In this document: positions 1-53,938 of the stretch, piece by piece | Layout: every line of letters starts with the position of its first letter | Numbering within the stretch: the first letter of the stretch is position 1 | Virus record (IMG/VR): IMGVR_UViG_3300044491_001751 | Coordinates: 1 to 53,938 of that record | Length of the DNA: 53,938 bases | Reading direction: 5' to 3' (one strand) | Source: a virus | Lineage: Duplodnaviria; Caudoviricetes | Notes under the pieces: generated by a model | What the model saw: the letters and a program-made list of their open reading frames with translations, nothing else | What the model was told of the DNA's origin: nothing | Database searches by the model: none | Made by a program: the position numbers and the translations under genes

Positions 1-1
1 A

Positions 2-733
2 ATATCTACAACAACTGTAGGAAATGAAAGTCTTATAACTAGAGCAAGGAATACCATTGCTCACAAATTTATAAAATCAGACTTTGATGCTCTTCTTTTT
101 ATAGATGCGGACCACGGGTTCAATGCAGATGACATTGTAAAAATGATTGACTCAGGTAAAGAGCTTATCGGTGCACCCTACCCGATGAAGGGGATTAACT
201 GGGAAAACGTACGAGTTGCTGCTCTAGCTGGAAGGCAAAATCTTGAAGCCTATTCTGGATATTTTGCAGTTAATCTAGTGCAAGATGAAAAGCAAAACTT
301 TGACTCAAACGAGCCATACAAAGTAAAAGACGTTGGCACTGGCATGATGTTTATTAAGCGCGAAGTTTTTGAAAAAATTAGGCCGCTCTGCAAAACTTAC
401 AATCACAACTCTGTTGGAGATCTTGGGATTAAGTTTGGTGAAGAGATTACAGAGTTTTTCTACACGGAAATTGACAATAACAAGATTCTTTTGTCAGAAG
501 ACTACGCATTCTGCAGGGCTTGGCAAAAAGTAGGCGGGGAGGTGTGGGCAGCCCCCTGGGTCAGAATAACGCACTCTGGTGACTACAACTTTGCAGGTCA
601 GTTTGCCAATATGCTAGAAATCAATGCCGTCAAACAAGGAATGATTGCAGCCCAAAACAAAGCCAAAGAAGAAGCCGCAGCCGCTGAAGCTGCCGAATCT
701 ACAGAAGCAGAAGAAAAAGAACCTTCTGAGTAG
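2..733 (+). CDS. GT-A fold glycosyltransferase-like protein (5'-truncated by window edge)
   Basis: The frame is open from base 2 upstream of the called ATG at 143: ISTTTVGNESLITRARNTIAHKFIKSDFDALLFIDADHGF (DxD motif), then GTGMMFIKREVFEK and LSEDYAFC, typical of phage GT2-like proteins. Confidence 0.8.
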   Translation: MSTTTVGNESLITRARNTIAHKFIKSDFDALLFIDADHGFNADDIVKMIDSGKELIGAPYPMKGINWENVRVAALAGRQNLEAYSGYFAVNLVQDEKQNFDSNEPYKVKDVGTGMMFIKREVFEKIRPLCKTYNHNSVGDLGIKFGEEITEFFYTEIDNNKILLSEDYAFCRAWQKVGGEVWAAPWVRITHSGDYNFAGQFANMLEINAVKQGMIAAQNKAKEEAAAAEAAESTEAEEKEPSE

Positions 734-745
734 TGGGAAAATAGT

Positions 746-768
746 ATCTAAGGAAAATCTCCTTAGAT
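746..768. other. intergenic hairpin ATCTAAGGA-N5-TCCTTAGAT
   Basis: 9-bp perfect inverted repeat just after the GT stop; possible terminator or regulatory stem. Confidence 0.4.
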
Positions 769-783
769 TGAGGTAACTGAATA

Positions 784-900
784 TTGGCTAATGTAAAAGA
801 CTATGTATGTGCAGTCTGCTCAAAACAATACGTTGTCCCAAGTTTGGCAAGGGATTGTGAAGAGAAACACCAAGTAGTAATTTTACGAAGAGCTGGATAG
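784..900 (+). CDS. small putative zinc-finger protein, 38 aa (not in ORF track)
   Basis: GAGGT RBS, TTG start, MANVKDYVCAVCSKQYVVPSLARDCEEKHQVVILRRAG*; CxxC...CxxxH. Confidence 0.6.
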   Translation: MANVKDYVCAVCSKQYVVPSLARDCEEKHQVVILRRAG

Positions 901-954
901 AATTACACCGTTGTAGTACTATACTTTCAAGTAATAGTTTAAGGAGAGAAAACT

Positions 955-1227
955 ATGGCTTTAGCAGAGCGACTTCGCAATGCCAATGAGAACTACCAAA
1001 AAACCTTTGTCTGCAAACTTATGCAGGTCACCCTTGACCCCAAGCTGTCGGAGAGTGATGTTGAAGCTGTCCTGACTATTATTAATAGCCGTCCTGGTGA
1101 CGAGGCTCATGTGCCGAACATACGACTAGCATTTGCACTCCGTGAAGAGGGCTATGACGTAAGCCCAAGCGCAGTTGACAGGCACCGCCGCCAGATGTGC
1201 TCTTGCTACAGGTTAGTAAAGGGGTAG
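955..1227 (+). CDS. hypothetical protein, possible HTH with C-terminal CxC
   Basis: Strong AAGGAG RBS; LAFALREEGYDVSPSAVDRHRR..CSC; directly upstream of the phosphoesterase. Confidence 0.7.
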   Translation: MALAERLRNANENYQKTFVCKLMQVTLDPKLSESDVEAVLTIINSRPGDEAHVPNIRLAFALREEGYDVSPSAVDRHRRQMCSCYRLVKG

Positions 1228-1229
1228 TA

Positions 1230-2435
1230 ATGAGCCTCTCTGACAAGCTAGAAAAATTGCGTCTGCCTGGTCCAAGCGGCTCAGACAAACGACCGATGAA
1301 GCAGCCAGAAGAGTGGCGTGCTCGGATGGACATCGACACGGCTAAAGGTGGCTATGTTGTTGGTATCCCTAGGAGCGAAGGCGAAGAAGTAGACGCCGAT
1401 ACGGTTCTCTCAGAATTTGGCCTGAACCCGAACGAGTGGACAGTGACGTCCATGCGTAGGGGTAAATGGCAGAGGTATGACGGCGACTGGCTTGAGTCAG
1501 TAAGAGTCAATGTTGTCCCAGCTCTGGCTTCCGTGTCTGACTTAGTAGACATAGAGCAGCTAGTAGACCACATTAAGAAATGGCGTCCTGGCAAGGGGAC
1601 TAAGAAGTCCACTGGCGAGGGCGCTTTTTTAGTTGCTCCTAGCGACCAGCAAATTGGTAAGAAGGCAAACGGTCAGGGCACAGGTCAATCAATAGACCGA
1701 ATCCTGGGACTTACAGAGAAAGCTGTACACCGTTTTCAGCAAAACCTGAAAGCTGGAATCAATCCAGGAACTATTTGCATGGCACTTTTGGGAGACCACG
1801 TAGAGGGTACAACTAGCCAGAATGGACGACTACAGGGTCAGGCAGCATCAGACCTAGGTATCACGGAGCAGACGCGTGTGGCACGTAGGTTACTACTAGC
1901 TCAGGTAAAAGCTTTTGCTCCTCTGGTAGACAAGTTGATTGTGCCAGTCATCAACGGAAACCATGACGAAGCAACTCGTCAGGTTGTCACAGATCCAGCA
2001 GACGGATGGAACGTCGAGATTGCATCTGCTGTACAAGACATCTGTGCAGAGAATCCAGAGCTATCTCACGTGGAGTTCCGCTACCCAAGCTCTGGACACC
2101 AGACACTTACTGTAGACGTTGAGGGCACCATGCTCGGAATGTTCCACGGGCATCAGGCAAACCAAAACAACACACTAAGGTTCCTATCTCAGCACGCCGC
2201 TGGACAGACCGCCCTGGGTCAAGCAGACATGTGGATTTCTGGGCATTTCCACAACTTTAAGAGCATGGACATCGGAGAGCGTCTCTGGGTCCAAGCTCCG
2301 ACCACAGACCCAGGGAGCGAATGGTTCAGAGACCGTGCGGGCGTTGAATCAAAGCCAGGCCTCCTAACGATGATGATTGGCGGCAGTTACGAACCTCGTG
2401 AGCACATTAGCGTATTGGCGGTAGACAGTGAGTAA
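1230..2435 (+). CDS. calcineurin-like metallophosphoesterase (Mre11/SbcD-like fold)
   Basis: Motifs SDQQ, LGDHVEG, NGNHD, FHGH, GHFH; likely start is ATG 1230 just after the upstream stop. Confidence 0.85.
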   Translation: MSLSDKLEKLRLPGPSGSDKRPMKQPEEWRARMDIDTAKGGYVVGIPRSEGEEVDADTVLSEFGLNPNEWTVTSMRRGKWQRYDGDWLESVRVNVVPALASVSDLVDIEQLVDHIKKWRPGKGTKKSTGEGAFLVAPSDQQIGKKANGQGTGQSIDRILGLTEKAVHRFQQNLKAGINPGTICMALLGDHVEGTTSQNGRLQGQAASDLGITEQTRVARRLLLAQVKAFAPLVDKLIVPVINGNHDEATRQVVTDPADGWNVEIASAVQDICAENPELSHVEFRYPSSGHQTLTVDVEGTMLGMFHGHQANQNNTLRFLSQHAAGQTALGQADMWISGHFHNFKSMDIGERLWVQAPTTDPGSEWFRDRAGVESKPGLLTMMIGGSYEPREHISVLAVDSE

Positions 2436-2640
2436 AGAGACAACCAAAAAGAGCCTGGCAAAGACTCTCAGCTGGGAAGCAGTACATCTAATTGGTATTG
2501 CGGGAGTAATTTACTTGTTTACAGGAGAGTGGGAGTACGCCACGTGGGGAGCTATTGTTTACATTTTCTGGGAAGCGCTTGCCTATTTCATCCATGAAAG
2601 AGTCTGGGCTAAATTTGGATGGTTTAGCGGAGGAAAGTAA
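2428..2640 (+). CDS. small membrane protein, DUF2061-like
   Basis: KSLAKTLSW...YFIHERVW pattern with two hydrophobic segments. Confidence 0.7.
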   Translation: MSKETTKKSLAKTLSWEAVHLIGIAGVIYLFTGEWEYATWGAIVYIFWEALAYFIHERVWAKFGWFSGGK

Positions 2641-3230
2641 TGACAGAAAATTTCCCTAATTTTTTTAAAGCAGTAGGTGCAGACGCTTTTTTTGCTAGAA
2701 ACTTAGCGTCCTATGCAGGCCAACCAATCCAATGTTTGCAGATAGGGGCGTATACGGGCGATGCAACGGATTGGCTCTTTAATAATATCCTTACGCATCC
2801 TGACGCTACTCTGACAGACGTAGATCCTTGGACTGGTTCAGACGAGCCAGTTCACCACCAGCTTGACTGGGGATCAGTAGAAGAAAAATATCTAGAAAGA
2901 CATCAAGATAAAATTGACTCAGGGAAACTAAAAATATTTAAAGGAACGAGCGACGAGTTCTTTGACTCAAAAGAAGGAAAAACAGGATTTCACTTTATTT
3001 ATATTGACGGAAACCACGAAGCAGCTCAAGTTTTAAAAGATGGCCTAAATGCAATCTACAGGACTGGAGTTGGAAGTATTGTGGCTTTTGATGATTATAG
3101 GTGGACTTCAGGAAAAGGCCTGTGGGCAGACCCAAAGCCAGCTATCGAAGCTATATGGTTTTGTCACAGCAACAAGTTTGAGCTTATAGATAAGGGAGAG
3201 CAAATTTGGCTAAAAAGGACCAGTCTTTAA
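2640..3230 (+). CDS. class I SAM-dependent methyltransferase (Methyltransf_24-like)
   Basis: LQIGAYTG, VDPW, FIYIDGNH, IVAFDDY motifs. Confidence 0.85.
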   Translation: MTENFPNFFKAVGADAFFARNLASYAGQPIQCLQIGAYTGDATDWLFNNILTHPDATLTDVDPWTGSDEPVHHQLDWGSVEEKYLERHQDKIDSGKLKIFKGTSDEFFDSKEGKTGFHFIYIDGNHEAAQVLKDGLNAIYRTGVGSIVAFDDYRWTSGKGLWADPKPAIEAIWFCHSNKFELIDKGEQIWLKRTSL

Positions 3231-4288
3231 AAGTTGCCGTCTACTGCATTGCTCTTAACGAGGAGCAGTTTGTCGAAAAATGGTACGAAAGTGCAAAAGA
3301 GGCAGACTACCTCTTAATTGCAGATACAGGTAGTACGGATGGTACCCGTGAAACTGCAATAAAGCTTGGAATCAACGTAATAGACGTAAAAGTGCGTCCT
3401 TGGCGTTTTGACGATGCCCGCAATGCATCACTCGTAGCCATCCCAGAAGACATTGACTACTGTATTGCCCTAGACATGGATGAAATCCTACTCCCTGGGT
3501 GGAAGCAAGAATTAGTAAACGCCCATAAGAATGGCTGGACACGTCCTAGGTATCAATACACATGGAATTGGCTAGACGAGGCGGAAACTGTACCAAGTCT
3601 TCAATATGGTGGAGATAAAATTCACACGCGTAAGGGGTACAGGTGGACACACCCTGTCCACGAGGTCCTAAGAGCCTATGGAGAGACAAAAGAGACTCAG
3701 GGATGGGTTGGGCTGGAGATCCACCACCACCCAGACAATACAAAGTCTCGTGGACAGTATTTTCCGCTGCTAAAGATGGCTGTAGACGAGCAGCCAGACG
3801 ACGACAGAAACGCTTATTATTACGCTAGAGAGCTTTTCTTTCACGGTCTATATGATCAGGCCATTGTCGAGTTTAAACGCCACCTGAGCCTCCCTAGAGC
3901 CACCTGGGCCCCAGAGAGAGCTGCCTCTATGAGGTATCTAGCAAAGATGATACCCGCTGAGCGAGAAAAATGGCTACTAGACGCAATTGCCCAAGCTCCA
4001 GGGCGTAGAGAGGCTTTAGTCGAATTGGCTCAGCACTACTATGAAGAGCAGAACTGGGCTAGATGCTTAGAATATGCCAAAAAGGCTCTAGACATCAAAG
4101 AAAAGCCACTTGACTTCCTTTGCGAAGCTTTTGCTTGGGGTTGCCTCCCGTGGGATTACGCAGCAATTTCGTCATATTATGTCGGAGACAGGAAAAACGC
4201 CCTTATTTACGGAACTAAGGCTTTGGAGCTAGAACCGCAAAATGAGCGGTTGCGAGAAAATATGGCGTATTACGCCAAAAATGATTAG
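3206..4288 (+). CDS. GT2 glycosyltransferase with C-terminal TPR repeats
   Basis: IALNEE, DTGSTDGT, FDDARN, LDMDE, VHE motifs; TPR-like helices in the C-terminal half. Confidence 0.9.
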   Translation: MAKKDQSLKVAVYCIALNEEQFVEKWYESAKEADYLLIADTGSTDGTRETAIKLGINVIDVKVRPWRFDDARNASLVAIPEDIDYCIALDMDEILLPGWKQELVNAHKNGWTRPRYQYTWNWLDEAETVPSLQYGGDKIHTRKGYRWTHPVHEVLRAYGETKETQGWVGLEIHHHPDNTKSRGQYFPLLKMAVDEQPDDDRNAYYYARELFFHGLYDQAIVEFKRHLSLPRATWAPERAASMRYLAKMIPAEREKWLLDAIAQAPGRREALVELAQHYYEEQNWARCLEYAKKALDIKEKPLDFLCEAFAWGCLPWDYAAISSYYVGDRKNALIYGTKALELEPQNERLRENMAYYAKND

Positions 4289-4737
4289 TTTTTGCTTTTT
4301 TGCGCGTGGTAAGCGTCTACAGCATTTGCACTAGTTCTACTCTGCCAAGTAAAGTGACAATCGTCACACCTAACTATGCGCATAGTAGCCCATCGGCCCC
4401 CGTCTGGACGATCGACAGTCGCTGTCTTTAGTTTGTCAGTTTTTGCTCGGCAATAGGGGCATAAAGGAAAACGCTTGTATCGCATTTCTTGCCCTTCCCA
4501 GTTGACAGATAGGGTATTTCTAATTTCTTGATAGTCCAATCCACCCCAAATGCCCCACAGCTGCTTGTTGTCTAGTGCCCATTGCGCACAATCTTTACGT
4601 ACAGGGCAGACACTGCAAAGTTTTTTTGCTTCGTATTGTTGAGCAGGCTTGTTTGCAAAAAAGTTGTCCATCTTGTCGGCGTGCTCTGGCTTGCCGCACT
4701 CTGCATCTTCGTGCCAGTCGGGACTATTAAGAAACAA
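4285..4737 (-). CDS. whiB: WhiB-family transcription factor with extra C-terminal zinc ribbon
   Basis: W....C...FF...AKKLCSVCPVRKDC...WGIWGG; extra CPYC...CDDC; probable TTG start at 4737 behind GGAGG (ORF track starts at 4761). Confidence 0.9.
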   Translation of the reverse strand: MFLNSPDWHEDAECGKPEHADKMDNFFANKPAQQYEAKKLCSVCPVRKDCAQWALDNKQLWGIWGGLDYQEIRNTLSVNWEGQEMRYKRFPLCPYCRAKTDKLKTATVDRPDGGRWATMRIVRCDDCHFTWQSRTSANAVDAYHAQKSKN

Positions 4738-5065
4738 ATGGAACCTCCACAAAAGTGGCATCCCAGTCGTAGAGCTCGTTGTCTAAGTCGCAGTAAACAG
4801 GAAATCTTTCATCGTCGTCTTCAAAGTAATATCCACCTTTGCTGGTCCAACCTAAGTCAATAAGCCGAAAGGCCTCGCCAAGCGAGTCTGCCACGCCTTC
4901 GAGGCGGAGCTGCTTAGCGAGGGCCTTCTTGGCAATCTGATCTTGATCAAGATAGACATGCTCTGTGAGGTAGAAAACTACGGAATCGGAGTGTATTTTT
5001 CTGGGAAAATCGTCGCCTTCCCATACAAGCCAGATTGGCTCTGCGATTGTCTTCTTACGTCTCAC
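4727..5065 (-). CDS. hypothetical protein
   Basis: 112-aa ORF overlapping whiB; GTG start 6 nt downstream of a TAAGTT -10-like box. Confidence 0.7.
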   Translation of the reverse strand: MRRKKTIAEPIWLVWEGDDFPRKIHSDSVVFYLTEHVYLDQDQIAKKALAKQLRLEGVADSLGEAFRLIDLGWTSKGGYYFEDDDERFPVYCDLDNELYDWDATFVEVPFVS

Positions 5066-5114
5066 ATATAAAACTTATATGCGACTTAAGATAACCTTAC
5101 CGTAAATTACAAAA

Positions 5115-5606
5115 TCAGTTTACTGGCCATACATAATCGTATGTGTCTGGCCTAGCACCAGTGTCTTCTGGCCAATTAAATTGCGAATACCACTCGTAGT
5201 CTTTGTTAAGAAGTGCCATACGGTGGCTAGACGCTATCTGACCAAAAAGCTCTTTATCTTTCATCCATGCAGGTAGGCGGTGGCTGTCTTTAGTGATCCG
5301 ACCAAGCTTAAGTGCTTGCAAGTATGTAAGGATGGTTTTTTGGCCAATAGTGGACTTATAGCCTCGCTTCTCCCACTCAAGTACCATCTTTAGTATGTAG
5401 AGAGTAAGAGCGCCTTCGTGGCCACGCCACATCTTAACGGCGGGGTGATTACGCCAGCCTTTAGCTGTGCGGTGGTTGCCCTGTGGGTCCAGTTCCACAA
5501 GGTTCATTAGGATTTGCCAGCCCTCTAGGGCTTGCTTGTTTAGTCGTGCTCGGTCTAGGACCTGCGCAGTATCCGCCGAGCCAAGTAGCGGTACAAATGT
5601 TTGCAT
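5115..5606 (-). CDS. pyrimidine-dimer DNA glycosylase / endonuclease V-like (MSMEG_6728-like)
   Basis: MQTF.P...LDRARLNKQALEGWQI, W.NHPAVKMWRG, SHR.ALL.K, YVWP family motifs. Confidence 0.85.
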   Translation of the reverse strand: MQTFVPLLGSADTAQVLDRARLNKQALEGWQILMNLVELDPQGNHRTAKGWRNHPAVKMWRGHEGALTLYILKMVLEWEKRGYKSTIGQKTILTYLQALKLGRITKDSHRLPAWMKDKELFGQIASSHRMALLNKDYEWYSQFNWPEDTGARPDTYDYVWPVN

Positions 5607-5608
5607 GG

Positions 5609-6574
5609 CTATAAGGTAGCAGTATATCCGCGCTGTGTCAACTCTTCCATAAAATTTTCAGCAACATGAGCATGGGCGTGTACTCCCATATGAGAGTTGT
5701 CTCTCCCTATGTAAAAATTAGGGTGATTACTTAGATCTTTGTGGCAATCTTGGGGGATAGAGTTGGCTCCCTGGTAGTCACTCTGATCTATCATTTCATA
5801 GTCAATTTTTATATAATTTTTAAATGGTAACTCTAAATTTAAAGTTTTTGCAGCTTCATTTGAAGCTTCAATAATAGAAGTAGTTTCAATACTCCAAGAA
5901 CTGTATATAAAATTAGTGCCAGTAAGTTTGCACAAAGCTTCAGTATTAATTATTGCTTGTAAATTTAAATAGGTAACATACGGTCTAGCTAAAACTTTTT
6001 GTATAACATGAGGACGTTTTGATATTTTCTGTTCGTTTTCATAAATCCCCACATTTACAGCATTAAAAACCTCGAATTCTGAAGGCCGAGAGCCGTGATC
6101 TTCTTTAGAGTCCACTAAATAGCCTGGGTCTTCTATAAAGGGAAGTCTGCAATCTATACGAGGATAAAGGACAAAAAAGTTTTTAGGAGCACCATAGTTT
6201 TTAATTTGATAGAAATAGTCATCTAAAATACTTATTGCACTAGCCCCTCCCATCCCTAAGTTTACGCATTTAGTTCCCAAGCTTTTAGAGACAATTGTTC
6301 CCCACAGAAAATCATTAGCTAATGACAAGTCTTCGTCTATAAACTGTCCGTAAGTTTCAGAACACCCAGAAAAAATAGTTTCATAATACATATCTGGGTC
6401 CTGAGGCTGAACCAGTCGAGACCCCGTGTGTCGTCTTTTTTGGCCTAATACATCTAGAAAAAAATTATTGTCAGCTTCAACGTAGACTCTGTGCAAACCA
6501 AACCGAGAATAGTTAGAAAGTTTTTCTCGTAAAAGCGCAGAAAAAATGCCTTTAAAATCCGAATGGTTTAGCAA
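5609..6574 (-). CDS. SGNH/GDSL hydrolase-like protein (start uncertain, AT-rich)
   Basis: GCSETYG (block I Ser), NLGMGGAS (block II), RDNSHMG (DxxH); visibly more AT-rich than flanks. Confidence 0.65.
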   Translation of the reverse strand: MLNHSDFKGIFSALLREKLSNYSRFGLHRVYVEADNNFFLDVLGQKRRHTGSRLVQPQDPDMYYETIFSGCSETYGQFIDEDLSLANDFLWGTIVSKSLGTKCVNLGMGGASAISILDDYFYQIKNYGAPKNFFVLYPRIDCRLPFIEDPGYLVDSKEDHGSRPSEFEVFNAVNVGIYENEQKISKRPHVIQKVLARPYVTYLNLQAIINTEALCKLTGTNFIYSSWSIETTSIIEASNEAAKTLNLELPFKNYIKIDYEMIDQSDYQGANSIPQDCHKDLSNHPNFYIGRDNSHMGVHAHAHVAENFMEELTQRGYTATL

Positions 6575-6815
6575 TGCTCTGCTTTACTGACGCAAACGCC
6601 GTAACTACAAAACTGTTATTGTCCATGTTCTGAGCAATATCTCCATAAGTCTTTGCCTCTGGATATGAGATTTTTAGCTCGAGCTGTACGCTATCTTCTA
6701 CAGAGTCTTCAGGAATATTTAAAAATTTTCCGATGCGCTTTATAGCTTCTTCTTTAGCTTCCGTAATGTCGTCGGCCGCGAGTTTTAGCTCAAAAGATGT
6801 TCTAACCACGCTCAC
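6552..6815 (-). CDS. hypothetical protein
   Basis: 87-aa ORF translationally coupled to the upstream gene. Confidence 0.7.
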   Translation of the reverse strand: MSVVRTSFELKLAADDITEAKEEAIKRIGKFLNIPEDSVEDSVQLELKISYPEAKTYGDIAQNMDNNSFVVTAFASVKQSIAKPFGF

Positions 6816-7249
6816 TATGCTTTCCTAATACGCTTTTCTAGCTTGTAGGGGGAGTAGTGGACGCCCTTAAGTTCTGGGGACTTTCCGTCGGTGTCGTTGA
6901 AAATGACGTCACCATAGCGGACTGCAACCACTGTGCCGCGGCGACTGTTGTGCATGGGTCCAAGCTCGTCACGGAAAGCATCTGCTTTAACACGGACGAT
7001 GTCTCCAACGACAATTTGTCCTGGCTGGAGTGGTGTCCAAATGTAGTCATCTTCATTTTCTTCCTCCTTAATGGCGTGCCCCATGGCTAGCTGGGGGAAC
7101 ACAGTAAGGACTTCTTCTGTCATATTTTCACTTAGGCTGGGAACACTCTCCCATGCTTCTAGCAATTTAATTATTGCTTTACCAGAGCCAACCTTGACCT
7201 TGGCGGCCTGTAGCTGCTCTTTAACCCACTCGTAGTTTACTTCTGGCAT
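6815..7249 (-). CDS. hypothetical protein with C-terminal SH3/KOW-like segment
   Basis: IVVGDIVRVK...RGTVVAVRYGDVI pattern; coupled start/stop with both neighbours. Confidence 0.7.
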   Translation of the reverse strand: MPEVNYEWVKEQLQAAKVKVGSGKAIIKLLEAWESVPSLSENMTEEVLTVFPQLAMGHAIKEEENEDDYIWTPLQPGQIVVGDIVRVKADAFRDELGPMHNSRRGTVVAVRYGDVIFNDTDGKSPELKGVHYSPYKLEKRIRKA

Positions 7250-8259
7250 TATATTCCTCTCGGTTGAAATTCTATCACTAAGTTTTGCAATGTGTTGATT
7301 GCAGATTCTTTGTTAGGAATCTGCGACTCATAGCTTTTAACTTGCTGAAAAGCAACGTGTTGTCTCTCATATGGTTGCATGTCTTCTATCTGGTATGCCA
7401 AATATGACCATTCTCTACCTAAGATAGAACTTTCTTGCCACTTTGTTACTATAGGAGTGACTGTGTTTAGTCCTTGTATATACCTGTAAGACCACCAAGT
7501 TCCCGTGTTTCTAGCTTGAGGTGCTACTAAAATTCCTAGAGAGTTTTTAATTCTTCCTTCAGCTTCCAAGTCTTTTGGTTTTTTGCTATTTTTAACTGAA
7601 ATTAGAGGAAATCTAGTTGTATTAGAGACTAATGATGTCCATGGATTACTTATATCGTCTGCTGCCCATTGGAGAGTTCTGCCTATCTCAGGAGTTTCTT
7701 TTCTAAGAAGAAAAGAATCAAGATTTAGTCCGACAATGCTGGCTTCATTTATAAATGGCAACTTAACGAGAAGATCTTGCCTAGAACTCCACGGAAGCTG
7801 CGGAACCAGTGTAGTTGGCCATGGAGCAGAAGACAGCTTGTCTGCTAGCCCCTCCGCGTGGGACCTGATTTTGCCATTTTTGGCTTCCGAATAGTTTTTC
7901 CTACTTGAGTAGAAAGAGCCAAATACTTGATCTGGATCTCTTTTAAATGAATTAATACTGTTCTTATACTGCCAAATTTGAGGACTGTCGACTACTAGTT
8001 TAAGTTTTGGGGACTCGTACATTGTATTAAGCACTTTAAGTGCTGCATATAGATGATTTGCCCCCATTGACGTGGGTGGGGTGAACCCAAAAATAATCTC
8101 ATCAAAAACTTCTAAATCGGCTCTTGACCAAGACAATTTAGGTTCAGACCAAATAACTTCGGAAAACTCGTTATATGCCTCGGCAAGCGTCTTAAAAAAA
8201 GTTTGATTTTTAGACTCTTTACAGTGAGAAGAGCTCATCCCTGTAAACAAAACTTTCAT
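7249..8259 (-). CDS. putative GT-B fold glycosyltransferase-like protein
   Basis: MKVLFTGM Rossmann-type start, DLEVFDEIIFG, and C-terminal GILVAP...WWSYRYIQGLNTVTPIVT resembling GT-B C-domain; 336 aa. Confidence 0.45.
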   Translation of the reverse strand: MKVLFTGMSSSHCKESKNQTFFKTLAEAYNEFSEVIWSEPKLSWSRADLEVFDEIIFGFTPPTSMGANHLYAALKVLNTMYESPKLKLVVDSPQIWQYKNSINSFKRDPDQVFGSFYSSRKNYSEAKNGKIRSHAEGLADKLSSAPWPTTLVPQLPWSSRQDLLVKLPFINEASIVGLNLDSFLLRKETPEIGRTLQWAADDISNPWTSLVSNTTRFPLISVKNSKKPKDLEAEGRIKNSLGILVAPQARNTGTWWSYRYIQGLNTVTPIVTKWQESSILGREWSYLAYQIEDMQPYERQHVAFQQVKSYESQIPNKESAINTLQNLVIEFQPRGI

Positions 8260-8274
8260 GGCTACATCCTATGA

Positions 8275-8306
8275 GTTAGGCGGGGCACCAATGTACCCCG
8301 CCTAAC
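8275..8306 (-). terminator. GC-rich hairpin downstream of SSB
   Basis: GTTAGGCGGGG...CCCCGCCTAAC 11-bp inverted repeat; no clear U tract. Confidence 0.6.
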
Positions 8307-8314
8307 ATCTTTAA

Positions 8315-8866
8315 TTAGAAGGGCTGATCGCCACTTACTGGCGGTGCAGGAGCAGCAGCAGGTGCAGGTGCAGGAGCTGGTGCTGGTGCAGCAGCAGCAG
8401 GTGCTGGTGCTACCTCAGGAGCAGAAGCAGAAGCAGGAGCAGCACTAGCAGTTGTAGCTGAGTAGTAGCGCTTAATCTCGTTGCTCTGAGTTCCGTTGTA
8501 AGTACGGGTCCCTAGAGTTGCACGATAAGAACGACCCATTAGAGCCTGCTCAACCTGAGCTGGCGACGGGTTCTGCTCCCAGTACGGCGTCCCTAGGCCC
8601 ATGGCAGTAGCCTTCATAAAGAACATGTTCATGGCCTTAGGGTTGTCTGGGGAGACAACTAGCTGGTCCCATACGCGACGCTTGTCGTAAGCACCGCCCT
8701 GAACCTCGTTAGTTACCTTGAACATCAACTTTCCAGTTGATGTGGTTGTTGCTGAAGCCTCGATAACCTTCAGGTCATAGTCACCATCTGGTAGCGGCTC
8801 GTAGTTGGTGCTGGTCGCTGCGGTTCCAGCCTGCTTTAGCAGCTCAGAGAAATTAACGGTACTCAT
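8315..8866 (-). CDS. single-stranded DNA-binding protein (DUF669-like)
   Basis: YEPLPDGDY...TGKLMF OB-fold-like N-terminus, Ala/Pro linker, acidic DQPF C-terminus; adjacent to AAA and exonuclease genes. Confidence 0.8.
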   Translation of the reverse strand: MSTVNFSELLKQAGTAATSTNYEPLPDGDYDLKVIEASATTTSTGKLMFKVTNEVQGGAYDKRRVWDQLVVSPDNPKAMNMFFMKATAMGLGTPYWEQNPSPAQVEQALMGRSYRATLGTRTYNGTQSNEIKRYYSATTASAAPASASAPEVAPAPAAAAPAPAPAPAPAAAPAPPVSGDQPF

Positions 8867-8871
8867 ACCTA

Positions 8872-9639
8872 TTAACTCGCTTTCTTAGTTGATGTTTCAG
8901 CCTTGGACTCTCCAAAGACCATATCTAGCATGCGTTCGACCCCAAGGTCTCCCTGCTCTACTACTTTTCCTAGACGCCCTTGAACGCGCTCTCCAGCTTC
9001 GTACTCAGGGGTACGCTCGACATACATCTTGCGAACCTTGTACGGTGGCTGCATTGGATCTGGATTTGGTACCGTCTCCACTGTAATTGCGCCAAGAATG
9101 TCGTAGAAATACGGGGCCTGAATTGCTAGCTGGCCCTGGAGGTAAGGACGGTATACGCCATCCTGACCCTTACGTGCCATAGCAGTCAGTACCACAGCCT
9201 CAAGCGGCTGGGTAGGGTGCATCGTGAGGTCACGGAGATCACGAAGGAGTGCTCCCATGTGGCGAAGTAGTTCGCCCCACTGTTGCATCTTCATTTGCTC
9301 TGTGCCTGCGATGTTATCCATGCACTTGACCTGGAGCTCCGAGATGGAGTCAATGATCAAGGACTTGAAGTGGTGTTTCCCTGACTGAAGCCACTGGAAG
9401 GCCTTCATGACAACGTCATAGTCGTTTACTTTGACTACAACGGTGTCCCAAGTACCGTCTGCTAGTGGCGGTTCTTCAGTTAGGGGGTCCCAATACTTAA
9501 TGTTGATTGGTAGGAAGCGGTGGCCTCCCTCAACATCGAGCATTAGGCGTGGGTAAGGTGCCGTGACTGCGAAGCTGGACTTACCAACTTTGGACTCGCC
9601 ATAAACCATAATTGTTAAACTGCGTTCCACGTCTGACAT
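8872..9639 (-). CDS. AAA_24 / Sak4-like P-loop NTPase (recombination)
   Basis: Walker A YGESKVGKS, LDVEGG, Walker B IIDSISE. Confidence 0.85.
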   Translation of the reverse strand: MSDVERSLTIMVYGESKVGKSSFAVTAPYPRLMLDVEGGHRFLPINIKYWDPLTEEPPLADGTWDTVVVKVNDYDVVMKAFQWLQSGKHHFKSLIIDSISELQVKCMDNIAGTEQMKMQQWGELLRHMGALLRDLRDLTMHPTQPLEAVVLTAMARKGQDGVYRPYLQGQLAIQAPYFYDILGAITVETVPNPDPMQPPYKVRKMYVERTPEYEAGERVQGRLGKVVEQGDLGVERMLDMVFGESKAETSTKKAS

Positions 9640-9641
9640 AT

Positions 9642-10571
9642 TTACTCACTTCCCTTCTCTTCGATTCCGTAGTAACCGTATGGGTCGGATGACTCAAACG
9701 CATCGCTAAGTGCTGCTTCGGCGGCGCTTCCGTCGTCGAATAGCGGGCAAATAGCGAAGAATTGACACTTCCACTTGCAGTCGCGGCTTGGCTTCGGGTA
9801 AGCATGCTTAAAGTGGCTCTCGCCCTCGTCCAAAGCATCTCGGACATTTAGCATATCTGCAAGAGTGCCTTCTAGCTGCTCTAGAAATGCACGGAGTGTA
9901 AACCTATTATGGCGAACTTCAATCTGGTCATAGAACGGTGGCTTGGCGTAGGCACCGCGCTTAACCTTACGAAGCATCGTGAAGATAGCACCGTCAGTGC
10001 GTTCGCCTGTTTCGCCTTCCTGGGCTTCGTCTAAGAGCATGTAAGTTTTTACCTGCTCGTTCATGTGAGCCATAGCCCCAAAGTCTGCAAAAGAGCCGCC
10101 TACAGTTTTAAAGTCACGGATCATGCGAGCACCATCAATCTTACGACGAACACGCATGTCAATTTTTCCCTGTAGGACTACTCGACCATCCATCATCGGG
10201 CGTTCGAGAATCTCTTCAGTCGAAATCATCTCAAGCTCGGCATCAATGCCCTCTTGCTCTACCCACTCTAAGTAGCCCTCGAGCATTATACGACCAAGCT
10301 CTGCATCAGCCTCTAAGTTAGAGGTGTCGCGAAACTCTGCTTGCATCTTTTCTATGTCTTCCTTAACAAGGTCGGCATGAGCCTCTAGCAAGTCTTGTCC
10401 AGTTGAATAGTGCCTGTCAAGTGCTTCATGGATGCGAGAGCCTAAAGCTAGTGCTCCAGTAAACTCTGTTATCTTTGGCCTTAATCGGCGATAATAGGTT
10501 AGCCACCAACGTCTACGGCAATCTTTAAATGTTTGTATCTCAGAATTAGAAATTCTTACGGGAGCTGTCAT
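9642..10571 (-). CDS. PD-(D/E)XK Cas4/RecB-like exonuclease
   Basis: S.SEIQTFKDCRRRW, GSRIHEAL, GKID...DFKT, C-terminal CKWKCQFFAIC Fe-S cysteines. Confidence 0.9.
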   Translation of the reverse strand: MTAPVRISNSEIQTFKDCRRRWWLTYYRRLRPKITEFTGALALGSRIHEALDRHYSTGQDLLEAHADLVKEDIEKMQAEFRDTSNLEADAELGRIMLEGYLEWVEQEGIDAELEMISTEEILERPMMDGRVVLQGKIDMRVRRKIDGARMIRDFKTVGGSFADFGAMAHMNEQVKTYMLLDEAQEGETGERTDGAIFTMLRKVKRGAYAKPPFYDQIEVRHNRFTLRAFLEQLEGTLADMLNVRDALDEGESHFKHAYPKPSRDCKWKCQFFAICPLFDDGSAAEAALSDAFESSDPYGYYGIEEKGSE

Positions 10572-12403
10572 TATTTCTTTCCCTCTCTGAGAAGCTCTAG
10601 AAGCTTGGCCTTATCTTTTACAATCTGATCAAAGTTGTCAGCTTTTACGTCTAGTGCTTCGATTACGCGTTCTTCAATTGTTCCCTCAGTCACGTAGTCG
10701 GTAATGAGAATCGAATCGTGAATCTCAGAGCCAATGCGGTGAACGCGGTCCAGAGCCTGCTTGTAGTCAACAAGAGACCATGGCCTCTGAAGCATAACAA
10801 GTCGGCGTGCTGCTGTCAAGGTGACACCAACACCGCCAGCCTGGGCAGTGAACAAAATCCACTTTGTACGTCCAGACTGGAAATCATCAATAGCTTTCTG
10901 ACGCTCGTCAGAGTTTTGAGCACCAGTTATTAGCCCGTGAGGGATCTTTTCCTTGGTCATACGAGCACTTAGTAGCTCGATGAGCTGGCGAGACACTGCA
11001 CACACTGCAACGGAGTCTTCACCAAAGTCACCGCTCTTTATGTCATCCATTAGAGCGTCAACCTTACAAGAGGGGTCTGACAATAACATCTTCTCTTGAC
11101 CATCAACCAGTTCGATTTGACCGTAAGCACTAGCAAACTGAACTAAACGACCCGTCTGTGTTAGTGGATTTGGGGCCACTACCACTCCGCCATCAAGAAC
11201 ACCAGCGTCTAGTTCTCCGTTTTCAAACCGTTCTTCAGGAGTTGTCTCGAGCATTGCCATCATGTTTTCTAGCATCTGCTTGTAAGCCTTCTCTTGCTTA
11301 GCACCCATCTCGACGTCACGACGGTCATTGACAACTTCAGGAAGCCAAGGAAGTACTCTAGCTTTGAGCATGCGACGCATGCGTGGATGTATGCCAGCAT
11401 AGAACTCTGATTCCATTGCTGGCTTGAGTCCAAGGATCATAAGACCGCCAAATGCATTTAGCATGGTGTTCACAAAGCGGTCAATCCACTTAGTTTTACT
11501 TGGCCACTCTCTTTCGTCTAGCCAGTGCAAAATTGGCCACAAATCTACAACCGTATTTGCAATAGGAGTACCAGTCAGAGCAAATCTAAGATCAGCATCA
11601 CCAGAAGCAGCCCACAAGGCTCTGCTTTGCTTAGATTTAGGGTCTTTTGATCTGTGAATTTCGTCTGCAACTACCGACTTAAAATTAATGCTGTTTAGCT
11701 CGCGTTGATGAACCTCGCAGCGAGCTTTAGTGACTTTCGGGTCATGGCCTCCGCACTCGGTACAACGAGCAAGAGCTACTGACCCATAAGACTTAAGCCT
11801 AGAATGAGTTCGCAAGGACTCCCAGTTAATTATGTAGACCTGAGCTTCATGGTCGAAGGCCTTACGCCTTTGAGTAGCAGAGCCTTTGATTATCTGAACA
11901 TCAACACCAGGCCACCATTTATCAAACTCTCGCTCCCAGTTGCTCTTTAGAGTGTTAGGGCAGACAATCAAAGCAGGGAAAACCTGCTCTCCGCGGTCTT
12001 GTAGGCGTTTTAGAGCCCTTATAGCCTGTGCAGTCTTACCGAGACCTGGTTCGTCGGCTAGAAGCGCTCTACGGGCCGTAACGAGGAACTCTACGCCTGC
12101 TCTTTGGTGGGGGAATAGGTCAGCATCACCTTCTTCGGATGCCTCTACGTCTCTTAGAGCATTAGCGGGGTCAATTCTAGTAGCTTTCTCGTTAATTGCC
12201 CACTCGGCGAGCTTCGTACCGATCTCTAGATGTTCGCCAAAGGTCGAGCGAAGAGATAGGCAGCCAGTCCAAGAGACTGGAATACGCCAAACGTTTTTAT
12301 CTGAGTCCCATTTAGAGCCAGGAAGTGCCCTACATATCTCTTTTAGGCGCCACTCAGCGTTAATGATGATGTGATCACCGTCTAATTCTACAAAAACGCC
12401 CAA
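10571..12403 (-). CDS. SNF2-family DNA helicase
   Basis: LADEPGLGKT, DEIH, LTGTP, GGVGVTLT, QALDRVHRIG. Confidence 0.95.
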   Translation of the reverse strand: MGVFVELDGDHIIINAEWRLKEICRALPGSKWDSDKNVWRIPVSWTGCLSLRSTFGEHLEIGTKLAEWAINEKATRIDPANALRDVEASEEGDADLFPHQRAGVEFLVTARRALLADEPGLGKTAQAIRALKRLQDRGEQVFPALIVCPNTLKSNWEREFDKWWPGVDVQIIKGSATQRRKAFDHEAQVYIINWESLRTHSRLKSYGSVALARCTECGGHDPKVTKARCEVHQRELNSINFKSVVADEIHRSKDPKSKQSRALWAASGDADLRFALTGTPIANTVVDLWPILHWLDEREWPSKTKWIDRFVNTMLNAFGGLMILGLKPAMESEFYAGIHPRMRRMLKARVLPWLPEVVNDRRDVEMGAKQEKAYKQMLENMMAMLETTPEERFENGELDAGVLDGGVVVAPNPLTQTGRLVQFASAYGQIELVDGQEKMLLSDPSCKVDALMDDIKSGDFGEDSVAVCAVSRQLIELLSARMTKEKIPHGLITGAQNSDERQKAIDDFQSGRTKWILFTAQAGGVGVTLTAARRLVMLQRPWSLVDYKQALDRVHRIGSEIHDSILITDYVTEGTIEERVIEALDVKADNFDQIVKDKAKLLELLREGKK

Positions 12404-12430
12404 CTGGGCCTCCGTTTCGTCACTATGTCT

Positions 12431-12476
12431 ATATTATCAGAAAAAACTTCTGACTACACTATTTTTTCGATAATAT
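12431..12476. promoter_or_regulatory. AT-rich imperfect inverted repeat upstream of helicase
   Basis: ATATTATC-AGAAAAAA...TTTTTTC-GATAATAT, overlapping a TAATAT -10-like box on the - strand. Confidence 0.45.
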
Positions 12477-12478
12477 TT

Positions 12479-12946
12479 TTAATCTTGTAGTAATCTTACA
12501 GGTTTCCAGCCTGTTTTGACTAATCTTAGTAGGGCGTGTCTAATTGCATCTAATGCATGACCCTTCCCACCGCGATGCCAGTAGTCAAGTTTCTTGAGTT
12601 TCTCGTTGGTAAACATGCCCATGGCTTCGGAAGGTGCCTGGAAGTAGATATCATCCATTGCTTTTCCATTGTCATGTAGGCACTGCTTTACGATACCAAT
12701 AACTTCTAACGAATAGGGCGCTTGAGAGTTGCGGACAGTCTGAGCATTTATGACAAATCGTTCGCAGACTACATCTACATTGTGGCGTATTGTAGCTGTC
12801 CACAGGGTGGCTCGTATGACCTCTGCGACTTCATGCTGCTCTAGTTCTTTAGACCACTCTAAAACAGGCTCAGAGCCGCTCTCGTGGCTAAATAGAGCTA
12901 CTCCAGTGACCTTGCCAGGATCAACAGCCAACACATACCTAGGCAT
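12479..12946 (-). CDS. RuvC-like Holliday junction resolvase
   Basis: VLAVDPGKVTGVA, VVCERF, HALDAIRH RNase H-fold acidic motifs. Confidence 0.8.
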   Translation of the reverse strand: MPRYVLAVDPGKVTGVALFSHESGSEPVLEWSKELEQHEVAEVIRATLWTATIRHNVDVVCERFVINAQTVRNSQAPYSLEVIGIVKQCLHDNGKAMDDIYFQAPSEAMGMFTNEKLKKLDYWHRGGKGHALDAIRHALLRLVKTGWKPVRLLQD

Positions 12947-14759
12947 ACTTTGCGCCCCAATTCTCCAGTGGACCGTCAGCGTCCGCGGTGAGCGGCACTG
13001 CCCATCCTTCAGTTGTAGTCATGCACTTTTTGACTAGCTCTTTGACTTCTTCAGCGTCCTCGCGAGGTGCATTAAGAACAATCTCATCATGAACTGGAAC
13101 AATTAGCAAATCGGTAAGATCTGCTTGATCTAGCTTGACAAGGTTGGATTTAAAAATTTCTGCAGCTCCACCCTGAATCAGATAGTTAACCAGCGTGTAT
13201 ACACGGTCTTCATCGCATGGCAGTCTACGGCCTGTCCAAGTGTTTACGTAGCCAGTTCCTTCAACCTCTAAGCGTTCTAGTCCACGCTGTTCTACAGCTT
13301 TTTGGAAAAGCTGCATGCCAGGATAGTTTTGATCAAAAGCATTAGACACTGCACGCATCTGCTCTTCTGGTACGCCAGCTGTAAGTGCCTGCTTAGCAAC
13401 ACCTGCACCATATAGACGCCCATATACAACGCCCTTAATCAGGTTACGTCGTTTGTCCGACTTGACCATGGAAGGATCTTGATATACGTCTCTACCAATC
13501 TCGGTGAACGGGTCTGAGCCAGTAGCATCTGCACGCAGGAACAGTTGAACGAGGTTAGGGTCCTGAGATAGAGACGCAAACATACGGAACTCAACCTGGT
13601 CAAGGTCGGAAGTAATAATTACGTGGTCATCATCCTTAGGGAGAAATGCTTTACGAACTACATCGTCGCCCTTGGGTAGAGTTTGTAGAGCAGGATTCTG
13701 AATAGACATACGTCCAGTACGAGCACCCATTGTGTTCACTGACGGATGTACAAGACCATCATTGTTGTCATTGAGAAAGTTCAGGAAGTATGTGTTGGCT
13801 AGCTTGAGGGACTTTCGATAACTAAGCGTAGTCTCGGCTAGTTGTTTTGCCTCGGGGTTGCCATCACGTGCAATCATTTTAAGCTGGTCAGCATTAGCAG
13901 ATTTTTGACCTTTTTCTGTCAACTCCGTTACTACAGATCCTAGTTTTTGAAAAGTATCTACAAGCTTTTGGTTGCTGCCAATCGGAAGGTTGTACGTATC
14001 TAGAGACCACTTCTTTACCTGCTCGGTATAGTCAATAAGCTCGTCATACTTTTTCTGCGAGTAGTTCAAGTCAACACGAGCTCCGTTGAGCTCCATCTGA
14101 GTGACAATGCGGCGAGTATTCATCTCTAGCTCATAAGCCATGCTGAACGGTTTACCTGGGGCGCACTGCTCCCAAAAGATTTCAAATAGACGCATCGTCA
14201 GTACAGGGTCAAGAGCTCCATACTGCCAGTAGGGGTCAAAGTTTACGGGAACTGTTCCCCATGTCCAGCCGTTATCTACTAGTCCGTAGTCAAGAACAGT
14301 CTGAGCTGCTGCAGCTTGCTCGTCTACATACTGCGATGTAAGTTTCTTTAGAGCTCCAGAGCCTAGCGGATCAATGAGCTTAGCCATAAGCATCGTGTCG
14401 TGAGCACGGTGCCAAGGCATCCTCCACGTTGACTGCTGGTCAAACCATTTAGCCTCGAAGGCAATGTTGTGGCAGACAATAGGACCATCAAACTTGTCCA
14501 TTGCTTCGTAGAAGACGCCCTTCCAGTCTTCCCACGGTATAGACCAGCCAGTCATACCATCGCCAACTTGAACTAGGCGAAGACGGCCATGCCAGGGGGA
14601 AAGTGCATCTTTGCGTGGTCTACCTGGAAGTTCACCAGTCTCGGTGTCAATTGCGATTGCATTTAGTGGACGCCGTTCCCCTAGCCAGGAAATAAACTCT
14701 TGGGCTTTCTCTACCGAGTCAACCAGATGAAGTTGAACTCCGTCTAGCCCTTGTGTCAT
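12939..14759 (-). CDS. polA: family A DNA polymerase (3'-5' exonuclease + polymerase)
   Basis: IDTET, HNIAFE, RTGRMS, motif A DLDQVEFR, motif B KGVVYGRLYG, motif C VHDE. Confidence 0.97.
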   Translation of the reverse strand: MTQGLDGVQLHLVDSVEKAQEFISWLGERRPLNAIAIDTETGELPGRPRKDALSPWHGRLRLVQVGDGMTGWSIPWEDWKGVFYEAMDKFDGPIVCHNIAFEAKWFDQQSTWRMPWHRAHDTMLMAKLIDPLGSGALKKLTSQYVDEQAAAAQTVLDYGLVDNGWTWGTVPVNFDPYWQYGALDPVLTMRLFEIFWEQCAPGKPFSMAYELEMNTRRIVTQMELNGARVDLNYSQKKYDELIDYTEQVKKWSLDTYNLPIGSNQKLVDTFQKLGSVVTELTEKGQKSANADQLKMIARDGNPEAKQLAETTLSYRKSLKLANTYFLNFLNDNNDGLVHPSVNTMGARTGRMSIQNPALQTLPKGDDVVRKAFLPKDDDHVIITSDLDQVEFRMFASLSQDPNLVQLFLRADATGSDPFTEIGRDVYQDPSMVKSDKRRNLIKGVVYGRLYGAGVAKQALTAGVPEEQMRAVSNAFDQNYPGMQLFQKAVEQRGLERLEVEGTGYVNTWTGRRLPCDEDRVYTLVNYLIQGGAAEIFKSNLVKLDQADLTDLLIVPVHDEIVLNAPREDAEEVKELVKKCMTTTEGWAVPLTADADGPLENWGAKYA

Positions 14760-14772
14760 TTATTGTCTTTCT

Positions 14773-15243
14773 CTAGGGTATTACTTCGACATTGTACACG
14801 TCTGCAATGTCTTTGTCCACCTTAGCAGCTTGTTGCAGCAAACGCTGCGCGACACTCGTTAAATAGTAAGCGCCGTTGTCATCATATTTATATAGAGCAT
14901 CTAGCACAGCCTCAGGCTGATCACTAACTTGGGCCCAATGGCGATATTTTTCTGGGAAAACTAGATCTAAACTGTCATCTGGTTGGCACTCTTCACAGGC
15001 AACTGCTCGGCGGGGAAGATCGTGTGCAGGTGCTTCGCTAAGTTTGTACTTAGACACCAAAGAGCACGCGGCTCCGTGGAACATAAGCGAAACGCCAATG
15101 CGAGACAGGATGTAGGAGCCACTCTCTGTTTTATATAGCTCAAACTCAATCCAGCGGTGAGCTCCTCTGCGTTCCGATGTGGACTTGGCGAGCAGAGTGC
15201 CGTTGAACTGGAGTGTCCTATCTCCGTCTTTTACTGAATACAT
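14773..15243 (-). CDS. hypothetical protein with Cys/His cluster
   Basis: 156-aa ORF; FHGAAC...ACEECQP. Confidence 0.75.
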   Translation of the reverse strand: MYSVKDGDRTLQFNGTLLAKSTSERRGAHRWIEFELYKTESGSYILSRIGVSLMFHGAACSLVSKYKLSEAPAHDLPRRAVACEECQPDDSLDLVFPEKYRHWAQVSDQPEAVLDALYKYDDNGAYYLTSVAQRLLQQAAKVDKDIADVYNVEVIP

Positions 15244-15398
15244 TAGTCGGTTTTAGGTTCAGATTCTTCTATAGAGTTTTCTGCTACGCGTAGTCTGGCC
15301 CTCAGGTCAATAATCTCTAGCTGTTGATTAGCAACAGCAGTGCGTAGTTCTGTTAATACTGCATCAATTAGGGCTGTAGCGTTATCTTTATCTGTCAT
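15243..15398 (-). CDS. small coiled-coil protein, 51 aa (not in ORF track)
   Basis: MTDKDNATALIDAVLTELRTAVANQQLEIIDLRARLRVAENSIEESEPKTD*; fills the gap exactly with TAATG overlaps at both ends. Confidence 0.75.
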   Translation of the reverse strand: MTDKDNATALIDAVLTELRTAVANQQLEIIDLRARLRVAENSIEESEPKTD

Positions 15399-18300
15399 TA
15401 GTTACTCTCCAATGTGGCTATTCTACTCTCTAGTGTAGTTATAGTGTTTGATAGTTCTTGTATAGCTTTAATTAAGCTTGGAACAAGGGCCTGATACTGA
15501 AGACCGTAGGCTGGCTCTTCTTCAGTGACATAGTCAGAAAATATCTTCGATGGGCCCTGCCTATAGAGAATATTAGTTTCTTCAGTGACACCGCTATCCG
15601 CTAGAGCCGCGGCAACCTCTTGGGCAATTAGGCCGTACTGAGGGGCAGTGCCTAGCTCTTCTTCGGGACGCCACTTAAAAGTTACAGGTCTTAGGGCATT
15701 TATAAAATTCACTCCTAGAGAAGAATCAGCAATATCTTTTTTAAGGCGCTCATCCGAGCTTGTCCTATATAGAGTACCTAAAGTAGTAGTTCCAACGTCC
15801 GAGGTAGTGGCACCGCTAAGGTCTTCTATTCGAACAATATTTGTTGTCCCCCTGAAGTAATACTCTGGAGATACAGCTCCACTTGAATCAAATTCAATAT
15901 TGCTGTCTACGTCAATTTCAGACCAGCCAGAACCGTCGTCACCTCTCAAAACTAGTCCAGCATTACTGCATCTAATGTAGTCATTCTGATCGGGAGAATA
16001 TGCGGTTACAGTAGTTCCACTAATAAAAAGCTCGGGCGTAGTTGCTCCATACCTACCAGCTATTCTAAGTCCAGCCGAGCTCCCCTCAATAATTCCGTCG
16101 TAGTTAGTGTCGTCTCCAGAATCATAAAACTTAACCGTGTTCGTACTACCACTAACAAGTACACGTTTTCCCGTACCTGAAGAAGTTCTTATTGTAAAAC
16201 CAGTAAGTGTTCCAGCATTAATAGCATTAGCTTCTATTGTTCCAGTTGTAATCTTGCCGCCATCAATAGTGGTGGAATTGCTGTTTATGTCACTGGCCGC
16301 GCTTCCCTTAGCGATATATAGAGTTCCAGCAGTGACGGCAGTTACATAAGTACTAGCCGCATCGCTAGCGGTCAGGTATAAACCTAGAGAGCTTAAAGTT
16401 GCATATGTACTAGCTGCAGCTGATGATGTCAGATAAGGAGCCAAGTCAGACGATGTCAAGAAGGAGCTTAGGTCACTCTGAGTGGCAGGAGCTGAACCGC
16501 CAATTGTCAGAGAGCCGCTCGCGATTTGGATAGAGCCATCGGTAGAATTAATAAAAATGGTTCTAGTGCTGCCGTTGTAGGCTTCTAGTCCAGATGTTGT
16601 AATTCTGACCCTAGATCCAGAATCCGTGGAACTTGTAGAAATTACATCGCTAGAAAGAAACCGAGCAGCAAGCGCCCCGACATCTATCTTGTTGGCCTCG
16701 ATGCTGTTAGCTTTAATGATGTTTCCATTAATCTCATCGCCTCTAATTAGCTGACCAGTGATGTTTATACCAATAATGTCTTCGCCAGTGACAATTGTTC
16801 CAGGAGTGATGTTTGCAGCTTGGATAATCCCCTGAATGGCTTCAACATCAACAAGAGACGTGGCCTGACCTGTTACCTGCTCGGAGGGCAAGCTAGAGGT
16901 GTTAGAAGCATCCCTAAGAATTGCTCTGTAGTAGTAGCTGTTTCCATAGGTAACGCTTGCATCAACATACTTAGCACCTGCAACGGCAGTTATGGAAGTA
17001 ACTAGCGTAGAAGTTGACGGAGTAAACCCGTCGGTGGTGCTCCTGTGAATATCTAGGTATACAAGACCATCGGGTTTTGTTTGAGGTGAGCCAAGCGCAC
17101 TTTCTACATTGCCGTCCCAGACCAAGGTTATGGTTCCTAAGTAGACGCTAGGGGTAAGGGGCGTTGGTCTGACAGTGGCAATGTTTGTATCAGGGGCGTC
17201 GGCAGTAGTGTGGTTTCCTGTAAGAGCCGAGGAATACTCGCCTCCGCTGTCAAATGCATAGACTTCAAAGGAATAAGCAGTGTTGTCTGCAAACAGACCC
17301 GCTTCGCCAAAAGTAACACTAGTTGCAGTAGCGTCTTCTAGTCTGTAGGTTTTCCAGTCTCCTGAACCAGCTCTCCACTTAATCAGATAACCGAAAAGAT
17401 CCGTGAGAGTAGACCCGTCTTCGTTAGTTGTAGGGGCACTCCAACCAACTTCAACAATAACTCTTGCAGTATTTCCAACAATAAAGTCAATGTTGCTAGT
17501 AATGTCAAGATTCGTAGGAGCAGCAGGAGGATTGCCGTCACCTGCCACGGCACCTGGAGTGTACTCAACCCAACGGATACCGTCCCAGTAGTAAGTTTCG
17601 TTACTCGAACTGTCTACCCAAATTGATCCGTCCTGGGCCCACTGGCGAGCAACAGGAAAGACGTAAACGTTTGAAGATGACACATCCGTGCTAGAAACAG
17701 CAGTAGCTACGCCAGCTGCTAGAACATATTCAATAGTGGTGCTTGTTACAGCACTGATCTCGAAAAGCCCGTCAGTCCCGTAGGCCCTAGAGTCCTGGGA
17801 AAAGATGTCAACAAAAATAATGTCGCCTACCTCGAAGTGGTGGGTCGCATTCATTGTCAAAGTTACGGTGCTGTTAGGAGCAGCCGAAATCTCAAAGGAG
17901 TCAACTTTTCTACGAGTTTGTAGACGCCTCTTAGAGCTCCAACTAGAAGGTACAGACGAGTCTGGCTTAAAGTAATAAGAGTGGCTAATAGTTACGCCAG
18001 AAAGTTGATCTTGAGTGGGGTCATGCCTGTAGCTTGGACGGTCAGCCCATGGTGGAGTTTCTACAGATTCGACAGTAAAGTTGTCGCCGTCCACGTCGAT
18101 GGCGGTGCTGCTGCCCCAGTGGATTCCAGAAACTTGGATTCTGTCTCCCTCGTCAGCTCCAAGTTCTGACTCAAAGTAGAGCTCTACCCTGTCACCTTTA
18201 CCAGTTACAGAGTTAGAGTAGACATACCCATCATGAACTTTTTTGTACTGATACGGAGCAGAAGAACTTACTACAGTCTCTGGACCAGTAGCGGGTGGTG

Positions 18301-18430
18301 CAATAGTTATTGCATTCTCCACCTCCGAGCTAGTAAGAAGATTTATAGGTCTTAGCTCTACGGAGCGAACGCGCTGATCTAGACGACTCATTAGAGTCGT
18401 CAGTTTTCTACGTCGTCTTCTAATCCCCAT
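15398..18430 (-). CDS. tail fibre/minor tail protein with FN3 domains and C-terminal S74-type intramolecular chaperone
   Basis: PAAPTNL...W..P...Y.F.VYA.D FN3; IxA repeat shaft; TSSDERLKKDI...LRPVTFKW...GLIAQEV...LIKAIQEL chaperone. Confidence 0.9.
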   Translation of the reverse strand: MGIRRRRRKLTTLMSRLDQRVRSVELRPINLLTSSEVENAITIAPPATGPETVVSSSAPYQYKKVHDGYVYSNSVTGKGDRVELYFESELGADEGDRIQVSGIHWGSSTAIDVDGDNFTVESVETPPWADRPSYRHDPTQDQLSGVTISHSYYFKPDSSVPSSWSSKRRLQTRRKVDSFEISAAPNSTVTLTMNATHHFEVGDIIFVDIFSQDSRAYGTDGLFEISAVTSTTIEYVLAAGVATAVSSTDVSSSNVYVFPVARQWAQDGSIWVDSSSNETYYWDGIRWVEYTPGAVAGDGNPPAAPTNLDITSNIDFIVGNTARVIVEVGWSAPTTNEDGSTLTDLFGYLIKWRAGSGDWKTYRLEDATATSVTFGEAGLFADNTAYSFEVYAFDSGGEYSSALTGNHTTADAPDTNIATVRPTPLTPSVYLGTITLVWDGNVESALGSPQTKPDGLVYLDIHRSTTDGFTPSTSTLVTSITAVAGAKYVDASVTYGNSYYYRAILRDASNTSSLPSEQVTGQATSLVDVEAIQGIIQAANITPGTIVTGEDIIGINITGQLIRGDEINGNIIKANSIEANKIDVGALAARFLSSDVISTSSTDSGSRVRITTSGLEAYNGSTRTIFINSTDGSIQIASGSLTIGGSAPATQSDLSSFLTSSDLAPYLTSSAAASTYATLSSLGLYLTASDAASTYVTAVTAGTLYIAKGSAASDINSNSTTIDGGKITTGTIEANAINAGTLTGFTIRTSSGTGKRVLVSGSTNTVKFYDSGDDTNYDGIIEGSSAGLRIAGRYGATTPELFISGTTVTAYSPDQNDYIRCSNAGLVLRGDDGSGWSEIDVDSNIEFDSSGAVSPEYYFRGTTNIVRIEDLSGATTSDVGTTTLGTLYRTSSDERLKKDIADSSLGVNFINALRPVTFKWRPEEELGTAPQYGLIAQEVAAALADSGVTEETNILYRQGPSKIFSDYVTEEEPAYGLQYQALVPSLIKAIQELSNTITTLESRIATLESN

Positions 18431-20759
18431 TGAATGGCTTCCCGTCTAAGATAGTTACACCTGAAATTGGAATTGATGGTTCTGTAATTAGCTCTAAAGA
18501 CACTTCTTCGGGATAACTAGGAGCATCAGGCACACTGACACTATAAGAGACAATTTTTCTCACTAGCACTCCATCATCAGTTCCGTAGTCTTGTTCTAGG
18601 TAGCTGTCTGCTCTAAGAGACACGAAGTTGTCGTTAAGTTTAATTGAACACCAGTCGCCTGGCTTATAGGTCCCCAGCTTAGGGTTGGCAGAACCATTAA
18701 CAGAAATGGTAAAAGTGCTGATAGGAGGAACAGACTCTTCAAGCAATCTTGAAGCTTGCTTCCACAGGACTGTCTCCTCAGCAGAGTCTAGATCCTCAAC
18801 TTGGTCCAAGATTGGCCAACCTTGACGTAGCAGCTTGTGGTTAGATGCGGCAGAGTATGGCTGGCTGGCATCAGAGTTTAATCTAGAGTCTTTACCTTGA
18901 ACAAAAAATCGAGTGGCAGCATCTTCAGAAGTTTCGGAGAACTGGGCCTCTCTGACATTACCTGGGTACTCAAAAATGTAATCATCTGCTCCGTAAGCCG
19001 AAGCTGGAATACTAGAGGTTCCCGCGGGGAGAGATGCAATGTAAGTAGACAGACTCGCTGGGATCAGAGGCAAGAACATAAAATACTTTTTAAAGGTTCC
19101 AGTAGTAGTGTCATACTCGCAGTCAACTCGATACTCAAAGCCTCCTGGTTTTGTAGAGTACTCTTCAAGAATCTCGGATACGGATTTTAGCTCGTAACCT
19201 CTAATTACTGGATTAGGGAAAACGTTATTACTAAAAGAGTCATTTCTAGTGAAATCAAATCCAACGTCTCCCAGAGTTGAGTGCTCCCCAAAAGTGCCGT
19301 ACTGGGCTGATGCAACTCTAGTAACTGTAGGAGCGATGTCAACTGTTGCATCTCCTCCAGAAGTGAAGCTTCCAGTTTCTGTACTTGTAACTGTAAATTC
19401 AGTGTCGGAGGCAGACTGCACGGTAAACAGTCCGTTGTATCCAGTAGGGAACACGTTACTGATAGAGACCCTATCTCCAGGCGCAAAATCGTTGTTCGCT
19501 GTTATGGTCACTGTAGAGCCATCACCTGAAGCTCCAGTTATTGAAGCAGAGCCCCTCAGGTCGGTGTAGCTTTTTGCAATGTTAGATCCGATTTGAACAA
19601 CCTGAAACACCGTGCTCGAAACATTTGCGTACACGTTGTAGTAGCCGTCAAAAGTTTGGCTTACGTCTTCTAGGTAAACAATGTTGTTTGCATCAAATCC
19701 GTGGGCGCTGCTTGTTTCTATAGTTGCTACGTTGCCGCTTCTGGAAAAGCTGTATACGGGAACAACAGTCGCACTTTCTGTTGTTGTGCTGACGTCATTT
19801 CCAGTGTTGCTGTAGGTAAAGCTGTAGTCATCTATAACAGACGCAACTACTGCTTCTGAGTTGTCAAAAGTAGAAACAAATACGTTGTCTACTGTAGAGC
19901 CGTCAGTTCTGACATCAGTGATAGTTACTTTTTGTCCTGGAGTAAGTTCGTGCTTTTTTAGAGTAGTTATTGTGGCAATGTCTGAAGATCTAGAAACAGT
20001 GTTGATTTGATTGAATAGATCAATTCCTGGGCGTATCTCGTCATTGGCAAAGTCAAAGTCAAAGAGGTCAGTATTTAGCTCTCTTAGCAGGTCTTTAGCA
20101 AACTCGTAGCTGTCCTGTCTTGTTTCTACTGTGATTGGGTTGTCTTCTCCAAATGTCATATTTGGGAGGGTTTTACTATTTCCAGTAGCAACATCAACAT
20201 AAGTAGCAGGTACAGTGATCACTGATTTGTCTTCGCTGTCTAGGGTAGAGCTAAGTACTTCAAAGTAACCGTTGTAAAGAGTGTAGCCTTCGCCCCAATA
20301 GATGTATACAGCTTCTCCTACTGTAAAGCCATACTGTCCGAGGCTAAGGTTGACGGTCATAATTCCGTCACTCACTTCAGCTGTTGCTTCGTAGGAGCTG
20401 TTCCAAGTCTTCCAGATAACTCTACGGGACAGGTAGCTAGTAAATTCCGAAGCAGATACGGATAAAACTTTGTCAATAAGACTGTACTCGCGAGACCAAA
20501 TAATTCCGCCCCAGACGCAAATGCCGTCACGAACAACATAGAGAGCAGTTCTAGCAGGGAGCGTATTTTCGTAGAGGCTCAGGTTATAGGTGTCTTCAGT
20601 GACAGCAATATCACCAGTAAAAGTTCCAGCTTCTGTTAGCGAGCGAGAGTAGGAAACACTTCTAAACGGTATCTCAGCGAGAAGCTCGTTAGACATGAGG
20701 TCGCAAACAAAGTAACGGTAATCAACCGATGCTTCGGTACCCTGAGTTCTTACTGCCAT
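18420..20759 (-). CDS. minor tail (baseplate hub, ReqiPepy6 gp37-like) protein with inserted beta-barrel repeats
   Basis: YRYFVCDL..ELLAEIPF..VSYSRSL..AGTF, VWGGIIWSR; second gene after tape measure. Confidence 0.8.
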   Translation of the reverse strand: MAVRTQGTEASVDYRYFVCDLMSNELLAEIPFRSVSYSRSLTEAGTFTGDIAVTEDTYNLSLYENTLPARTALYVVRDGICVWGGIIWSREYSLIDKVLSVSASEFTSYLSRRVIWKTWNSSYEATAEVSDGIMTVNLSLGQYGFTVGEAVYIYWGEGYTLYNGYFEVLSSTLDSEDKSVITVPATYVDVATGNSKTLPNMTFGEDNPITVETRQDSYEFAKDLLRELNTDLFDFDFANDEIRPGIDLFNQINTVSRSSDIATITTLKKHELTPGQKVTITDVRTDGSTVDNVFVSTFDNSEAVVASVIDDYSFTYSNTGNDVSTTTESATVVPVYSFSRSGNVATIETSSAHGFDANNIVYLEDVSQTFDGYYNVYANVSSTVFQVVQIGSNIAKSYTDLRGSASITGASGDGSTVTITANNDFAPGDRVSISNVFPTGYNGLFTVQSASDTEFTVTSTETGSFTSGGDATVDIAPTVTRVASAQYGTFGEHSTLGDVGFDFTRNDSFSNNVFPNPVIRGYELKSVSEILEEYSTKPGGFEYRVDCEYDTTTGTFKKYFMFLPLIPASLSTYIASLPAGTSSIPASAYGADDYIFEYPGNVREAQFSETSEDAATRFFVQGKDSRLNSDASQPYSAASNHKLLRQGWPILDQVEDLDSAEETVLWKQASRLLEESVPPISTFTISVNGSANPKLGTYKPGDWCSIKLNDNFVSLRADSYLEQDYGTDDGVLVRKIVSYSVSVPDAPSYPEEVSLELITEPSIPISGVTILDGKPFNGD

Positions 20760-20795
20760 CTTTTGTCCTTGAATGTCTTTGTATTAGTTTACCAG

Positions 20796-22604
20796 CTAGC
20801 CAATCCACCCAGATCGGTAGTAGATGACCCATTCGGAGCTAGTGATGCTGTTTTCCGTGTAATTAGAGACGTACAGTCGATTACTTCCAGGCTCCAGGTA
20901 TATCCAGTCAACTAAGACTTGAAGTTTTGCCCTACCATTTGCAGTGTTAGTTACGGCTCCTGCAGAGTAGGTCACATCTAGTGCTTCTCTGTTGTAGGTG
21001 TCTACCTCAAGCTTGTGTCCACTTGCTACCCCTCCAACTAGTTCTATGCTTTGGCCATTTTCTTGGTTAGTGATTGTCGGCGGGTTGTCTGAATCTGTAA
21101 CAGCAGATACTCCAGAAATTTCTATAATGACGGGGACAGCGGTATTGCCGTCATTCACTATTGTTGTTTCCCATGAGGAAGAAGAATTGATTGTTGCGGT
21201 CTGGTATCCGTCTGGATCACCATCAACAAACTCATACTTGATTGGGTCAACGGCTTTAAGTCCGATAGAAAAGTCATGACGACCACGAGCATTTACGCTA
21301 GTAATTTGCGGAGCACCACTGAGGCGAACTTTTGCAGCTTTTCTGATTTTGTGAACCAGCTTGTTGCTTTTTATGGCTTCTACACCAACTACACCGTCAA
21401 TTGTCACGGTGTTACTAGTCACTGCAACTACTTCGATATCTGCCCCGTTAGGGATAGCTAGGTAATCACCTACAGCAATATTGTGATTTGTAGAGGTGGT
21501 GTACTTTGCATACGGGTGGGTTGCAGTCCCCCCTGAAACGTAAGTGTCAGTTACAGAGCTCGCAACAGTAAATGTGTTGCTTGTAATAGCAATAATTTCT
21601 TGGCCCGCAACGTCAAACGCGCTGGGGCTAGTGTTTGCTACTGTAATTGAATCTCCCACTGAAAAAGAGTGAATAGATTCTTGGGTAGTGTACACAACGT
21701 TTGTGCCATCCCCGACGGCGTTCGATATTTCTGCATCAGAAGCAATTACTCTACTTGATATGTCATAGGATTCGTTTTCGTCCACAATTAGGTAGCCAGC
21801 TGTAGTGGTCTTAACCATAGGAGACAAATAGCTCATTAAAGTGTTTCTAGCCGCTGCGGCATCAGATGGCTCTTGAGGGAGGAAAGAGCCATTCAGTGTA
21901 AGAATCCTGTTGGCATACCTACCAATAGCGTCATATGAACCGTCGCCCCAGCCCCTAGGGAGATCTGGGAGCTCTGGGTCAGGCAGGGTCCACCATCCTG
22001 CAATGTCAGTTACAACCCACACAACATTATTAGAGTCAATAGTGTTTAAGGTAAGACCAGTTTCAGTTGCAGGGTTCCAAAGCTGAATGCCGCCCTCTAG
22101 CTTCATTCCAGAGAGGAACGGCTCGGGATAGTTAGTTAGAGCCGTATTTACGACTTTATTTTCTTCAGCCTGATTTTTTGTTGGCTCTACAGAATCATAG
22201 AAGTCTGCTTTAGCAACACCGCTATCAAAACTCCCGCCAGGGTCAACTTGCTGAGCAGAAGACGGGGTTGAGTAGTATTGAAACACTGGGTAGACATTCG
22301 TCACGCTGGAAGACGAAAGGTCTGAAAAACTTAGTGAAGAAAGAACTACGGAAGAGACGTTTGCCGTAGAGCTGGCGGGGGAGCTCGAGTAGGTGTTAGA
22401 AAGAGACCAACCAACAAATTGGATGTTCTCTGTAGCTGAAGTGTCTAGAGGAGTGTCTCCACTCAAGTCTCCAAGATACGTAATAAGCTCTGCATCAGAT
22501 GCTATTACAGAGTCGTCTAGCCGAAGAGTGGGGCTAGTGCCAAGCAGCTCTACAGCTGTATTTGCAAGAACATAAACGTACTTATCTATGCCGTAAGTTG
22601 CCAT
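20796..22604 (-). CDS. distal tail (Dit-like) protein
   Basis: Follows tape measure; WVVTDIAGWW, LKAVDPIKY, NDGNTAVPV, LEPGSNRL, YRSGWI. Confidence 0.8.
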   Translation of the reverse strand: MATYGIDKYVYVLANTAVELLGTSPTLRLDDSVIASDAELITYLGDLSGDTPLDTSATENIQFVGWSLSNTYSSSPASSTANVSSVVLSSLSFSDLSSSSVTNVYPVFQYYSTPSSAQQVDPGGSFDSGVAKADFYDSVEPTKNQAEENKVVNTALTNYPEPFLSGMKLEGGIQLWNPATETGLTLNTIDSNNVVWVVTDIAGWWTLPDPELPDLPRGWGDGSYDAIGRYANRILTLNGSFLPQEPSDAAAARNTLMSYLSPMVKTTTAGYLIVDENESYDISSRVIASDAEISNAVGDGTNVVYTTQESIHSFSVGDSITVANTSPSAFDVAGQEIIAITSNTFTVASSVTDTYVSGGTATHPYAKYTTSTNHNIAVGDYLAIPNGADIEVVAVTSNTVTIDGVVGVEAIKSNKLVHKIRKAAKVRLSGAPQITSVNARGRHDFSIGLKAVDPIKYEFVDGDPDGYQTATINSSSSWETTIVNDGNTAVPVIIEISGVSAVTDSDNPPTITNQENGQSIELVGGVASGHKLEVDTYNREALDVTYSAGAVTNTANGRAKLQVLVDWIYLEPGSNRLYVSNYTENSITSSEWVIYYRSGWIG

Positions 22605-25273
22605 TAGATAGCACCCTTCTTAATCTCAAATGCAAGCCTTCTGGAAACGGCTGCTGCAAGTTCTCTCTCATCCATTCCAGGGGATGGATTAACGGTGATG
22701 TTGATGCCACCAGCCCCGCCAGCTAGAGCATTAATCATTGCGTAGTCACGCCTTGATAGGCCCTTCTCGTCTAGAGGCTCTACACGTTCTGGACGCCCTG
22801 CTTCTGCTAGCTGCGCAATTGTACCTCCACTTGAAGGCATTACGACGCCACCCTCTGCAAGCCGAGGTATGGTAATTCTTGGTATTAGGCTAATTTCTAG
22901 CTCTTGGCCAATAAGATCACCAAGGAAGCCTAGACCACCATTGGCCAGCTTGATCATGTTGTTTAGGCCATCGATAAAGAAGTTAATAAAGTTCTCTGCC
23001 ATGCCTATGAGGCCATTAATGATTCCCTTAAAGAATCCAGTTACATTATTCCAAACGTCCTCGAAGAAGCCTCCGATAGCGTCAAAGGCATCCTTAAACC
23101 AAGTTTTGACATTTGTCCATACTTCCTTAACACCTTCAACTGTCGTGTTCCACGAGTCTCTAAGGTTTGTTCCAAGAGTCCTAAAGAAGCTAAAAATATT
23201 ATCGATAACAACTTTGAAAAGTTCTGAGAATCCTTCCCATGCTTCTTTTATAAAAGCCACAAACTTGCCCCAAAGTTCTTGTCCAAATCTAGTTTGAGTG
23301 AAGAACCATGTTAGAGCTGCAACAAGCGCAATTACTGCAGTAATAATGATTCCAACAGGATTGGATAGGCCAAACACTGCAGCAAGTCTTATACCAATAA
23401 ATTTAATAATTCCGTAAACAGAGCCAAGGAATCCGAGCAGCGCAATTACCGATCCAATTACTACTAAGAAGAAGTTTTTAATCTGCTCGAAAACAAATGT
23501 AAGAGCAGTGGTGAAAGCAAAGACTCTACCAATTGCGTCAATAATTTCTTTGTTCGCAGGATCACCAATAAACTCAGCTATTGGTTTGATTAGGTCGGTT
23601 ATTGTCTCAAAGAATGTGGTAGGAGCATCTGCGTCAGCAAATCCTGCAAACAAGTCTCCAAGAGTGACAATCAGTTCTCCGAGAGCGGGAGCTGCATCAG
23701 CAAAAGCCTTAAAGACGGCATCCCAGTTGTCAATATTGTCCTGCTCATTTAGAGCTTCAAAAAACTTTCCAACGTTTTCATTGGCACCAAGCTCCAAGAA
23801 GGATCCAATAACATTTCCTAAGAATTCCATTACAGGACCAAAGTTATCGGCAAGTCCTTGGAAAGTATTTTTTAGTGCTTCTCCCTCTGCACTTATCTCC
23901 CCGTCTTTAACTAAGCTAGCGAACCCACTGGTACTGTCTTCAAAATACTTTAAGACCGTGTCTATAGGTCCACCTTCTCCAGAGAGAATAGTTATGAAGT
24001 CACCAAAGCCGTTGAATAGGTTTCCAATAATTCCAAATAGTCTGGAGCCAGTAGAATATGCGTCCCCGAAGAAGTCTTCTAGTCCACCCTCGCTCAGCTG
24101 GGTGTTCCAGTCAATTAAAGTGTCTCTAACAAAAGTCAGGAACTGAGTGCCTATCCCATTTGCATCGTTGAAAATTCTAAGGAGGACTTCGCCGAACTCG
24201 CCAAATATCTCGCCAATAAGAGGGATATTTGTATTTAGGTTGTCTAAGAATGTCTCTACTTCGGCCTTCGTGTCTTCCGTTAGGAAGTTATCGAAGAAAT
24301 TACTTACACCAGTCCCTAGTGATGTTCCTAGTTCCTCAAACTTTGTTTCTAGAGTGGGGAAGTAGAAATCCACCATTTGCTGGATTTGCTCTTCTAGAAC
24401 TGGAAGGAACCCAGAGGCAACAGCTTCCTTAAGGACATCGAGCTTTGGACGTAGTCCAACAAGGAACTGAGCAAACCGCTTCTGAGACTCGGTCAGGCCA
24501 GCATACGGGTCCGCGCCTCCGTTTTTGTTTAGAGCTTCGGGCCCTTTAGCAACTTCCGCATTTAGATCTTGAGTGCGGTCTTTAGCTCTACGATACGCAA
24601 GCTCGGCTTCTTCATATGCTAGCTTTGCCTCCCTACGAGCTGCAGAGTTTGGCGGGAGGTCAGCAGTACGACGAAGGTTTTCTAGAGCTTTCTCTAGATT
24701 GAGGGCTGCACGGCCTTCGGATAGGGCAGCCTCTTCGGCTTGGAACTGTAGCTGCTGAAACTCTTCACGAATCTCGGCAATAGATTTGCCTAGCCCTTGG
24801 TTTTGTTTGGTGGCGGCAGAGACTGCAGCTCCTATGCCCCCTAAGGCAAACTGAGCTAGACCAATTGCAAGTCGCATCTGCACAAATGCAGCTGCTAGAC
24901 CAGCTACAGCAGGAATGGCTTTACCAACTGCAGCTACTAGTATGACTAGCCCGCCGACTAGTGCAGCAAGTCCTCCAACTAGGGCAGCCGCGCCAGTACC
25001 TACCGTATAAGTAATCCTAACAAGACTTCTAAAAGCCAGTCTTGCTTGCTCAGCTTCGGGGGCTATAATCCTAAGGCCATCAGCAACTTTATTGAAGACG
25101 TTTCCAGTGCCTTGATCAAATCCTCTTTTAAAGGCTTTACCAAAGCTTTCGCCCTGGCCCCTCGCCTGAGGACCAACAATGCCACCAAGTTTGCGAATTT
25201 GATTCGAGATATCAGAAGCCATGCCAGTCGTCACGGCTTTGACGAGTATGTGGGCTTCGCCGACTAGTGCCAT
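22604..25273 (-). CDS. tape measure protein
   Basis: 889 aa, Ala/Gly-rich helical, W/F periodic repeats, C-terminal LAEGG..EAGRPE motif; follows tail chaperones. Confidence 0.92.
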   Translation of the reverse strand: MALVGEAHILVKAVTTGMASDISNQIRKLGGIVGPQARGQGESFGKAFKRGFDQGTGNVFNKVADGLRIIAPEAEQARLAFRSLVRITYTVGTGAAALVGGLAALVGGLVILVAAVGKAIPAVAGLAAAFVQMRLAIGLAQFALGGIGAAVSAATKQNQGLGKSIAEIREEFQQLQFQAEEAALSEGRAALNLEKALENLRRTADLPPNSAARREAKLAYEEAELAYRRAKDRTQDLNAEVAKGPEALNKNGGADPYAGLTESQKRFAQFLVGLRPKLDVLKEAVASGFLPVLEEQIQQMVDFYFPTLETKFEELGTSLGTGVSNFFDNFLTEDTKAEVETFLDNLNTNIPLIGEIFGEFGEVLLRIFNDANGIGTQFLTFVRDTLIDWNTQLSEGGLEDFFGDAYSTGSRLFGIIGNLFNGFGDFITILSGEGGPIDTVLKYFEDSTSGFASLVKDGEISAEGEALKNTFQGLADNFGPVMEFLGNVIGSFLELGANENVGKFFEALNEQDNIDNWDAVFKAFADAAPALGELIVTLGDLFAGFADADAPTTFFETITDLIKPIAEFIGDPANKEIIDAIGRVFAFTTALTFVFEQIKNFFLVVIGSVIALLGFLGSVYGIIKFIGIRLAAVFGLSNPVGIIITAVIALVAALTWFFTQTRFGQELWGKFVAFIKEAWEGFSELFKVVIDNIFSFFRTLGTNLRDSWNTTVEGVKEVWTNVKTWFKDAFDAIGGFFEDVWNNVTGFFKGIINGLIGMAENFINFFIDGLNNMIKLANGGLGFLGDLIGQELEISLIPRITIPRLAEGGVVMPSSGGTIAQLAEAGRPERVEPLDEKGLSRRDYAMINALAGGAGGINITVNPSPGMDERELAAAVSRRLAFEIKKGAI

Positions 25274-25291
25274 CTAATACCTCACCCCCTC

Positions 25292-25705
25292 TTAGCCAAG
25301 CGGGGCATCTAGGTCCGAACCAAACGGCAACACTGAATCAGGGTTGAAGTCGGTCGGAGGAACGTATGGTTTAGTCTCTCCCGTATTAAAAGCAGGGTCA
25401 TCAAATCCAAAGTCGCTTGTTGCATTCTTTGGAACGTAAGACCTGCCATTTTGCTTTCTAGTTGAAATTGCATATCTGTAGGTTTTTCCGTACAACAGAT
25501 AAAGCTGAGAACGGTATGCACTTACAGCTTCTGCCTCTTCCGCAGAGCCGTATCGCATATCTTCCTCCATAAGATAGTGAACAACATCTGTCATTTCTGT
25601 TGCTTCCATCTCAAGTAATCTCAATCCATTTGCCAAGGCTTTACCGTTTACGTAAGGCCAGAGATCATCCGCCCAGGTTAGGATTCCTCTGGCTGCTGAT
25701 TTGGG
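25292..25705 (-). CDS. tail assembly chaperone, frameshifted C-terminal extension (gpGT-like)
   Basis: The -1 frame from CCCAAAT reads PKSAARGILTWADDLWPYVNGKALANGLRLL, continuous with ORF 25292..25636. Confidence 0.8.
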   Translation of the reverse strand, partial: PKSAARGILTWADDLWPYVNGKALANGLRLLEMEATEMTDVVHYLMEEDMRYGSAEEAEAVSAYRSQLYLLYGKTYRYAISTRKQNGRSYVPKNATSDFGFDDPAFNTGETKPYVPPTDFNPDSVLPFGSDLDAPLG

Positions 25706-26016
25706 CGTCCAGAGTACTCCTCAACCAGCCACGAAATAATCTCTCCAAGTGTTTCCATAGTTACAATGCGCTCTTTGTCCTCTAGAAGGGCATTGAATCT
25801 TTCCAAGCTCTCGTCAACTAGAATTTTTTCGAAAAAAGTCGAGATAACTGACATAGCTTCTAGCGGGTCTTCCGACTGAGACCTAGAGACCAAGTCCATA
25901 AGAACTTTTCCCTGAATAGTTGGGATTGCCGTGAACTCTTCGTCATGTAGCTTGAAGGCTAGCGGTTCAGCATTTACCTCTCCACCAGTGCCAAAATCTT
26001 TGTATCTACTGCTCAT
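25678..26016 (-). CDS. tail assembly chaperone (gpG-like)
   Basis: 112 aa upstream of tape measure, ends EEYSGRPNQQPEES with slippery site. Confidence 0.85.
   Translation of the reverse strand: MSSRYKDFGTGGEVNAEPLAFKLHDEEFTAIPTIQGKVLMDLVSRSQSEDPLEAMSVISTFFEKILVDESLERFNALLEDKERIVTMETLGEIISWLVEEYSGRPNQQPEES
25699..25705 (-). other. -1 programmed ribosomal frameshift site C CCA AAT
   Basis: X XXY YYZ heptamer in the correct phase near the end of the chaperone ORF; the -1 frame stays open into the next ORF. Confidence 0.8.
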
Positions 26017-26077
26017 TTTTGTCCTCTATCAATAGTGTCTTTACTGGTTTTTTCCAGCACTACTATTGTACCTGAGG

Positions 26078-26605
26078 TTATCGCACCTTTATTGGCCTGA
26101 TCAGACTTTTTCTCATGGGAGTGGTAAGATATGGGTTAGCTCTGGTTCCAGGGTGAAACACTTCTGTAGTTCTTATAAGTCTTGTTCCAGTTCTAAACAC
26201 AAGTACAGGCTTTTTGCTTGGAGTTATCAAGTGAGGCCTAGTGCCTTCGTGATGGGCATATGCATAGTTTTTGTTTGAACCAATCCAAAGATATTGACCA
26301 GTAAAATTACCCGTGTGCTTCATGTGGATAGATGTTCTGAGTGCGCCTGTTCTTACTCCAACTTGCCTCTTAGCGCCTCTAACTATTGATTCTCCCCTCC
26401 TGTGAAGAGCCCCCCAAAGATTGCCCCTAGGCGTGTTTAGTATCAAGTTTAGCTGAGGCTTGTAAATCTTTACATTTATTACTTTCCAAACAACTACAGA
26501 ACGCCTACGACCAGGGCCACCAGGGGGGCCTCCACCGCCCCTTAGAGAGCGTCTTATAAGTTTTCTGGCTGTGTTGCCTAAAAAGGAATCAGGAAGACCA
26601 TACAT
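26078..26605 (-). CDS. HK97 gp10-like neck/tail completion protein
   Basis: VRTGALRTSI, YAYAHHEGTRPH, HPGTRANPYL. Confidence 0.8.
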   Translation of the reverse strand: MYGLPDSFLGNTARKLIRRSLRGGGGPPGGPGRRRSVVVWKVINVKIYKPQLNLILNTPRGNLWGALHRRGESIVRGAKRQVGVRTGALRTSIHMKHTGNFTGQYLWIGSNKNYAYAHHEGTRPHLITPSKKPVLVFRTGTRLIRTTEVFHPGTRANPYLTTPMRKSLIRPIKVR

Positions 26606-26606
26606 T

Positions 26607-27116
26607 TTATGGGACCGCCATCGTGACAGTCATGTCAGTAGTTTGAAATCCGCCTTCTGGAGGATTAACGGCTAGGGTAGCAATAACCCCAACTCCATAT
26701 CCTGTTTCGTCCCACTGGTCTAGCTGGTTGATTGATTCCATCAAAACCCAGGAGTCAATGGCCATGACCTCGGAAGCTTGCTCAATTCTTTCTGGGGAAG
26801 GCGGCCTACCATTCTGCTGAACAATAGGTGTTTCGCGAGCAATTGAAATTGTAATAGTGGCACTCCTAGGGACATGGCAGCGTTGCGGTTCGCCAACCTC
26901 TGCCCCTGGAGAGCCTAAGTACATCTGTTGGAAAAAGACAACTAGCTGTTCGCAGTCAACCGCGGGCTGAGCCATCGTCCAATAACGACGACGTGGCAGC
27001 TCCACGTTGTATGACTGAAAAACAGACTGCACCCTCTCCAGTACGCCTGCCATCATGTCCCTGAGATTTACCGCATCCTCAGAGACACCAGATAGATCTA
27101 GTTCCTGACTTACCAT
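26607..27116 (-). CDS. putative tail terminator / virion structural protein
   Basis: Position in the head-tail block; PAVDCEQLVV...PPEGG actinophage-type motifs. Confidence 0.6.
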   Translation of the reverse strand: MVSQELDLSGVSEDAVNLRDMMAGVLERVQSVFQSYNVELPRRRYWTMAQPAVDCEQLVVFFQQMYLGSPGAEVGEPQRCHVPRSATITISIARETPIVQQNGRPPSPERIEQASEVMAIDSWVLMESINQLDQWDETGYGVGVIATLAVNPPEGGFQTTDMTVTMAVP

Positions 27117-27119
27117 TGG

Positions 27120-27311
27120 TTACTCCTCGGTGGAGCTCTCCTCAACAGCTGGAGCCTCTACGGTCTCCTCAACAACAGAGACAGCTGGTGCTGACACGAT
27201 TGGCTCTGGCGTTGGAGCTGGAGCAGATACGCGTGGAGCAGGGGCTGCCTTCTTTGCGGGCTTCGCGGCACCCAGCATGTCCTGGGCACGGAAGTTAGTC
27301 TGAATTGACAT
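27120..27311 (-). CDS. small Ala/Pro/Glu-rich protein
   Basis: AAGGA RBS, fills the gap in the structural operon. Confidence 0.65.
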   Translation of the reverse strand: MSIQTNFRAQDMLGAAKPAKKAAPAPRVSAPAPTPEPIVSAPAVSVVEETVEAPAVEESSTEE

Positions 27312-27325
27312 ATTTTCCTTCTTTC

Positions 27326-28438
27326 TTAGTACATCGTAACTTTTAAGTTACCTGTAGCTAGTTCGACCAGACTCTCGACACCATCACCATCAGTGCTTGA
27401 GGCGTAAAGTGTCCATGTTCCTGGGTCCACCAACCCCAGTGCAGTTTTTGCACTTGTGTAAGGAATGGTGAAATCTAGTGTGTCATCGCTGTCATCGAGA
27501 GTAATCGATGCTGCGGGCAGTGTCACAGAAGTGGTGTCTCCGTAATTTCTCAAAATAACTTTTGGAGTATAAGTAGAGTTTAGCGGGAAGAAGTTACTTA
27601 GATCAGTTCCGCTGTCTGTTGACGTCCAGCTAATCGAGCCTGTTGGCTGGGAAAGCGTAAGATCAAAGTCTGCATTTGCGGTCAGCTTAAGAGGCTTTGC
27701 TGTGTACTTACGAGCGCGAGGAGCATCTACAGAGAAGACCTTAGAGCGACGACGAGCGTTGTCTGGGTTTACCGTCTTGAGGAAAAGGTCAATCTCGTAG
27801 AGACCTGTGCGGAGCTCGTCGATAAATTCTTGGTTGTCAAGGATGGTGTAAGAGACGCCCTGACGTGAAACGGAAGTTACACGCTGAGGCAGCTCACACA
27901 TCTCGTCGCCTGACCATAGGCGTGCAAACTCAATAGCTAGCTTACGAGCCGCCATTTTTCCAGCAGTAGGAACTGCAATCCCATATTGATAGGTAATTTC
28001 TACGTTGCAAGGAGTCCAAGGCGTGCCAGCCTTAATGTGGATGGTTGAGTGGTCTACAAGGTAGTAACTGGATGGATCAAGAACAACACCGTTCTTGTTT
28101 CGCATCGAGATAATCTTAGTTACTGGACGCCCTCTGAGTCGGATTCTTGCGTCTGGCGAGAGCCCGTCAGCAGTGAGCTCAGAATATTCGTCGTAGTCTC
28201 CTGACGGAATATTATAAACGTCACCGCCAAATAGTACAGGACTGTTAGTACGATCGGAAGGCCCCATGCGATTGTTTCGAAGGGTGCAGGTGTAACGCTC
28301 GGTGACAATGGTCTCTCCTGTGTATTTACGTCCAGACATGGCCCAGAGTAGATTAGACGCTACCTGGATGGCCTCTTCCGTATATTCGGTGTAAGAGTAG
28401 TCTCCAAGCTCGTCTGCTGTAATCCACGAATTCGACAT
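27326..28438 (-). CDS. head-to-tail adaptor
   Basis: LLWAMSGRKY, CELPQRVTSVSRQGVS, TGLYEIDLFL..VNP actinophage adaptor motifs, plus C-terminal beta-rich extension. Confidence 0.8.
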   Translation of the reverse strand: MSNSWITADELGDYSYTEYTEEAIQVASNLLWAMSGRKYTGETIVTERYTCTLRNNRMGPSDRTNSPVLFGGDVYNIPSGDYDEYSELTADGLSPDARIRLRGRPVTKIISMRNKNGVVLDPSSYYLVDHSTIHIKAGTPWTPCNVEITYQYGIAVPTAGKMAARKLAIEFARLWSGDEMCELPQRVTSVSRQGVSYTILDNQEFIDELRTGLYEIDLFLKTVNPDNARRRSKVFSVDAPRARKYTAKPLKLTANADFDLTLSQPTGSISWTSTDSGTDLSNFFPLNSTYTPKVILRNYGDTTSVTLPAASITLDDSDDTLDFTIPYTSAKTALGLVDPGTWTLYASSTDGDGVESLVELATGNLKVTMY

Positions 28439-28458
28439 AATTTCCTCTTTATAAGTTT

Positions 28459-28501
28459 AACGGGTGGTAGCCCAAGCTAATTGCTCAAGCCACCACCCGT
28501 T
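28459..28501 (-). terminator. hairpin downstream of major tail gene
   Basis: AACGGGTGGT...ACCACCCGTT inverted repeat. Confidence 0.6.
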
Positions 28502-28511
28502 TCTTTAGCTA

Positions 28512-29618
28512 TTAGCTAGGGTTTTCGTTTGAAGCGATGATGTTATCGATAGCAGTGTCTTCGTTGTAGTCCTTGTTGCCAGGAACGTTGAAGGTAGAGC
28601 CACCAGCATCAAGGCTTGTGGTTGCCGTGTAGCTTGCGGCCTCAGTTACGCTGTTAACAACAGTTACCTTAGCGTTACGTGATACGTTGAAGGAGCTAAT
28701 GTCAGCAGTGATTCCGCTAGAGACGTAGGTGACGGTGTTTCCAGAGATAGAGTCAACATCGAAGGTTCCATTGAATGGAGTTCCAACGTTCTCAATCTTG
28801 ATGGAGTCACCAGCAACGATGTTCGGGTTCGCGCTGAAGGTAAGAGTTGCAGCGGTTCCAGAAAGAAGTGCTGCGGCACTGTCAACGGTGATCGAGCTTG
28901 CGTCAGTTGCGGTAGCCGAGGTGAAGTAGACAGGTCCAGTCTCGTCGGTCCAGGTGTAGAATCCGTTGAGGCCAGTAGGTGCCCATGATGCACGCGAGTA
29001 AGCGTATGGACGCTCAGCTGCAACTGGGAACTCCCAGCGGCCATCTGGGCCAGACTGGAATGTTGCGTTACCAAGACCGTATCCTTCGAAGGTGTTAGCC
29101 ATCAGACCGTTTTCAATTACACGGTCGCCAGACTGACGCATCTTGACGAATGGGAATACCCAGTGGAAGTAAGGAAGAACGGAAGCCTTCTTACCATCCT
29201 TGACTGCGTGCGACCATACTTCTAGGGCAACACCGTTACCAGCTGGGTCGTCGCCGACGCCAGGGGCTGCCCAACCAATTGACTTGTGGTCAGCGTTTGC
29301 TGCAGTTCCTAGGTTCTTGCGAAGAAGCAAACCACCAGAGATCAGAGCAGTAAGCTCTGGGTCTGGCTCACAAATAGCGAGCTCCATGGTGATTCTCTTT
29401 AGGGTGTCGGGAGCCTTGTATGTAACACATACAACACCATTGGCACCCTTCTCTGTGATTTCGTCGCCCTCTTCATATTCAGGGGTAAACGAAACCCTCA
29501 TGAACGCTGAAGTGGTGTATGAGTCCGCACTTCCCGTCATTAGGTTACCAGCAGCATCTAGGCGGGTGACACGGATTGACACACCCTGAATGCTGGCTGC
29601 ATATTCTTGAGTAGCCAT
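28512..29618 (-). CDS. major tail protein
   Basis: IRVTRLD..G, EYEEGDEITEKGANG.VC, ICEPDPEL, YFHWVFP; C-terminal accessory beta domain. Confidence 0.85.
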   Translation of the reverse strand: MATQEYAASIQGVSIRVTRLDAAGNLMTGSADSYTTSAFMRVSFTPEYEEGDEITEKGANGVVCVTYKAPDTLKRITMELAICEPDPELTALISGGLLLRKNLGTAANADHKSIGWAAPGVGDDPAGNGVALEVWSHAVKDGKKASVLPYFHWVFPFVKMRQSGDRVIENGLMANTFEGYGLGNATFQSGPDGRWEFPVAAERPYAYSRASWAPTGLNGFYTWTDETGPVYFTSATATDASSITVDSAAALLSGTAATLTFSANPNIVAGDSIKIENVGTPFNGTFDVDSISGNTVTYVSSGITADISSFNVSRNAKVTVVNSVTEAASYTATTSLDAGGSTFNVPGNKDYNEDTAIDNIIASNENPS

Positions 29619-29643
29619 CTAGCTATTCTCCTTAGTTTCTTGT

Positions 29644-30522
29644 TTAAGCCGAGAGGTCAACTCTTGCGGCTAGGTGGATGGATGTGTCAAAGAGAGCCGA
29701 AGCAGTTCGGAACGCTTTGATACGCATGTCATTTGCATTTCCCGACACGTCATAGCCCTGGGCTAGCGAGCCGTTTACAACCTCTGGGTTGCCAAGGTGA
29801 ACTGCCATGGCTCCAGTGGCGTAAATCCATTTGTTGGTGATGGTAGCAGCAGCTCCAGCATCACCTACAGGTCCATTACCAGAGTATCCAGCTCCGATAA
29901 CAACTTTGGTTCCCAGTCTGGTGACAATTACATCGTTGTCCTTGTCAAACTGCAGCTTGGTACCCAGAACTGAAGCAACATCGGCTGTCATGTGGATAAT
30001 TGGCTGCTCTCCAGTAGGGGAGATATTGCGAGCATCGTGCTCGATGGCTGCAAGCGCCAAAGCTGCAGACATTGCAGTTCCAGAGTTAATTTTTGTTACA
30101 GATGCAGCCTTGGTTAAGTATGGGTTAGACAGTGACTCAGCCACTGCAATTTCGCCGTCCCACAGCTCTTTCTCTACAGCTTTTTGACTAGCTGCATCGA
30201 GCTGCTTGAGAACACGGGCATATCGGTCTTGCCCAAGAATACCAAAAGTAGAGTCTAGATCTTCTACTTCAATGAAGAAGGGGTCAAGCTCGATAAAGCG
30301 ATCTGGCTTGTCTGCCGTAGCGTAGACCTCGATGGCAGTGTTGTCAGTGACATCTAAGTTGCGGATGGCCTTTGGCTCGGCATCAAATTCTTGTGAGTAG
30401 CCACGTACCCAACGCTCGTCGTTGGCAGTAGCGCTGTGGTTTTCTGGCTTGACAATGCTAAATAGACCCGAGTGGTTAGGGTCTAGGTCTGGTGCTGTGT
30501 AAACACCGTTTTCAAAAGCCAT
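29644..30522 (-). CDS. second capsid-shell protein (candidate 'major capsid pentamer'/minor capsid protein)
   Basis: Immediately downstream of MCP; GLFS, RWVRG, AVEKELW.G, IIH, T.LG..VVIGAGY, WIYATG, as recalled for cluster-B-like actinophages. Confidence 0.65.
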   Translation of the reverse strand: MAFENGVYTAPDLDPNHSGLFSIVKPENHSATANDERWVRGYSQEFDAEPKAIRNLDVTDNTAIEVYATADKPDRFIELDPFFIEVEDLDSTFGILGQDRYARVLKQLDAASQKAVEKELWDGEIAVAESLSNPYLTKAASVTKINSGTAMSAALALAAIEHDARNISPTGEQPIIHMTADVASVLGTKLQFDKDNDVIVTRLGTKVVIGAGYSGNGPVGDAGAAATITNKWIYATGAMAVHLGNPEVVNGSLAQGYDVSGNANDMRIKAFRTASALFDTSIHLAARVDLSA

Positions 30523-30556
30523 TTGAAATCCTTAAAGATAAAAGTTTTTAGGGGGT

Positions 30557-30592
30557 GGGTGCCCCCTGGCCCGAAGGCCAGGGAGCGAACCC
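30557..30592 (-). terminator. stable cUUCGg hairpin after major capsid gene
   Basis: - strand CCCTGGCC-TTCG-GGCCAGGG with extended stem; no strong U tract. Confidence 0.65.
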
Positions 30593-30613
30593 TATTTTGT
30601 TGCTATTTAGTTT

Positions 30614-32893
30614 TTAGAGCTCAATAGCAGCTGCGGTTGCGCCACCAGTGGTGTCGCGGAGAGCAGCGGCCACACCGTTAACGTTAACGGCCTGAGTGAT
30701 TGCTAGAGACTCGATACCTACCTTGGCAACGCCCTCGAAGGTCTCAACGAACATCTTGTAGTCGTTGGTTCCAACAAGCGAGCTGTCGCGGATGATACCT
30801 AGGTCTAGAGTTCCGCCGTCTAGGAACAAGAAGGTGCCCTCTGAGAAGAGGTACCACTTGAAGCTGTCTGGGAACTCGAGTAGACCAGTTGCGCCCTGTG
30901 CACCGAATGGGGTGGCGTCAGGAGATGCAACTAGAGTTACGTTCATGCTCGAGAGGTAGCCCTCGATCTCTGAACGAGCAACCGAAAGGGTGCCGTCACC
31001 TGGCATTGCGACCGCGAGGTCAGCTGCCATAGCGTCGTATACCCATTCAGGGATGATTGCCTTGAGCTGTGAGCCCTGAGCAATACGGTGGCGTGAACGG
31101 TAAGCAACAGCAGCCTTGCGCATGGTTACTAGGAAGTCACGACCGAAGCCCAGAAGGGTTCCAGAGGTAACAGCCGTCGAACCAGACTCGATCTTGCTGA
31201 TGATGTTCTGCTCTGCCTCACGTGCGTGCTGTACAAGGGCTAGCTCGTTGTGACGGGCAATTAGCTCTGGGTATGCACGAGTCATGAGGTTACCAAACTG
31301 CAGCTGCAGGGTGACAGCGTCAGTCACAGCGGTCTGCTCAGCAGCAGCTGAAACAGTTAGGCTGGACTTCGATGCTGGGCTTGGGGTTACTGCAGAGTCG
31401 TTAGCTGCAGTCCAAACGCCAACAGCGTCTGCGTAGTCACCAGAAGCAAAGCTTGGTGCGGTTACGAAGCGAACGCCGCCACGGTCAGCCTGGAAAGTAG
31501 GTAGGCTGTCGCGAACTGGACGTACGGTGGTTGAGCCAAGGCTGTAGATGTCGTACTTGACCTCTACTGGAGCTGCGTGACCACCAGAAGCAACAAGTGC
31601 TTCACGGCCTACAACGCCTTCAATCTTGGTCTGGTTCTCCAGTGGGTCGGTTCCTAGGAAACGGTCCTCTGGGTATTGGGTGGAGAAAGATGCAACAATG
31701 TGCTGCTCTCCGTCGCCACCGTTAACACGGCGTAGGCTGTGGAGACGCTTTTCAAATGCGCTTGCAACCTCTTTCATGTCATTCATAGTGCTTCCCGCGG
31801 TGTAGCCAGGAATGTCAGCGCCAGCAGTGATAGCCACTGGAGCCTCGGTTACCTGAACTACAGGCTGGCGGTCAGCAGGGGCCTCAAAGGCCTGTTCTTC
31901 TGCGGCGCTCACTAGTGCCTGCTCCTTCTGCTCTTCTACGAGAGCGGTTGTTGATTCGATTGTTTCTTCAGAAGAGAGCTCAGCCTCGGTCTCAACTTCG
32001 GCAACTGCTTCTGCAGTCTCTTCAGTTGATAGCTCGGTTGCTTCTTCTGTTGTGGTTGATAGTTCAGAACCGTCTTCCTGATCGGTTGATGCTTCTGCGG
32101 CAACCTCAGTCTCAGCTACTGCCTCTTCGGCAACAACTTCCTCTGCGATTTCCTCTGTAGATGCTTCGGCGGGTGCCTCTGCTTCTACGACAGCTTCGGT
32201 CTCGCTAGCCTCGGCCTCGACAGCAGTCTCTTCGACTGATGCCTCTGCCTCGACTGGAGCCTCAGCTACAGCCTCTTCAGCTGGAGCTTCTACAACCTCT
32301 TCGGTTGAGAGCTCTGCTTCTGGAGCAGCCTCTTCAATGACCTCTTCGGTAGCAGCTTCTGCTACTACTTCTTCGGTAGCAGCTTCTGCTACTACCTCGG
32401 TCTCGACAGCGGCTTCGGTTACTGCCTCAGCAGACTCCTGCTCAGAAGCGGATGCTGCGATTGTTTCGTCGGCAGACATTTCTTCCTCCTTCTTGTCTTC
32501 CTCTTCGGCGTCTTCCTCAGCTTCTGCCTCAGGCTCTTCTTCGGTTTCCTCCATAGGCATTTCTGCCTCTTCGGTTTCCTCGGATTCTTCCATGGGCTCG
32601 TCTTCGGTCATAGCCATTTCTTCTCCCTCGTCTTCAACCTGTCCCTTGACACGGGCGGTTGCGTCAGCAGCCCTCTGAGCGAGCTCAGCGGCCTGTGCTT
32701 CACGGTTAGATAGTTCTCCGCGAACGATGTCAAGAGAGTCAGCTAGTGACGTCATAGCATCAACTGTCTCAGGAGTAGGGTCTTCTCCCTCAACCGCTTC
32801 AAACTGGCTGATGATATCTGCTTGTAGTTCAGCGAGCTGTTCGTCGCTGAGCTCAGAGATACCATCTAGCTGAGTCTTGATTTGGTCGTACAC
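30614..32893 (-). CDS. major capsid protein with long acidic N-terminal scaffold-like region
   Basis: AGGAGG RBS; N-terminal coiled coil plus about 250 aa E/A-rich linker; C-terminal ASGGHAAP..Y.., RPVRDSLP.FQADRGG, FLFLDGGTLDLGIIRDS...NDY.MFVETFE. Confidence 0.9.
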   Translation of the reverse strand: MYDQIKTQLDGISELSDEQLAELQADIISQFEAVEGEDPTPETVDAMTSLADSLDIVRGELSNREAQAAELAQRAADATARVKGQVEDEGEEMAMTEDEPMEESEETEEAEMPMEETEEEPEAEAEEDAEEEDKKEEEMSADETIAASASEQESAEAVTEAAVETEVVAEAATEEVVAEAATEEVIEEAAPEAELSTEEVVEAPAEEAVAEAPVEAEASVEETAVEAEASETEAVVEAEAPAEASTEEIAEEVVAEEAVAETEVAAEASTDQEDGSELSTTTEEATELSTEETAEAVAEVETEAELSSEETIESTTALVEEQKEQALVSAAEEQAFEAPADRQPVVQVTEAPVAITAGADIPGYTAGSTMNDMKEVASAFEKRLHSLRRVNGGDGEQHIVASFSTQYPEDRFLGTDPLENQTKIEGVVGREALVASGGHAAPVEVKYDIYSLGSTTVRPVRDSLPTFQADRGGVRFVTAPSFASGDYADAVGVWTAANDSAVTPSPASKSSLTVSAAAEQTAVTDAVTLQLQFGNLMTRAYPELIARHNELALVQHAREAEQNIISKIESGSTAVTSGTLLGFGRDFLVTMRKAAVAYRSRHRIAQGSQLKAIIPEWVYDAMAADLAVAMPGDGTLSVARSEIEGYLSSMNVTLVASPDATPFGAQGATGLLEFPDSFKWYLFSEGTFLFLDGGTLDLGIIRDSSLVGTNDYKMFVETFEGVAKVGIESLAITQAVNVNGVAAALRDTTGGATAAAIEL
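32343..32395. repeat. 27-nt tandem duplication (EVVAEAATE x2) in MCP linker
   Basis: TCTTCGGTAGCAGCTTCTGCTACTAC at 32343 and 32370. Confidence 0.85.
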
Positions 32894-33006
32894 TGTACCT
32901 CCTAGGCCAGTTATGGTTGTGGGCGTGACTTACACCCTATTTTCAGTCAAGGCTAAGGGACTCAACGCACGGAGCGCGAGGCGCTTAAACCTACGATAAT
33001 TTTACC
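32894..33006 (-). promoter_or_regulatory. MCP promoter (GGTAAAAT) and structured ~100-nt 5' leader
   Basis: -10-like box at 32999-33006; hairpin AGCGC/GCGCT and interleaved TGACT/AGTCA + GGGTG/CGCCC stems. Confidence 0.55.
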
Positions 33007-33013
33007 TTATTTT

Positions 33014-36000
33014 TTAGGTAAGTAGTCGGAGTAGCTTGCTCATCTCAGATTGAACCTCTCCCTGAGAGTACAAATCTGCTCCTGACATGTAGGATCTGAG
33101 ACTTTGCGTAGCAATGTCAGCATCCTCTTTACCGATCTTTGCTTCGACTCGGCTAATCATTCCATCGATTAGATCCTTTAGTCCCGCGGGTAGATCGCTA
33201 AACTTAATTTTCTCTGCATCCTCGCCAAACGGTAGAGGTAGGTTCGAGATTGTCTTACCAAGCTCTGCTGCGGTTAGACGTACGTTCTCAAGAGCCTCTG
33301 GATTTAGTGCCTTGGCATCGAGACGGTCAATCATCTCCAAAAGCTGGGAGCTGGCAGCTGCAGATGCAGCATAATCACCAGCAAAGTCTAGATTTTCAGC
33401 GTCTTCAGCCTTTTTAAGGGCTTTTGCTAGACCAGCAACTCCAAGGTCCTGCTTTAGACGAGCTAGAACTGTGCGGTACTTTCCTTTAGCATCACGAGGC
33501 TGGTTTACGCCAGAGACATACTTAGGACGACCATCTTCGTCACGCTCTACGGGTTTGCCCTTGTTCTTTTTTACTTCTTCGGCAGCTTTGATTTCTTCTT
33601 CAGTTTGCTTGTCAGCTTCCTTCTTAGCTTCTTTAAGCTCGTCTAAGTCAGCATCAGAGATATCTTCATCTTTATCACCCGCTGCAGTCAAGTTACATCC
33701 GCAATCCTTGTTTGCAGCAGCTGTAATAGCAGCACGCATAGAGGCAACCTGTTCGGCAGCTTCTACAGACGATGCATTTTTCCAATGCTCTGGAACTAGC
33801 GCCCACTTGCCGAGCTGACGAGCACGCTTCATAATGTGCTTGCGAACCATGCGGCGCTCTGAAGCTTTTGCACGTCCATAAGCTTGAATTGCATTCTTCA
33901 AGTCTTCAACATTACGAATAGGATACGCGCCGTCATCTAGTGCGTGACCCTTCTTGGCTAGCTTCATTCTCTCTTCCTGAGAAATCTTTGCCAGCTCGGC
34001 TACGGCAGCAGCAACTAGTGCCTTTTCGCGCATACCTGTAGCGCTAGCTGTTAAAGCTTCAAGATTGGCTTCACGTAGAGCTTTCTTAGCTTCCCTGACA
34101 CGACCTCTTAGATTTGGTGCACTTGCAGCAAGCTCACCAAGCAACTCTGCTTTTGTATTTAGGGCACACGCAGGGCCCGAGCATTTCATGGCTGCCATGT
34201 AGCTTGCACCAGCAGCAACTAGGGCCATAACCTTTCCAGACGCAATCATTGCGCGAGCGGTCGGGAATCCTGGTACGTTGACCTGACAGATAGCAACTAG
34301 CTCTAGACCGCCTTGGATTGGACGCCAGTCTCCAGAGGGAGCAGAAGCACGAAGTGCACGAATCTGCATCTCGTCTAGGGCTGGACGGATAGAACCTGCA
34401 CACCAGATTCCGTACTCGTCTTCGCCAACGTGGATATCCGCAACAGCAGAGGCGGTGTCATCGTAGTGCTTAGCTGCAGACTTAGCGTCAGCGTTAAGAG
34501 GAGCGTGTCCGCCAGCAAGAGTTAGCTGACCGACTGGGACATCGTTACCGTCATCAGTGCGGAGTACGCCAGTGTGGAAGTACGCGTACTTGCTACGAGA
34601 GCGAGGCGGCTTGGTTGCACGTGGAAGCCCGATGTGGCTTACGTTCCATGCAGCAATGTGACCATAGATGCGACCATCATCATCAATAGTTAGTGGTGTT
34701 GGCTTAGTAAATCCAGGGTGCTTAAACCAGTCAGCAGGAGGAATCATTGGAACTTCCTGCTTTAGGAATCCAGACGCGGCAAGCGGTTCGAGGTCCGCGA
34801 AGTCTTCCATTGACTCTTCGTAGACGCCATCTTCTGGGGTCACGGCTTCCTCCTGATCCCCCTCGTTTTGTAATTCAATAGAGCATTCTTGGAATGCTGG
34901 CTTAGCTACAATTGTAGCAGCCATTATGCGTGCCTTAGTTATGGTCAGCTTGTCCTTGCCCATAACTTCGCCATCATCAGCATTTTCTTCTGCTTTTTCA
35001 GGCTTGTCTTCTTTTGCTTCAAACTGGTCAAGGTCAACAGAAACACCACGAAGGAAGCCGTGACGCACTAGACGTTCAGCCTCTTTTCCGTAAGGTCCAG
35101 TGTCAAAGACGCCATAGGCATTACCCAAGCCGCCCTCGACACGCTCGATATAGTCGATGCGACCAACCACAACGGAGCCATCGTGTCCAGAACCAGTCTT
35201 AATCTGCCAGAGCAGGGGGACTGGGAGGTCACGCGTTGAGATAGCGCCTTCTTTAAACTTTCTGCCGTCACCTGACTCTTGCTCTTCTGGCACAAGCATC
35301 GGAATAAAAAAGCTAGCGCCTTTTTCTTCTGTTGCAGCTGCAACTAGACCAACTTTTTGCCGAGCATCTGCAGCTAAAGCAGCAAGTCTTGACTTTTCTA
35401 CAATTATGGAATCAAAGGACTCTTCGGATGTAAACATCATCGAACTCCCGACGCGACCTCGGCCCTTCTTGCGGCCAGGGTTTCTCGGGTCGCCCGTGTA
35501 TACGCCAGTAACTTCTTTGTGGCGGAGCTGGCAGTATCCCTTTGCACGTGGACCCATGTACTTGGATAAGTAGCGTACGCAGCGGGTCCAGTCGCCAGGG
35601 GTTCCCCAGCGGATCTTGAGAGCACCCTTACCGCGAGTCCAGTAGCGACGAAGCTTCTCGGCACCGCCACGGTTTCGATCTAGGCCACCCTTTGCGAGCA
35701 GTGGCTCTACTACACCTTCCCAGAATTGAGCGAAGTCGTAGCCTGAGGCTTGCACAGCTGTTTCGTCAGCCTGCTTTAAGACATCATTTAGAACCTCTTT
35801 GTCGTCCAGCTGAACAACAGGTGGAGGAGTCGCTGACTTGAGGTCTAGAAGAATCTGATCATTCTTCTGCCACTTGCCTTCTACACGCTCGTAGACTACT
35901 GGTTCGGTAGAGGTCTTTGAGGCAGGAACAAGGGCCACGAGATCCATAACCGCGGTCATATCTTCAGGAGAAACGATAGCTAGGTACTTAGCTGGAACGT

Positions 36001-37588
36001 CAGACTCTTTTGGAGAGTTAATTGCTTCTTCTGCCTTCTCTCCAGCAGCGTTGATTCCGTGACGCTCTTTTACAAACTTTTTGTCATAGTCTTTTAGACC
36101 CTTAGGGTTGTCATCATAGGTCTTGTAAGAATTTCGCATCTTGGAAACATATGACGGAAAGTCTTTTAGGAGACTATTAATATCTTTACTAGTTAGCGGT
36201 GGAAGTGTCCCAGGGAGATGTGCTAGTGGCATATTTCTAGGAGTTCTTGGCTCTCCAAGAATTCCACTAAAATCAATTGGTGCTTGACGTTGGAGCATGG
36301 GGGTAGGAGCATCAACATCTGCTTCTGCCTGCGTGTATTTAGCATCAACAGAGATAGTCTTTCCACTATCTAAACGAACTTCAACTTTCCCAGACGCTAC
36401 ATCAATTTTAGTTATCTCTCCCGAGCCGCGCTCGGTGTCTCCTGCAACTACAGTTCTTGCACCTACAGTGACAAACTTACCGCCAGCATCTCTAGGCTGC
36501 TTGCTTGCAATCTTTGATCGCTCTTCAGGAGTGTAGTTTCCATCTCTGTTGGTCGGAGAGTCTCCCGCAGCCGTCAACACTCGGTCAATCATTCCGTAGT
36601 CTTCTTCTGATAGACCGTATGCAACCAGCTCGGCTTCTTCAGGATCAATCTCTTCTAGTTTGACAGGCTGGTATGGACGCTCTTGCATAAAAGCAGAAAG
36701 AATAACTGCAGACTCAGGGTCAATCATGACGTGAGTCTTTTCGACCATGTCGCCAAATTCGTCTAGCTCTTTGTCGTAGAAGTAGATGTCGCCATCGACG
36801 TGACCCATGTTATCCCAGCCGTCGCCGTCCCAGAGGAAGACGCTACCATCAATGTCAATTTTGTAGAGGCGGTCAATGCCAGAGTTGTCCATACGAACAC
36901 GAGCCATAAATTCTGGGCCAACATTCGGGTCCAGCTCGTGAGCCATGCGGAAAGACTCTAGATCACTAGAATACGTGCTGTACTCGGAAGTGGTCAGCTC
37001 GTCAATATTTTCGTCATAAGCACTAGCTGTTTTAGCTTTTCTGTCTTCACGCTCAACTATTGTACGCGCCCAGCTCCACGCAGGATCGCCGCCCCAGAGA
37101 GCCCAAGCAATTTTTCCGTTTGACGGATAGCCATCTTCTCCGCGGTCCCAGCCTTTACCCTTCTTGTCAACTTCGTGACGAGGGAAATACTTTGCAATGT
37201 GGCGAACCTTCTGGATACCAATCTGTCCACCCTTAGCTAGGGTGCGAGCAGTGTTCATGCCAACAGGGGTGCCACCACGTCCGTGCTCTTTACGCCATTC
37301 AAGAGCTTTCTTTGCCTCTCGCTGTACGCTACCTGGGATTGTGTAAAGTCTTGACTTGCGTTCTCCGCCTGCAGTTAGAGGCCCTTTAAAATACCCGACG
37401 GCTGCGTTAGCCAAAGCAATAGCGTCGTCTGATGCGTCTAGCTGAGAAACCTCCCACTTCTCTGCAGACGAAAGATTTTCGTGAGCGTCAACAGCCTGAA
37501 CAATATTCAGGTCAGTGTCGATTACAACACCACGTTCTCCGTCCGAGAATAGGGAAAGATTACCTTTAGTTCCCGCTAGGGTTAGCAC
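33014..37588 (-). CDS. multidomain head protein containing capsid maturation protease
   Basis: Directly upstream of MCP; protease-like segment E..SGDGR.F...LPVPLLWQ..GHDGSVVVGRID...RGVSVDLD...ATIVAKPAF; other modules IAWALWGGD, IRWGTPGDWTRC, DGAYPIRNVEDLKNAIQAYGRA (DUF6582-like). Confidence 0.8.
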   Translation of the reverse strand: MLTLAGTKGNLSLFSDGERGVVIDTDLNIVQAVDAHENLSSAEKWEVSQLDASDDAIALANAAVGYFKGPLTAGGERKSRLYTIPGSVQREAKKALEWRKEHGRGGTPVGMNTARTLAKGGQIGIQKVRHIAKYFPRHEVDKKGKGWDRGEDGYPSNGKIAWALWGGDPAWSWARTIVEREDRKAKTASAYDENIDELTTSEYSTYSSDLESFRMAHELDPNVGPEFMARVRMDNSGIDRLYKIDIDGSVFLWDGDGWDNMGHVDGDIYFYDKELDEFGDMVEKTHVMIDPESAVILSAFMQERPYQPVKLEEIDPEEAELVAYGLSEEDYGMIDRVLTAAGDSPTNRDGNYTPEERSKIASKQPRDAGGKFVTVGARTVVAGDTERGSGEITKIDVASGKVEVRLDSGKTISVDAKYTQAEADVDAPTPMLQRQAPIDFSGILGEPRTPRNMPLAHLPGTLPPLTSKDINSLLKDFPSYVSKMRNSYKTYDDNPKGLKDYDKKFVKERHGINAAGEKAEEAINSPKESDVPAKYLAIVSPEDMTAVMDLVALVPASKTSTEPVVYERVEGKWQKNDQILLDLKSATPPPVVQLDDKEVLNDVLKQADETAVQASGYDFAQFWEGVVEPLLAKGGLDRNRGGAEKLRRYWTRGKGALKIRWGTPGDWTRCVRYLSKYMGPRAKGYCQLRHKEVTGVYTGDPRNPGRKKGRGRVGSSMMFTSEESFDSIIVEKSRLAALAADARQKVGLVAAATEEKGASFFIPMLVPEEQESGDGRKFKEGAISTRDLPVPLLWQIKTGSGHDGSVVVGRIDYIERVEGGLGNAYGVFDTGPYGKEAERLVRHGFLRGVSVDLDQFEAKEDKPEKAEENADDGEVMGKDKLTITKARIMAATIVAKPAFQECSIELQNEGDQEEAVTPEDGVYEESMEDFADLEPLAASGFLKQEVPMIPPADWFKHPGFTKPTPLTIDDDGRIYGHIAAWNVSHIGLPRATKPPRSRSKYAYFHTGVLRTDDGNDVPVGQLTLAGGHAPLNADAKSAAKHYDDTASAVADIHVGEDEYGIWCAGSIRPALDEMQIRALRASAPSGDWRPIQGGLELVAICQVNVPGFPTARAMIASGKVMALVAAGASYMAAMKCSGPACALNTKAELLGELAASAPNLRGRVREAKKALREANLEALTASATGMREKALVAAAVAELAKISQEERMKLAKKGHALDDGAYPIRNVEDLKNAIQAYGRAKASERRMVRKHIMKRARQLGKWALVPEHWKNASSVEAAEQVASMRAAITAAANKDCGCNLTAAGDKDEDISDADLDELKEAKKEADKQTEEEIKAAEEVKKNKGKPVERDEDGRPKYVSGVNQPRDAKGKYRTVLARLKQDLGVAGLAKALKKAEDAENLDFAGDYAASAAASSQLLEMIDRLDAKALNPEALENVRLTAAELGKTISNLPLPFGEDAEKIKFSDLPAGLKDLIDGMISRVEAKIGKEDADIATQSLRSYMSGADLYSQGEVQSEMSKLLRLLT

Positions 37589-37963
37589 TTAGTTCTCCTG
37601 CTTAGAGTCTTCTAGAACAACTTCTAGTTGGCTGGCATATTTTTCAAGCATAGGGGTGTCAATTTTCTCCCCTTTGTCCCAAGCCTGAACTAGTTGATGC
37701 TCCCATGCATTTTTATCTGCAGGATCTGCATCAATAATCGGTTCCTTTTCCCAATCGACTTTCCAAACATCGTACTTTTCCGAGTTTAGATACTTATCAA
37801 CTACTGGATCTTGGCGAGTAACCATGTCCCATTCGGCGTTCCGTCTAATGCCTGTTCCGATTAGGTTAAAAGTGAAAATGGCATCGACTTCGTCTGTACC
37901 CTTATTCACGTAAACGTAAATAGATACAGGCTCACTGTCTACATACTTTGAATCTTCAGCCAT
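37589..37963 (-). CDS. hypothetical protein
   Basis: 124-aa ORF with AGGA RBS and upstream GGTAAAAT box. Confidence 0.75.
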   Translation of the reverse strand: MAEDSKYVDSEPVSIYVYVNKGTDEVDAIFTFNLIGTGIRRNAEWDMVTRQDPVVDKYLNSEKYDVWKVDWEKEPIIDADPADKNAWEHQLVQAWDKGEKIDTPMLEKYASQLEVVLEDSKQEN

Positions 37964-38028
37964 ATTTTTCCTAATCAGTGTCTAGATAGGTGGAGCCAGG
38001 TACTATTTTACCATAATGCTCCATTTAT

Positions 38029-38211
38029 CTAGTCTTTTAGCTCCTTTATGAGCCTTTGTCCGTAGTAATTCCTTAAAGTTGGCACTACTACAACCAGCTC
38101 AGCAACTTCCTCGAGGGATAGCGAGTCTAGATCTAGGCGCTCTTCAATGGGACCATCTTCAGTGTCAATGGTGATATTGACAACGTTTGAGTTGTTCTCT
38201 TGATCTTCCAT
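38029..38211 (-). CDS. small acidic hypothetical protein
   Basis: 60-aa ORF with AGGA RBS directly after the zincin-domain gene. Confidence 0.65.
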   Translation of the reverse strand: MEDQENNSNVVNITIDTEDGPIEERLDLDSLSLEEVAELVVVVPTLRNYYGQRLIKELKD

Positions 38212-38224
38212 AAGTATTCCTATC

Positions 38225-41200
38225 TTATCCGAGATCTACACTATCAATGATGTCAAATGACTTCAAAAAGTCTAAGAACGCTGGGGCAGCTTCACCTGTC
38301 ATTACCCACTTGGCAAATGAGTCAGCAAAGTGTTCATCTTTAGACTTTTTGCCGTAGCTAGTAATAAAATCTTTCGCGGCTTCGCTGTAGTTGTCACCTA
38401 GTCGAGATCCTCCCCCGCTGAGCCTAGCTAGCTTATTTCCAATAGTGTGACCAAATTCATGTACAAAGGTGTGAACCTCTGCGTCACCAAAGTCACCAGC
38501 TGGCTTAGAGCCAGAAGCCAAGCTTCCATGGTTGATCAAGATTGCAGTGTCCCATTTGCCAGGTTCTCCAGCTCGGGGGGAAGAAATGTTTACGCCAAGA
38601 ACACCCGCTGTATTGCTCCAAGTTCGTCCAATGGAGTTGTATAGGGCCTGGAAGGTAGTGGGACTATCTACAATTCTGATGTAGTGGCCTTCATCACTGC
38701 CATCTACGAGGGACTTCAACTGAGGGTTACTGTTTATAAACTTGTCTACGCCTTCAACTGCTGACATATACTTCTCGAGGTCAGAGTCACTTACTCCTAG
38801 CTCTAGAGTATTATTGCTTTTATTGCGTTTGATGTCGACTCTAAGGTCTTGAACTCCGCCCTCTCCCTTTCGGAAAATAGCAGCTTCTTGAAGAATATTG
38901 TCAATCATCTTTTCTTTGGTCATGCCAAAGAATCCACGCTGCTTGGAGTGCTTAAGCTCTAGGAGTGTCCTAATCTCGGAATCAGTCAAGTCTGGGTATT
39001 CGGAACGAGCTTGCTCTACAAGCTTTGCTAGTTCACCAGAAGTAAAGAATGACTTTGCATTAAAGGAAGAAGCATCATAAGTCCATGTATCGCCTAGTTT
39101 TTTAGACAACCCAGACGCCATCTCATCGATTTCTCTCTGCACTAGATCATTGAGTGCGAGCTGCTGTTCGGCGTTACGCTTCGAATTAGCAGGAACATTG
39201 AAGTCAAGGCCAACAGTCTTTGGACGCTCCACGCTGTCTGGGTCAGTTTCAAAAACTATAGAGTCCAGGTCAAAATCAGGATCTGATTCGGCCACGTCTG
39301 CTTCAACTGTTCTGGTCTTCTGAGGAACAGTGTCAGCGTTGCTTGTCACAACTTTAGGACCGCGCTCTTCACCAGCTGCAATTGCAACCTTGCGAAGCTC
39401 GCCTTCTTTATTCATGTAAAGAACTCCATAGCCCTTCTTGTCGTCCTTACCGACAATTGGTACGGACTCGATAATTACACCAAGGTTAGATCCGTCTTTA
39501 CCGTAAAGGTTGTCGCCAGGGACTACATCATCAATAGGTCCAACTTTGTCAGGAACAGTGTTCTGTCCAGGGAATCTGAGCGTAGTTGGGTTGTACAGCA
39601 TTCCTCGCTCTTCGCGGAGCTGCCTTCCTGAAACACGGCCCTTAAATTCTGTCAGCTCAGTGTTTTGATCCTTTAGAATTCTAAGGTTTGTTGTTGGAAT
39701 AGAAGACCTGTTTCCATTCGCATCTGTGATAGTTACGTAGTCTCCGTATCCAAAGTTGTCATCGCTCTGTACAGGATTTGCGAAGTTACTTCTCTGACGA
39801 GCTGAAACTCTAACAATTGACTTCTCGCCAATGTTGTTCTCGTATTCGACAACATTTCCAACTTCTACAGGGGTAACCTTGTCAGTTGAAGAGTAAGGAA
39901 TTACCCTAGCGTTTTCATCTGCAAACATTGTCTTACGGTAGAAGTTAGACGCGGAGGTTACTAGAGCGCCAAAGCTTCTCTTGTCCTCTCCTGGGAACTT
40001 TTCTGCAAACTGCTCCCTCAGGGTGGCCATTACAATATCGTGACTTGCTTGGTCGGCAGGAACTCGACCAAACACCGCCCTAAGTCTTTCTGCTACAGCG
40101 TCAAAGTCTTTTTCCTTATAGCCATCAAAGACGCCCTTAACCTCTTTGTTAAGCAGAGTTCCGTCGCTGTAGTTGATTCTTTCGGCGTAGCCGTTTGCGT
40201 AGTACTTAGTGGTGTCCTCGATGCTCTTGGTTCTGCCCTGAAGCGTGAAGTAGTGAGCACGCTCTTTCGGATCATTAGCGTGAACATCAGTAATAAAGTT
40301 TTTGTTGTAGGTACGAGACTCCTTGCCAGTGAGAATGTCAGCAAGCATCTGAGGACTGTTTGTCTTACCAAACAGAGAAGTCATAGAGTCGCGGCCGTCG
40401 TAGTGAAGAACAGTCTCCTCTTCGCCAGTATTTAGGTCCTTGAACTTAAACATGTAACCGATCTTCTTGTCTCCAAGAATTGCGGCCTTTATTTCCCATT
40501 GCAGTCTCTTGCCATTTTCTCTAGAGACCTCTCGCATAAGAACAAGGTGGCCGTTCTCGTCGAACTTAGAATTCTTGTAGGCATTAGCAAGGAAGTTCAT
40601 CATCGCGTTAGGGTCTTTGGGGTTATAAGCCTTGCCCTTTGAGTTGTACTCAACTTGCGCTTCGCCGTCAGGGCCAATCAAGTTTTCAAGGTTAGAGTTG
40701 CGAAGCTCTTTCAATTCTTCTTCGCTGAATCGCTGCTGCTTAATGAGCTGACCATTGTCCATCTTGCGTCGAGCTGCTCCTGGAGCTGCAGGAGCTTTAG
40801 GCTCTGGTTCTGGAGTTGGCTCGGGTTCTGGACGCTCGTCTACTGGCTTGCGGGGTGCCTTTGGCTTCTCTGGCTTTTCAGATGCTGGGCGCTTTGGAGC
40901 ATCTTCTGCCTTTCGCACTCTGCTAACTCCAGCATTTCCAGGGAATCTTCCAGCCTTAGCAATTCGACCGTTGTCGTCGACGTAAAGCTCTACTTCACCC
41001 TGGTCGCCAACTGGCTTAACTTCTGCAACTCGCTTGTTGCCCTGCTTACCAAGAGAAATTACGTCACCTGGCTTCAAGTCAGTTAGCGGGACCTCTTCAG
41101 GCTTGCTTTGAGCTTCGCTAATTATTGAATCTAGATCTGGCTCTCCACCATAAAAACCTTCTGCCATTGCGTCATGGATTAGGGCTTCTTCAAAAGGTCC

Positions 41201-41869
41201 GTCAAGTTCAGCTGGATCTTCACCGTCCCTAGCCGTGTCCTCGGGAGCTTCATCCAAAAGGTCAGCAACATCTTCACCCTCGACAGCCTCCATTCCTGGA
41301 GGTAGTTTTGCTAGAGGCTCTTGGTCACGCTCTGCGCGGAAGTCTTTGTCTTCTTCGTCGGTAAGACCGCCGTTTGCTAGTTCGATGTCTAGGTCGTCAG
41401 CTGGCTTTGGGTTTAAGTCTTCTAGCTTGTTGTATTTTTCACCTAGTCCCTTTGGCAAGGTGTGCTGAAGGTCTGGGTCAATGCCCTTGCGCTTTAGGAA
41501 GTCACGGTCGAGCTTAATCTTAGTGTCGAGCTCTGCAGTAGCGGGGTCTAGCTCAATTACAGTGTTTTTTCTTAGGTCCAGTTCGGGAGCATCTTCTGTT
41601 AGTAGAGCCCTAATCTTATTTTTCTCGCCTTTAGAAGTAGCAGTTCCACCAATAGCCTTTAGACTGTACTTTTTTATTGAACCAGGACGGCCACCAATCG
41701 AACGGCCCTTGCTGTCCTCGGGAACGAAGTCCTTTCCTTGAATCATGCCGAAGAGGGCAGCACCAGTAGGAATCCAGCGGCCCTTTTTGTCACGGGGCTG
41801 CAGCTTGACACGTGCACGGCGAGCAATAGGGGAGTTACCGTCAGCAATCAAGGTTTTGAGGTCAGACAT
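38225..41869 (-). CDS. large head-associated protein with C-terminal zincin metallopeptidase domain
   Basis: N-terminal QPRDKKGRW motif; C-terminal HTFVHEFGH ... SYG...DEHFADSFAKW (HExxH + downstream E). Confidence 0.75.
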   Translation of the reverse strand: MSDLKTLIADGNSPIARRARVKLQPRDKKGRWIPTGAALFGMIQGKDFVPEDSKGRSIGGRPGSIKKYSLKAIGGTATSKGEKNKIRALLTEDAPELDLRKNTVIELDPATAELDTKIKLDRDFLKRKGIDPDLQHTLPKGLGEKYNKLEDLNPKPADDLDIELANGGLTDEEDKDFRAERDQEPLAKLPPGMEAVEGEDVADLLDEAPEDTARDGEDPAELDGPFEEALIHDAMAEGFYGGEPDLDSIISEAQSKPEEVPLTDLKPGDVISLGKQGNKRVAEVKPVGDQGEVELYVDDNGRIAKAGRFPGNAGVSRVRKAEDAPKRPASEKPEKPKAPRKPVDERPEPEPTPEPEPKAPAAPGAARRKMDNGQLIKQQRFSEEELKELRNSNLENLIGPDGEAQVEYNSKGKAYNPKDPNAMMNFLANAYKNSKFDENGHLVLMREVSRENGKRLQWEIKAAILGDKKIGYMFKFKDLNTGEEETVLHYDGRDSMTSLFGKTNSPQMLADILTGKESRTYNKNFITDVHANDPKERAHYFTLQGRTKSIEDTTKYYANGYAERINYSDGTLLNKEVKGVFDGYKEKDFDAVAERLRAVFGRVPADQASHDIVMATLREQFAEKFPGEDKRSFGALVTSASNFYRKTMFADENARVIPYSSTDKVTPVEVGNVVEYENNIGEKSIVRVSARQRSNFANPVQSDDNFGYGDYVTITDANGNRSSIPTTNLRILKDQNTELTEFKGRVSGRQLREERGMLYNPTTLRFPGQNTVPDKVGPIDDVVPGDNLYGKDGSNLGVIIESVPIVGKDDKKGYGVLYMNKEGELRKVAIAAGEERGPKVVTSNADTVPQKTRTVEADVAESDPDFDLDSIVFETDPDSVERPKTVGLDFNVPANSKRNAEQQLALNDLVQREIDEMASGLSKKLGDTWTYDASSFNAKSFFTSGELAKLVEQARSEYPDLTDSEIRTLLELKHSKQRGFFGMTKEKMIDNILQEAAIFRKGEGGVQDLRVDIKRNKSNNTLELGVSDSDLEKYMSAVEGVDKFINSNPQLKSLVDGSDEGHYIRIVDSPTTFQALYNSIGRTWSNTAGVLGVNISSPRAGEPGKWDTAILINHGSLASGSKPAGDFGDAEVHTFVHEFGHTIGNKLARLSGGGSRLGDNYSEAAKDFITSYGKKSKDEHFADSFAKWVMTGEAAPAFLDFLKSFDIIDSVDLG

Positions 41870-41925
41870 TAATTTCCTCTTTAGTATATTAAAACTACTA
41901 AAATTTTACCCTATTAAGGTAGTTG

Positions 41926-42693
41926 TTAGTTAGAGAGCAGCGAGTTGATTAGACTCATGGTGTCTTTAGAAACAGCCCCGCTAGAAACTAAAGCCTTTAC
42001 TCGACTACTAGCGTGTATGGATTCGATTGAATCACTAGACGCTGTAAGTGACGCAATGACTGCATCCCGAGAAGATTCGTCCAGTTCTGGTGCACCTGCA
42101 ATCCACTCAATCTGAGAGGCTGTGGACGCAATAATTGCCGTAGCTGGATGACCTGTGTTGAGTAGATCGTTGTGCTCGGAAACTTCTTCTAGAGCGTCTG
42201 TCTGGTTTAGAGTTGAGTACTCTAGGAAAGAGTGAAGCTCCCACAATATGGCATCGGAAAGTTCGGCACTCGAGCAGCTGTCAGCATATGCATCGTAAGA
42301 TCTAGAGGCAACCTCGGCTGCGGCAGACAGCCCAACCTGACGTGACCCTCCAACCTTAGAGTTATAGAGAGAAAGAACTTCTTCGATTTCATCTGAAGTC
42401 AAAACTGACTGAAGCTTTTCAAGTGATTGGGCGGCCTTTAGTGGAACACAGTTTGGCACCATGTCTCCGCCTTTGCCCTTTTTCATGCCAACTTGGACAT
42501 ACCCTTCCCAGCAAGGGTCACCAGGGTTCTTCTCCAAGGCAGCCTCGTCTTCGTGCTCGGAGTCCTTCATGAGAGTTCCGTCTGGCATGTAGTGATAGCC
42601 TTCAGGAGCTTCTTTTTTGCCAGCTTCTAGATTTTCTGCAGGCGCAGCGTGACCACCAGAAGCATTAATTACTTTGTCTAAGTACTCAGACAC
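41926..42693 (-). CDS. hypothetical head-module protein
   Basis: VINASGGHAAP, APEGYHYMPDGTLMKDSEH and PCWEGYVQVGMK...VPNCVP short motifs. Confidence 0.75.
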   Translation of the reverse strand: MSEYLDKVINASGGHAAPAENLEAGKKEAPEGYHYMPDGTLMKDSEHEDEAALEKNPGDPCWEGYVQVGMKKGKGGDMVPNCVPLKAAQSLEKLQSVLTSDEIEEVLSLYNSKVGGSRQVGLSAAAEVASRSYDAYADSCSSAELSDAILWELHSFLEYSTLNQTDALEEVSEHNDLLNTGHPATAIIASTASQIEWIAGAPELDESSRDAVIASLTASSDSIESIHASSRVKALVSSGAVSKDTMSLINSLLSN

Positions 42694-43148
42694 TATCGAA
42701 CTCCTAGGAATGCCTTAATCTGCCATCTCCACTTTTTGTGCATGTCTTCGCGCTGAGCGAGGAAGTCCATGAGACCAAACTCGCGGCACTTTTCTGCAAT
42801 CTCCCCTGCTTCATGTAGACAGTGAATCATCATGTCATTGACACGAAGTGCTGACTGAAGCATGAACTGTACGGAGCTGCCATCATGACGCTCTTCTTTG
42901 ATACAGGAAAGCTCTAGGTAGTCCTGTAGTAGGTAAGGCGCTGGGTATCCAACCTTAAGAATATTTTCAGCAAGGTCGTCAACTGAGCCTTCGACGTCTT
43001 CGTACAGCATTCCGAAGAACTCGTGGTACTCACCGAAGTCTGGGCCAAGTACGTTCCAATGATACCCCTGAAGGATAAATCTGGTTGTAACGGTGTCAGC
43101 TAATAGGTGAGCTAGCTTTTCGCCTAGTTCTGGGTTTGGGTGGTGCAT
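42693..43148 (-). CDS. dps: Dps-family DNA-protecting ferritin-like protein
   Basis: HWNVLGPDFGEYHEFF..LYE.....DDLAE ferroxidase motif; H.KWRWQI C-terminus; 151 aa. Confidence 0.9.
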   Translation of the reverse strand: MHHPNPELGEKLAHLLADTVTTRFILQGYHWNVLGPDFGEYHEFFGMLYEDVEGSVDDLAENILKVGYPAPYLLQDYLELSCIKEERHDGSSVQFMLQSALRVNDMMIHCLHEAGEIAEKCREFGLMDFLAQREDMHKKWRWQIKAFLGVR

Positions 43149-43149
43149 A

Positions 43150-44892
43150 CTATGCCTCTGGTTCCGCTAGTGGTGGGGTGGCTTCAGCAGGTGTAATTGG
43201 AGCTTCTTCAGAGTCCTCTACCTGCTCTGGTTCTCCCTGTAACAGTTGATCAATTTCTGGAGGAATCGGGGCTCCGCCCTCTTGCATTGTCTGCTGACGC
43301 ATTTCTCCCATAACTTCTGGTGCAACGGAGCGGAGCAGTGCTTCGGTGAGCTCTGGAGTAACCATACCCTTTTGCATGACCATACGAAGTACGTACTCCT
43401 TTGGATCTGGAGCATCTGCTTCTGAGAATCCGTGAGCACGACGCCATGCGTCGTAGGAAACAGCAATCTTGTCGAATCCTGCATCTGCATCTGCAGCACG
43501 GTCGTTGCGAGTGGCAACCTGGGATGGGTCAAACCAAATGCAGACATCCTTTACTTCTTGCTCGGAGTATCCGTTAGCAATCAGGTATGGACGCAGATAG
43601 ACAACAGTAAGCGCGTCAACTATAAGCAGCATCAGTGGTTCGATGTGTGCCTTGTAAAGAGCTTCGTCAATTTGCAGCGCGTTAGAGTACTTAACGTTTG
43701 CAAGACCAGTGACTACATCCTTAGGGACATCTAGTCCCTGCATGATGCGCTCTAGTACGCGGTCTGCACGCTGTGCCAAGGCGGGGTCGAAAGAACGCTC
43801 AAACTTGAACTGCTTGATGCGGTCGCCAAGCTCCGCAGGTCCGCGAATGATAAGTGGTACAACGGCAGATGCAGAATCCTCGTCCTTAATAGGCGTGGTC
43901 ATTGCATCAATTAGCTGGTCTTCAAACTCGTCCGCTGCTTCCTCAGCTGTGTAAGTTTCGTTGTAATTTCCATCTTCATCGTAAGGATAATCAGGGTCAG
44001 GACCAGCGGCAACAGAAAGACCGTCAGGAAGATATAGAGCGCCAGCATTGAGGCGAGAGCGAGCAGTCGCACGGAATGTCCTATTCAAAAGTAGAAGCTC
44101 GGCGCAGAGGTCTAGTAGACCGCGCAAGCTTGAGTCAGCCTCTTGGGTGTAGCGAGGGTGTGAACGCCAGATGCGTCCAACGAATGAAGACTGAGGGAGG
44201 CGAATAGCATCCTTGTTGCCCTGAGACATTACAGACGCAGTTCCTCCTCCAATATCGCGACGAGGATTAATTATGTAGTTGCCTTTAGAGTCAACCTGTA
44301 GCTCATCAATCGAGCGAACGTCCCAGGTCTCGGGAAGTCCAGAGCCAATACGTTCTGGAAGCTGAACTAGATAGCACTCTCCTGTAACTTGCAAGTTAAG
44401 AGCTGCATCTTTAAGGAGGCCTGCTTGTCCGCCATATGCAGAGCTAAGACGATCAAGTGCACGCTGAGCGGCAGCCGCTAGCTTGACGTCAACCCTCTCT
44501 ACACCCTCGATGGGGGATGGTGCGTCTGCTGGATTACTAATAGCAGCTGCATAGAGACGAATACGAGATACAACAGACGCAACTAGGTTAAAAGCGTACT
44601 TGATTTCACCAATTGAGTCGTAGTACTCCCAGGCTTCTGTCTGCCAAGCGGTGGATGCTGACTGTCGACGAGCTTTGAATAGCTCTGCCTCGGTTTTGTC
44701 GTCTAGTTTGACCTGGGCAGCGGCCGCGGTTAGACCTCTAGGTTGATTAAAAGCTGCTGGTTCGGCATAAACAACGCCAAAAGAGTCAACAGACACTCCA
44801 GGAGCTACGCGAGTGGCAGTTCTAGGTGCTGAAGCACGCACACCCCTACGAGATTCGCTTGGTTTCTCGTTTTCTTTCTTGAAAATAGCCAA
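43150..44892 (-). CDS. portal protein
   Basis: After terminase; WQTEAWEYYDSIGEIKY, SRIRLYAA, IWRSHPR...ADS, RSRLNAG.L.LP actinophage portal motifs. Confidence 0.88.
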   Translation of the reverse strand: MAIFKKENEKPSESRRGVRASAPRTATRVAPGVSVDSFGVVYAEPAAFNQPRGLTAAAAQVKLDDKTEAELFKARRQSASTAWQTEAWEYYDSIGEIKYAFNLVASVVSRIRLYAAAISNPADAPSPIEGVERVDVKLAAAAQRALDRLSSAYGGQAGLLKDAALNLQVTGECYLVQLPERIGSGLPETWDVRSIDELQVDSKGNYIINPRRDIGGGTASVMSQGNKDAIRLPQSSFVGRIWRSHPRYTQEADSSLRGLLDLCAELLLLNRTFRATARSRLNAGALYLPDGLSVAAGPDPDYPYDEDGNYNETYTAEEAADEFEDQLIDAMTTPIKDEDSASAVVPLIIRGPAELGDRIKQFKFERSFDPALAQRADRVLERIMQGLDVPKDVVTGLANVKYSNALQIDEALYKAHIEPLMLLIVDALTVVYLRPYLIANGYSEQEVKDVCIWFDPSQVATRNDRAADADAGFDKIAVSYDAWRRAHGFSEADAPDPKEYVLRMVMQKGMVTPELTEALLRSVAPEVMGEMRQQTMQEGGAPIPPEIDQLLQGEPEQVEDSEEAPITPAEATPPLAEPEA

Positions 44893-44910
44893 AAGTGGCT
44901 CCTACCTGTC

Positions 44911-45201
44911 TTATCGCTCAATCCAGGCTGAAAGTAGCCCGATTACAGCAGAAATAGCCAATACTAATGATACCACAAAGGTCAATTGGGGTAAAATCGA
45001 GGCTCCAATTACGAAAAGTAGTGCAACCCAGAACCCAGTGCACCAATTGCAGGTGATCAGGTAGCCAATTTTGGTCGTTGGACCAAATTTTGACCAGATC
45101 CATCCGCGAAAACTGTCAGCAATCGCGTCTGTAGTGATTAAATGAGTCATTCTGTATGCTCCAAGAGCCAAAATGATGAAACTAACAGTAGTAATTTCCA
45201 T
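44911..45201 (-). CDS. membrane protein, DUF1360-like
   Basis: LGAYRMTHLITTD...YLITCNWCTGFWVA. Confidence 0.8.
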   Translation of the reverse strand: MEITTVSFIILALGAYRMTHLITTDAIADSFRGWIWSKFGPTTKIGYLITCNWCTGFWVALLFVIGASILPQLTFVVSLVLAISAVIGLLSAWIER

Positions 45202-45566
45202 TATTCATCCTTAATCGAGGCCAAAGTTCTGTAAGGATTCCAACCTCGTAGTCGAGAACCACATCCGCAGCCTCGGTCTTTCCTAAATGCTAGCATTTTT
45301 CCCGACGAAGTGACAACATAAGAGTCTTCACCAGCGTCTTTCGACGGTTCAAAGGTCGTATATGTCTCGCGAAATACGACTTGCGGCCCTTCTGGCCCGT
45401 CTTTTGCCACCATAATGGTCTCATCTGTAACAATAACCCTTGTAACGTCTAAATATTTTGTGTCTTTAGTTGGTGGCTGACTGCTTAGAGAGGTTACATC
45501 GTCTGTAAACCCTGCAGGTACAGCCACTAAATTGCATGGAAACCTGTCCATGATTATCTTTGACAC
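45201..45566 (-). CDS. hypothetical protein
   Basis: C-terminal GCGCGSRLRGWNP motif; coupled between terminase and DUF1360 gene. Confidence 0.75.
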   Translation of the reverse strand: MSKIIMDRFPCNLVAVPAGFTDDVTSLSSQPPTKDTKYLDVTRVIVTDETIMVAKDGPEGPQVVFRETYTTFEPSKDAGEDSYVVTSSGKMLAFRKDRGCGCGSRLRGWNPYRTLASIKDE

Positions 45567-46987
45567 TATCTTACCCTAAAAACTCTTCCCAGACGGGAAG
45601 TGTTAGGAGATGTAACTCCCATTTTTCTGTCGGCGTAGCTTTTTGCTCTAATTTTTCCACCGCTAAAGCCTGGAGGTGGTTTGATTAGCAGTGCAGTGAG
45701 AGCGTGAACTAGTGCATCGACGCGGTCTGGGGATTTTCCTTCGCCTGGAATCCAAGAATACATCTGAGATTCGAGGTCTTGGTGATATCCAACGTGGTGG
45801 ACGCGCCCCTGTTCGTATGCAAGAACTGTAGGCTCTGCTCGAAGCTGCTTTCCGTACTTGGAGTGAACTTCTAGAACCTTGATCGTCGGGTCTATCGAGA
45901 GAATAGCGTTTTTAACAAGTGCGCCTCCTTGATTAACTTCGGCAACAACGGGACAACCCCACTTACGAGCCATCTCCACAACCTTACGGGCCCAGGTGTC
46001 TGGGGAACCGTGAATTGAAGCGTCTTCAAGAACCCACGCGTTTCTCTTATAGAGGTCATGTTCGGCGCTTGACGCACATACCACAATTCCACACTCATCA
46101 CGGGGATTCTCAGCAACCGAAGGGTCCACGCCGATAACACGTAGCGGAGTAGAAAGCGGATAAACCGCTTCTCTAGAGGACTCAACCATTTCTTCAGTCC
46201 AGAGCGCACCTTCGACATCATCGAGCATCTCTCCATAAAGCTCTTGGCGGGCAAGTGTTGTTCCTTCGTATACACCCATAATAGTGTCTAGATAAGCCTG
46301 CGATAGGTTGCCCGCGTTGTCCATCGTAGAGCCTTTTGTGACAACAACTTTAGAGACCCCTGGCCTATCTGTTCTGGACTCTTCAATAAGTTTGTAAAGC
46401 AGCGGAACTCGCTTAGGAGTGGTCGTAACTAAAATCTGAGGGTTTTTACCAAGACGAGTACCAACGCGGAGGTTGTCGAACGCGGTCATACCAGCAGCGT
46501 CTGGAGTCTGACGCCATGCAGCCACCTCATCGCCCCATGCGTGAGTGAACTGCGGACCACGAAGCGAGTCAGGTTCGTCAGCAGTAAAGAGCGTTGCGGT
46601 GTTTCCGTTGGGCCAAGTTAGACGTCGCTTGGATGGCTCGTAGTGCGGCTTCTCTGAGGGAGGCGAGACCGAGATAATTCCAGATTCACCTTCAACGATA
46701 ACGTCACGAACGTCGGCAGCGGTACGGGCGGCGAGAGCAAATCGGCGTTGACCATCTTTTGTGTACTTTGCTTGTTCGCGTACCCACTCGGACGCAAGAC
46801 GGGTTTTACCAAAACCACGACCAGCGAGAACTAGCCAGACGTTCCAGTCGCCTTCAGGAGCTTTCTGCTCGGGACGAGCCCAGACGGACCAGTCCCAGAC
46901 TAGAGACTCGGGGTTCATACCCGCTAGGGCTTCGAGGCGTTCTTCTTCAGGCAGTAACGCGAGCTGCTCCATGATGCTTTTACCCAT
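45566..46987 (-). CDS. terL: terminase large subunit
   Basis: Walker A AGRGFGKT, LRGPQF.HAWGDE, VTTTP, nuclease VIGVDP and SPDRVDALVHAL. Confidence 0.97.
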   Translation of the reverse strand: MGKSIMEQLALLPEEERLEALAGMNPESLVWDWSVWARPEQKAPEGDWNVWLVLAGRGFGKTRLASEWVREQAKYTKDGQRRFALAARTAADVRDVIVEGESGIISVSPPSEKPHYEPSKRRLTWPNGNTATLFTADEPDSLRGPQFTHAWGDEVAAWRQTPDAAGMTAFDNLRVGTRLGKNPQILVTTTPKRVPLLYKLIEESRTDRPGVSKVVVTKGSTMDNAGNLSQAYLDTIMGVYEGTTLARQELYGEMLDDVEGALWTEEMVESSREAVYPLSTPLRVIGVDPSVAENPRDECGIVVCASSAEHDLYKRNAWVLEDASIHGSPDTWARKVVEMARKWGCPVVAEVNQGGALVKNAILSIDPTIKVLEVHSKYGKQLRAEPTVLAYEQGRVHHVGYHQDLESQMYSWIPGEGKSPDRVDALVHALTALLIKPPPGFSGGKIRAKSYADRKMGVTSPNTSRLGRVFRVR

Positions 46988-46993
46988 AGGGTA

Positions 46994-47545
46994 CTATTCT
47001 AGCTCAGACATGCGGCGTAGAGCTGAGACTGGTATTGAATACGTTGCTTTTCCGCCTTCTTCTCCTGTTATGTAGTCTGAGATCATAACCTCGTATGGGT
47101 AGCACCATCCGAGTGCTTCATAGGGTGGGGTCTGATATCCGTTGTCTTTGCTTCTTCTAATTTTAGTTTCTGGGCCACCAACTAAAAGAACATAAGGAGC
47201 TCTATCGTTATCGATGCTACTACTGAGTCTTAGGGTCGGAGTGACTGAATTGCCTCTTGTAAATTTATAGCGGACTTCCCAGTCTCCGACATCTGGCTCT
47301 TGTTTAAAGGTGTTCACGCTAGGGATAAAGTTTTCGTGGGTCCCCAGATACATTTTTGACCAGGCAATTTCGGCTCCAGCAGTGACTGCATGTTGGTGAG
47401 TTTCCCAGATGGCACCTTCGTCGTATCGTCGATTTGCTTCTGGATTACCAAAGTACGGGAACTGTCTAGCAAATCCAATACTCATTGCTAACGCCTCTTC
47501 TCTAGGGGTGAGGCTTACCTTCCATTTGTTATTTTCTTCGCTCAT
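46994..47545 (-). CDS. hypothetical protein, possible PD-(D/E)XK-like fold
   Basis: GAEIAW...EPDVGDWEVRY; probable start ATG 47545 (ORF-track start at 47581 abuts the tmRNA 3' end). Confidence 0.6.
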   Translation of the reverse strand: MSEENNKWKVSLTPREEALAMSIGFARQFPYFGNPEANRRYDEGAIWETHQHAVTAGAEIAWSKMYLGTHENFIPSVNTFKQEPDVGDWEVRYKFTRGNSVTPTLRLSSSIDNDRAPYVLLVGGPETKIRRSKDNGYQTPPYEALGWCYPYEVMISDYITGEEGGKATYSIPVSALRRMSELE

Positions 47546-47582
47546 GGGGAGCATGGTATTAGCTACTAGCCAATTTGTCAAG

Positions 47583-47882
47583 TGGAGCTGGGGGGATTCG
47601 AACCCCCGTCCGATAAGCCATCGTCTGTTCTTCTACGTGCGTAGGCTCTACCAGCCACGGTACTGCGGTTTGCGTTTGCGGTCGCCACCGTAATGCTGTG
47701 TTCTATTTATTTAAACCCTGTGGCGATTAGTTAGAACTACTTCTACCAGAGGGGCTCAGCTAAGCAGCTAGAGCGAATGCAGACTGTGAGTTTGCGTTTA
47801 TTTTTGTTGCCCGATTCAAGAGGTACAGGCTTCTCTGCACGCTTCACCAGATTCAAACATACCGTCGAAACCAGTCAGCCCC
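47583..47882 (-). ncRNA. ssrA: tmRNA, tag peptide (A)ANSQSAFALAA
   Basis: 5' GGGGCTGACTGGTTTCGAC; 3' GACGGGGGTTCGAATCCCCCCAGCTCCA with G3:U wobble; resume context AATAAAC-GCA; tag ORF 47760-47795. Confidence 0.95.
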
Positions 47883-47886
47883 ATAT

Positions 47887-48054
47887 TTAGTTGTCGTTTG
47901 TTACTACAGTTCCTACTTGCTCTAGGTCGGTAACTAGAGCGGCTTCTTCTGCAGTTGCAGTTCCGTTGATAACTTTAGTAGCTAGAGCCAAAGCAGTGTC
48001 AGCGTCGTCTGCAGTTACTTGATACCGCGCACCTGAGGTGATTATGTATTCCAT
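47887..48054 (-). CDS. small hypothetical protein, 55 aa, probably leaderless
   Basis: MEYIITSGARYQVTADDAD...; TGCTATAAT box 6 nt upstream of the ATG at 48054 (the longer ORF-track start lies inside the tRNA). Confidence 0.7.
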   Translation of the reverse strand: MEYIITSGARYQVTADDADTALALATKVINGTATAEEAALVTDLEQVGTVVTNDN

Positions 48055-48074
48055 ACAAAAATTATAGCACCTTG

Positions 48075-48146
48075 CTCTCCCCCGTGGATTCGAACCACGA
48101 ACCATTCGATTAACAGTCGAACGCTCTGCCGTTGAGCTAGAGGAGA
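48075..48146 (-). tRNA. tRNA-Asn(GTT)
   Basis: TCTCCTC/GGGGAGA acceptor, D-arm TAGCTCAACGGCAGAGC, anticodon arm TTCGA-CTGTTAA-TCGAA, GGTTCGAATCC T-arm; CCA not encoded. Confidence 0.95.
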
Positions 48147-48153
48147 TTGATGG

Positions 48154-48288
48154 CTACTTGTTAGTAACCAATCGACGCTTCGCAGCATCGAAAATCTTTG
48201 GACGCTTCTTTCTAGCTTTACCGTTCTTGCGGTCTGCTCCTGAAGTGTCTTTTACAGGAGCTGGAGCTCCACCCTTACCTTTTGCCAT
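48154..48288 (-). CDS. small highly basic protein, 44 aa (not in ORF track)
   Basis: AAGGAGAGG RBS, TGTTATACT box upstream; MAKGKGGAPAPVKDTSGADRKNGKARKKRPKIFDAAKRRLVTNK*. Confidence 0.75.
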   Translation of the reverse strand: MAKGKGGAPAPVKDTSGADRKNGKARKKRPKIFDAAKRRLVTNK

Positions 48289-48313
48289 ACCTCTCCTTAG
48301 ATCAGTAAAAGTA

Positions 48314-48343
48314 TAACACCCCCGTATTTCTACGAGGGTGTTA
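48314..48343 (-). terminator. hairpin terminating the upstream ncRNA
   Basis: TAACACCC-C-CGTA-TTTC-TACG-A-GGGTGTTA; followed on the - strand by TACTTTT. Confidence 0.6.
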
Positions 48344-48348
48344 AGAGT

Positions 48349-48500
48349 GAGTAGGTGGAATGCGTTTTACCACCAAGGCCTGGTTGCTTCGGTCTCTAAA
48401 GCCCGCTACTAAGCCTACCTACAGTTGGGTTACACCCAGACGTTACTCCCTGCAGTGCCTTACCACCCCGTGCAACTTTGAGGTTGTTCAGCCATACTCC
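48349..48500 (-). ncRNA. structured ncRNA, possibly manA-motif-like
   Basis: ORF-free; closing stem GAGTA/TACTC; hairpins CAAC/GTTG, CTGCAG/CTGTAG enclosing TGGGT/ACCCA, GGCTT/AGGCC, GGTGG/CCACC; own promoter and terminator. Confidence 0.6.
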
Positions 48501-48529
48501 AGCTTTTCCGTCGAATCGCTGTTGGTAAT

Positions 48530-48557
48530 AGATTAGCACCTATTCAGTGCCTGTCAA
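48530..48557 (-). promoter_or_regulatory. sigma70/SigA-type promoter for ncRNA
   Basis: TTGACA (48552-48557), 16-nt spacer ending TGC, TAATCT (48530-48535). Confidence 0.7.
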
Positions 48558-48582
48558 GTTATGTTCGCTCAGAGCGAATTTA

Positions 48583-50769
48583 TTATACGTCGAACCTGTC
48601 GTTGTTCATGACCTTCTCCCATGCGGCGATAAAGTCAATGACAAATTGCTGCTGGCCGTCGTCTGAAGCGTAAACTTCAGCGTAGGCGCGGAGAATCGAG
48701 TTAGACGCAAACACCATGTCTGCGCGAGATGCAATCCACTTGACTTCCTGAGTCTTGCGGTCACGTCCCTGATACAGGTTGTCTAGAACTGGACTCCACT
48801 CGGTGTCCATGTCCAAGATGTTCCTAAAGAAGCATGGCTTGAGGACACCTGGCTGAGTTACCAAGTCGGATACAGCGGAGTTTGCGTGACGCACTCCAAG
48901 AGCACGTAGACCGCCGTACAGAGCAACCATCTCTGGAGGGGTTAGGCCTAGGAGAGCTGCCTTGTCGATTAGTAGACGGTCTAGCGAGTCCGCGTACTTC
49001 TTGTGGCTCCAGTTGATAAACGCATCTGCAACTGGGTAGAGGTGGTTGAATGAATCAACGTCTGTCTGCTCCTGAGTTGCATCACCACGTCCGCCTATGA
49101 AGCCAACAACAACTGGAACTCCGCCGTCGTTTGCAGCCTCTTCAACAGCATAAGAACCAGCGAAGACAATCAGGTCAGCCAAGGACATTCCAGACTCTGG
49201 CTGGATCTCCTTTAGCTTCTCGATAGTTGCAGCAACATCAGAGTTGACTGGCCAGCTCTTCTGTGGCTCTAGGGCGATGCGTGCACCATTCGCTCCACCG
49301 CGCTTGTCAGTGTTGCGGTAGGTTGATGCAGACGCCCATGCAGTGCGGATCAAATCAGTGGCTGTTAGTCCAGAGTTGTCCAAAGCAATGCGAGTCATGT
49401 GCTTCTGAAGGATGGTCGGGTGTGAGCTCGAAGGAACTGGGTCCTGCCACAGTAGAACCTCTGACGGAACTTCTGGGCCATGGTAGCGAGCACGTGGCCC
49501 CATGTCGCGGTGGGTCAGCTTGAACCACGCACGAGCGAAGACGTCAGTGAAGTAGTCGAAGTCCTCTAGGAACTTGCGGCAGATGCGGTCATACTCCTCG
49601 TCTCCGAAACGGAGTGCTAGGTCAGTAGTGAGCATCTTTGGAATTACGTCATCTCCGCCGTGGGCGTGAGGTGCCATGTCTCCTGGCTCAATGTTGATTG
49701 GACGCCACTGCTTTGCACCAGCAGGTGACTCTTCCATCTCCCACTCGTACTTATAGATGAGGCGTAGGTAGTCGTTGTCCCAGCGGGTTGGGTGAGGAGT
49801 CCAAGTAACTTCTAGGCCAGAGGAGATAGTGTCGCCTCCGTGTCCAGCTCCCTGAGAGTTGTTCCAACCAAGACCAACGTCAGCTAGGTTGTCATTAGCC
49901 TCTGGCTCTGGACCAACCTGTGCAGCATCGCCAGCACCGTGAGTCTTACCAAACGCGTGTCCACCAGCGATAAGAGCAACAGTCTCCTCGTCGTTCATGG
50001 CCATGCGACCAAAGGTGGTGCGGATGTCAGCGGCAGCAGCCTTAAAGTCTGGGTTGCCATCTGGACCCTCTGGGTTTACGTAGATGAGACCCATCTGCAC
50101 AGCAGCTAGTGGGTCCTCTAGAGTCTCGGCGTCGCGTGACTCGTCGTAACGCTTGTTAGCTAGCCACTCAGTCTCGTTACCCCAGTAGGTGTTGTCTGGC
50201 TCCCAGACGTCTGCACGTCCGCCAGCAAAACCGAAGGTCGGGAATCCCATGTCTTCGAGAGCAACGTTACCTGCAAGAATCATCAGGTCTGCCCAAGAGA
50301 GCTTGCGACCATACTTCTTCTTGACTGGCCACAGTAGACGACGAGCTTTATCTAGGTTTACGTTGTCTGGCCAAGAGTTAAGCGGAGCGAAACGCTGTAG
50401 GCCTTCGCCTCCACCGCCACGTCCATCTGAAACGCGGTAGGTTCCAGCAGCGTGCCATGCCATACGGATAAAGAATGGACCGTAGTGTCCGTAGTCTGCT
50501 GGCCACCAGCTAACAGAAGTCTTCATGACTTCTACAATTTCGTCTTTTACCTCGGAAAGATCTAGTTTGCCAAACTCTTCAACATAGTCGAAGCCCTCTT
50601 CGTAGGGGTCGCTCTTAGGGTTGCCCTTCAGAAGCGGGTCAACGCTAATTTGGTTTGGCCACCAGTCATTGTTGGTTGTGCCCATCTCGGCACTAGCACC
50701 GCCAGCAGTTCCCATTGGCATAGGGCACTTTGCTTCAGCGGAGCTGTCGTTTACGTCGTAGTTACTCAC
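48583..50769 (-). CDS. katG: catalase-peroxidase
   Basis: [23 protein letters not shown] (distal R/W/H), [64 protein letters not shown]; 728 aa, uninterrupted. Confidence 0.98.
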
Positions 50770-50995
50770 TAATTCCTTCTCCTTGGTTCAGTGTTGCACA
50801 GACAATCCTTGCGATACGGTCTGCGAATATCATGTCTTCTTGTTCTCTAGAAAGAAACGCGGCTCCTGGGGGAGGCTCTGGAGTGTACTCCTTTGCGTTG
50901 CCCGAAAGGATATCGTTTACTCTCGCAGCTACAAGCGTACCAAACTTTTCTTGCATGAGCTGCTTGTTATACATGTTGATTAGATCTTGAGTCAT
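50762..50995 (-). CDS. hypothetical protein
   Basis: 77 aa; its stop overlaps the katG start. Confidence 0.7.
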
Positions 50996-50997
50996 TT

Positions 50998-51579
50998 CTA
51001 TCCTTTAGTAGCTCTATTCTCCTTGCGCACTGGGTTGTAGACCTTGGATGTTGCAGTTATTGGCTGCTTGTAGCCGTAGCGCACAAGTCGAAAGCGTAGA
51101 GCACCGTGAGTAACGCCGAGCCTCTTGGCTAGACGGTACAGGGTAACTCCCTCAACCGTGTGTGCGTGATTAAGAAGCGCGGTGTACTCTTCTGCCTCTT
51201 CGCGGTACTTAGTTCCGTTAGAACGGACCTGCTGGGCGTAGGGCTGCAACTCCAGTAGACGCTTGAGCGTGTCTGGGTGCGGCTCGATGTACTGCGGCTT
51301 CGGTCGCTCTGGCTTTACTGGAGGCTCTGGGATCTCGATATCGAGACTGTAAGAGAACTCTTCAGCCAGCTCGTCAATTGCTTTTGCAATCTGTCGGACG
51401 CGCTCTCTGGTCAGACCAGAGGCGTTAGCAACGGCTTCGTAGGTCCAATTGTTGTTTACCAGTTCTTTAATAAGAGAGTCCCGCTGAGCACCCGTCACGG
51501 AGGTGAAAGCTATCACGATTTCTTTTGGCAGTCTTTGATTTTTCTTGATGTAGTTTTTTTCGTCACTCATGGTTGTCAT
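50998..51579 (-). CDS. double helix-turn-helix DNA-binding protein
   Basis: WTYEAVANASGLTRERVRQI (sigma region 4-like HTH) and VTLYRLAKRLGVTHGALRFRL. Confidence 0.85.
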   Translation of the reverse strand: MTTMSDEKNYIKKNQRLPKEIVIAFTSVTGAQRDSLIKELVNNNWTYEAVANASGLTRERVRQIAKAIDELAEEFSYSLDIEIPEPPVKPERPKPQYIEPHPDTLKRLLELQPYAQQVRSNGTKYREEAEEYTALLNHAHTVEGVTLYRLAKRLGVTHGALRFRLVRYGYKQPITATSKVYNPVRKENRATKG

Positions 51580-51581
51580 TT

Positions 51582-51875
51582 CTATCTCTCTCTTGTAAAT
51601 CTATTCTTTGGTATTCGATTGTTAACTTCAGTGATAGTTACTCGGTAGTGGTCCAGTGATGCCATATCTTGTATGTGTGAAGATATTGCTACATCGGTAA
51701 CATGAACCATTGACTCCAAGAGGGTTACCATCTTCTGAACTTCTTGAACGTCACTGTCTAGTGGGCATTGAATCTCTACCTCGCAGTCAAGCATGTCAAA
51801 GACGCCGCTACCCGCAACTGCATCTCTAAATTCGTTGTAATCAGATACCTTCATTGTTCTTGAATAGCTTGACAC
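51582..51875 (-). CDS. hypothetical protein
   Basis: 97-aa ORF, AAAGGA RBS, coupled to the upstream gene. Confidence 0.7.
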   Translation of the reverse strand: MSSYSRTMKVSDYNEFRDAVAGSGVFDMLDCEVEIQCPLDSDVQEVQKMVTLLESMVHVTDVAISSHIQDMASLDHYRVTITEVNNRIPKNRFTRER

Positions 51876-52030
51876 TATTTTCCTTTCTGGTCATTCATCA
51901 AATCGTCATGGGCATCCTTGGGCAGGAGTGCCAACCCGAAAAAAGTTATTAGTAGCAGTATTAGCCAAGCAAGAAATGATCCTCCTAGTAGAAGGAGCAC
52001 CAGTAGTAGCCACATAGGCATCTCAATCAT
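51875..52030 (-). CDS. small membrane protein, 51 aa (not in ORF track)
   Basis: MIEMPMWLLLVLLLLGGSFLAWLILLLITFFGLALLPKDAHDDLMNDQKGK*; coupled at both ends. Confidence 0.7.
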   Translation of the reverse strand: MIEMPMWLLLVLLLLGGSFLAWLILLLITFFGLALLPKDAHDDLMNDQKGK

Positions 52031-52194
52031 TAGGCTTCCCTTCTTGGGGATAGAACTGCAAACGCTAGTGCAACTAGTCCAAGCGGGGGAGCAAGGTCAG
52101 GTGCCATAAACGCTGCTACCAAGGTAGCGATGATAAAGACAACCGAAAGGATTGCGGTCCATACGAGTGAACGTAGGAAAAGGTATAGCTTCAT
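52030..52194 (-). CDS. small membrane protein, 54 aa (not in ORF track)
   Basis: MKLYLFLRSLVWTAILSVVFIIATLVAAFMAPDLAPPLGLVALAFAVLSPRREA*; two hydrophobic segments. Confidence 0.7.
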   Translation of the reverse strand: MKLYLFLRSLVWTAILSVVFIIATLVAAFMAPDLAPPLGLVALAFAVLSPRREA

Positions 52195-52196
52195 GT

Positions 52197-52376
52197 TTAG
52201 TCTTTCTTGTCTTTGGGGAAGACAACTCCGAGGAGTGGTCCAGGCATGTTCTTTCGAATCTTGCGGAGTCTACGTCCTTCTTTTAGGTTGGCGTAGATTC
52301 CTCGTATAGCGGGGCCCGCGAGGATTAGCACAATGATTGTAAATCCAAGGGCTGGAATTAGCTTTTCTATCTCCAT
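52197..52376 (-). CDS. small membrane protein, 59 aa (not in ORF track)
   Basis: MEIEKLIPALGFTIIVLILAGPAIRGIYANLKEGRRLRKIRKNMPGPLLGVVFPKDKKD*; GGTAAGCT box 6 nt upstream (leaderless). Confidence 0.7.
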   Translation of the reverse strand: MEIEKLIPALGFTIIVLILAGPAIRGIYANLKEGRRLRKIRKNMPGPLLGVVFPKDKKD

Positions 52377-52391
52377 AGGGTTAGCTTACCA

Positions 52392-53069
52392 CTACCAGCG
52401 CAAATATACAACTCTAGAGTTTTCGCTCTCGGCGAACGAGTCGACAGTCTGTAGGTTAGTGTCCTTCTCTGGGTTGGACGCGTGAATCATTAGACCTCCA
52501 CCAATGTAGACGCCGATATGGAAGTAAGACGAAGCACCTGACTTCTGGAAGGCTACGAGGTCTCCAGCAATAGGCGCGTCTACGATTTGCGAACGGATGT
52601 CGCGAACCTGTGCGGTTGCGGAGTGGATTACGTCTTGGAACCCGCGGTGATTGAGATACCACTGGGTAAGCCCAGAGCAGTCCCAGATAAGCGGAGTGTT
52701 ACCGAATCCATATGGAGTCCCAATATGGGACCACAATGCTGTAATAGCGACGTCTACCGCAATCTGCTGGTTGTAGTAAACGTCTGCTTCAGCTTCCTCG
52801 GCTTCCTTTATAAGAAACGCCTTTGCCTCGATGGTCTCAGCGCGAAGCTTTTCCATCTCCATCTGGAACTCTTGCTGCATAGCTAGTGAAGCGAGTGGAC
52901 CTTCGTTGGCATATCTGCTGTAGAAGGACTCGTCCTGCACGTACACAATTTGCGTAGGCGTGTACTCAAACGGCTCTGGGTCAGCCACTGCAACTTGTGC
53001 AGAGCCAACCGCCGAAAGAGTAACTAGCAGTACTACTGCCTCTCCCAATTTCTTCATCGTGTAACTCAC
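52392..53069 (-). CDS. secreted NlpC/P60 peptidoglycan endopeptidase
   Basis: N-terminal signal peptide; GTPYGFG...WDCSGL, GDLVAF, HIGVYIGGG.MIHA (Cys-His-His). Confidence 0.92.
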   Translation of the reverse strand: MSYTMKKLGEAVVLLVTLSAVGSAQVAVADPEPFEYTPTQIVYVQDESFYSRYANEGPLASLAMQQEFQMEMEKLRAETIEAKAFLIKEAEEAEADVYYNQQIAVDVAITALWSHIGTPYGFGNTPLIWDCSGLTQWYLNHRGFQDVIHSATAQVRDIRSQIVDAPIAGDLVAFQKSGASSYFHIGVYIGGGLMIHASNPEKDTNLQTVDSFAESENSRVVYLRW

Positions 53070-53119
53070 GACCTACCTTTCCTTGCGTTAATGCGTAGTC
53101 GTTGTTTGCAATGTGTTCG

Positions 53120-53149
53120 ATTGTATAGGGGCGTTTATTGTTTTGTCAA
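53120..53149 (-). promoter_or_regulatory. SigA-type promoter for NlpC/P60
   Basis: TTGACA (53144-53149), 18-nt spacer, TACAAT (53120-53125). Confidence 0.7.
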
Positions 53150-53152
53150 GCG

Positions 53153-53671
53153 CTAAAGCATGATTCGCTTATACATTGCCCTGTAGGTAACTCCCGCTGC
53201 CTCTGCCAGCTCTTTGATAGGCACGTTGTTGGCGTGCAGTTTCTTGCATAGTTGTGTTAGACGCTCGTTAGCAACCGCGGCTGCAGAAGTAGATGACATG
53301 CGGGAGCGATAAGTACGAGCGAGTGGTGCTAGATAGTGGATCTGTTGCAGGTCATCTGGGTTGATGCCTGGAGACTCTGGACGGACCTTTTGGTATCCGT
53401 TCTCGTCTGTCTTTAGTTTTGGTTTTGGAATAGGGGCGTCTGCGAAAAGCAAGCAAGCGTCACTGTCCCAGTTATCTTCGGCGCGTAGTACCCAGCTGCG
53501 TACGGTGGAGCGAGGGCGTTTGCGAGGGAATGATTGCCCGATGGCATCGAGCGGCCAACCTTGGTCAAAGAGCATCTTTACTCGATATATGAGGACCTCC
53601 TTGGGGAGAGTATTGAGATACTCAACTTCTCCTGGCGGGAGCTGCTGTCCTCTGGCGGCTCGTCTAGACAT
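53153..53671 (-). CDS. double helix-turn-helix DNA-binding protein (paralog of 50998..51579)
   Basis: GWPLDAIG...RSTVRSW and VPIKELAEAAGVTYRAMYKRI; leaderless GGTAGAAT-N6-ATG. Confidence 0.8.
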   Translation of the reverse strand: MSRRAARGQQLPPGEVEYLNTLPKEVLIYRVKMLFDQGWPLDAIGQSFPRKRPRSTVRSWVLRAEDNWDSDACLLFADAPIPKPKLKTDENGYQKVRPESPGINPDDLQQIHYLAPLARTYRSRMSSTSAAAVANERLTQLCKKLHANNVPIKELAEAAGVTYRAMYKRIML

Positions 53672-53699
53672 AGATATATTCTACCCTATGGGGAGTTAG

Positions 53700-53785
53700 A
53701 CGAAATTTTTTAAAAAATTTTTTTCGGATTTTTTGCCTGATTTTTAAAGGGGGGTAGGGGCGTTTTTTACTTTTAGGGGGGTGTC
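53700..53785. other. non-coding homopolymer-rich region (A/T tracts, G runs, AT palindrome)
   Basis: CGAAATTTTTTAAAAAATTTTTTTCG followed by T tracts and G6 runs. Confidence 0.5.
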
Positions 53786-53938
53786 CGTAGCGGAAGAAAT
53801 AGTACCTTAGCATTAACTGCTTTTGATCGGTGAGAAGGAAGCGGCATAGAAACGGCGCGACTCGATTTGTTTCCTAAAAACATAGGGGTCACGCTGTAAA
53901 TCTCTTACAAACTTTCTAGGAACTTCTAGAGGGGGGGA

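Follow-up and report, generated by a model that had tools for sequence, protein, structure and literature searches.

The head proteins of an actinobacterial phage and of its relatives repeat a short alanine-centred tag, and the question raised by this locus is whether the tag marks the places where a head maturation protease cuts. The window analysed here is the whole stretch of 53,938 nucleotides of the virus record IMGVR_UViG_3300044491_001751. The original prediction, made from its sequence, had likened the tag to the sites of herpesvirus assemblin and had proposed that a 1524-aa protein is cut at such sites into several head-internal proteins. Assemblin cuts at a hydrophobic-x-Ala/Ser pattern (the slash marks the bond, here and in the sites below), and the phage motif agrees with it. 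After re-translation of the coordinates, all 18 listed strings were found where they had been placed (aa positions):

1524-aa protein: PLTAGG 70, VLTAAG 337, GINAAG 511, AVQASG 611, GLVAAA 747, PLAASG 935, ALVAAG 1122, ALTASA 1178, ALVAAA 1190, AITAAA 1287, NLTAAG 1299
Major capsid protein (MCP): TIAASA 144, AITAGA 354, ALVASG 432
Portal: GLTAAA 53
255-aa protein: VINASG 8, SLTASS 215
1214-aa protein: LIADG 7

Frequency of the motif in the head proteins

Motif counts were compared with 2000 shuffles of each protein, made globally and within 50-aa blocks. The four-residue form [LIV]xA[ASG] occurred 24 times in the 1524-aa protein (8.8 expected) and eight times in the 255-aa protein (2.0 expected), counts reached in none of the 2000 shuffles. 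No significant excess was seen in the portal alone (7 against 4.0, p = 0.10), the MCP alone (8 against 6.9, p = 0.39) or the 1214-aa protein (2 against 3.8). When the five head proteins were pooled, 49 occurrences stood against 25.4 expected, with 0 of 500 shuffles as high, and the 34 non-head ORFs held 51 against 47.0 (p = 0.27). The five-residue form [LIV]xA[ASG][ASG] was found 14 times in the 1524-aa protein (2.3 expected), four times in the 255-aa protein (0.65, p = 0.005), five times in the portal (1.0, p = 0.0035), four times in the MCP (2.0, p = 0.13) and 12 times in the non-head ORFs (11.5). The reversed motif was not enriched in the head proteins (20 against 25.6 expected). Therefore, the 1524-aa and 255-aa proteins are enriched above their alanine-rich background, the portal is enriched with the five-residue form only, and the MCP alone is not. 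The motif was defined after the sequence had been read, and only the matrix scan and the replicates in other phages, given below, are free of this bias.

Sites in the capsid and portal proteins

30614..32893, minus strand: major capsid ('hexamer') protein, 759 aa, matching NF033847 MCP_Sipho (309 bits, cut-off 75) and phrog_777
31583..31597, minus strand: MCP site LVA/SG, aa 433-437, proposed maturation cleavage A435/S436
31817..31831, minus strand: MCP site ITA/GA, aa 355-359
32447..32461, minus strand: MCP site IAA/SA, aa 145-149, in an acidic, low-complexity stretch of the delta domain
44719..44733, minus strand: portal site LTA/AA, aa 54-58, conserved in homologues

The strongest site of all is that at MCP aa 433-437. 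All 146 representative capsid proteins carry the alanine A435, the consensus being A-[LI]-[VT]-A-[AS]-G-G-x-C-A-P, and the site was retained in all 33 close relatives, in 6/6 distant ones and in TP1604, Fireball and Squash. Across the family the extension ahead of A435 varies from 57 to 435 aa and the portion after it is nearly constant at about 323 aa (314-344 aa in 90% of cases), so that the motif coincides with the boundary between a variable delta domain and a constant body. From these length statistics we propose that aa 1-435 are a delta/scaffold part and aa 436-759 the mature part. The pattern at aa 145-149 was kept in 29 of 33 relatives despite a flank identity of just 0.41 and, among distant relatives, in Sixama only. 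That at aa 355-359 was kept in 33/33 close relatives and is present in Pumpernickel and Mimi and absent at that place in cluster B. Each of the 24 close homologues listed has the portal site, as do Pumpernickel, Orion and Rosebush (3/3); it lies at aa 13 in Squash and is displaced by two residues, as ALVA/S, in three distant loci. It is a candidate for the removal of a 56-aa N-terminal leader.

A matrix was derived from the A435/S436 site of the MCP family alone, with the row of this phage excluded, so that the scan is not circular. It gave eight non-MCP matches scoring at least 10 in this phage (P = 6e-7), of which one was in the 255-aa protein and the other seven in the 1524-aa protein. All of the best seven non-MCP matches of Pumpernickel fell within gp84 (P = 1e-10).

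Sites in the 1524-aa protein

33014..37588, minus strand: candidate head polyprotein of 1524 aa, delineated by PHROG matches, conservation islands, AlphaFold pLDDT islands and predicted fragments
37364..37378, minus strand: site LTA/GG, aa 71-75, end of the N-terminal module of about 73 aa
36563..36577, minus strand: site LTA/AG, aa 338-342, bond in a low-pLDDT segment
36041..36055, minus strand: site INA/AG, aa 512-516, low-pLDDT linker
35741..35755, minus strand: site VQA/SG, aa 612-616, low-pLDDT linker upstream of module D
35687..35701, minus strand: near-site LLA/KG, aa 630-634, directly ahead of GLDRNRG...YWTRGKG of module D
35333..35347, minus strand: site LVA/AA, aa 748-752, low-pLDDT linker, N-terminal flank of domain E
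34769..34783, minus strand: site LAA/SG, aa 936-940, between domains E and F
34208..34222, minus strand: site LVA/AG, aa 1123-1127, C-terminal flank of domain F
34004..34054, minus strand: sites LTA/SA (aa 1179) and LVA/AA (aa 1191)
33677..33727, minus strand: sites ITA/AA (aa 1288) and LTA/AG (aa 1300), low-pLDDT linker ahead of the C-terminal module

The modules span approximately aa 1-73, 74-340, 341-514, 515-614, 615-750 (D), 751-938 (E), 939-1125 (F), 1126-1302 and 1303-1524. Among 119 homologues, site 338 was kept in 114, site 512 in 102, site 612 in 105, site 748 in 118, site 936 (with a variable P2) and the invariant ALVAAGA of site 1123 in all 119, sites 1179 and 1191 in 100 and 118, and site 1288 in 76; site 1300 was kept in 90 of 115. 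At site 71, a motif stood within 6 aa on either side in 73/86 homologues. The near-site at 630 carries Lys at P1' in this phage and Ala in most relatives, and the strict motif occupies its place in 103/119 homologues, Pumpernickel and DSL-LC01; it also opens the duplicated D modules of loci L035-L047. Site 1123 ranks second among the matches of the MCP matrix.

Among more distant phages, site 338 is retained in DSL-LC01 and Mimi and missing in Pumpernickel, site 512 is retained in Pumpernickel and Mimi (2/2 aligned), and site 612 was not found at the aligned position in Pumpernickel or DSL-LC01. Site 748 was kept in 4/4 aligned relatives, site 936 as a 5-mer in three and a 4-mer in two of five, and site 1123 as a 5-mer in four and a 4-mer in two of six, including cluster B. 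Sites 1179 and 1191 were not retained in distant relatives, and AlphaFold leaves their region without resolved domains.

Natural splits and truncations in relatives adjoin sites 71, 748, 936 and 1288/1300. The N-terminal module is absent from 34/119 homologues, whose first residue lies 0-8 aa ahead of the YTIPGG block downstream of site 71. Genes are split at query position ~710, near site 748, in L035-L039, L047, Mimi and Sixama. Domain F is a separate gene in L019, L034, Sixama and Fireball, with the motif about 20 aa past the start codon. A gene of its own encodes the C-terminal module in L016, L022, L025 and DSL-LC01, where the upstream ORF stops just past sites 1288/1300.

The idea that the sites often lie at module boundaries was partly supported, by these splits and by the AlphaFold model but not by a conservation proxy. 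In the domain-resolved parts, 7/7 sites were in stretches of low pLDDT between domains (random mean 2.5, P~0.001); this test omitted residues 905-1204, as decided after the model was seen, and confidence is low in both models (mean pLDDT 50.7 and 46.4). The sequence around sites 936-1191 is well conserved, with a pLDDT of ~30-40 and no domain definition. By the conservation proxy, six of 14 sites were at most 10 aa from a window of less than 50% identity (random mean 4.6, P = 0.29).

Recurrence in related phages

The form [LIVM]xA[ASG][ASG] was enriched about 4-6 times in 119/119 homologues (observed/expected: median 6.1, minimum 4.2), and the enrichment recurs in phages of Microbacterium, Arthrobacter, Gordonia and Streptomyces and in cluster B phages of Mycobacterium. 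Across related loci, observed/expected was 5.9 for the polyprotein, 3.5 for the portal, 3.5 for the 255-aa protein and 2.8 for the MCP, against 0.76 for terminase, 0.25 for Dps, 0.80 for cargo and 0.86 for the pentamer protein as control families. In Pumpernickel (150 kb), the protease fusion held 16 (2.6 expected), the MCP 7 (1.9 expected) and the other 140 ORFs 43 (46.3 expected). TP1604 gp11 (10 against 3.3), Fireball gp17 (8 against 1.2) and Squash gp25 (12 against 2.2) behaved likewise. The true residue order was the most frequent of 36 permuted orders (15; runners-up 11 and 10), and the motif was retained in 84% of homologue cells versus 62% for permuted controls with equal site identity. 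P3, P1 and P1' are retained while P2 varies freely, as in EP[LI]xASGF. Down to 25-34% identity (cluster B, Gordonia, Arthrobacter), the MCP site was found in 6/6, the portal site in 3/3 and site 748 in 4/4, and every aligned relative had sites 936 and 1123 in a 4- or 5-mer form; the protease-like domains are motif-flanked in relatives down to ~30% identity. These data support the motif as a genuine, lineage-wide, position-specific signal restricted to head proteins.

The 255-aa and cargo-like proteins

42655..42669, minus strand: 255-aa protein site INA/SG, aa 9-13, third-best match of the seven-residue MCP matrix
41837..41851, minus strand: near-match LIA/DG, aa 7-11 of the 1214-aa cargo-like protein, followed by QPRDKKGRW

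The stretch SGGHAAP after the 255-aa site is identical to one in the MCP. The sites of the 255-aa protein are poorly retained, the N-terminal one in only 6/12 alignable homologues. This protein is at most a putative scaffold; its relatives form the N-terminal domains of giant proteins that resemble cargo. Of 26 distinct cargo N-termini, 8 have the strict motif, the others deviating mostly at P1', and all 26 have the looser [LIVM][LIVTA][AS]x[GIALY]. Trimming of cargo at this motif is weakly supported. A second N-terminal tag, QPRDxxG[KR][FWY], joins the motif in three modules.

Candidate protease domains

34775..35338, minus strand: domain E, aa 751-938, S78/HK97-type prohead serine protease-like
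34214..34774, minus strand: domain F, aa 939-1125, highly conserved, family not assigned, flanked by sites 936 and 1123

Scanned alone, domain E matched Pfam PF04586 with 23.3 bits (cut-off 21); the whole 1524-aa protein gave 18.5 bits. TIGR01543 scored 16.2 bits, below its cut-off of 59. His802 and Ser850 of domain E were invariant in 38/38 sequences and in 9/9 diverse ones. Domain F has six invariant residues (H977, H985, S999, H1028, H1041 and S1085) in 10 sequences down to 32% identity; it gave no Pfam match and no PDB sequence match, and hhalign found no similarity to domain E. Gordonia phage records label domain F 'capsid maturation protease'. Sixama gp79 and Fireball gp17 contain no other part of the 1524-aa protein, and no domain E homologue was detectable in the Sixama genome. 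The placing of the protease in this ORF agrees with the S78-type domain and its invariant His and Ser, but domain E is just one of two candidates, domain F being the other.

Alternative explanations

The motif might instead be an uncut structural element (for example a strand-turn, or the end of a helix, with the pattern hydrophobic-x-Ala-small-Gly) kept for folding or capsid contacts; the MCP ALVASGG-x-CAP would then belong to the mature N-arm or to a conserved interior element. The P' side of the MCP family is indeed as conserved as the P side (G437 in 140/146, G438 in 144/146, P442 in 143/146), several polyprotein sites lie within highly conserved sequence (the invariant ALVAAGA, and LRASAPSGDW of domain F), and the conservation-based linker test gave no significant result. 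However, the pattern is common to non-homologous proteins (MCP, portal, polyprotein linkers and the 255-aa protein), persists in poorly conserved, indel-rich segments such as site 512 (flank identity 0.39) and MCP site 145, leaves P2 free, stands exactly where the length variation of the MCP N-terminus stops, and lies soon after the start codon when modules are separate genes. We regard this explanation as unlikely.

Still less probable is a docking or targeting tag that binds the protease, the portal or the inside of the shell, recruits proteins to the prohead and is not a scissile bond. Such a tag would suit proteins that all need access to the prohead, the identical A-SGGHAAP of the MCP and 255-aa N-terminus, and the second tag alongside the motif. 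However, the giant cargo proteins, most in need of targeting, show no enrichment and have the loose N-terminal version only, and targeting needs neither 10-16 copies per polypeptide nor the flanking of each module.

A composition artefact of Ala/Ser/Gly-rich head proteins, picked post hoc, is scarcely credible: alanine makes up 11.8-16.6% of these proteins and the four-residue motif is not significant in the MCP or portal alone, but the observed counts are reached neither by shuffling, global or local, nor by reversing the motif, nor with any of 35 permuted orders, Ala-rich non-head ORFs are not enriched, and the counts in Pumpernickel and the other phages, the homologue test and a matrix not built from the polyprotein contradict it.

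Predicted processing of the head

We consider it rather probable, from the sequence comparisons, that the head maturation protease recognises these motifs and would cut after alanine inside the assembled prohead at P4[A/P/S]-P3[L/I/V/M]-P2[V/T/x]-P1 Ala followed by P1'[A/S/G]-P2'[G/A]. A literature search yielded no virion proteomics or observed cleavage for this phage or close relatives, and we infer the cutting of the sites, the enzyme domain (E or F) and the order of the cuts. Cleavage at A435/S436 of the MCP would remove the 435-aa acidic delta/scaffold domain and leave a 324-aa HK97-type shell protein, and cleavage at A56/A57 would remove the leader of the portal. About 8-11 cuts would divide the 1524-aa protein into separate modules. 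These cuts would free the protease domain or domains, flanked by the two most conserved sites, and may release basic (341-514, 615-750 and 1194-1290) and acidic (74-340, 515-614 and 1303-1524) internal head proteins.

Head gene cluster and relatives of the candidate polyprotein

The head and tail genes of the window are all encoded on the minus strand. In gene order, the features relevant here are as follows.

45566-46987, minus strand: large terminase (Pfam Terminase_6N/6C)
43150-44892, minus strand: portal (phrog_776)
42693-43148, minus strand: Dps/ferritin-like gene (PF00210, 7e-15), between the portal gene and the 255-aa gene
Minus strand, in this order between the Dps-like gene and the 1524-aa gene: 255-aa gene, 1214-aa gene and 124-aa gene
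38225-41869, minus strand: 1214-aa cargo-like protein
33014-37588, minus strand: 1524-aa protein (candidate polyprotein)
34214-34774, minus strand: domain F of the polyprotein (aa 939-1125), also found at 9469-10482 of related locus L056 and 3333-4550 of related locus L066
30614-32893, minus strand: major capsid protein (MCP), 759 aa (NF033847, 309 bits against a cut-off of 75)
Minus strand, after the MCP gene: 292-aa gene, counterpart of the "major capsid pentamer protein" known in relatives
Minus strand, last in this order, after the pentamer-type gene: major tail protein, adaptor, tape measure and minor tail genes

The closest named relatives of the 1524-aa protein were found in Actinomycetia phage DSL-LC01 (53% identity) and in Microbacterium phages of the Pumpernickel group (41-44% identity). 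Partial relatives are encoded by phages of Arthrobacter (Mimi and Atuin), Gordonia (Sixama and GMA2) and Mycobacterium, the last comprising hundreds of cluster B phages such as Orion and Rosebush. In DSL-LC01, three CDSs annotated as "capsid maturation protease" (12001-16920 of the DSL-LC01 locus) correspond to one gene of the 1524-aa type.

Several other genes of the window are of note. A phage tmRNA gene (47580-47882, minus strand; Rfam RF00023, 128.8 bits), with the tag peptide ANSQSAFALAA, and a tRNA-Asn gene (48075-48146, minus strand) are located immediately upstream of the terminase region. A KatG-like catalase-peroxidase of 728 aa is encoded at 48583-50769 on the minus strand (Pfam peroxidase, 1.2e-66, in two stretches); together with the Dps-like gene, it points to an oxidative-stress theme. 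The position of the Dps-like gene is kept in 34 related loci (27 after length filtering and removal of duplicates). Near the contig ends, the window encodes a protein with an NlpC/P60 peptidase domain (9.8e-15; 52392-53069, minus strand) and a family-2 glycosyltransferase with TPR repeats (3206-4288, plus strand).

Enrichment of the motif in head proteins

The original prediction held that assemblin-like sites recur across the head proteins of this phage. All the motif strings that it listed were found in their places. We compared counts of the four-residue motif [LIV]xA[ASG], in which the cut would follow the P1 alanine, with 2000 shuffles per protein, both global and within 50-aa blocks. The motif occurred 24 times in the 1524-aa protein against 8.8 expected and eight times in the 255-aa protein against 2.0 expected, counts that were reached in none of the 2000 shuffles for either protein, whereas the 34 non-head ORFs contained 51 against 47.0 expected. 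The composition-corrected contrast between head and non-head ORFs was thus confirmed for these two proteins. The four-residue motif was not significantly enriched in the portal (7 against 4.0 expected; p = 0.10, shuffles) or the MCP (8 against 6.9; p = 0.39, shuffles), and the 1214-aa protein had two against 3.8 expected. A small residue required also at P2′ sharpened the contrast, with 14 occurrences against 2.3 expected in the polyprotein, 5 against 1.0 in the portal and 4 against 0.65 in the 255-aa protein, compared with 12 against 11.5 in the non-head ORFs.

An origin of these counts in alanine-rich composition was ruled out by the shuffles and by two further controls. The reversed motif was not enriched. 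Among 36 arrangements of the five residue classes in the polyprotein, the true order was the commonest, with 15 occurrences against a median of about 3.5, and the runner-up orders (11 and 10) were the true motif offset by one residue. The recurrence of the motif in head proteins is therefore real, and far stronger than the original prediction could tell.

The enrichment was also found in relatives. Each of 119 database homologues (the top 120 of 1422 matches to the 1524-aa protein, minus the window's own entry; 60-89% identity) carried 10-23 copies of the five-residue motif [LIVM]xA[ASG][ASG] against about 2.6 expected, with a median observed/expected ratio of 6.1 and a minimum of 4.2. Gene families were then collected from 52 related viral contigs (alignment over at least 60% of the window protein, length 0.6-1.6 times that of the window protein, duplicates removed). 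Observed/expected ratios of the five-residue motif were 5.9 for the polyprotein, 3.5 for the portal, 3.5 for the 255-aa protein and 2.8 for the MCP. The ratios were 1.75 for the major tail protein, 1.3 for the adaptor, 0.86 for the pentamer protein, 0.80 for the 1214-aa cargo, 0.76 for the terminase, 0.25 for the Dps-like protein and 0 for the 124-aa protein. In the Dps-like family (28 sequences), the five-residue motif was found once against 3.9 expected and the four-residue motif nine times against 19.4; the Dps-like protein may be packaged and need resistance to the protease.

The first 150,000 bases of the Pumpernickel genome (186,095 in all) contained 144 non-overlapping ORFs of at least 100 aa. 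Among these, the protease fusion protein gp84 had 16 motifs against 2.6 expected and the MCP seven against 1.9. The other 140 ORFs, among which the portal was pooled because a coordinate filter missed its ORF, had 43 against 46.3 expected, and none of them combined at least three matches with p < 0.1. Excess was likewise found in Streptomyces phage TP1604 gp11 (10 against 3.3), Gordonia phage Fireball gp17 (8 against 1.2) and Microbacterium phage Squash gp25 (12 against 2.2). In the shorter fusion proteins of cluster B, the excess was not significant (Orion gp9, 4 against 1.7; Rosebush gp13, 2 against 1.8).

Conservation of individual sites

The conservation of each polyprotein site, named by its aa position, was scored in the 119 homologues with a tolerance of six residues; the chance level, estimated from the shuffle rate, was about 8%.

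Retention of the motif at polyprotein sites (homologues with motif/homologues scored)
Site 71: 73/86
Site 338: 114/119
Site 512: 102/119
Site 612: 105/119
Site 630: 103/119
Site 748: 118/119
Site 936: 119/119
Site 1123: 119/119
Site 1179: 100/119
Site 1191: 118/119
Site 1288: 76/119
Site 1300: 90/115

Most sites were thus retained in homologues, as expected of functional sites by the original prediction, and sites 936 and 1123 were retained in every homologue. By strict column counts, the four-residue matches QLDAS at 50 and SVEAA at 1275 were kept in only 1 of 73 and 9 of 118 homologues, respectively, and the predicted NLTAAG at 1300 was present without tolerance in 18 of 32. Several of the sites form islands amid poorly conserved, indel-rich sequence, with flank identities of 0.39 at site 512, 0.43 at site 1288 and 0.41 at residue 145 of the MCP. 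Over all homologue cells, the motif was retained in 84%, compared with 62% for permuted control patterns of equal mean identity.

Within the sites, P3, P1 and P1′ were held while P2 was free, as in EP[LI]-(A/M/T/L)-ASGF at site 936. A pooled logo of 1237 site instances, in which the P1 alanine is fixed by the definition of the pattern, had A, P or S at P4; L (46%), I (27%), V (17%) or M (11%) at P3; V (33%), T (28%) or others (39%) at P2; A (59%), S (37%) or G (3%) at P1′; and G (47%) or A (40%) at P2′. The site instances are consistent with an assemblin-type code of hydrophobic P3, free P2, P1 Ala and small P1′.

The capsid protein site and a motif-independent scan

Residues 400-759 of the MCP, which include the proposed maturation cut between A435 and S436, were searched against one representative per 50%-identity cluster. 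This search gave 1986 matches at E ≤ 0.001, of which the best 150 were examined. The A435 column was alanine in all of the 146 sequences that covered it, within the neighbourhood A-[L/I]-[V/T]-A-[A/S]-G-G-[L/I/F/Y]-C-A-P. Residue 440 (31574-31576), four residues past the proposed new N-terminus, is cysteine in 129 of these 146 sequences (GG-x-C-A-P) and alanine in the window. Among the representatives examined, the stretch before A435 varied from 57 to 435 residues (median 253), and the stretch after it had a median of 323 residues, with 90% between 314 and 344. Such a length pattern would arise if a variable, scaffold-like delta domain ended, and a constant shell protein began, at this site. 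The family model hit (NF033847) and the variable extension before a constant body both agree with an HK97-type MCP with a delta domain.

The MCP site was kept in all six of DSL-LC01, Pumpernickel, Mimi, Sixama, Orion and Rosebush, and TP1604, Fireball and Squash keep it as well. In cluster B1 phages, the MCP becomes detectably similar to that of the window exactly from this site onwards. An AlphaFold model of MCP residues 300-759 (mean pLDDT 46.4) contains a 30-residue helix at 542-571, about 106 residues past the site. This helix fits the spine helix of the HK97 fold, which in HK97 gp5 lies about 100 residues from the matching site. No PDB relatives were found for the MCP or for the C-terminus of the cargo protein.

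As a test free of motif choice, a position matrix from P4 to P2′ was built from the MCP-family column alone, with the window's own row excluded. Over the 42 ORFs of the window, eight matches scored at least 10 outside the MCP; seven were in the polyprotein and one in the 255-aa protein. The polyprotein makes up 9.8% of the residues (binomial P = 6e-7). Among the 144 Pumpernickel ORFs, the best seven non-MCP matches were all in gp84, which makes up 3.7% of the residues (P = 1e-10).

Sites and module boundaries of the candidate polyprotein

The original prediction also placed the sites often at apparent module boundaries. Low-identity, gap-rich stretches of the polyprotein were found at residues 1-80, 181-220, 341-360, 421-440, 481-520, 601-620, 701-760, 861-880, 1281-1320 and 1341-1360. 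Sites 71, 512, 612, 748, 1288 and 1300 fell inside these stretches or within one residue of them, site 338 was 14 residues off, and sites 936-1191 lay outside. By this conservation-based test, 6 of 14 sites were within 10 aa of a low-identity stretch, which was not significant (P = 0.29).

Confidence was low in both AlphaFold models, which therefore served only for their pattern of pLDDT islands. In the model of residues 325-1524 (mean pLDDT 50.7), islands were found at 355-424, 465-504, 525-604, 645-694, 755-844 and 1205-1284 and in a C-terminal helical domain, and residues 905-1204 had a pLDDT of about 30-40 all along. When the latter region was left out, a choice made after the model was seen, the P1-P1′ bonds of all seven sites (338, 512, 612, 630, 748, 1288 and 1300) had pLDDT < 50 between islands, compared with a random mean of 2.5 (P ~0.001). 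The linker placement thus held in the parts resolved by AlphaFold but drew no significant support from conservation.

Gene architecture in relatives provides a further view of these boundaries. In 34 of the 119 homologues, the first ~75 residues are missing, and the protein begins 0-8 residues ahead of the YTIPGG block downstream of site 71. The gene is split after module D (aa 615-750), at query position ~710, in Mimi, Sixama and six related viral loci (L035-L039 and L047); at 906-916 in L019, L034 and Sixama; and at 1296-1358 in L016, L022, L025 and DSL-LC01. The first CDS break of DSL-LC01 interrupts the conserved module C and resembles a frameshift or assembly error rather than a natural split, and only the last of its breaks supports a module boundary. 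Where a downstream part stands as its own gene, the motif is often found about 10-20 residues past the start codon; examples are MIPQDGIYEES..AIVA/SGF in L019, ..RAMVA/GAA in Sixama gp79 and AALTA/SG at residue 9 of Fireball gp17. Judged from these sequences, the motif near the start of separate genes looks like a removable leader rather than a mere inter-domain linker. In L035-L039 and L047, module D is duplicated: another copy opens the ORF downstream of the split, with [AS]L[IT]A/[AG]GGLDRNRG in front of it.

Cargo-like and 255-aa proteins

The 1214-aa family is hypervariable, with lengths of 886-2772 aa in related viral contigs (2235 aa for the Pumpernickel counterpart gp82). Similarity between its members is limited to the first ~60 residues, where the tag QPRDxxGRW lies. 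It had been proposed that the same signal trims the cargo. A looser pattern, hydrophobic-hydrophobic-Ala/Ser at residues 5-18 before the tag, was present in all of the 26 distinct cargo N-termini, but only eight of them fitted the strict four-residue motif and three the five-residue motif, because P1′ is often Asp, Val or Phe. For the cargo, the proposal is weakly supported. The cargo bodies were not enriched in the motif (five-residue motif in Pumpernickel gp82, 0 against 2.3 expected), an absence that would suit a cargo that needs to survive in a protease-filled prohead.

Just three copies of the tag in its general form, QPRDxxG[KR][FWY], are present among the window's 42 ORFs, at aa 364 and 1363 of the 1524-aa protein and aa 24 of the 1214-aa protein, and each copy stands 5-27 residues past a module start or a motif site. 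It is found on all the cargo-family N-termini of relatives. It may be a head-targeting tag or one that binds DNA or the portal.

The 1214-aa protein ends with a zincin-type HEFGH, and its sole Pfam signal, ATLF, was below the cut-off (17.5 bits against 27.4). In the same part of its head module, Sixama encodes a 1285-aa protein annotated as an ADP-ribosyltransferase toxin, with DTLVA/SGFG at residue 51; no similarity between this protein and the 1214-aa protein was detected.

In the 255-aa protein, the motif is strongly enriched, yet individual sites are poorly kept in homologues. Relatives of the 255-aa protein make up the N-terminal domain of giant proteins, and the giant 3289-aa protein of DSL-LC01 belongs to this family, not to the 1214-aa family. 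We would call the 255-aa protein a head-internal or targeting module, not a scaffold.

Candidate protease domains

Two domains of the polyprotein are candidates for the enzyme. Domain E (aa 751-938) scored 23.3 bits against Pfam PF04586 (Peptidase_S78; cut-off 21) when residues 750-930 were scanned alone and 18.5 bits within the whole protein; against the NCBIfam equivalog TIGR01543 (proheadase_HK97), it reached 16.2 bits, below the cut-off of 59. By these scores, domain E is at best a distant S78 relative and no equivalog. H802 and S850 were invariant in 9 of 9 diverse sequences, including cluster B, and in 38 of 38. The catalytic His and Ser of HK97 gp4 are about 50 residues apart.

Domain F is the most conserved part of the polyprotein, with invariant H977, H985, S999, H1028, H1041 and S1085. 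It had no match in Pfam, NCBIfam or PDB by sequence or profile, and its model has a pLDDT of about 30-40. No profile similarity was found between domains E and F; a single match that might have indicated homology stems from one alignment row (L024) running on into domain F. The Sixama and Fireball genes annotated as "capsid maturation protease" encode domain F and no other part of the 1524-aa protein. A six-frame search of the whole Sixama genome found no domain E at E ≤ 1, and the MCP site is kept there nonetheless. Sites 936 and 1123, the most deeply conserved of the polyprotein, flank domain F. The enzyme reading the code may thus be domain E, domain F or both.

Comparison with known systems

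The R and M sites of herpesvirus assemblin (UL26/UL80a-type maturational protease, MEROPS S21) have the consensus (V/L/I)-x-A/S, reportedly given by Welch et al. (1991); like the present sites, they combine a hydrophobic P3 with a free P2, a P1 Ala and a P1′ Ser. Prohead proteases and assemblin are reportedly related in fold (Cheng et al., 2004). As in herpesviruses, the protease would be part of a longer precursor with scaffold-like parts, sites would flank the protease, and the substrate would lie within an HK97-fold procapsid. Here, however, P1′ is Ala as well as Ser and P2′ is Gly or Ala, about 12 sites occur per polyprotein, the MCP and portal also carry the site, and the virus is bacterial. 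No sequence similarity to S21 was found, and domain F has no Pfam or PDB sequence match.

HK97 gp4 is a free protein of about 25 kDa. Domain E is like it in reaching the S78 cut-off when scanned alone and in its invariant His and Ser, which are spaced by 48 residues. Like HK97 gp5, the window MCP has an N-terminal delta-type extension, with no separate scaffold gene. The gp4 cuts are not known to follow a strict sequence consensus. Unlike gp4, domain E lies midway in a 1524-aa protein, is associated with a sharp consensus and scores far under the equivalog cut-off.

T4 cleavage follows the rule L/I-x-E. According to one account, a single prohead protease (T4 gp21, phiKZ gp175 or SPN3US gp245) processes not only the MCP and the portal but also numerous internal or ejected proteins; it recognises a short motif common to them, of which propeptides contain several copies, and cuts after Glu (PMC10052503). 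The present case is similar in its one short code for capsid protein, portal and internal proteins; it differs in that those enzymes are free-standing and their substrates lose N-terminal propeptides, with no long polyprotein. P1 is Ala here rather than Glu, which places these sites in another specificity class.

From computational work, Iyer et al. (2017) proposed that peptidases embedded in polyvalent head proteins process them, as in the polyproteins of RNA viruses, and placed the assemblin-like peptidase at the C-terminus (PMC5512222). The 1524-aa protein is likewise a large multidomain protein among head genes with proposed self-processing. Its S78-like domain is central (aa 751-938 of 1524), unlike the C-terminal peptidase described in the accessible part of that paper, which gives no cleavage motif.

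Further counterparts are proteins annotated by SEA-PHAGES as "capsid maturation protease and MuF-like fusion protein" (e.g. Orion gp9 and Rosebush gp13). Their homology to the 1524-aa protein covers domains E and F, at 34% identity over 364-373 aa. Their genes stand in the same order (portal, fusion protein, MCP "hexamer" protein, "pentamer" protein), and the motif recurs in these phages at the MCP, at the portal and beside domain F. With 815-857 aa, these proteins reach about half the length of the 1524-aa protein and differ from it in the N-terminal part. In the open full-text literature, no paper with this motif or with a mapped cleavage site of this capsid family was found; older N-terminal sequencing data may exist in subscription journals or supplementary files. 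The main text of the Rosebush capsid paper gives no cleavage information and no band sizes, and the cluster J capsid paper was set aside as a source, as it deals with an unrelated capsid family.

Significance of a probable head cleavage code

A cleavage code of the head protease is the best-supported reading of the motif; drawn wholly from sequence statistics and comparison, it is in our judgement probable. The most secure sites are the MCP boundary, the portal site and the flanks of domains E and F; confidence is lowest for the leader of the cargo, for the 255-aa protein and for sites 1179 and 1191 of the polyprotein. A bolder reading, which we put forward as tentative and rather doubtful, is that the 1524-aa protein would be a polyprotein cut at about ten Ala/(Ser/Ala/Gly) sites under one code for capsid, portal and polyprotein that would span a large actinophage lineage including the cluster B mycobacteriophages, with domain F as the enzyme. 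Cutting would then yield separate internal head proteins, and domain F, a sequence orphan with invariant His and Ser, would read the code with assemblin-like specificity. Since domain F is present even in phages without an S78-like domain, it would represent a new family of capsid maturation proteases.

If true, the code would be a second sharp specificity of prohead proteases beside the Glu-specific T4/phiKZ class, parallel to that of herpesviruses, and would offer a handle for loading or releasing engineered cargo in actinophage capsids. According to an actinobacteriophage capsid preprint, the cleavage site of the delta domain is at present not predictable (10.1101/2022.09.09.507160). Were the code true, the mature N-terminus of the MCP and the set of processed head proteins would become predictable from sequence alone. 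Its reach would extend over a lineage for which one search found 846 phage records and another 1986 representative capsid proteins.

Follow-up and report, generated by a model that had tools for sequence, protein, structure and literature searches.

A manA-type structured RNA gene beside the tRNA and tmRNA genes of a large actinophage

The locus and its features

The stretch of DNA analysed here, referred to as the window, is a viral record of 53,938 nucleotides (53.9 kb) that is estimated to represent one third of its genome. Besides a WhiB protein (4288-4761, E 1e-17) it encodes tail proteins, an SNF2 helicase and a family-A DNA polymerase. Its terminase shares 74% identity with that of the Actinomycetia phage DSL-LC01 and 61-65% with those of Microbacterium phages of roughly 190 kb. 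The WhiB gene and the kinship of the terminase to those of actinobacterial phages bear out the assignment to an actinophage made in a preliminary description of this sequence.

The minus strand carries a structured RNA gene of 177 nt (48523..48347), which is flanked by a promoter and by a hairpin followed by a U-run. A catalase-peroxidase gene lies on its 5' side; on its 3' side are a 44-aa ORF and a tRNA-Asn gene, past which the minus-strand order continues with a short ORF, a tmRNA gene, a 195-aa ORF and the large terminase gene. No promoter of its own was seen for the 44-aa ORF, it matches no Pfam family, and the best score in the protein atlas (0.84) places it in no family. The features of the locus are given below in minus-strand order; helix numbers are those of the covariation count, and R1 is our own covariance model built for this RNA.

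48583-50769: 728-aa catalase-peroxidase ORF (katG), ending 5' of the palindrome in minus-strand order
48564..48578, no strand: perfect palindrome TTCGCTCnGAGCGAA (minus-strand reading TTCGCTCTGAGCGAA), 6 nt 5' of the -35 hexamer
48552..48557, minus: -35 hexamer TTGACA, read directly in the sequence
48530..48538, minus: extended -10 element TGcTAATCT, ending 6 nt 5' of the first base of the RNA
48347..48523, minus: manA-type RNA core, from AACAG to CUCAC (RF01745 51.8 bits, R1 162.8 bits, covariation)
48500..48521, minus: 5' hairpin, CAGC/GCUG plus UUC/GAA with loop GACG (helix 1, covariation count)
48495..48499, minus: closing helix, 5' strand GAGUA, pairing with 48349-48353
48457..48492, minus: P3, with GCU/GGC outer pairs, internal loop UGAACAA / GUAAG, inner helix and 10-nt loop
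48472..48476, minus: GUUGC in the P3 loop, 5' side of the long-range pairing (column covariation)
48419..48455, minus: P4, CUGCAG/CUGUAG, enclosing two hairpins with loops GUAACG and GUA/UGUAA
48376..48416, minus: P8, with a 5-bp outer helix, an asymmetric internal loop and an inner CGG/CCG helix
48383..48387, minus: GCAAC in the P8 3' strand, 3' side of the long-range pairing (column covariation)
48354..48374, minus: P9, GGUGG/CCACC with 11-nt loop UAAAACGCAUU (helix 7)
48349..48353, minus: closing helix, 3' strand UACUC, pairing with GAGUA 48499-48495
48304..48343, minus: intrinsic-terminator-like hairpin of 13 pairs, loop of 4, tail TACUUUUACU (terminator scan)
48154..48288, minus: 44-aa lysine/arginine-rich ORF with Shine-Dalgarno sequence (context)
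48074..48146, minus: tRNA-Asn(GUU) (context)
47580..47882, minus: phage tmRNA, tag ANSQSAFALAA (context)
46987-45566, minus: large terminase, 3' of the 195-aa ORF

Homologues, family assignment and conserved fold

Homologues of the RNA were collected by three routes, namely by blastn within 80 terminase-related viral loci, with a 22-letter pattern in viral contigs (19 stretches), and with a 19-letter pattern, which matched 46 stretches in metagenome contigs and 3 in genome contigs. The three genome-contig stretches were all chance matches in coding-like DNA, and six chance matches from the metagenomes were excluded (L117, L118, L120, L122, L127, L132); L118 lies on the same contig as L143, and neither it nor L144 or L145 matches R1. 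After exclusion of 6 further copies truncated by contig ends, 38 distinct sequences were kept. The patterns fix 19-22 letters near the 5' end, where invariance is by construction, and leave the rest free to vary.

With the R1 model the RNA is found in 14 of the 80 terminase-related loci, the window copy scoring 162.8 bits, and a relative (G007) carries a copy of 184 bits in a tRNA array far from its terminase gene. R1 finds nothing in DSL-LC01, nor in five further relatives, which include two complete genomes of 152 and 154 kb; the RNA is therefore dispensable for this phage group. A match in the Microbacterium phage A3Wally (83301-83542, 53.7 bits, E 6e-20) exactly fills an unannotated gap between a tRNA-Val ending at 83300 and the next tRNA-Val starting at 83547, and phage Pumpernickel is matched weakly (16.7 bits). 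A blastn search of 47500-48700 against 50,697 phage records returned 563 matching records, none covering 80% of the query, and the best 30 of these 563 all fall on the tRNA-Asn, none on the RNA.

The preliminary description had pointed to a resemblance to the manA RNA motif and proposed an Infernal comparison with Rfam, which confirms it: RF01745 (manA) matches 48344-48518 on the minus strand over the full model (1-192 of 192) with 51.8 bits, corresponding to E 5.1e-12 for a 1.4-kb search space and E 4.6e-14 for the whole record. This score lies under the Rfam gathering cut-off of 55.2 bits. A default (gathering) scan of the whole window therefore returned the tmRNA and tRNA only and missed manA, and the match became visible in E-value mode. 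No Rfam model besides manA matches the stretch. When RF01745 was run on 15 relatives, four exceeded the gathering score (L006 64.2, L040 60.8, L083 55.5 and L152 66.8 bits), ten scored 37-52.6 bits and one had no match at E<=0.01. The same model gave no match at E<=0.01 in any of DSL-LC01, A3Wally, Pumpernickel, the cyanophage S-CAM8 and the complete relative G001, a search that contained no positive; G001 does carry a copy of the RNA, found by R1, and RF01745 misses the A3Wally and Pumpernickel copies even at E<=1. Judged by these sequence scores, the window copy stands at the divergent edge of a clade joined to manA. Of the two readings left side by side earlier, a divergent manA-like RNA or a new motif, the former stands, with the window copy below and four relatives above the gathering score, and the latter falls: the RNA is not a new class but a new variant of the known manA family.

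manA RNAs have been described from marine metagenomes, T4-like cyanophages and two gamma-proteobacteria, in potential 5' UTRs, and were rated a probable riboswitch with a 'pseudoknot?' marked in the structure (Weinberg et al. 2010, PMC2864571). Their Rfam class is 'Cis-reg', and a paper on the cyanophage S-CREM1 lists manA as cis-regulatory (PMC9964418). For Rfam 14 the manA alignment was restored, and CaCoFold gives 48 significant pairs (PMC7779021; see also PMC7657543). According to a cryo-EM preprint, in vitro refolding of manA RNAs, with RNA at about 3 mg/mL and 10 mM Mg2+, yields pentamer-based decamers, octamers and a 60-mer cage, which are held together by L5-L7' and L8-L9' kissing loops; in another member the contacts are an L6-P6' loop-receptor interaction and the kissing loops L5-L7' and L3-L8' (10.64898/2026.07.01.735769). 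The accessible part of this preprint mentions neither tRNAs nor a cellular function. Among the matches listed in the literature on the manA RNA motif or RF01745, no paper reports manA in actinophages.

The window RNA shares with manA the order of its helices, the 5' hairpin with loop GACG, the closing helix, the UG-CUGAA-AA / UAAGG internal loop in P3, the AGGUAG junction, the two-part P8, the P9 hairpin with its 11-nt loop framed by GGUA...UCC, and the phage setting beside tRNA genes. It differs in that the clade resides in actinobacterial phages rather than in cyanophages or gamma-proteobacteria, and in that the window RNA has its own promoter and terminator. A structural difference lies in the P4 domain, where canonical manA has three hairpins while the third (P7) is present in 0 of 37 homologues: per-sequence folds give two hairpins in 35 of 37 cases and three in none, the domain measures 37-45 nt and is too short for a third hairpin, and the model positions of P7 align to gaps in the RF01745 alignment. 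For P5 and P6 we relied on per-sequence folds because subgroups are one column out of register in the model-fitted alignment. The A3Wally copy holds 82 extra nt in the P4 domain. In the Rfam consensus GUGGUG is complementary to uaACCA and UaCUguA to uacAguA, and the middle hairpin loop is a GNRA loop; we infer that these loops are L5/L7, L8/L9 and L6, respectively, in the numbering of the preprint. In the clade L7 is missing, both consensus complementarities (GUGGUG/ACCA and UaCUguA/uacAguA) are absent, and the P3 loop is long and pairs with P8.

The multi-helix fold seen in the single sequence holds up under covariation analysis. When 37 distinct sequences are aligned with MAFFT, 96.8% of the cells are paired, compared to 78.7% in shuffled alignments and 34-45% when the partners are slid, 22 of 35 pairs changed on both sides, and none of 500 shuffles reaches any of the five measures. 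The counted structure consists of 30 of the 35 pairs from RNAalifold plus the 5-pair closing helix, with two loop-loop pairs removed; RNAalifold itself, in a separate run on the same alignment, gives 35 pairs of which 23 are compensatory. The folding energy of the single sequence is ordinary (z = +0.82; 161 of 200 shuffles fold as well or better). By its compensatory changes the fold is seen to be under purifying selection across sequences that are only about 69% identical.

The individual helices contribute to different degrees. The 5' hairpin (helix 1) is 98.1% paired with two-sided changes in 3 of 7 pairs. The closing helix (helix 2), in which GAGUA (48499-48495) pairs with UACUC (48353-48349) as the pairing ends had been read from the DNA, is 97.3% paired and shows one-sided changes only; part of helix 1 and the 5' strand of helix 2 fall inside the collecting pattern, and the invariance of the closing helix is partly by construction. 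P3 comprises helices 3 and 4 of the covariation count, and the letters of its internal loop fit the Rfam consensus. All six pairs of P4 (helix 5) show two-sided changes, as do 4 of 5 pairs of the outer P8 helix (helix 6) and 4 of 5 pairs of P9 (helix 7), the latter being 100% paired; the inner P8 helix is 81.9% paired. Covariation between the loops of the two P4 hairpins (GC 23 / AU 12) was not counted, as it amounts to two states that follow clades.

An all-against-all column scan revealed an antiparallel run of four to five successive pairs joining the P3 loop to the P8 3' strand, which in the window corresponds to GUUGC (48476-48472) and GCAAC (48387-48383). The five long-range pairs are 89.7% paired in the MAFFT alignment, all five with two-sided changes, and 17 letter combinations are seen; slid controls, calculated for these five and the three inner P8 pairs taken together, reach 19-45%. 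Among 40 full rows in register, 31 pair at least 5 of 6 positions, 4 pair 4 of 6 and 5 pair 2-3 of 6, and these last five give duplexes of 6-9 bp when slid; the A3Wally copy gives 7 bp. Per-sequence shuffles of the long-range duplex give no significance on their own, and the evidence is the covariation across sequences, which fits a pairing within one molecule and a pairing between two equally. The same scan shows no L8-L9 column covariation.

Transcription boundaries and changing neighbours

The promoter described earlier, TTGACA-N16-TAATCT, is present on the minus strand, with a spacer of 16 nt between TTGACA and TAATCT (48535-48530) and a TGc preceding the latter. It is absent from a consensus promoter scan because TAATCT fits the -10 consensus at only 3 of 6 positions, and it is conservation that supports it. 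In 27 of the 38 distinct homologues the distance from the end of a TANNNT box to AACAG is 6-7 nt, the box carries a TGn in 25, and a -35-like hexamer (at least 4 of 6 positions, spacing 16-18) is found in 18. The remaining 11 lack the -10 box and show instead a tRNA-like T-arm and acceptor end reaching up to AACAG, recognised in 9 by a simple pattern and in 2 by eye; according to ARAGORN, a tRNA terminates 1 nt short of AACAG in 5 of the 38, all among these box-less copies. Initiation in some copies and tRNA 3' processing in others thus lead to an identical first base, as would be expected if the ends of the molecule matter. As a general promoter word of the phage, GTGCTANNNT was rejected, with 3 matches against 8 expected and no enrichment.

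At the other end, the hairpin proposed to end the transcript is present at 48343-48314 and, together with TACTTTTACT, is among 4 sites listed by a terminator scan against 1.6 expected. A hairpin with U-run follows the core in 28 of 38 homologues and is missing in 10, and its stem shows compensatory changes among the homologues. It begins 4-6 nt past the closing helix, the two have no base in common, and the consensus fold holds both together; they are therefore not mutually exclusive and do not compete. The U-run of the window is short (4 U). In five promoter-type relatives (L017, L103, L108, L110, L025) a tRNA begins only a few bases after the hairpin, which leaves no space for a separate promoter; some transcription must therefore pass the hairpin. 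A longer transcript with the RNA as its first product is accordingly also conceivable, as the title of the preliminary description implies, and the RNA may be cut from it at the 5' end of the following tRNA.

The surroundings of the RNA change more freely than the RNA itself. In 13 related loci compared from a sigma-like gene to the terminase gene, katG, the 44-aa ORF, tRNA-Asn, the small ORF, the tmRNA and the 195-aa ORF come and go while the RNA stays; the 44-aa ORF is found in 4 of these 13, at varying places and 51-77% identical. In the closest loci the RNA is 97-100% identical despite changed neighbours. The L017 copy, for example, equals that of the window over 173 nt, but its upstream region differs, katG is lacking and a tRNA follows directly after the hairpin. 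The element on the 3' side can be the 44-aa ORF, tRNA-Asn, tRNA-Gly, another ORF or the terminator only. A tRNA starts within 80 nt of the end of the core in 14 of the 38 homologues, and a phage tmRNA lies beside the RNA in the window and in L004, L006, L040, L082 and L152. The RNA forms part of the tRNA/tmRNA module of the phage. In L011, L019 and L021 the promoter/terminator cassettes have protein-gene neighbours only.

A further line of evidence comes from metatranscriptome libraries, of which 20 runs match a minor part of a 601-nt segment surrounding the RNA. We compared four runs from four studies over 47400-49000 and did not use the other 16, whose shares are 0.05-0.19. Each of the four yields one contig of 151-175 nt with 1-2 differences to the window, spanning 48362-48523, 48359-48504, 48336-48502 and 48361-48510, respectively. 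None of the four runs has a contig on the 44-aa ORF and three have none on katG; the fourth has katG contigs with 4-8 differences each, and two runs hold contigs on relatives of the tmRNA. As such contigs show no strand, ends or level, DNA can be present in RNA libraries, and uncovered parts do not equal silence, we take this as a weak indication that the RNA is more abundant than its neighbours. One contig extends 13 letters past 48523 with a sequence unlike the window, representing a copy with another upstream context.

Interpretation of the RNA and alternative explanations

We consider it probable that this large aquatic actinophage carries a gene for a manA-family RNA that is discrete, stable and acts in trans, possibly one that self-assembles. 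From the extended -10 promoter, transcription by a polymerase of the host type would begin at AACAG (48523). The 177-nt core consists of the 5' hairpin, closing helix, P3, two-hairpin P4 domain, P8 and P9, tied together by the covarying 5-bp pairing of the P3 loop with the P8 3' strand, and is followed by a strong hairpin whose U-run is short. In promoter-less relatives, in which the RNA abuts the 3' end of a tRNA, trimming of this tRNA would release the same 5' end. The RNA would then act as a folded particle in its own right and not as a ligand-sensing leader for one gene, because both routes yield the same bounded molecule and the neighbours change freely. The earlier proposal of a stand-alone RNA agrees with the conserved promoter and terminator, the changing neighbours and the library contigs limited to the RNA, with the qualification that the hairpin is leaky. 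By homology, the RNA may also assemble with its own copies, the P3-loop/P8 pairing being one possible contact; self-assembly of the window RNA may be a reasonable extension, by analogy, from the structures in the preprint.

The main rival explanation is a cis-acting riboswitch or attenuator, in which a ligand or factor would set read-through into the 44-aa ORF, the tRNA-Asn and beyond. It agrees with the published rating of manA as a probable riboswitch in 5' UTRs (Weinberg et al. 2010), and the locus does resemble a terminating riboswitch in that a complex, aptamer-sized fold directly precedes a terminator-like hairpin with U-run and then a gene. Neither in the window nor in the five relatives named above is a separate promoter visible for the tRNA or ORF on the 3' side, and a run of 4 U is short enough that termination could be partial and tunable. 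In a riboswitch of this kind, however, fold and terminator would be expected to compete, whereas here they do not overlap, both stand in the consensus fold, and no conserved alternative pairing was found. The gene on the 3' side is not constant even between near-identical copies, and some relatives are without an expression platform: 11 of 38 lack the promoter and 10 of 38 the terminator, lying flush between tRNAs. The contigs moreover end within the RNA and its hairpin in all four runs. Two routes to the 5' end, together with varying neighbours, fit a discrete trans-acting RNA better than a riboswitch, which we regard as quite unlikely.

The company of tRNA genes allows for a different role, that of an element of the tRNA/tmRNA module which would serve, without self-assembly, as processing punctuation or as a decoy or nuclease sponge binding enzymes that mature or cleave tRNAs. 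The tRNAs within 80 nt on the 3' side (14/38) or ending 1 nt on the 5' side (5/38), the position inside the A3Wally tRNA array and the tmRNA beside the window copy and five others would be explained in this way, but no tRNA-like model matches the RNA, the three cassettes flanked by protein genes only do not fit, and there is no known binding partner, so that this role appears unlikely. The conserved ends of the cassette (palindrome and promoter on one side, terminator on the other), its changing contexts and the absence of the RNA from two complete relatives would also suit a mobile promoter-terminator cassette, maintained by recombination, with the RNA as its selfish or neutral passenger. Purifying selection on the fold, evident from compensation in 22 of 35 pairs and in the long-range pairing, makes a mere passenger very unlikely. 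The chance that the stretch is a small protein-coding gene, or its likeness to manA fortuitous, is negligible. The stretch had been called free of ORFs, which does not strictly hold, as it is overlapped by two mechanical ORFs, one of 47 aa on the minus strand and one of 58 aa on the plus strand; homologue lengths of 175-189 nt, however, differ by amounts that are not multiples of three and speak against coding. Variation is in addition concentrated in paired columns, with compensation, and the Rfam match has an E-value of 5e-12.

For the discrete, trans-acting RNA that we favour, a more far-reaching and tentative version takes the P3-loop/P8 pairing to be intermolecular, in the manner of the L3-L8' kissing loop seen in one of the solved manA RNAs. 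Closed RNA-only oligomers would in that case arise in cells infected by actinophages, through a set of interfaces other than those solved, and such particles would function in concert with the tRNA/tmRNA genes of the phage and could, as an example, hold or shield a host factor; we view this version, the example included, as possible but doubtful. If it is true, A3Wally would provide a cultured and harmless system for the in vivo role of a cage-forming RNA. manA has been a candidate riboswitch since 2010, and RNA-only cages were seen in vitro only in 2026 (Weinberg et al. 2010; 10.64898/2026.07.01.735769). The clade described here gives genetic evidence that the manA family is made as a bounded, free RNA. 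Its actinophage branch has one peripheral helix fewer and a strongly covarying long-range pairing, and it includes a copy in a cultured phage, A3Wally, whose host is a harmless soil bacterium amenable to routine deletion and expression work.

Structured phage RNAs of this general type have precedents. ROOL and GOLLD are structured RNAs of several hundred nucleotides, of unknown function, often phage-borne beside tRNA genes and reported to self-assemble as RNA-only multimers; the window RNA is alike in being a structured phage RNA near tRNAs and is unrelated to them in sequence. As a mobile arrangement, the locus recalls the PeSL-type promoter/stem-loop cassettes of T4-like phages, which Arbiol and colleagues are said to have described in 2010 as small units with small-ORF cargo. 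The bounds are similar, with a stem-loop or palindrome plus promoter at one end and a terminator at the other, and so are the differing neighbourhoods in close relatives, while the cargo here is a structured RNA and not a small ORF. The sole other exact copy of the palindrome in the window, at 52422-52436, has no similar promoter after it. In many relatives the palindrome belongs to the cassette, and it is possibly a regulator site or a cassette boundary.

Copies among the tRNAs of cultured phages and related loci

Two cultured phages carry manA-like RNAs, each occupying an unannotated gap in a tRNA array.

manA-like RNAs in cultured Microbacterium phages
83301-83542, Microbacterium phage A3Wally (MZ150783.1; locus L150), manA-like RNA
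83967-84141, phage Pumpernickel (NC_073468.1; locus L151), manA-like RNA, weak (16.7 bits)

The copy in A3Wally is clear, with a central domain longer by 82 nt. Among the related loci collected from other sequences, copies that abut a tRNA (L123, L129 and L135) have, about 50 nt past the RNA core, a conserved spacer that contains a hairpin-like stretch and separates the RNA from the next tRNA-Gly. This spacer may be a further small structured module. On the other side of the core, a T-arm-like sequence and an acceptor-like end lie within 60 nt upstream of the initial AACAG in the same three loci as well as in L097, L101 and L105. ARAGORN called no tRNA in these six 60-nt stretches, which may represent odd tRNAs or tRNA-like RNAs.

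The palindrome and the catalase-peroxidase gene upstream of the promoter

In the window, a perfect 15-nt palindrome, TTCGCTCnGAGCGAA (48564-48578), precedes the -35 hexamer of the RNA's promoter by 6 nt. Many relatives carry the palindrome at the same position with an altered loop, irrespective of the gene upstream; it may serve as a binding site for a regulator or mark the edge of a cassette. The only other exact copy in the window is found where an NlpC/P60 ORF ends (52422-52436), with no promoter resembling that of the RNA beside it.

The gene at 48583-50769 (-) encodes a full-length, two-domain KatG-like catalase-peroxidase (Pfam peroxidase match, E 1e-66). Counterparts with 64-97% identity are present in nine of the 13 related phage loci and missing from four. 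In appearance, this phage-encoded gene is an auxiliary metabolic gene carried by actinophages of aquatic habitats.

Small reading frames downstream of the RNA

Immediately 3' of the RNA's terminator-like hairpin, a 44-aa ORF rich in lysine and arginine (48154-48288, -) is preceded by a strong Shine-Dalgarno sequence. It matched no Pfam family, and an atlas look-up returned no informative match; counterparts (51-77% identity) occur at differing positions in 4/13 related loci.

Directly after the tRNA-Asn gene follows a second extended -10 element, TGcTATAAT (48061-48069, -), and then an ORF of about 55 aa (MEYIITSG...; 47887-48053, -), with the tmRNA next. As its ATG lies only about 8 nt past this element, the mRNA may be leaderless. 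The mechanically assigned start of a 72-aa ORF at 48105, inside an overlap with the tRNA, is probably wrong.

Elsewhere in the window, a gene at 4288-4761 (-) encodes a WhiB-family regulator of 158 aa, a hallmark of actinophages.

Follow-up and report, generated by a model that had tools for sequence, protein, structure and literature searches.

A catalase-peroxidase gene carried as exchangeable cargo beside the terminase gene of tailed phages, probably of aquatic Actinobacteria

Sunlit surface waters expose their inhabitants to pervasive hydrogen peroxide stress, and the ability to remove the compound has been lost from many streamlined plankton. The heme oxygenase gene ho1 is carried by cyanophages. 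A 2-Cys peroxiredoxin is also described as a cyanophage auxiliary gene (PMC12801897). In metagenomic freshwater viruses katG is reported as one of the most abundant auxiliary genes of a 20-year series from Lake Mendota; it is presented there as a peroxide-detoxifying gene acting by H2O2 decomposition, its carriers being low in abundance relative to their hosts and assigned to Planktophila/Nanopelagicales (Zhou et al., bioRxiv 10.1101/2024.02.06.579183). Viral katG is further reported to be more abundant and more highly transcribed at low salinity and to persist over decades (Zhou et al.; Elbe estuary, PMC13390420), and a review lists viral KatG as 'not validated' (PMC12713726). The concept of viral katG is already in print (Zhou et al., 2024), under wording other than that of our phrase search on phage or viral catalase, which returned no match. 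Both accounts (Zhou et al.; PMC13390420) treat a catalase-peroxidase on viral contigs, as we do here; the passages concerned come without gene neighbourhood, KatG phylogeny or alternative modules. What merits recording beyond the published concept is how katG is laid out here, which other peroxide-removal genes stand in for it and which host the phage probably infects.

The locus lies in a 53,938-nt stretch of phage DNA (the window). A sequence-only reading of the window had called a large heme catalase unusual phage cargo, which holds for isolated phages: KatG has no PHROG family match, and tblastn against INPHARED with KatG returned only seven records at 51–55% identity (about 53%), namely three small unannotated fragments, two large records deposited as a Salmonella strain and two of ~220 kb labelled 'Acinetobacter phage'; none of these was accepted as a relative of the window gene. 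It does not hold for the metagenomic viruses described by Zhou et al. The closest annotated phages by TerL are Actinomycetia phage DSL-LC01 (OQ999401; 74%) and the ~190-kb Microbacterium phages (61–65%). DSL-LC01, an actinophage assembled from a lake metagenome, carries WhiB genes, and the window likewise encodes a WhiB-domain protein (4285..4761, minus strand; domain match), a marker of actinobacterial hosts. Unlike the window, neither DSL-LC01 nor the Microbacterium phages have a KatG detectable by tblastn, and DSL-LC01 has only small hypothetical genes upstream of its terminase gene.

The window katG (48583..50769, minus strand) starts with GTG; its product of 728 amino acids is assigned by profile matches and by alignment to solved KatGs to the bifunctional catalase-peroxidases (HPI, TIGR00198), a family within class I of the peroxidase-catalase superfamily. 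The protein scores 987.5 bits against TIGR00198 (cut-off 770.25; profile positions 8–713 of 716) and 1068.3 bits over the full length against NF011635 (cut-off 981; both NCBIfam); Pfam PF00141 (peroxidase) matches two stretches of it, and its size and two fused peroxidase-fold domains are those of HPI enzymes (~720–750 amino acids). It resembles the cellular KatGs of Burkholderia pseudomallei (5l05) and Mycobacterium tuberculosis (2cca) in its two-domain full length and in all catalytic motifs, aligning end-to-end with the 728-residue chain of 5l05 (870 bits), motifs matching column for column, and with 2cca at 822 bits with all catalytic motifs aligned; identity to the solved KatGs is about 54%. 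It differs from cellular KatGs in being phage-encoded, in having at most 67% identity to any of those sampled, and in falling within a clade of viral sequences and one Rhodoluna-type group.

R102, W105 and H106, which align with the equivalent motif of 5l05, we take to be the distal Arg-Trp-His triad; W105, Y230 (IYVNPEG) and M256 (RMAMNDEET) are presumably the residues of the Met-Tyr-Trp cross-link, the covalent adduct itself being predicted; and H271, W323 (LEVTWT), D383 (TTDLALRF) and R421 (LTHRDMGP) would be the proximal His, the Trp, the Asp and the mobile Arg respectively. All of these residues, and the THRD motif, are kept in 25 of 25 aligned sequences, and GGHAFGKTH is present in the translation. 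The full-length KatG with distal, adduct and proximal motifs that the sequence-only reading had described is thus borne out by translation, TIGR00198 and the 5l05 alignment: the gene is intact and its product is predicted to be active.

The order on the minus strand is HTH gene, 77-aa ORF, katG, tRNA-Asn, tmRNA, 195-aa ORF and TerL, in agreement with the earlier description of a katG start overlapping the stop of a small ORF downstream of an HTH gene, and of phage RNA genes and terminase after it. The 77-aa ORF (50762..50995, minus strand), a backbone gene of no assigned function, ends ...ATT AGT GAG TAA; the katG GTG start lies inside that end, giving an overlap of 8 nt, AAGGAGAAGGA is found directly upstream of the GTG, and katG translation is probably coupled to this ORF. 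It has no Pfam or PHROG family match, and homologues (46–60%) also precede the cargo in relatives, those with KatG-less slots included. Upstream, the cargo slot is bounded by a 193-aa HTH DNA-binding protein (50998..51579, minus strand; Sigma70_r4/HTH_3, phrog_686) that is kept in relatives at 60–79% over its full length. No peroxide-regulator gene of the Fur, PerR or OxyR type was found adjoining katG, and this upstream HTH protein matches Sigma70_r4 and HTH_3 only. Beyond it lie further conserved backbone genes, all on the minus strand: a 97-aa ORF (51582..51875) and a 172-aa ORF (53153..53671), neither with an assigned function, and between them an NlpC/P60 peptidase-domain protein (52392..53069; Pfam, with tail-protein PHROG matches).

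Transcription of katG probably ends just downstream, at a terminator-like hairpin of 13 pairs followed by a T-run (48314..48343, minus strand; ~240 nt past the katG stop), which is a consensus match only. This one strong hairpin was singled out as a lead from a scan in which terminator-like sites were not enriched over shuffles (11 found versus 7.2 expected); nor were promoter-like sites (4 versus 5.3). The slot also holds, on the minus strand, tRNA-Asn (GTT; 48074..48146; ARAGORN, Rfam 65.2 bits), a tmRNA with the tag ANSQSAFALAA (47582..47882; ARAGORN, Rfam 128.8 bits) and the 195-aa ORF (46994..47581), which has no assigned function and is variably present by comparison with relatives; population variants lacking it were seen in reads. 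In runs X2, X19 and X20 some parts of the window (47052–47419 and others) lack coverage. TerL (45566..46987, minus strand; Pfam Terminase_6N/6C) forms the downstream border of the slot and is followed by the portal gene (43150..44892, minus strand; phrog_776, 358 bits).

Slot contents were surveyed in the best 80 of 477 TerL relatives, of which 62 were informative and 18 uninformative: KatG was present in 25 and absent in 37 of the 62. At least 11 gains or losses of katG are needed on the TerL tree, six of them forced by supported branches, and katG is accordingly accessory, exchangeable cargo next to the terminase gene. Three of the relatives (L142, L144 and L154) have in the same place an AhpC/TSA peroxiredoxin, a TrxB-like reductase and a thioredoxin (Prx-TrxR-Trx), beside which L142 and L144 also hold a heme oxygenase. 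The likeness to cyanophages lies in phage-borne accessory cargo for peroxide removal and heme degradation; unlike those, the present phages belong to another lineage with hosts of another phylum, and one exchangeable slot by the terminase gene combines heme oxygenase with either KatG or Prx-TrxR-Trx.

With a probability of roughly 70%, we read katG as a functional auxiliary metabolic gene, accessory in a lineage of ~150-kb tailed phages that infect aquatic Actinobacteria, most likely those of the Rhodoluna type. Peroxide detoxification, the benefit proposed by the sequence-only reading, remains the best reading of its role and is strengthened by the peroxiredoxin–thioredoxin reductase–thioredoxin modules of sister phages at the same position; as that alternative is heme-free, peroxide removal would be the common denominator. 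In the infected cell the KatG apoprotein would take up host heme b and remove H2O2, which may allow replication and virion assembly to be completed in surface water that is sunlit and rich in peroxide. The benefit would be conditional, since 37 of the 62 informative relatives are without KatG and katG viruses are reported to be of low abundance (Zhou et al.). Near-identical phages with KatG, with the thiol-peroxidase module or with neither at one site amount to a natural experiment, and comparing them could reveal whether phage production is limited by the removal of peroxide.

In the careful KatG tree the phage KatGs group with a low-GC Rhodoluna-type clade (Rhodoluna-A) at 100/100, the Nanopelagicaceae KatGs lying across the main split, and the best cellular identity is 67% among 301 Microbacteriaceae (Rhodoluna-type) versus no more than 62% among 301 Nanopelagicales. 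In our reading, phage katG and the katG of the low-GC Rhodoluna-type (Luna-1, Microbacteriaceae) lineage descend from one ancestor, and among these phages the gene has since undergone frequent gain, loss and relocation. The GC3 of katG (0.553) differs from that of the neighbouring phage genes and from that of Rhodoluna-A katG. Monophyly of the phage KatGs had a support of 92 (SH-aLRT) in a quick tree and only 77/90 in the careful tree, and given the latter we claim neither a single origin nor a direction of transfer.

The signals on the host conflict. The sequence-only reading had linked the gene to acI (Nanopelagicales), and a phage that makes up for a missing or weak KatG in acI hosts is an unlikely but serious alternative. 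For the window tRNA-Asn, a 91% match over 55 nt was obtained in two Nanopelagicaceae genomes and none in three of the Rhodoluna type; no KatG match came from 115 of the 301 Nanopelagicales sampled; the KatG of acI 'group A' is reported to be low-functioning (PMC7527133); and the published host assignment of katG viruses (Zhou et al.; PMC13390420) is to Planktophila/Nanopelagicales. The premise that acI need added catalase is outdated, the requirement having been re-attributed to heme and riboflavin (Kim et al., bioRxiv 10.1101/2021.01.11.426183). Against an acI host stand the KatG tree and identities given above; the TrxB of sister phage L142 (a gene of that phage and not of the window), which is 70–76% identical to proteins of 1.2–1.7-Mb Microbacteriaceae and at most 64% to those of Nanopelagicales; the tetranucleotide correlation of the window (r = 0.74 with Rhodoluna-type genomes versus 0.39–0.48 with Nanopelagicales); and the runs holding the stretch, mostly from estuary and salt-marsh samples. 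The tmRNA was rejected as a host marker: its tag is unlike those of Rhodoluna (AKSKSTDFALAA, AKSSRTDFALAA) and of Nanopelagicaceae (ADNSRSDFALAA), and blastn matches to Rhodoluna were confined to short 3' stretches. The Rhodoluna-type lineage is the most likely host group; a Luna-1 instead of an acI host is testable and bears on the reading of virus–host abundance series.

A further alternative is that KatG serves phage-specific chemistry, by shielding radical or metal enzymes such as class Ib ribonucleotide reductase, by blunting a ROS-based abortive response of the host or, with heme oxygenase, as a heme- and iron-handling module. Among the 14 non-syntenic viral loci, 11, all on contigs other than those above, have KatG within a few kb of NrdE/NrdF-type genes (class Ib ribonucleotide reductase), on their downstream side; of 29 slot-KatG contigs, 14 have a heme oxygenase after KatG, an enzyme that, as described, also accompanies the peroxiredoxin module; heme oxygenase was found in none of five candidate host genomes and ferrochelatase was not found in three of the five; and heme auxotrophy is reported as widespread in streamlined plankton (Kim et al., bioRxiv 10.1101/2021.01.11.426183). 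However, the window has no heme oxygenase and no match to the ribonucleotide reductase large subunit (NrdE) of L035, adjacency of genes is no evidence of a functional link, and the Prx-TrxR-Trx alternative does without heme; we therefore consider this explanation improbable. The recurrent pairing of KatG with heme oxygenase, an enzyme that the candidate hosts are without (in part they also seem to be without ferrochelatase), also ties infection by these phages to the way streamlined bacteria manage their heme.

The detoxification reading can be extended tentatively, to a picture that is less likely than not to hold. The interval from the HTH gene and small ORF to the terminase gene may be a dedicated, fast-exchanging 'peroxide and heme' cassette site, in which KatG and Prx-TrxR-Trx, each with or without heme oxygenase, would be interchangeable answers to a single selective problem; a second KatG site would lie beside the phage ribonucleotide reductase; and a long-lived, diversified phage KatG clade, exchanging with streamlined Luna-1 hosts, may have donated KatG to Rhodoluna-A. 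Were this so, a 'leaky' function prone to loss in streamlined plankton would have a reservoir in phages.

That katG is a decaying or neutral passenger, functionless for the phage, is very improbable. Its loss is frequent, as the 37 KatG-less slots illustrate, but dN/dS is 0.068–0.175 in 10 phage pairs (versus 0.055–0.089 in three Rhodoluna pairs), the purifying selection expected of an auxiliary metabolic gene in a virus. No stop codons occur in 20 full-length KatGs of the phage neighbourhood (19 IMG/VR loci and L048; first tree), and all catalytic motifs are kept at 64–99% divergence.

An assembly chimera or host flank, joining katG of a bacterial chromosome to phage DNA, might be suspected because Logan contigs of the probable source run break up inside katG (49308–49817) and the GC of katG exceeds that of its neighbours, but it is already refuted as far as present data allow by the recurrence of the same neighbourhood in other assemblies, by contigs bridging both junctions and by KatG identities of up to 92–99% to phage relatives against the ceiling of 67% among sampled cellular KatGs. 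The window gene order is common to 23 of 37 IMG/VR KatG loci (TerL 81–99%, portal 75–91%); the neighbourhood recurs on one contig of a MAG, and one KatG is encoded by each of two phage genomes (154,192 and 153,711 bp) that are complete and have terminal repeats. Terminase_6N, sought in five non-syntenic viral KatG records, was found in one, the others being fragments (27–67% complete). In the probable source run a 6762-bp contig spans TerL, tmRNA, tRNA and the 3' part of katG, and a 3965-bp contig spans the 5' part of katG, the small ORF and the HTH gene, both with 0 differences to the window. With viral genes on either side (HTH, NlpC/P60, TerL and portal) on a bona fide viral genome, katG is phage-borne and not host flank, as the sequence-only reading had supposed, and the window and its relatives provide clean full-length katG genes on complete phage genomes, fit for expression and assay.

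RNA-library contigs cover katG at 90–97% identity in two metatranscriptomes, where DNA carry-over is possible and the contigs give neither strand, level nor timing of expression; one of them runs across the katG start into the small ORF.

katG (48583–50769, minus strand) has a GTG start and encodes 728 amino acids; it lies on a linear window of 53,938 bp which is an entire IMG/VR viral record and, by CheckV estimate, about 33% of a genome. The peroxidase domain (Pfam) is matched twice in this protein, and two NCBIfam models match it over its full length with scores above their cut-offs: TIGR00198 (catalase-peroxidase HPI) at 987.5 bits (cut-off 770.25) and NF011635 at 1068.3 bits (cut-off 981). 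The closest solved structure is the KatG of PDB 5l05 (870 bits), with which all the KatG motifs quoted in the sequence-only reading align. When the window KatG was aligned with 18 other viral and six cellular KatGs, 25/25 sequences kept the distal Arg/Trp/His, the cross-link Tyr and Met, the proximal His/Trp/Asp and the mobile Arg; the roles of these residues in the window KatG are presumably those described in the KatG literature.

Upstream of katG, on the same strand, are a gene for a 193 amino acid helix-turn-helix (HTH) protein and a 77 amino acid ORF, the end of which (...ATT AGT GAG TAA) overlaps the beginning of katG (GTG AGT AAC...) by 8 nt. The overlap is preceded by AAGGAGAAGGA, an arrangement that would be expected for translational coupling. 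Downstream, again on the minus strand, are a tRNA-Asn, a phage-encoded tmRNA (47582–47882; Rfam 128.8 bits; tag ANSQSAFALAA), a 195 amino acid ORF, TerL and the portal gene; the tmRNA thus lies in the interval between the HTH gene with its small ORF and TerL, here termed the slot. The sequence-only reading had described an intact ORF, its motifs, the start overlap and the neighbours, and was borne out in every detail. A hairpin of 13 pairs with a T-run, approximately 240 nt past the katG stop, is a lead only, such sites not being enriched over shuffles. katG has an odd composition, with a GC3 of 0.553 versus 0.462 for TerL and 0.418 for portal (these two within 43150–46987) and approximately 0.38 for its sister katG in Rhodoluna-A, a low-GC clade of Rhodoluna-type Microbacteriaceae.

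A protein scan of IMG/VR with the window KatG returned 37 distinct loci (56–98% identity), 23 of which share the window gene order: a 172 amino acid ORF, NlpC/P60, a 97 amino acid ORF, HTH, small ORF, KatG, a variable spacer, TerL, two small ORFs and portal. TerL and portal in these 23 loci are 81–99% and 75–91% identical to those of the window. Among the best 80 loci from genome collections only L048, a contig from a metagenome-assembled genome (MAG), has this neighbourhood, and this contig is therefore the phage; the other 79 have none of the window's phage genes. Two records of the lineage, of 154,192 and 153,711 bp, carry one KatG apiece and have direct terminal repeats with a CheckV completeness of 100%. 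In the probable source run, Logan contigs of 6762 bp (spanning 46500–49308) and 3965 bp (spanning 49817–52000) match with zero differences and so bridge both katG borders; the sole fragmentation is within katG, where strain variants collide. A chimera or host flank was therefore rejected on synteny, terminal-repeat genomes and bridged borders, in keeping with the earlier view that katG is not host flank. In contigs from an independent salt-marsh run (46987–48083), position 46987 is connected directly to 47581 or to 48073; such contigs represent population variants of the slot that lack the 195 amino acid ORF, or both that ORF and the tmRNA. Seven INPHARED records with KatGs of approximately 53% identity (three small unannotated fragments, two large records bearing the name of a Salmonella strain and two 'Acinetobacter phage' records of approximately 220 kb) appear to be bacterial DNA that was labelled as phage.

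By the Nei–Gojobori method, dN/dS was 0.068–0.175 in 10 phage KatG pairs versus 0.055–0.089 in three Rhodoluna pairs. Two metatranscriptome libraries yielded contigs that match katG at 90–97% identity, one of which (50686–51001) spans the katG start and the entire small ORF; these are contigs only, and DNA carry-over is possible in RNA libraries. katG is a genuine phage gene under selection.

The content of the slot was surveyed in the best 80 of 477 TerL relatives in IMG/VR (81–99% identity). Twenty-five of these have KatG in the interval from the HTH homologue to TerL, and 37 have both HTH and TerL with no KatG in between (gaps of 24–4562 bp); in the remaining 18 the upstream sequence is too short to tell. 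Phages of nearly identical TerL differ in KatG presence, which on a 63-row TerL tree requires at least 11 changes (shuffled mean 19.7); well-supported branches force six of these. The slot is therefore hypervariable and KatG a labile, accessory part of its cargo; the 77 amino acid ORF is part of the conserved backbone. The tmRNA is also found in the relatives L007, L014 and L126–L128 (tags ANSRSAFALAA, ANSQSAFALAA and GTQSAFALAA) and is absent from most other slots. In contig L163 the slot is occupied by a 1311 amino acid ORF (996–4931) in which an exoenzyme domain of the ADP-ribosyltransferase type was identified (PF03496, 110 bits); other slots contain a carbamoyltransferase or collagen-like proteins.

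In three KatG-less sister phages (L142, L144 and L154) the slot holds an AhpC/TSA peroxiredoxin, a TrxB-like pyridine-nucleotide disulphide oxidoreductase and a thioredoxin (L142, 6981–9421; L154, 2081–3947); the TrxB-like gene is also present in L184. Sister phages alternate at this position between a heme enzyme and a thiol system that is free of heme, and each of the two removes peroxide. The earlier proposal that the phage supplies peroxide detoxification finds its strongest indirect support in this alternation. Of the 29 distinct contigs with KatG in the slot, counting the window, 14 have a heme oxygenase gene (PF01126, approximately 200 amino acids) after KatG, at 40–161 bp in 13 and 1075 bp in one (for example L007, 4810–5403; L139, 8979–9632; L025, 6367–6969; L141, 5745–6545); the window itself has none. 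Heme oxygenase joins the thiol cargo in L142 and L144 and occurs without KatG in L140, L174, L175, L178 and L180. No heme oxygenase was found in the flanks of 79 cellular KatG loci or in five candidate host genomes. Ferrochelatase (PF00762) was not detected in two KatG-bearing Rhodoluna-type MAGs or in a complete Nanopelagicaceae chromosome (G006–G008) and was detected in two other small Microbacteriaceae genomes, which hints that part of the candidate hosts are heme-auxotrophic, although the MAGs are possibly incomplete.

KatG occupies a second site in this lineage. In 11 of 14 non-syntenic viral loci the genes of a class Ib-type ribonucleotide reductase (RNR) pair, a 705 amino acid large subunit with an RNR_N domain (74–100% identical among the 11) and a 316 amino acid small subunit, are situated a few kb upstream of KatG; this is the case in L035 (RNR 1952–5030, KatG 10001–12196) and likewise in L008–L013, L020, L021, L032 and L033. 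The 128-kb contig containing L035 and L161 has a TerL 85% identical to that of the window and a nearly empty slot (384 bp from HTH to TerL), placing both KatG sites in the same lineage. In the remaining three of the 14, IMG/VR loci L029, L030 and L038, KatG is 56% identical to that of the window and is placed by the tree on its cellular side; subtilase and HNH endonuclease genes are its neighbours.

In a 113-row tree, 31 viral KatGs formed one group (SH-aLRT 92), sister to eight KatGs of Rhodoluna-type Microbacteriaceae with a joint support of 100, and Nanopelagicaceae KatGs lay across the main split. A more careful 60-row tree retained the joint phage and Rhodoluna-A clade (100/100) with phage monophyly at only 77/90; in effect, two phage subclades and Rhodoluna-A form a trichotomy. 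We therefore claim a shared origin and no direction of transfer. The Rhodoluna-A katG context is conserved in eight chromosomal loci (DoxX, TetR-like, Na/Ca exchanger, GH16 and aldehyde dehydrogenase genes), none with a tRNA or phage gene beside katG, which mildly favours host-to-phage transfer. KatG was present in 56 of 301 sampled Microbacteriaceae (best identity 67%) and 186 of 301 sampled Nanopelagicales (best identity 62%); no cellular KatG sampled approached the identity within the phage clade (64–99%).

Viral katG as a concept is already known. Zhou et al. (bioRxiv 10.1101/2024.02.06.579183) count it as one of the most abundant auxiliary genes of viruses in Lake Mendota, where it persisted for 20 years; they read it as H2O2 decomposition and tie it to Planktophila/Nanopelagicales, and the heme synthesis gene ahbD is also mentioned. 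In the Elbe estuary its gene and transcript abundance are higher at low salinity (PMC13390420), and a review lists it as 'not validated' (PMC12713726). The literature searched yielded no slot anatomy, KatG–heme oxygenase pairing, alternative peroxiredoxin–thioredoxin reductase–thioredoxin module, RNR-side KatG locus or Rhodoluna affinity, so these are not to be called unpublished. What the window and its relatives add is the anatomy at the level of the lineage, together with a corrected hypothesis on the host. The sequence-only reading had acI actinobacteria needing catalase through peroxide sensitivity; this is revised by Kim et al. (bioRxiv 10.1101/2021.01.11.426183), who showed that the effect of the catalase preparation came from its heme and riboflavin and that acI are heme auxotrophs, with katG presence still tracking H2O2 tolerance.

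A WhiB-domain protein (158 amino acids; 4285–4761, minus strand), near PD-(D/E)XK nuclease (9642–10571) and AAA_24 (8872–9639) genes, marks an actinobacterial host, and the nearest TerLs are those of Actinomycetia phage DSL-LC01 and Microbacterium phages. We put a Luna-1 (Rhodoluna) type host at roughly 55–60%. With katG removed, the tetranucleotide correlation of the window is 0.74 with Rhodoluna-A loci (GC 46.9%, versus 47.9% in the window), 0.39–0.48 with Nanopelagicaceae and 0.24 with higher-GC Rhodoluna-type loci. The TrxB-like protein of L142 is 70–76% identical to those of six Microbacteriaceae genomes of 1.2–1.7 Mb; its identity does not exceed 68% with other Microbacteriaceae or 64% with Nanopelagicales. 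The tRNA-Asn counts against a Luna-1 type host, being 91% identical over 55 nt to two Nanopelagicaceae genomes with no match in three Rhodoluna-type genomes; an acI host is a distinctly weaker candidate. The tmRNA tag is unlike those of either Rhodoluna or Nanopelagicaceae. Runs holding this stretch come mostly from estuaries and salt marshes. The window also encodes a pyrimidine-dimer DNA glycosylase (PF03013; 5115–5606, minus strand), a UV-damage repair enzyme which together with KatG is consistent with life in sunlit surface water.
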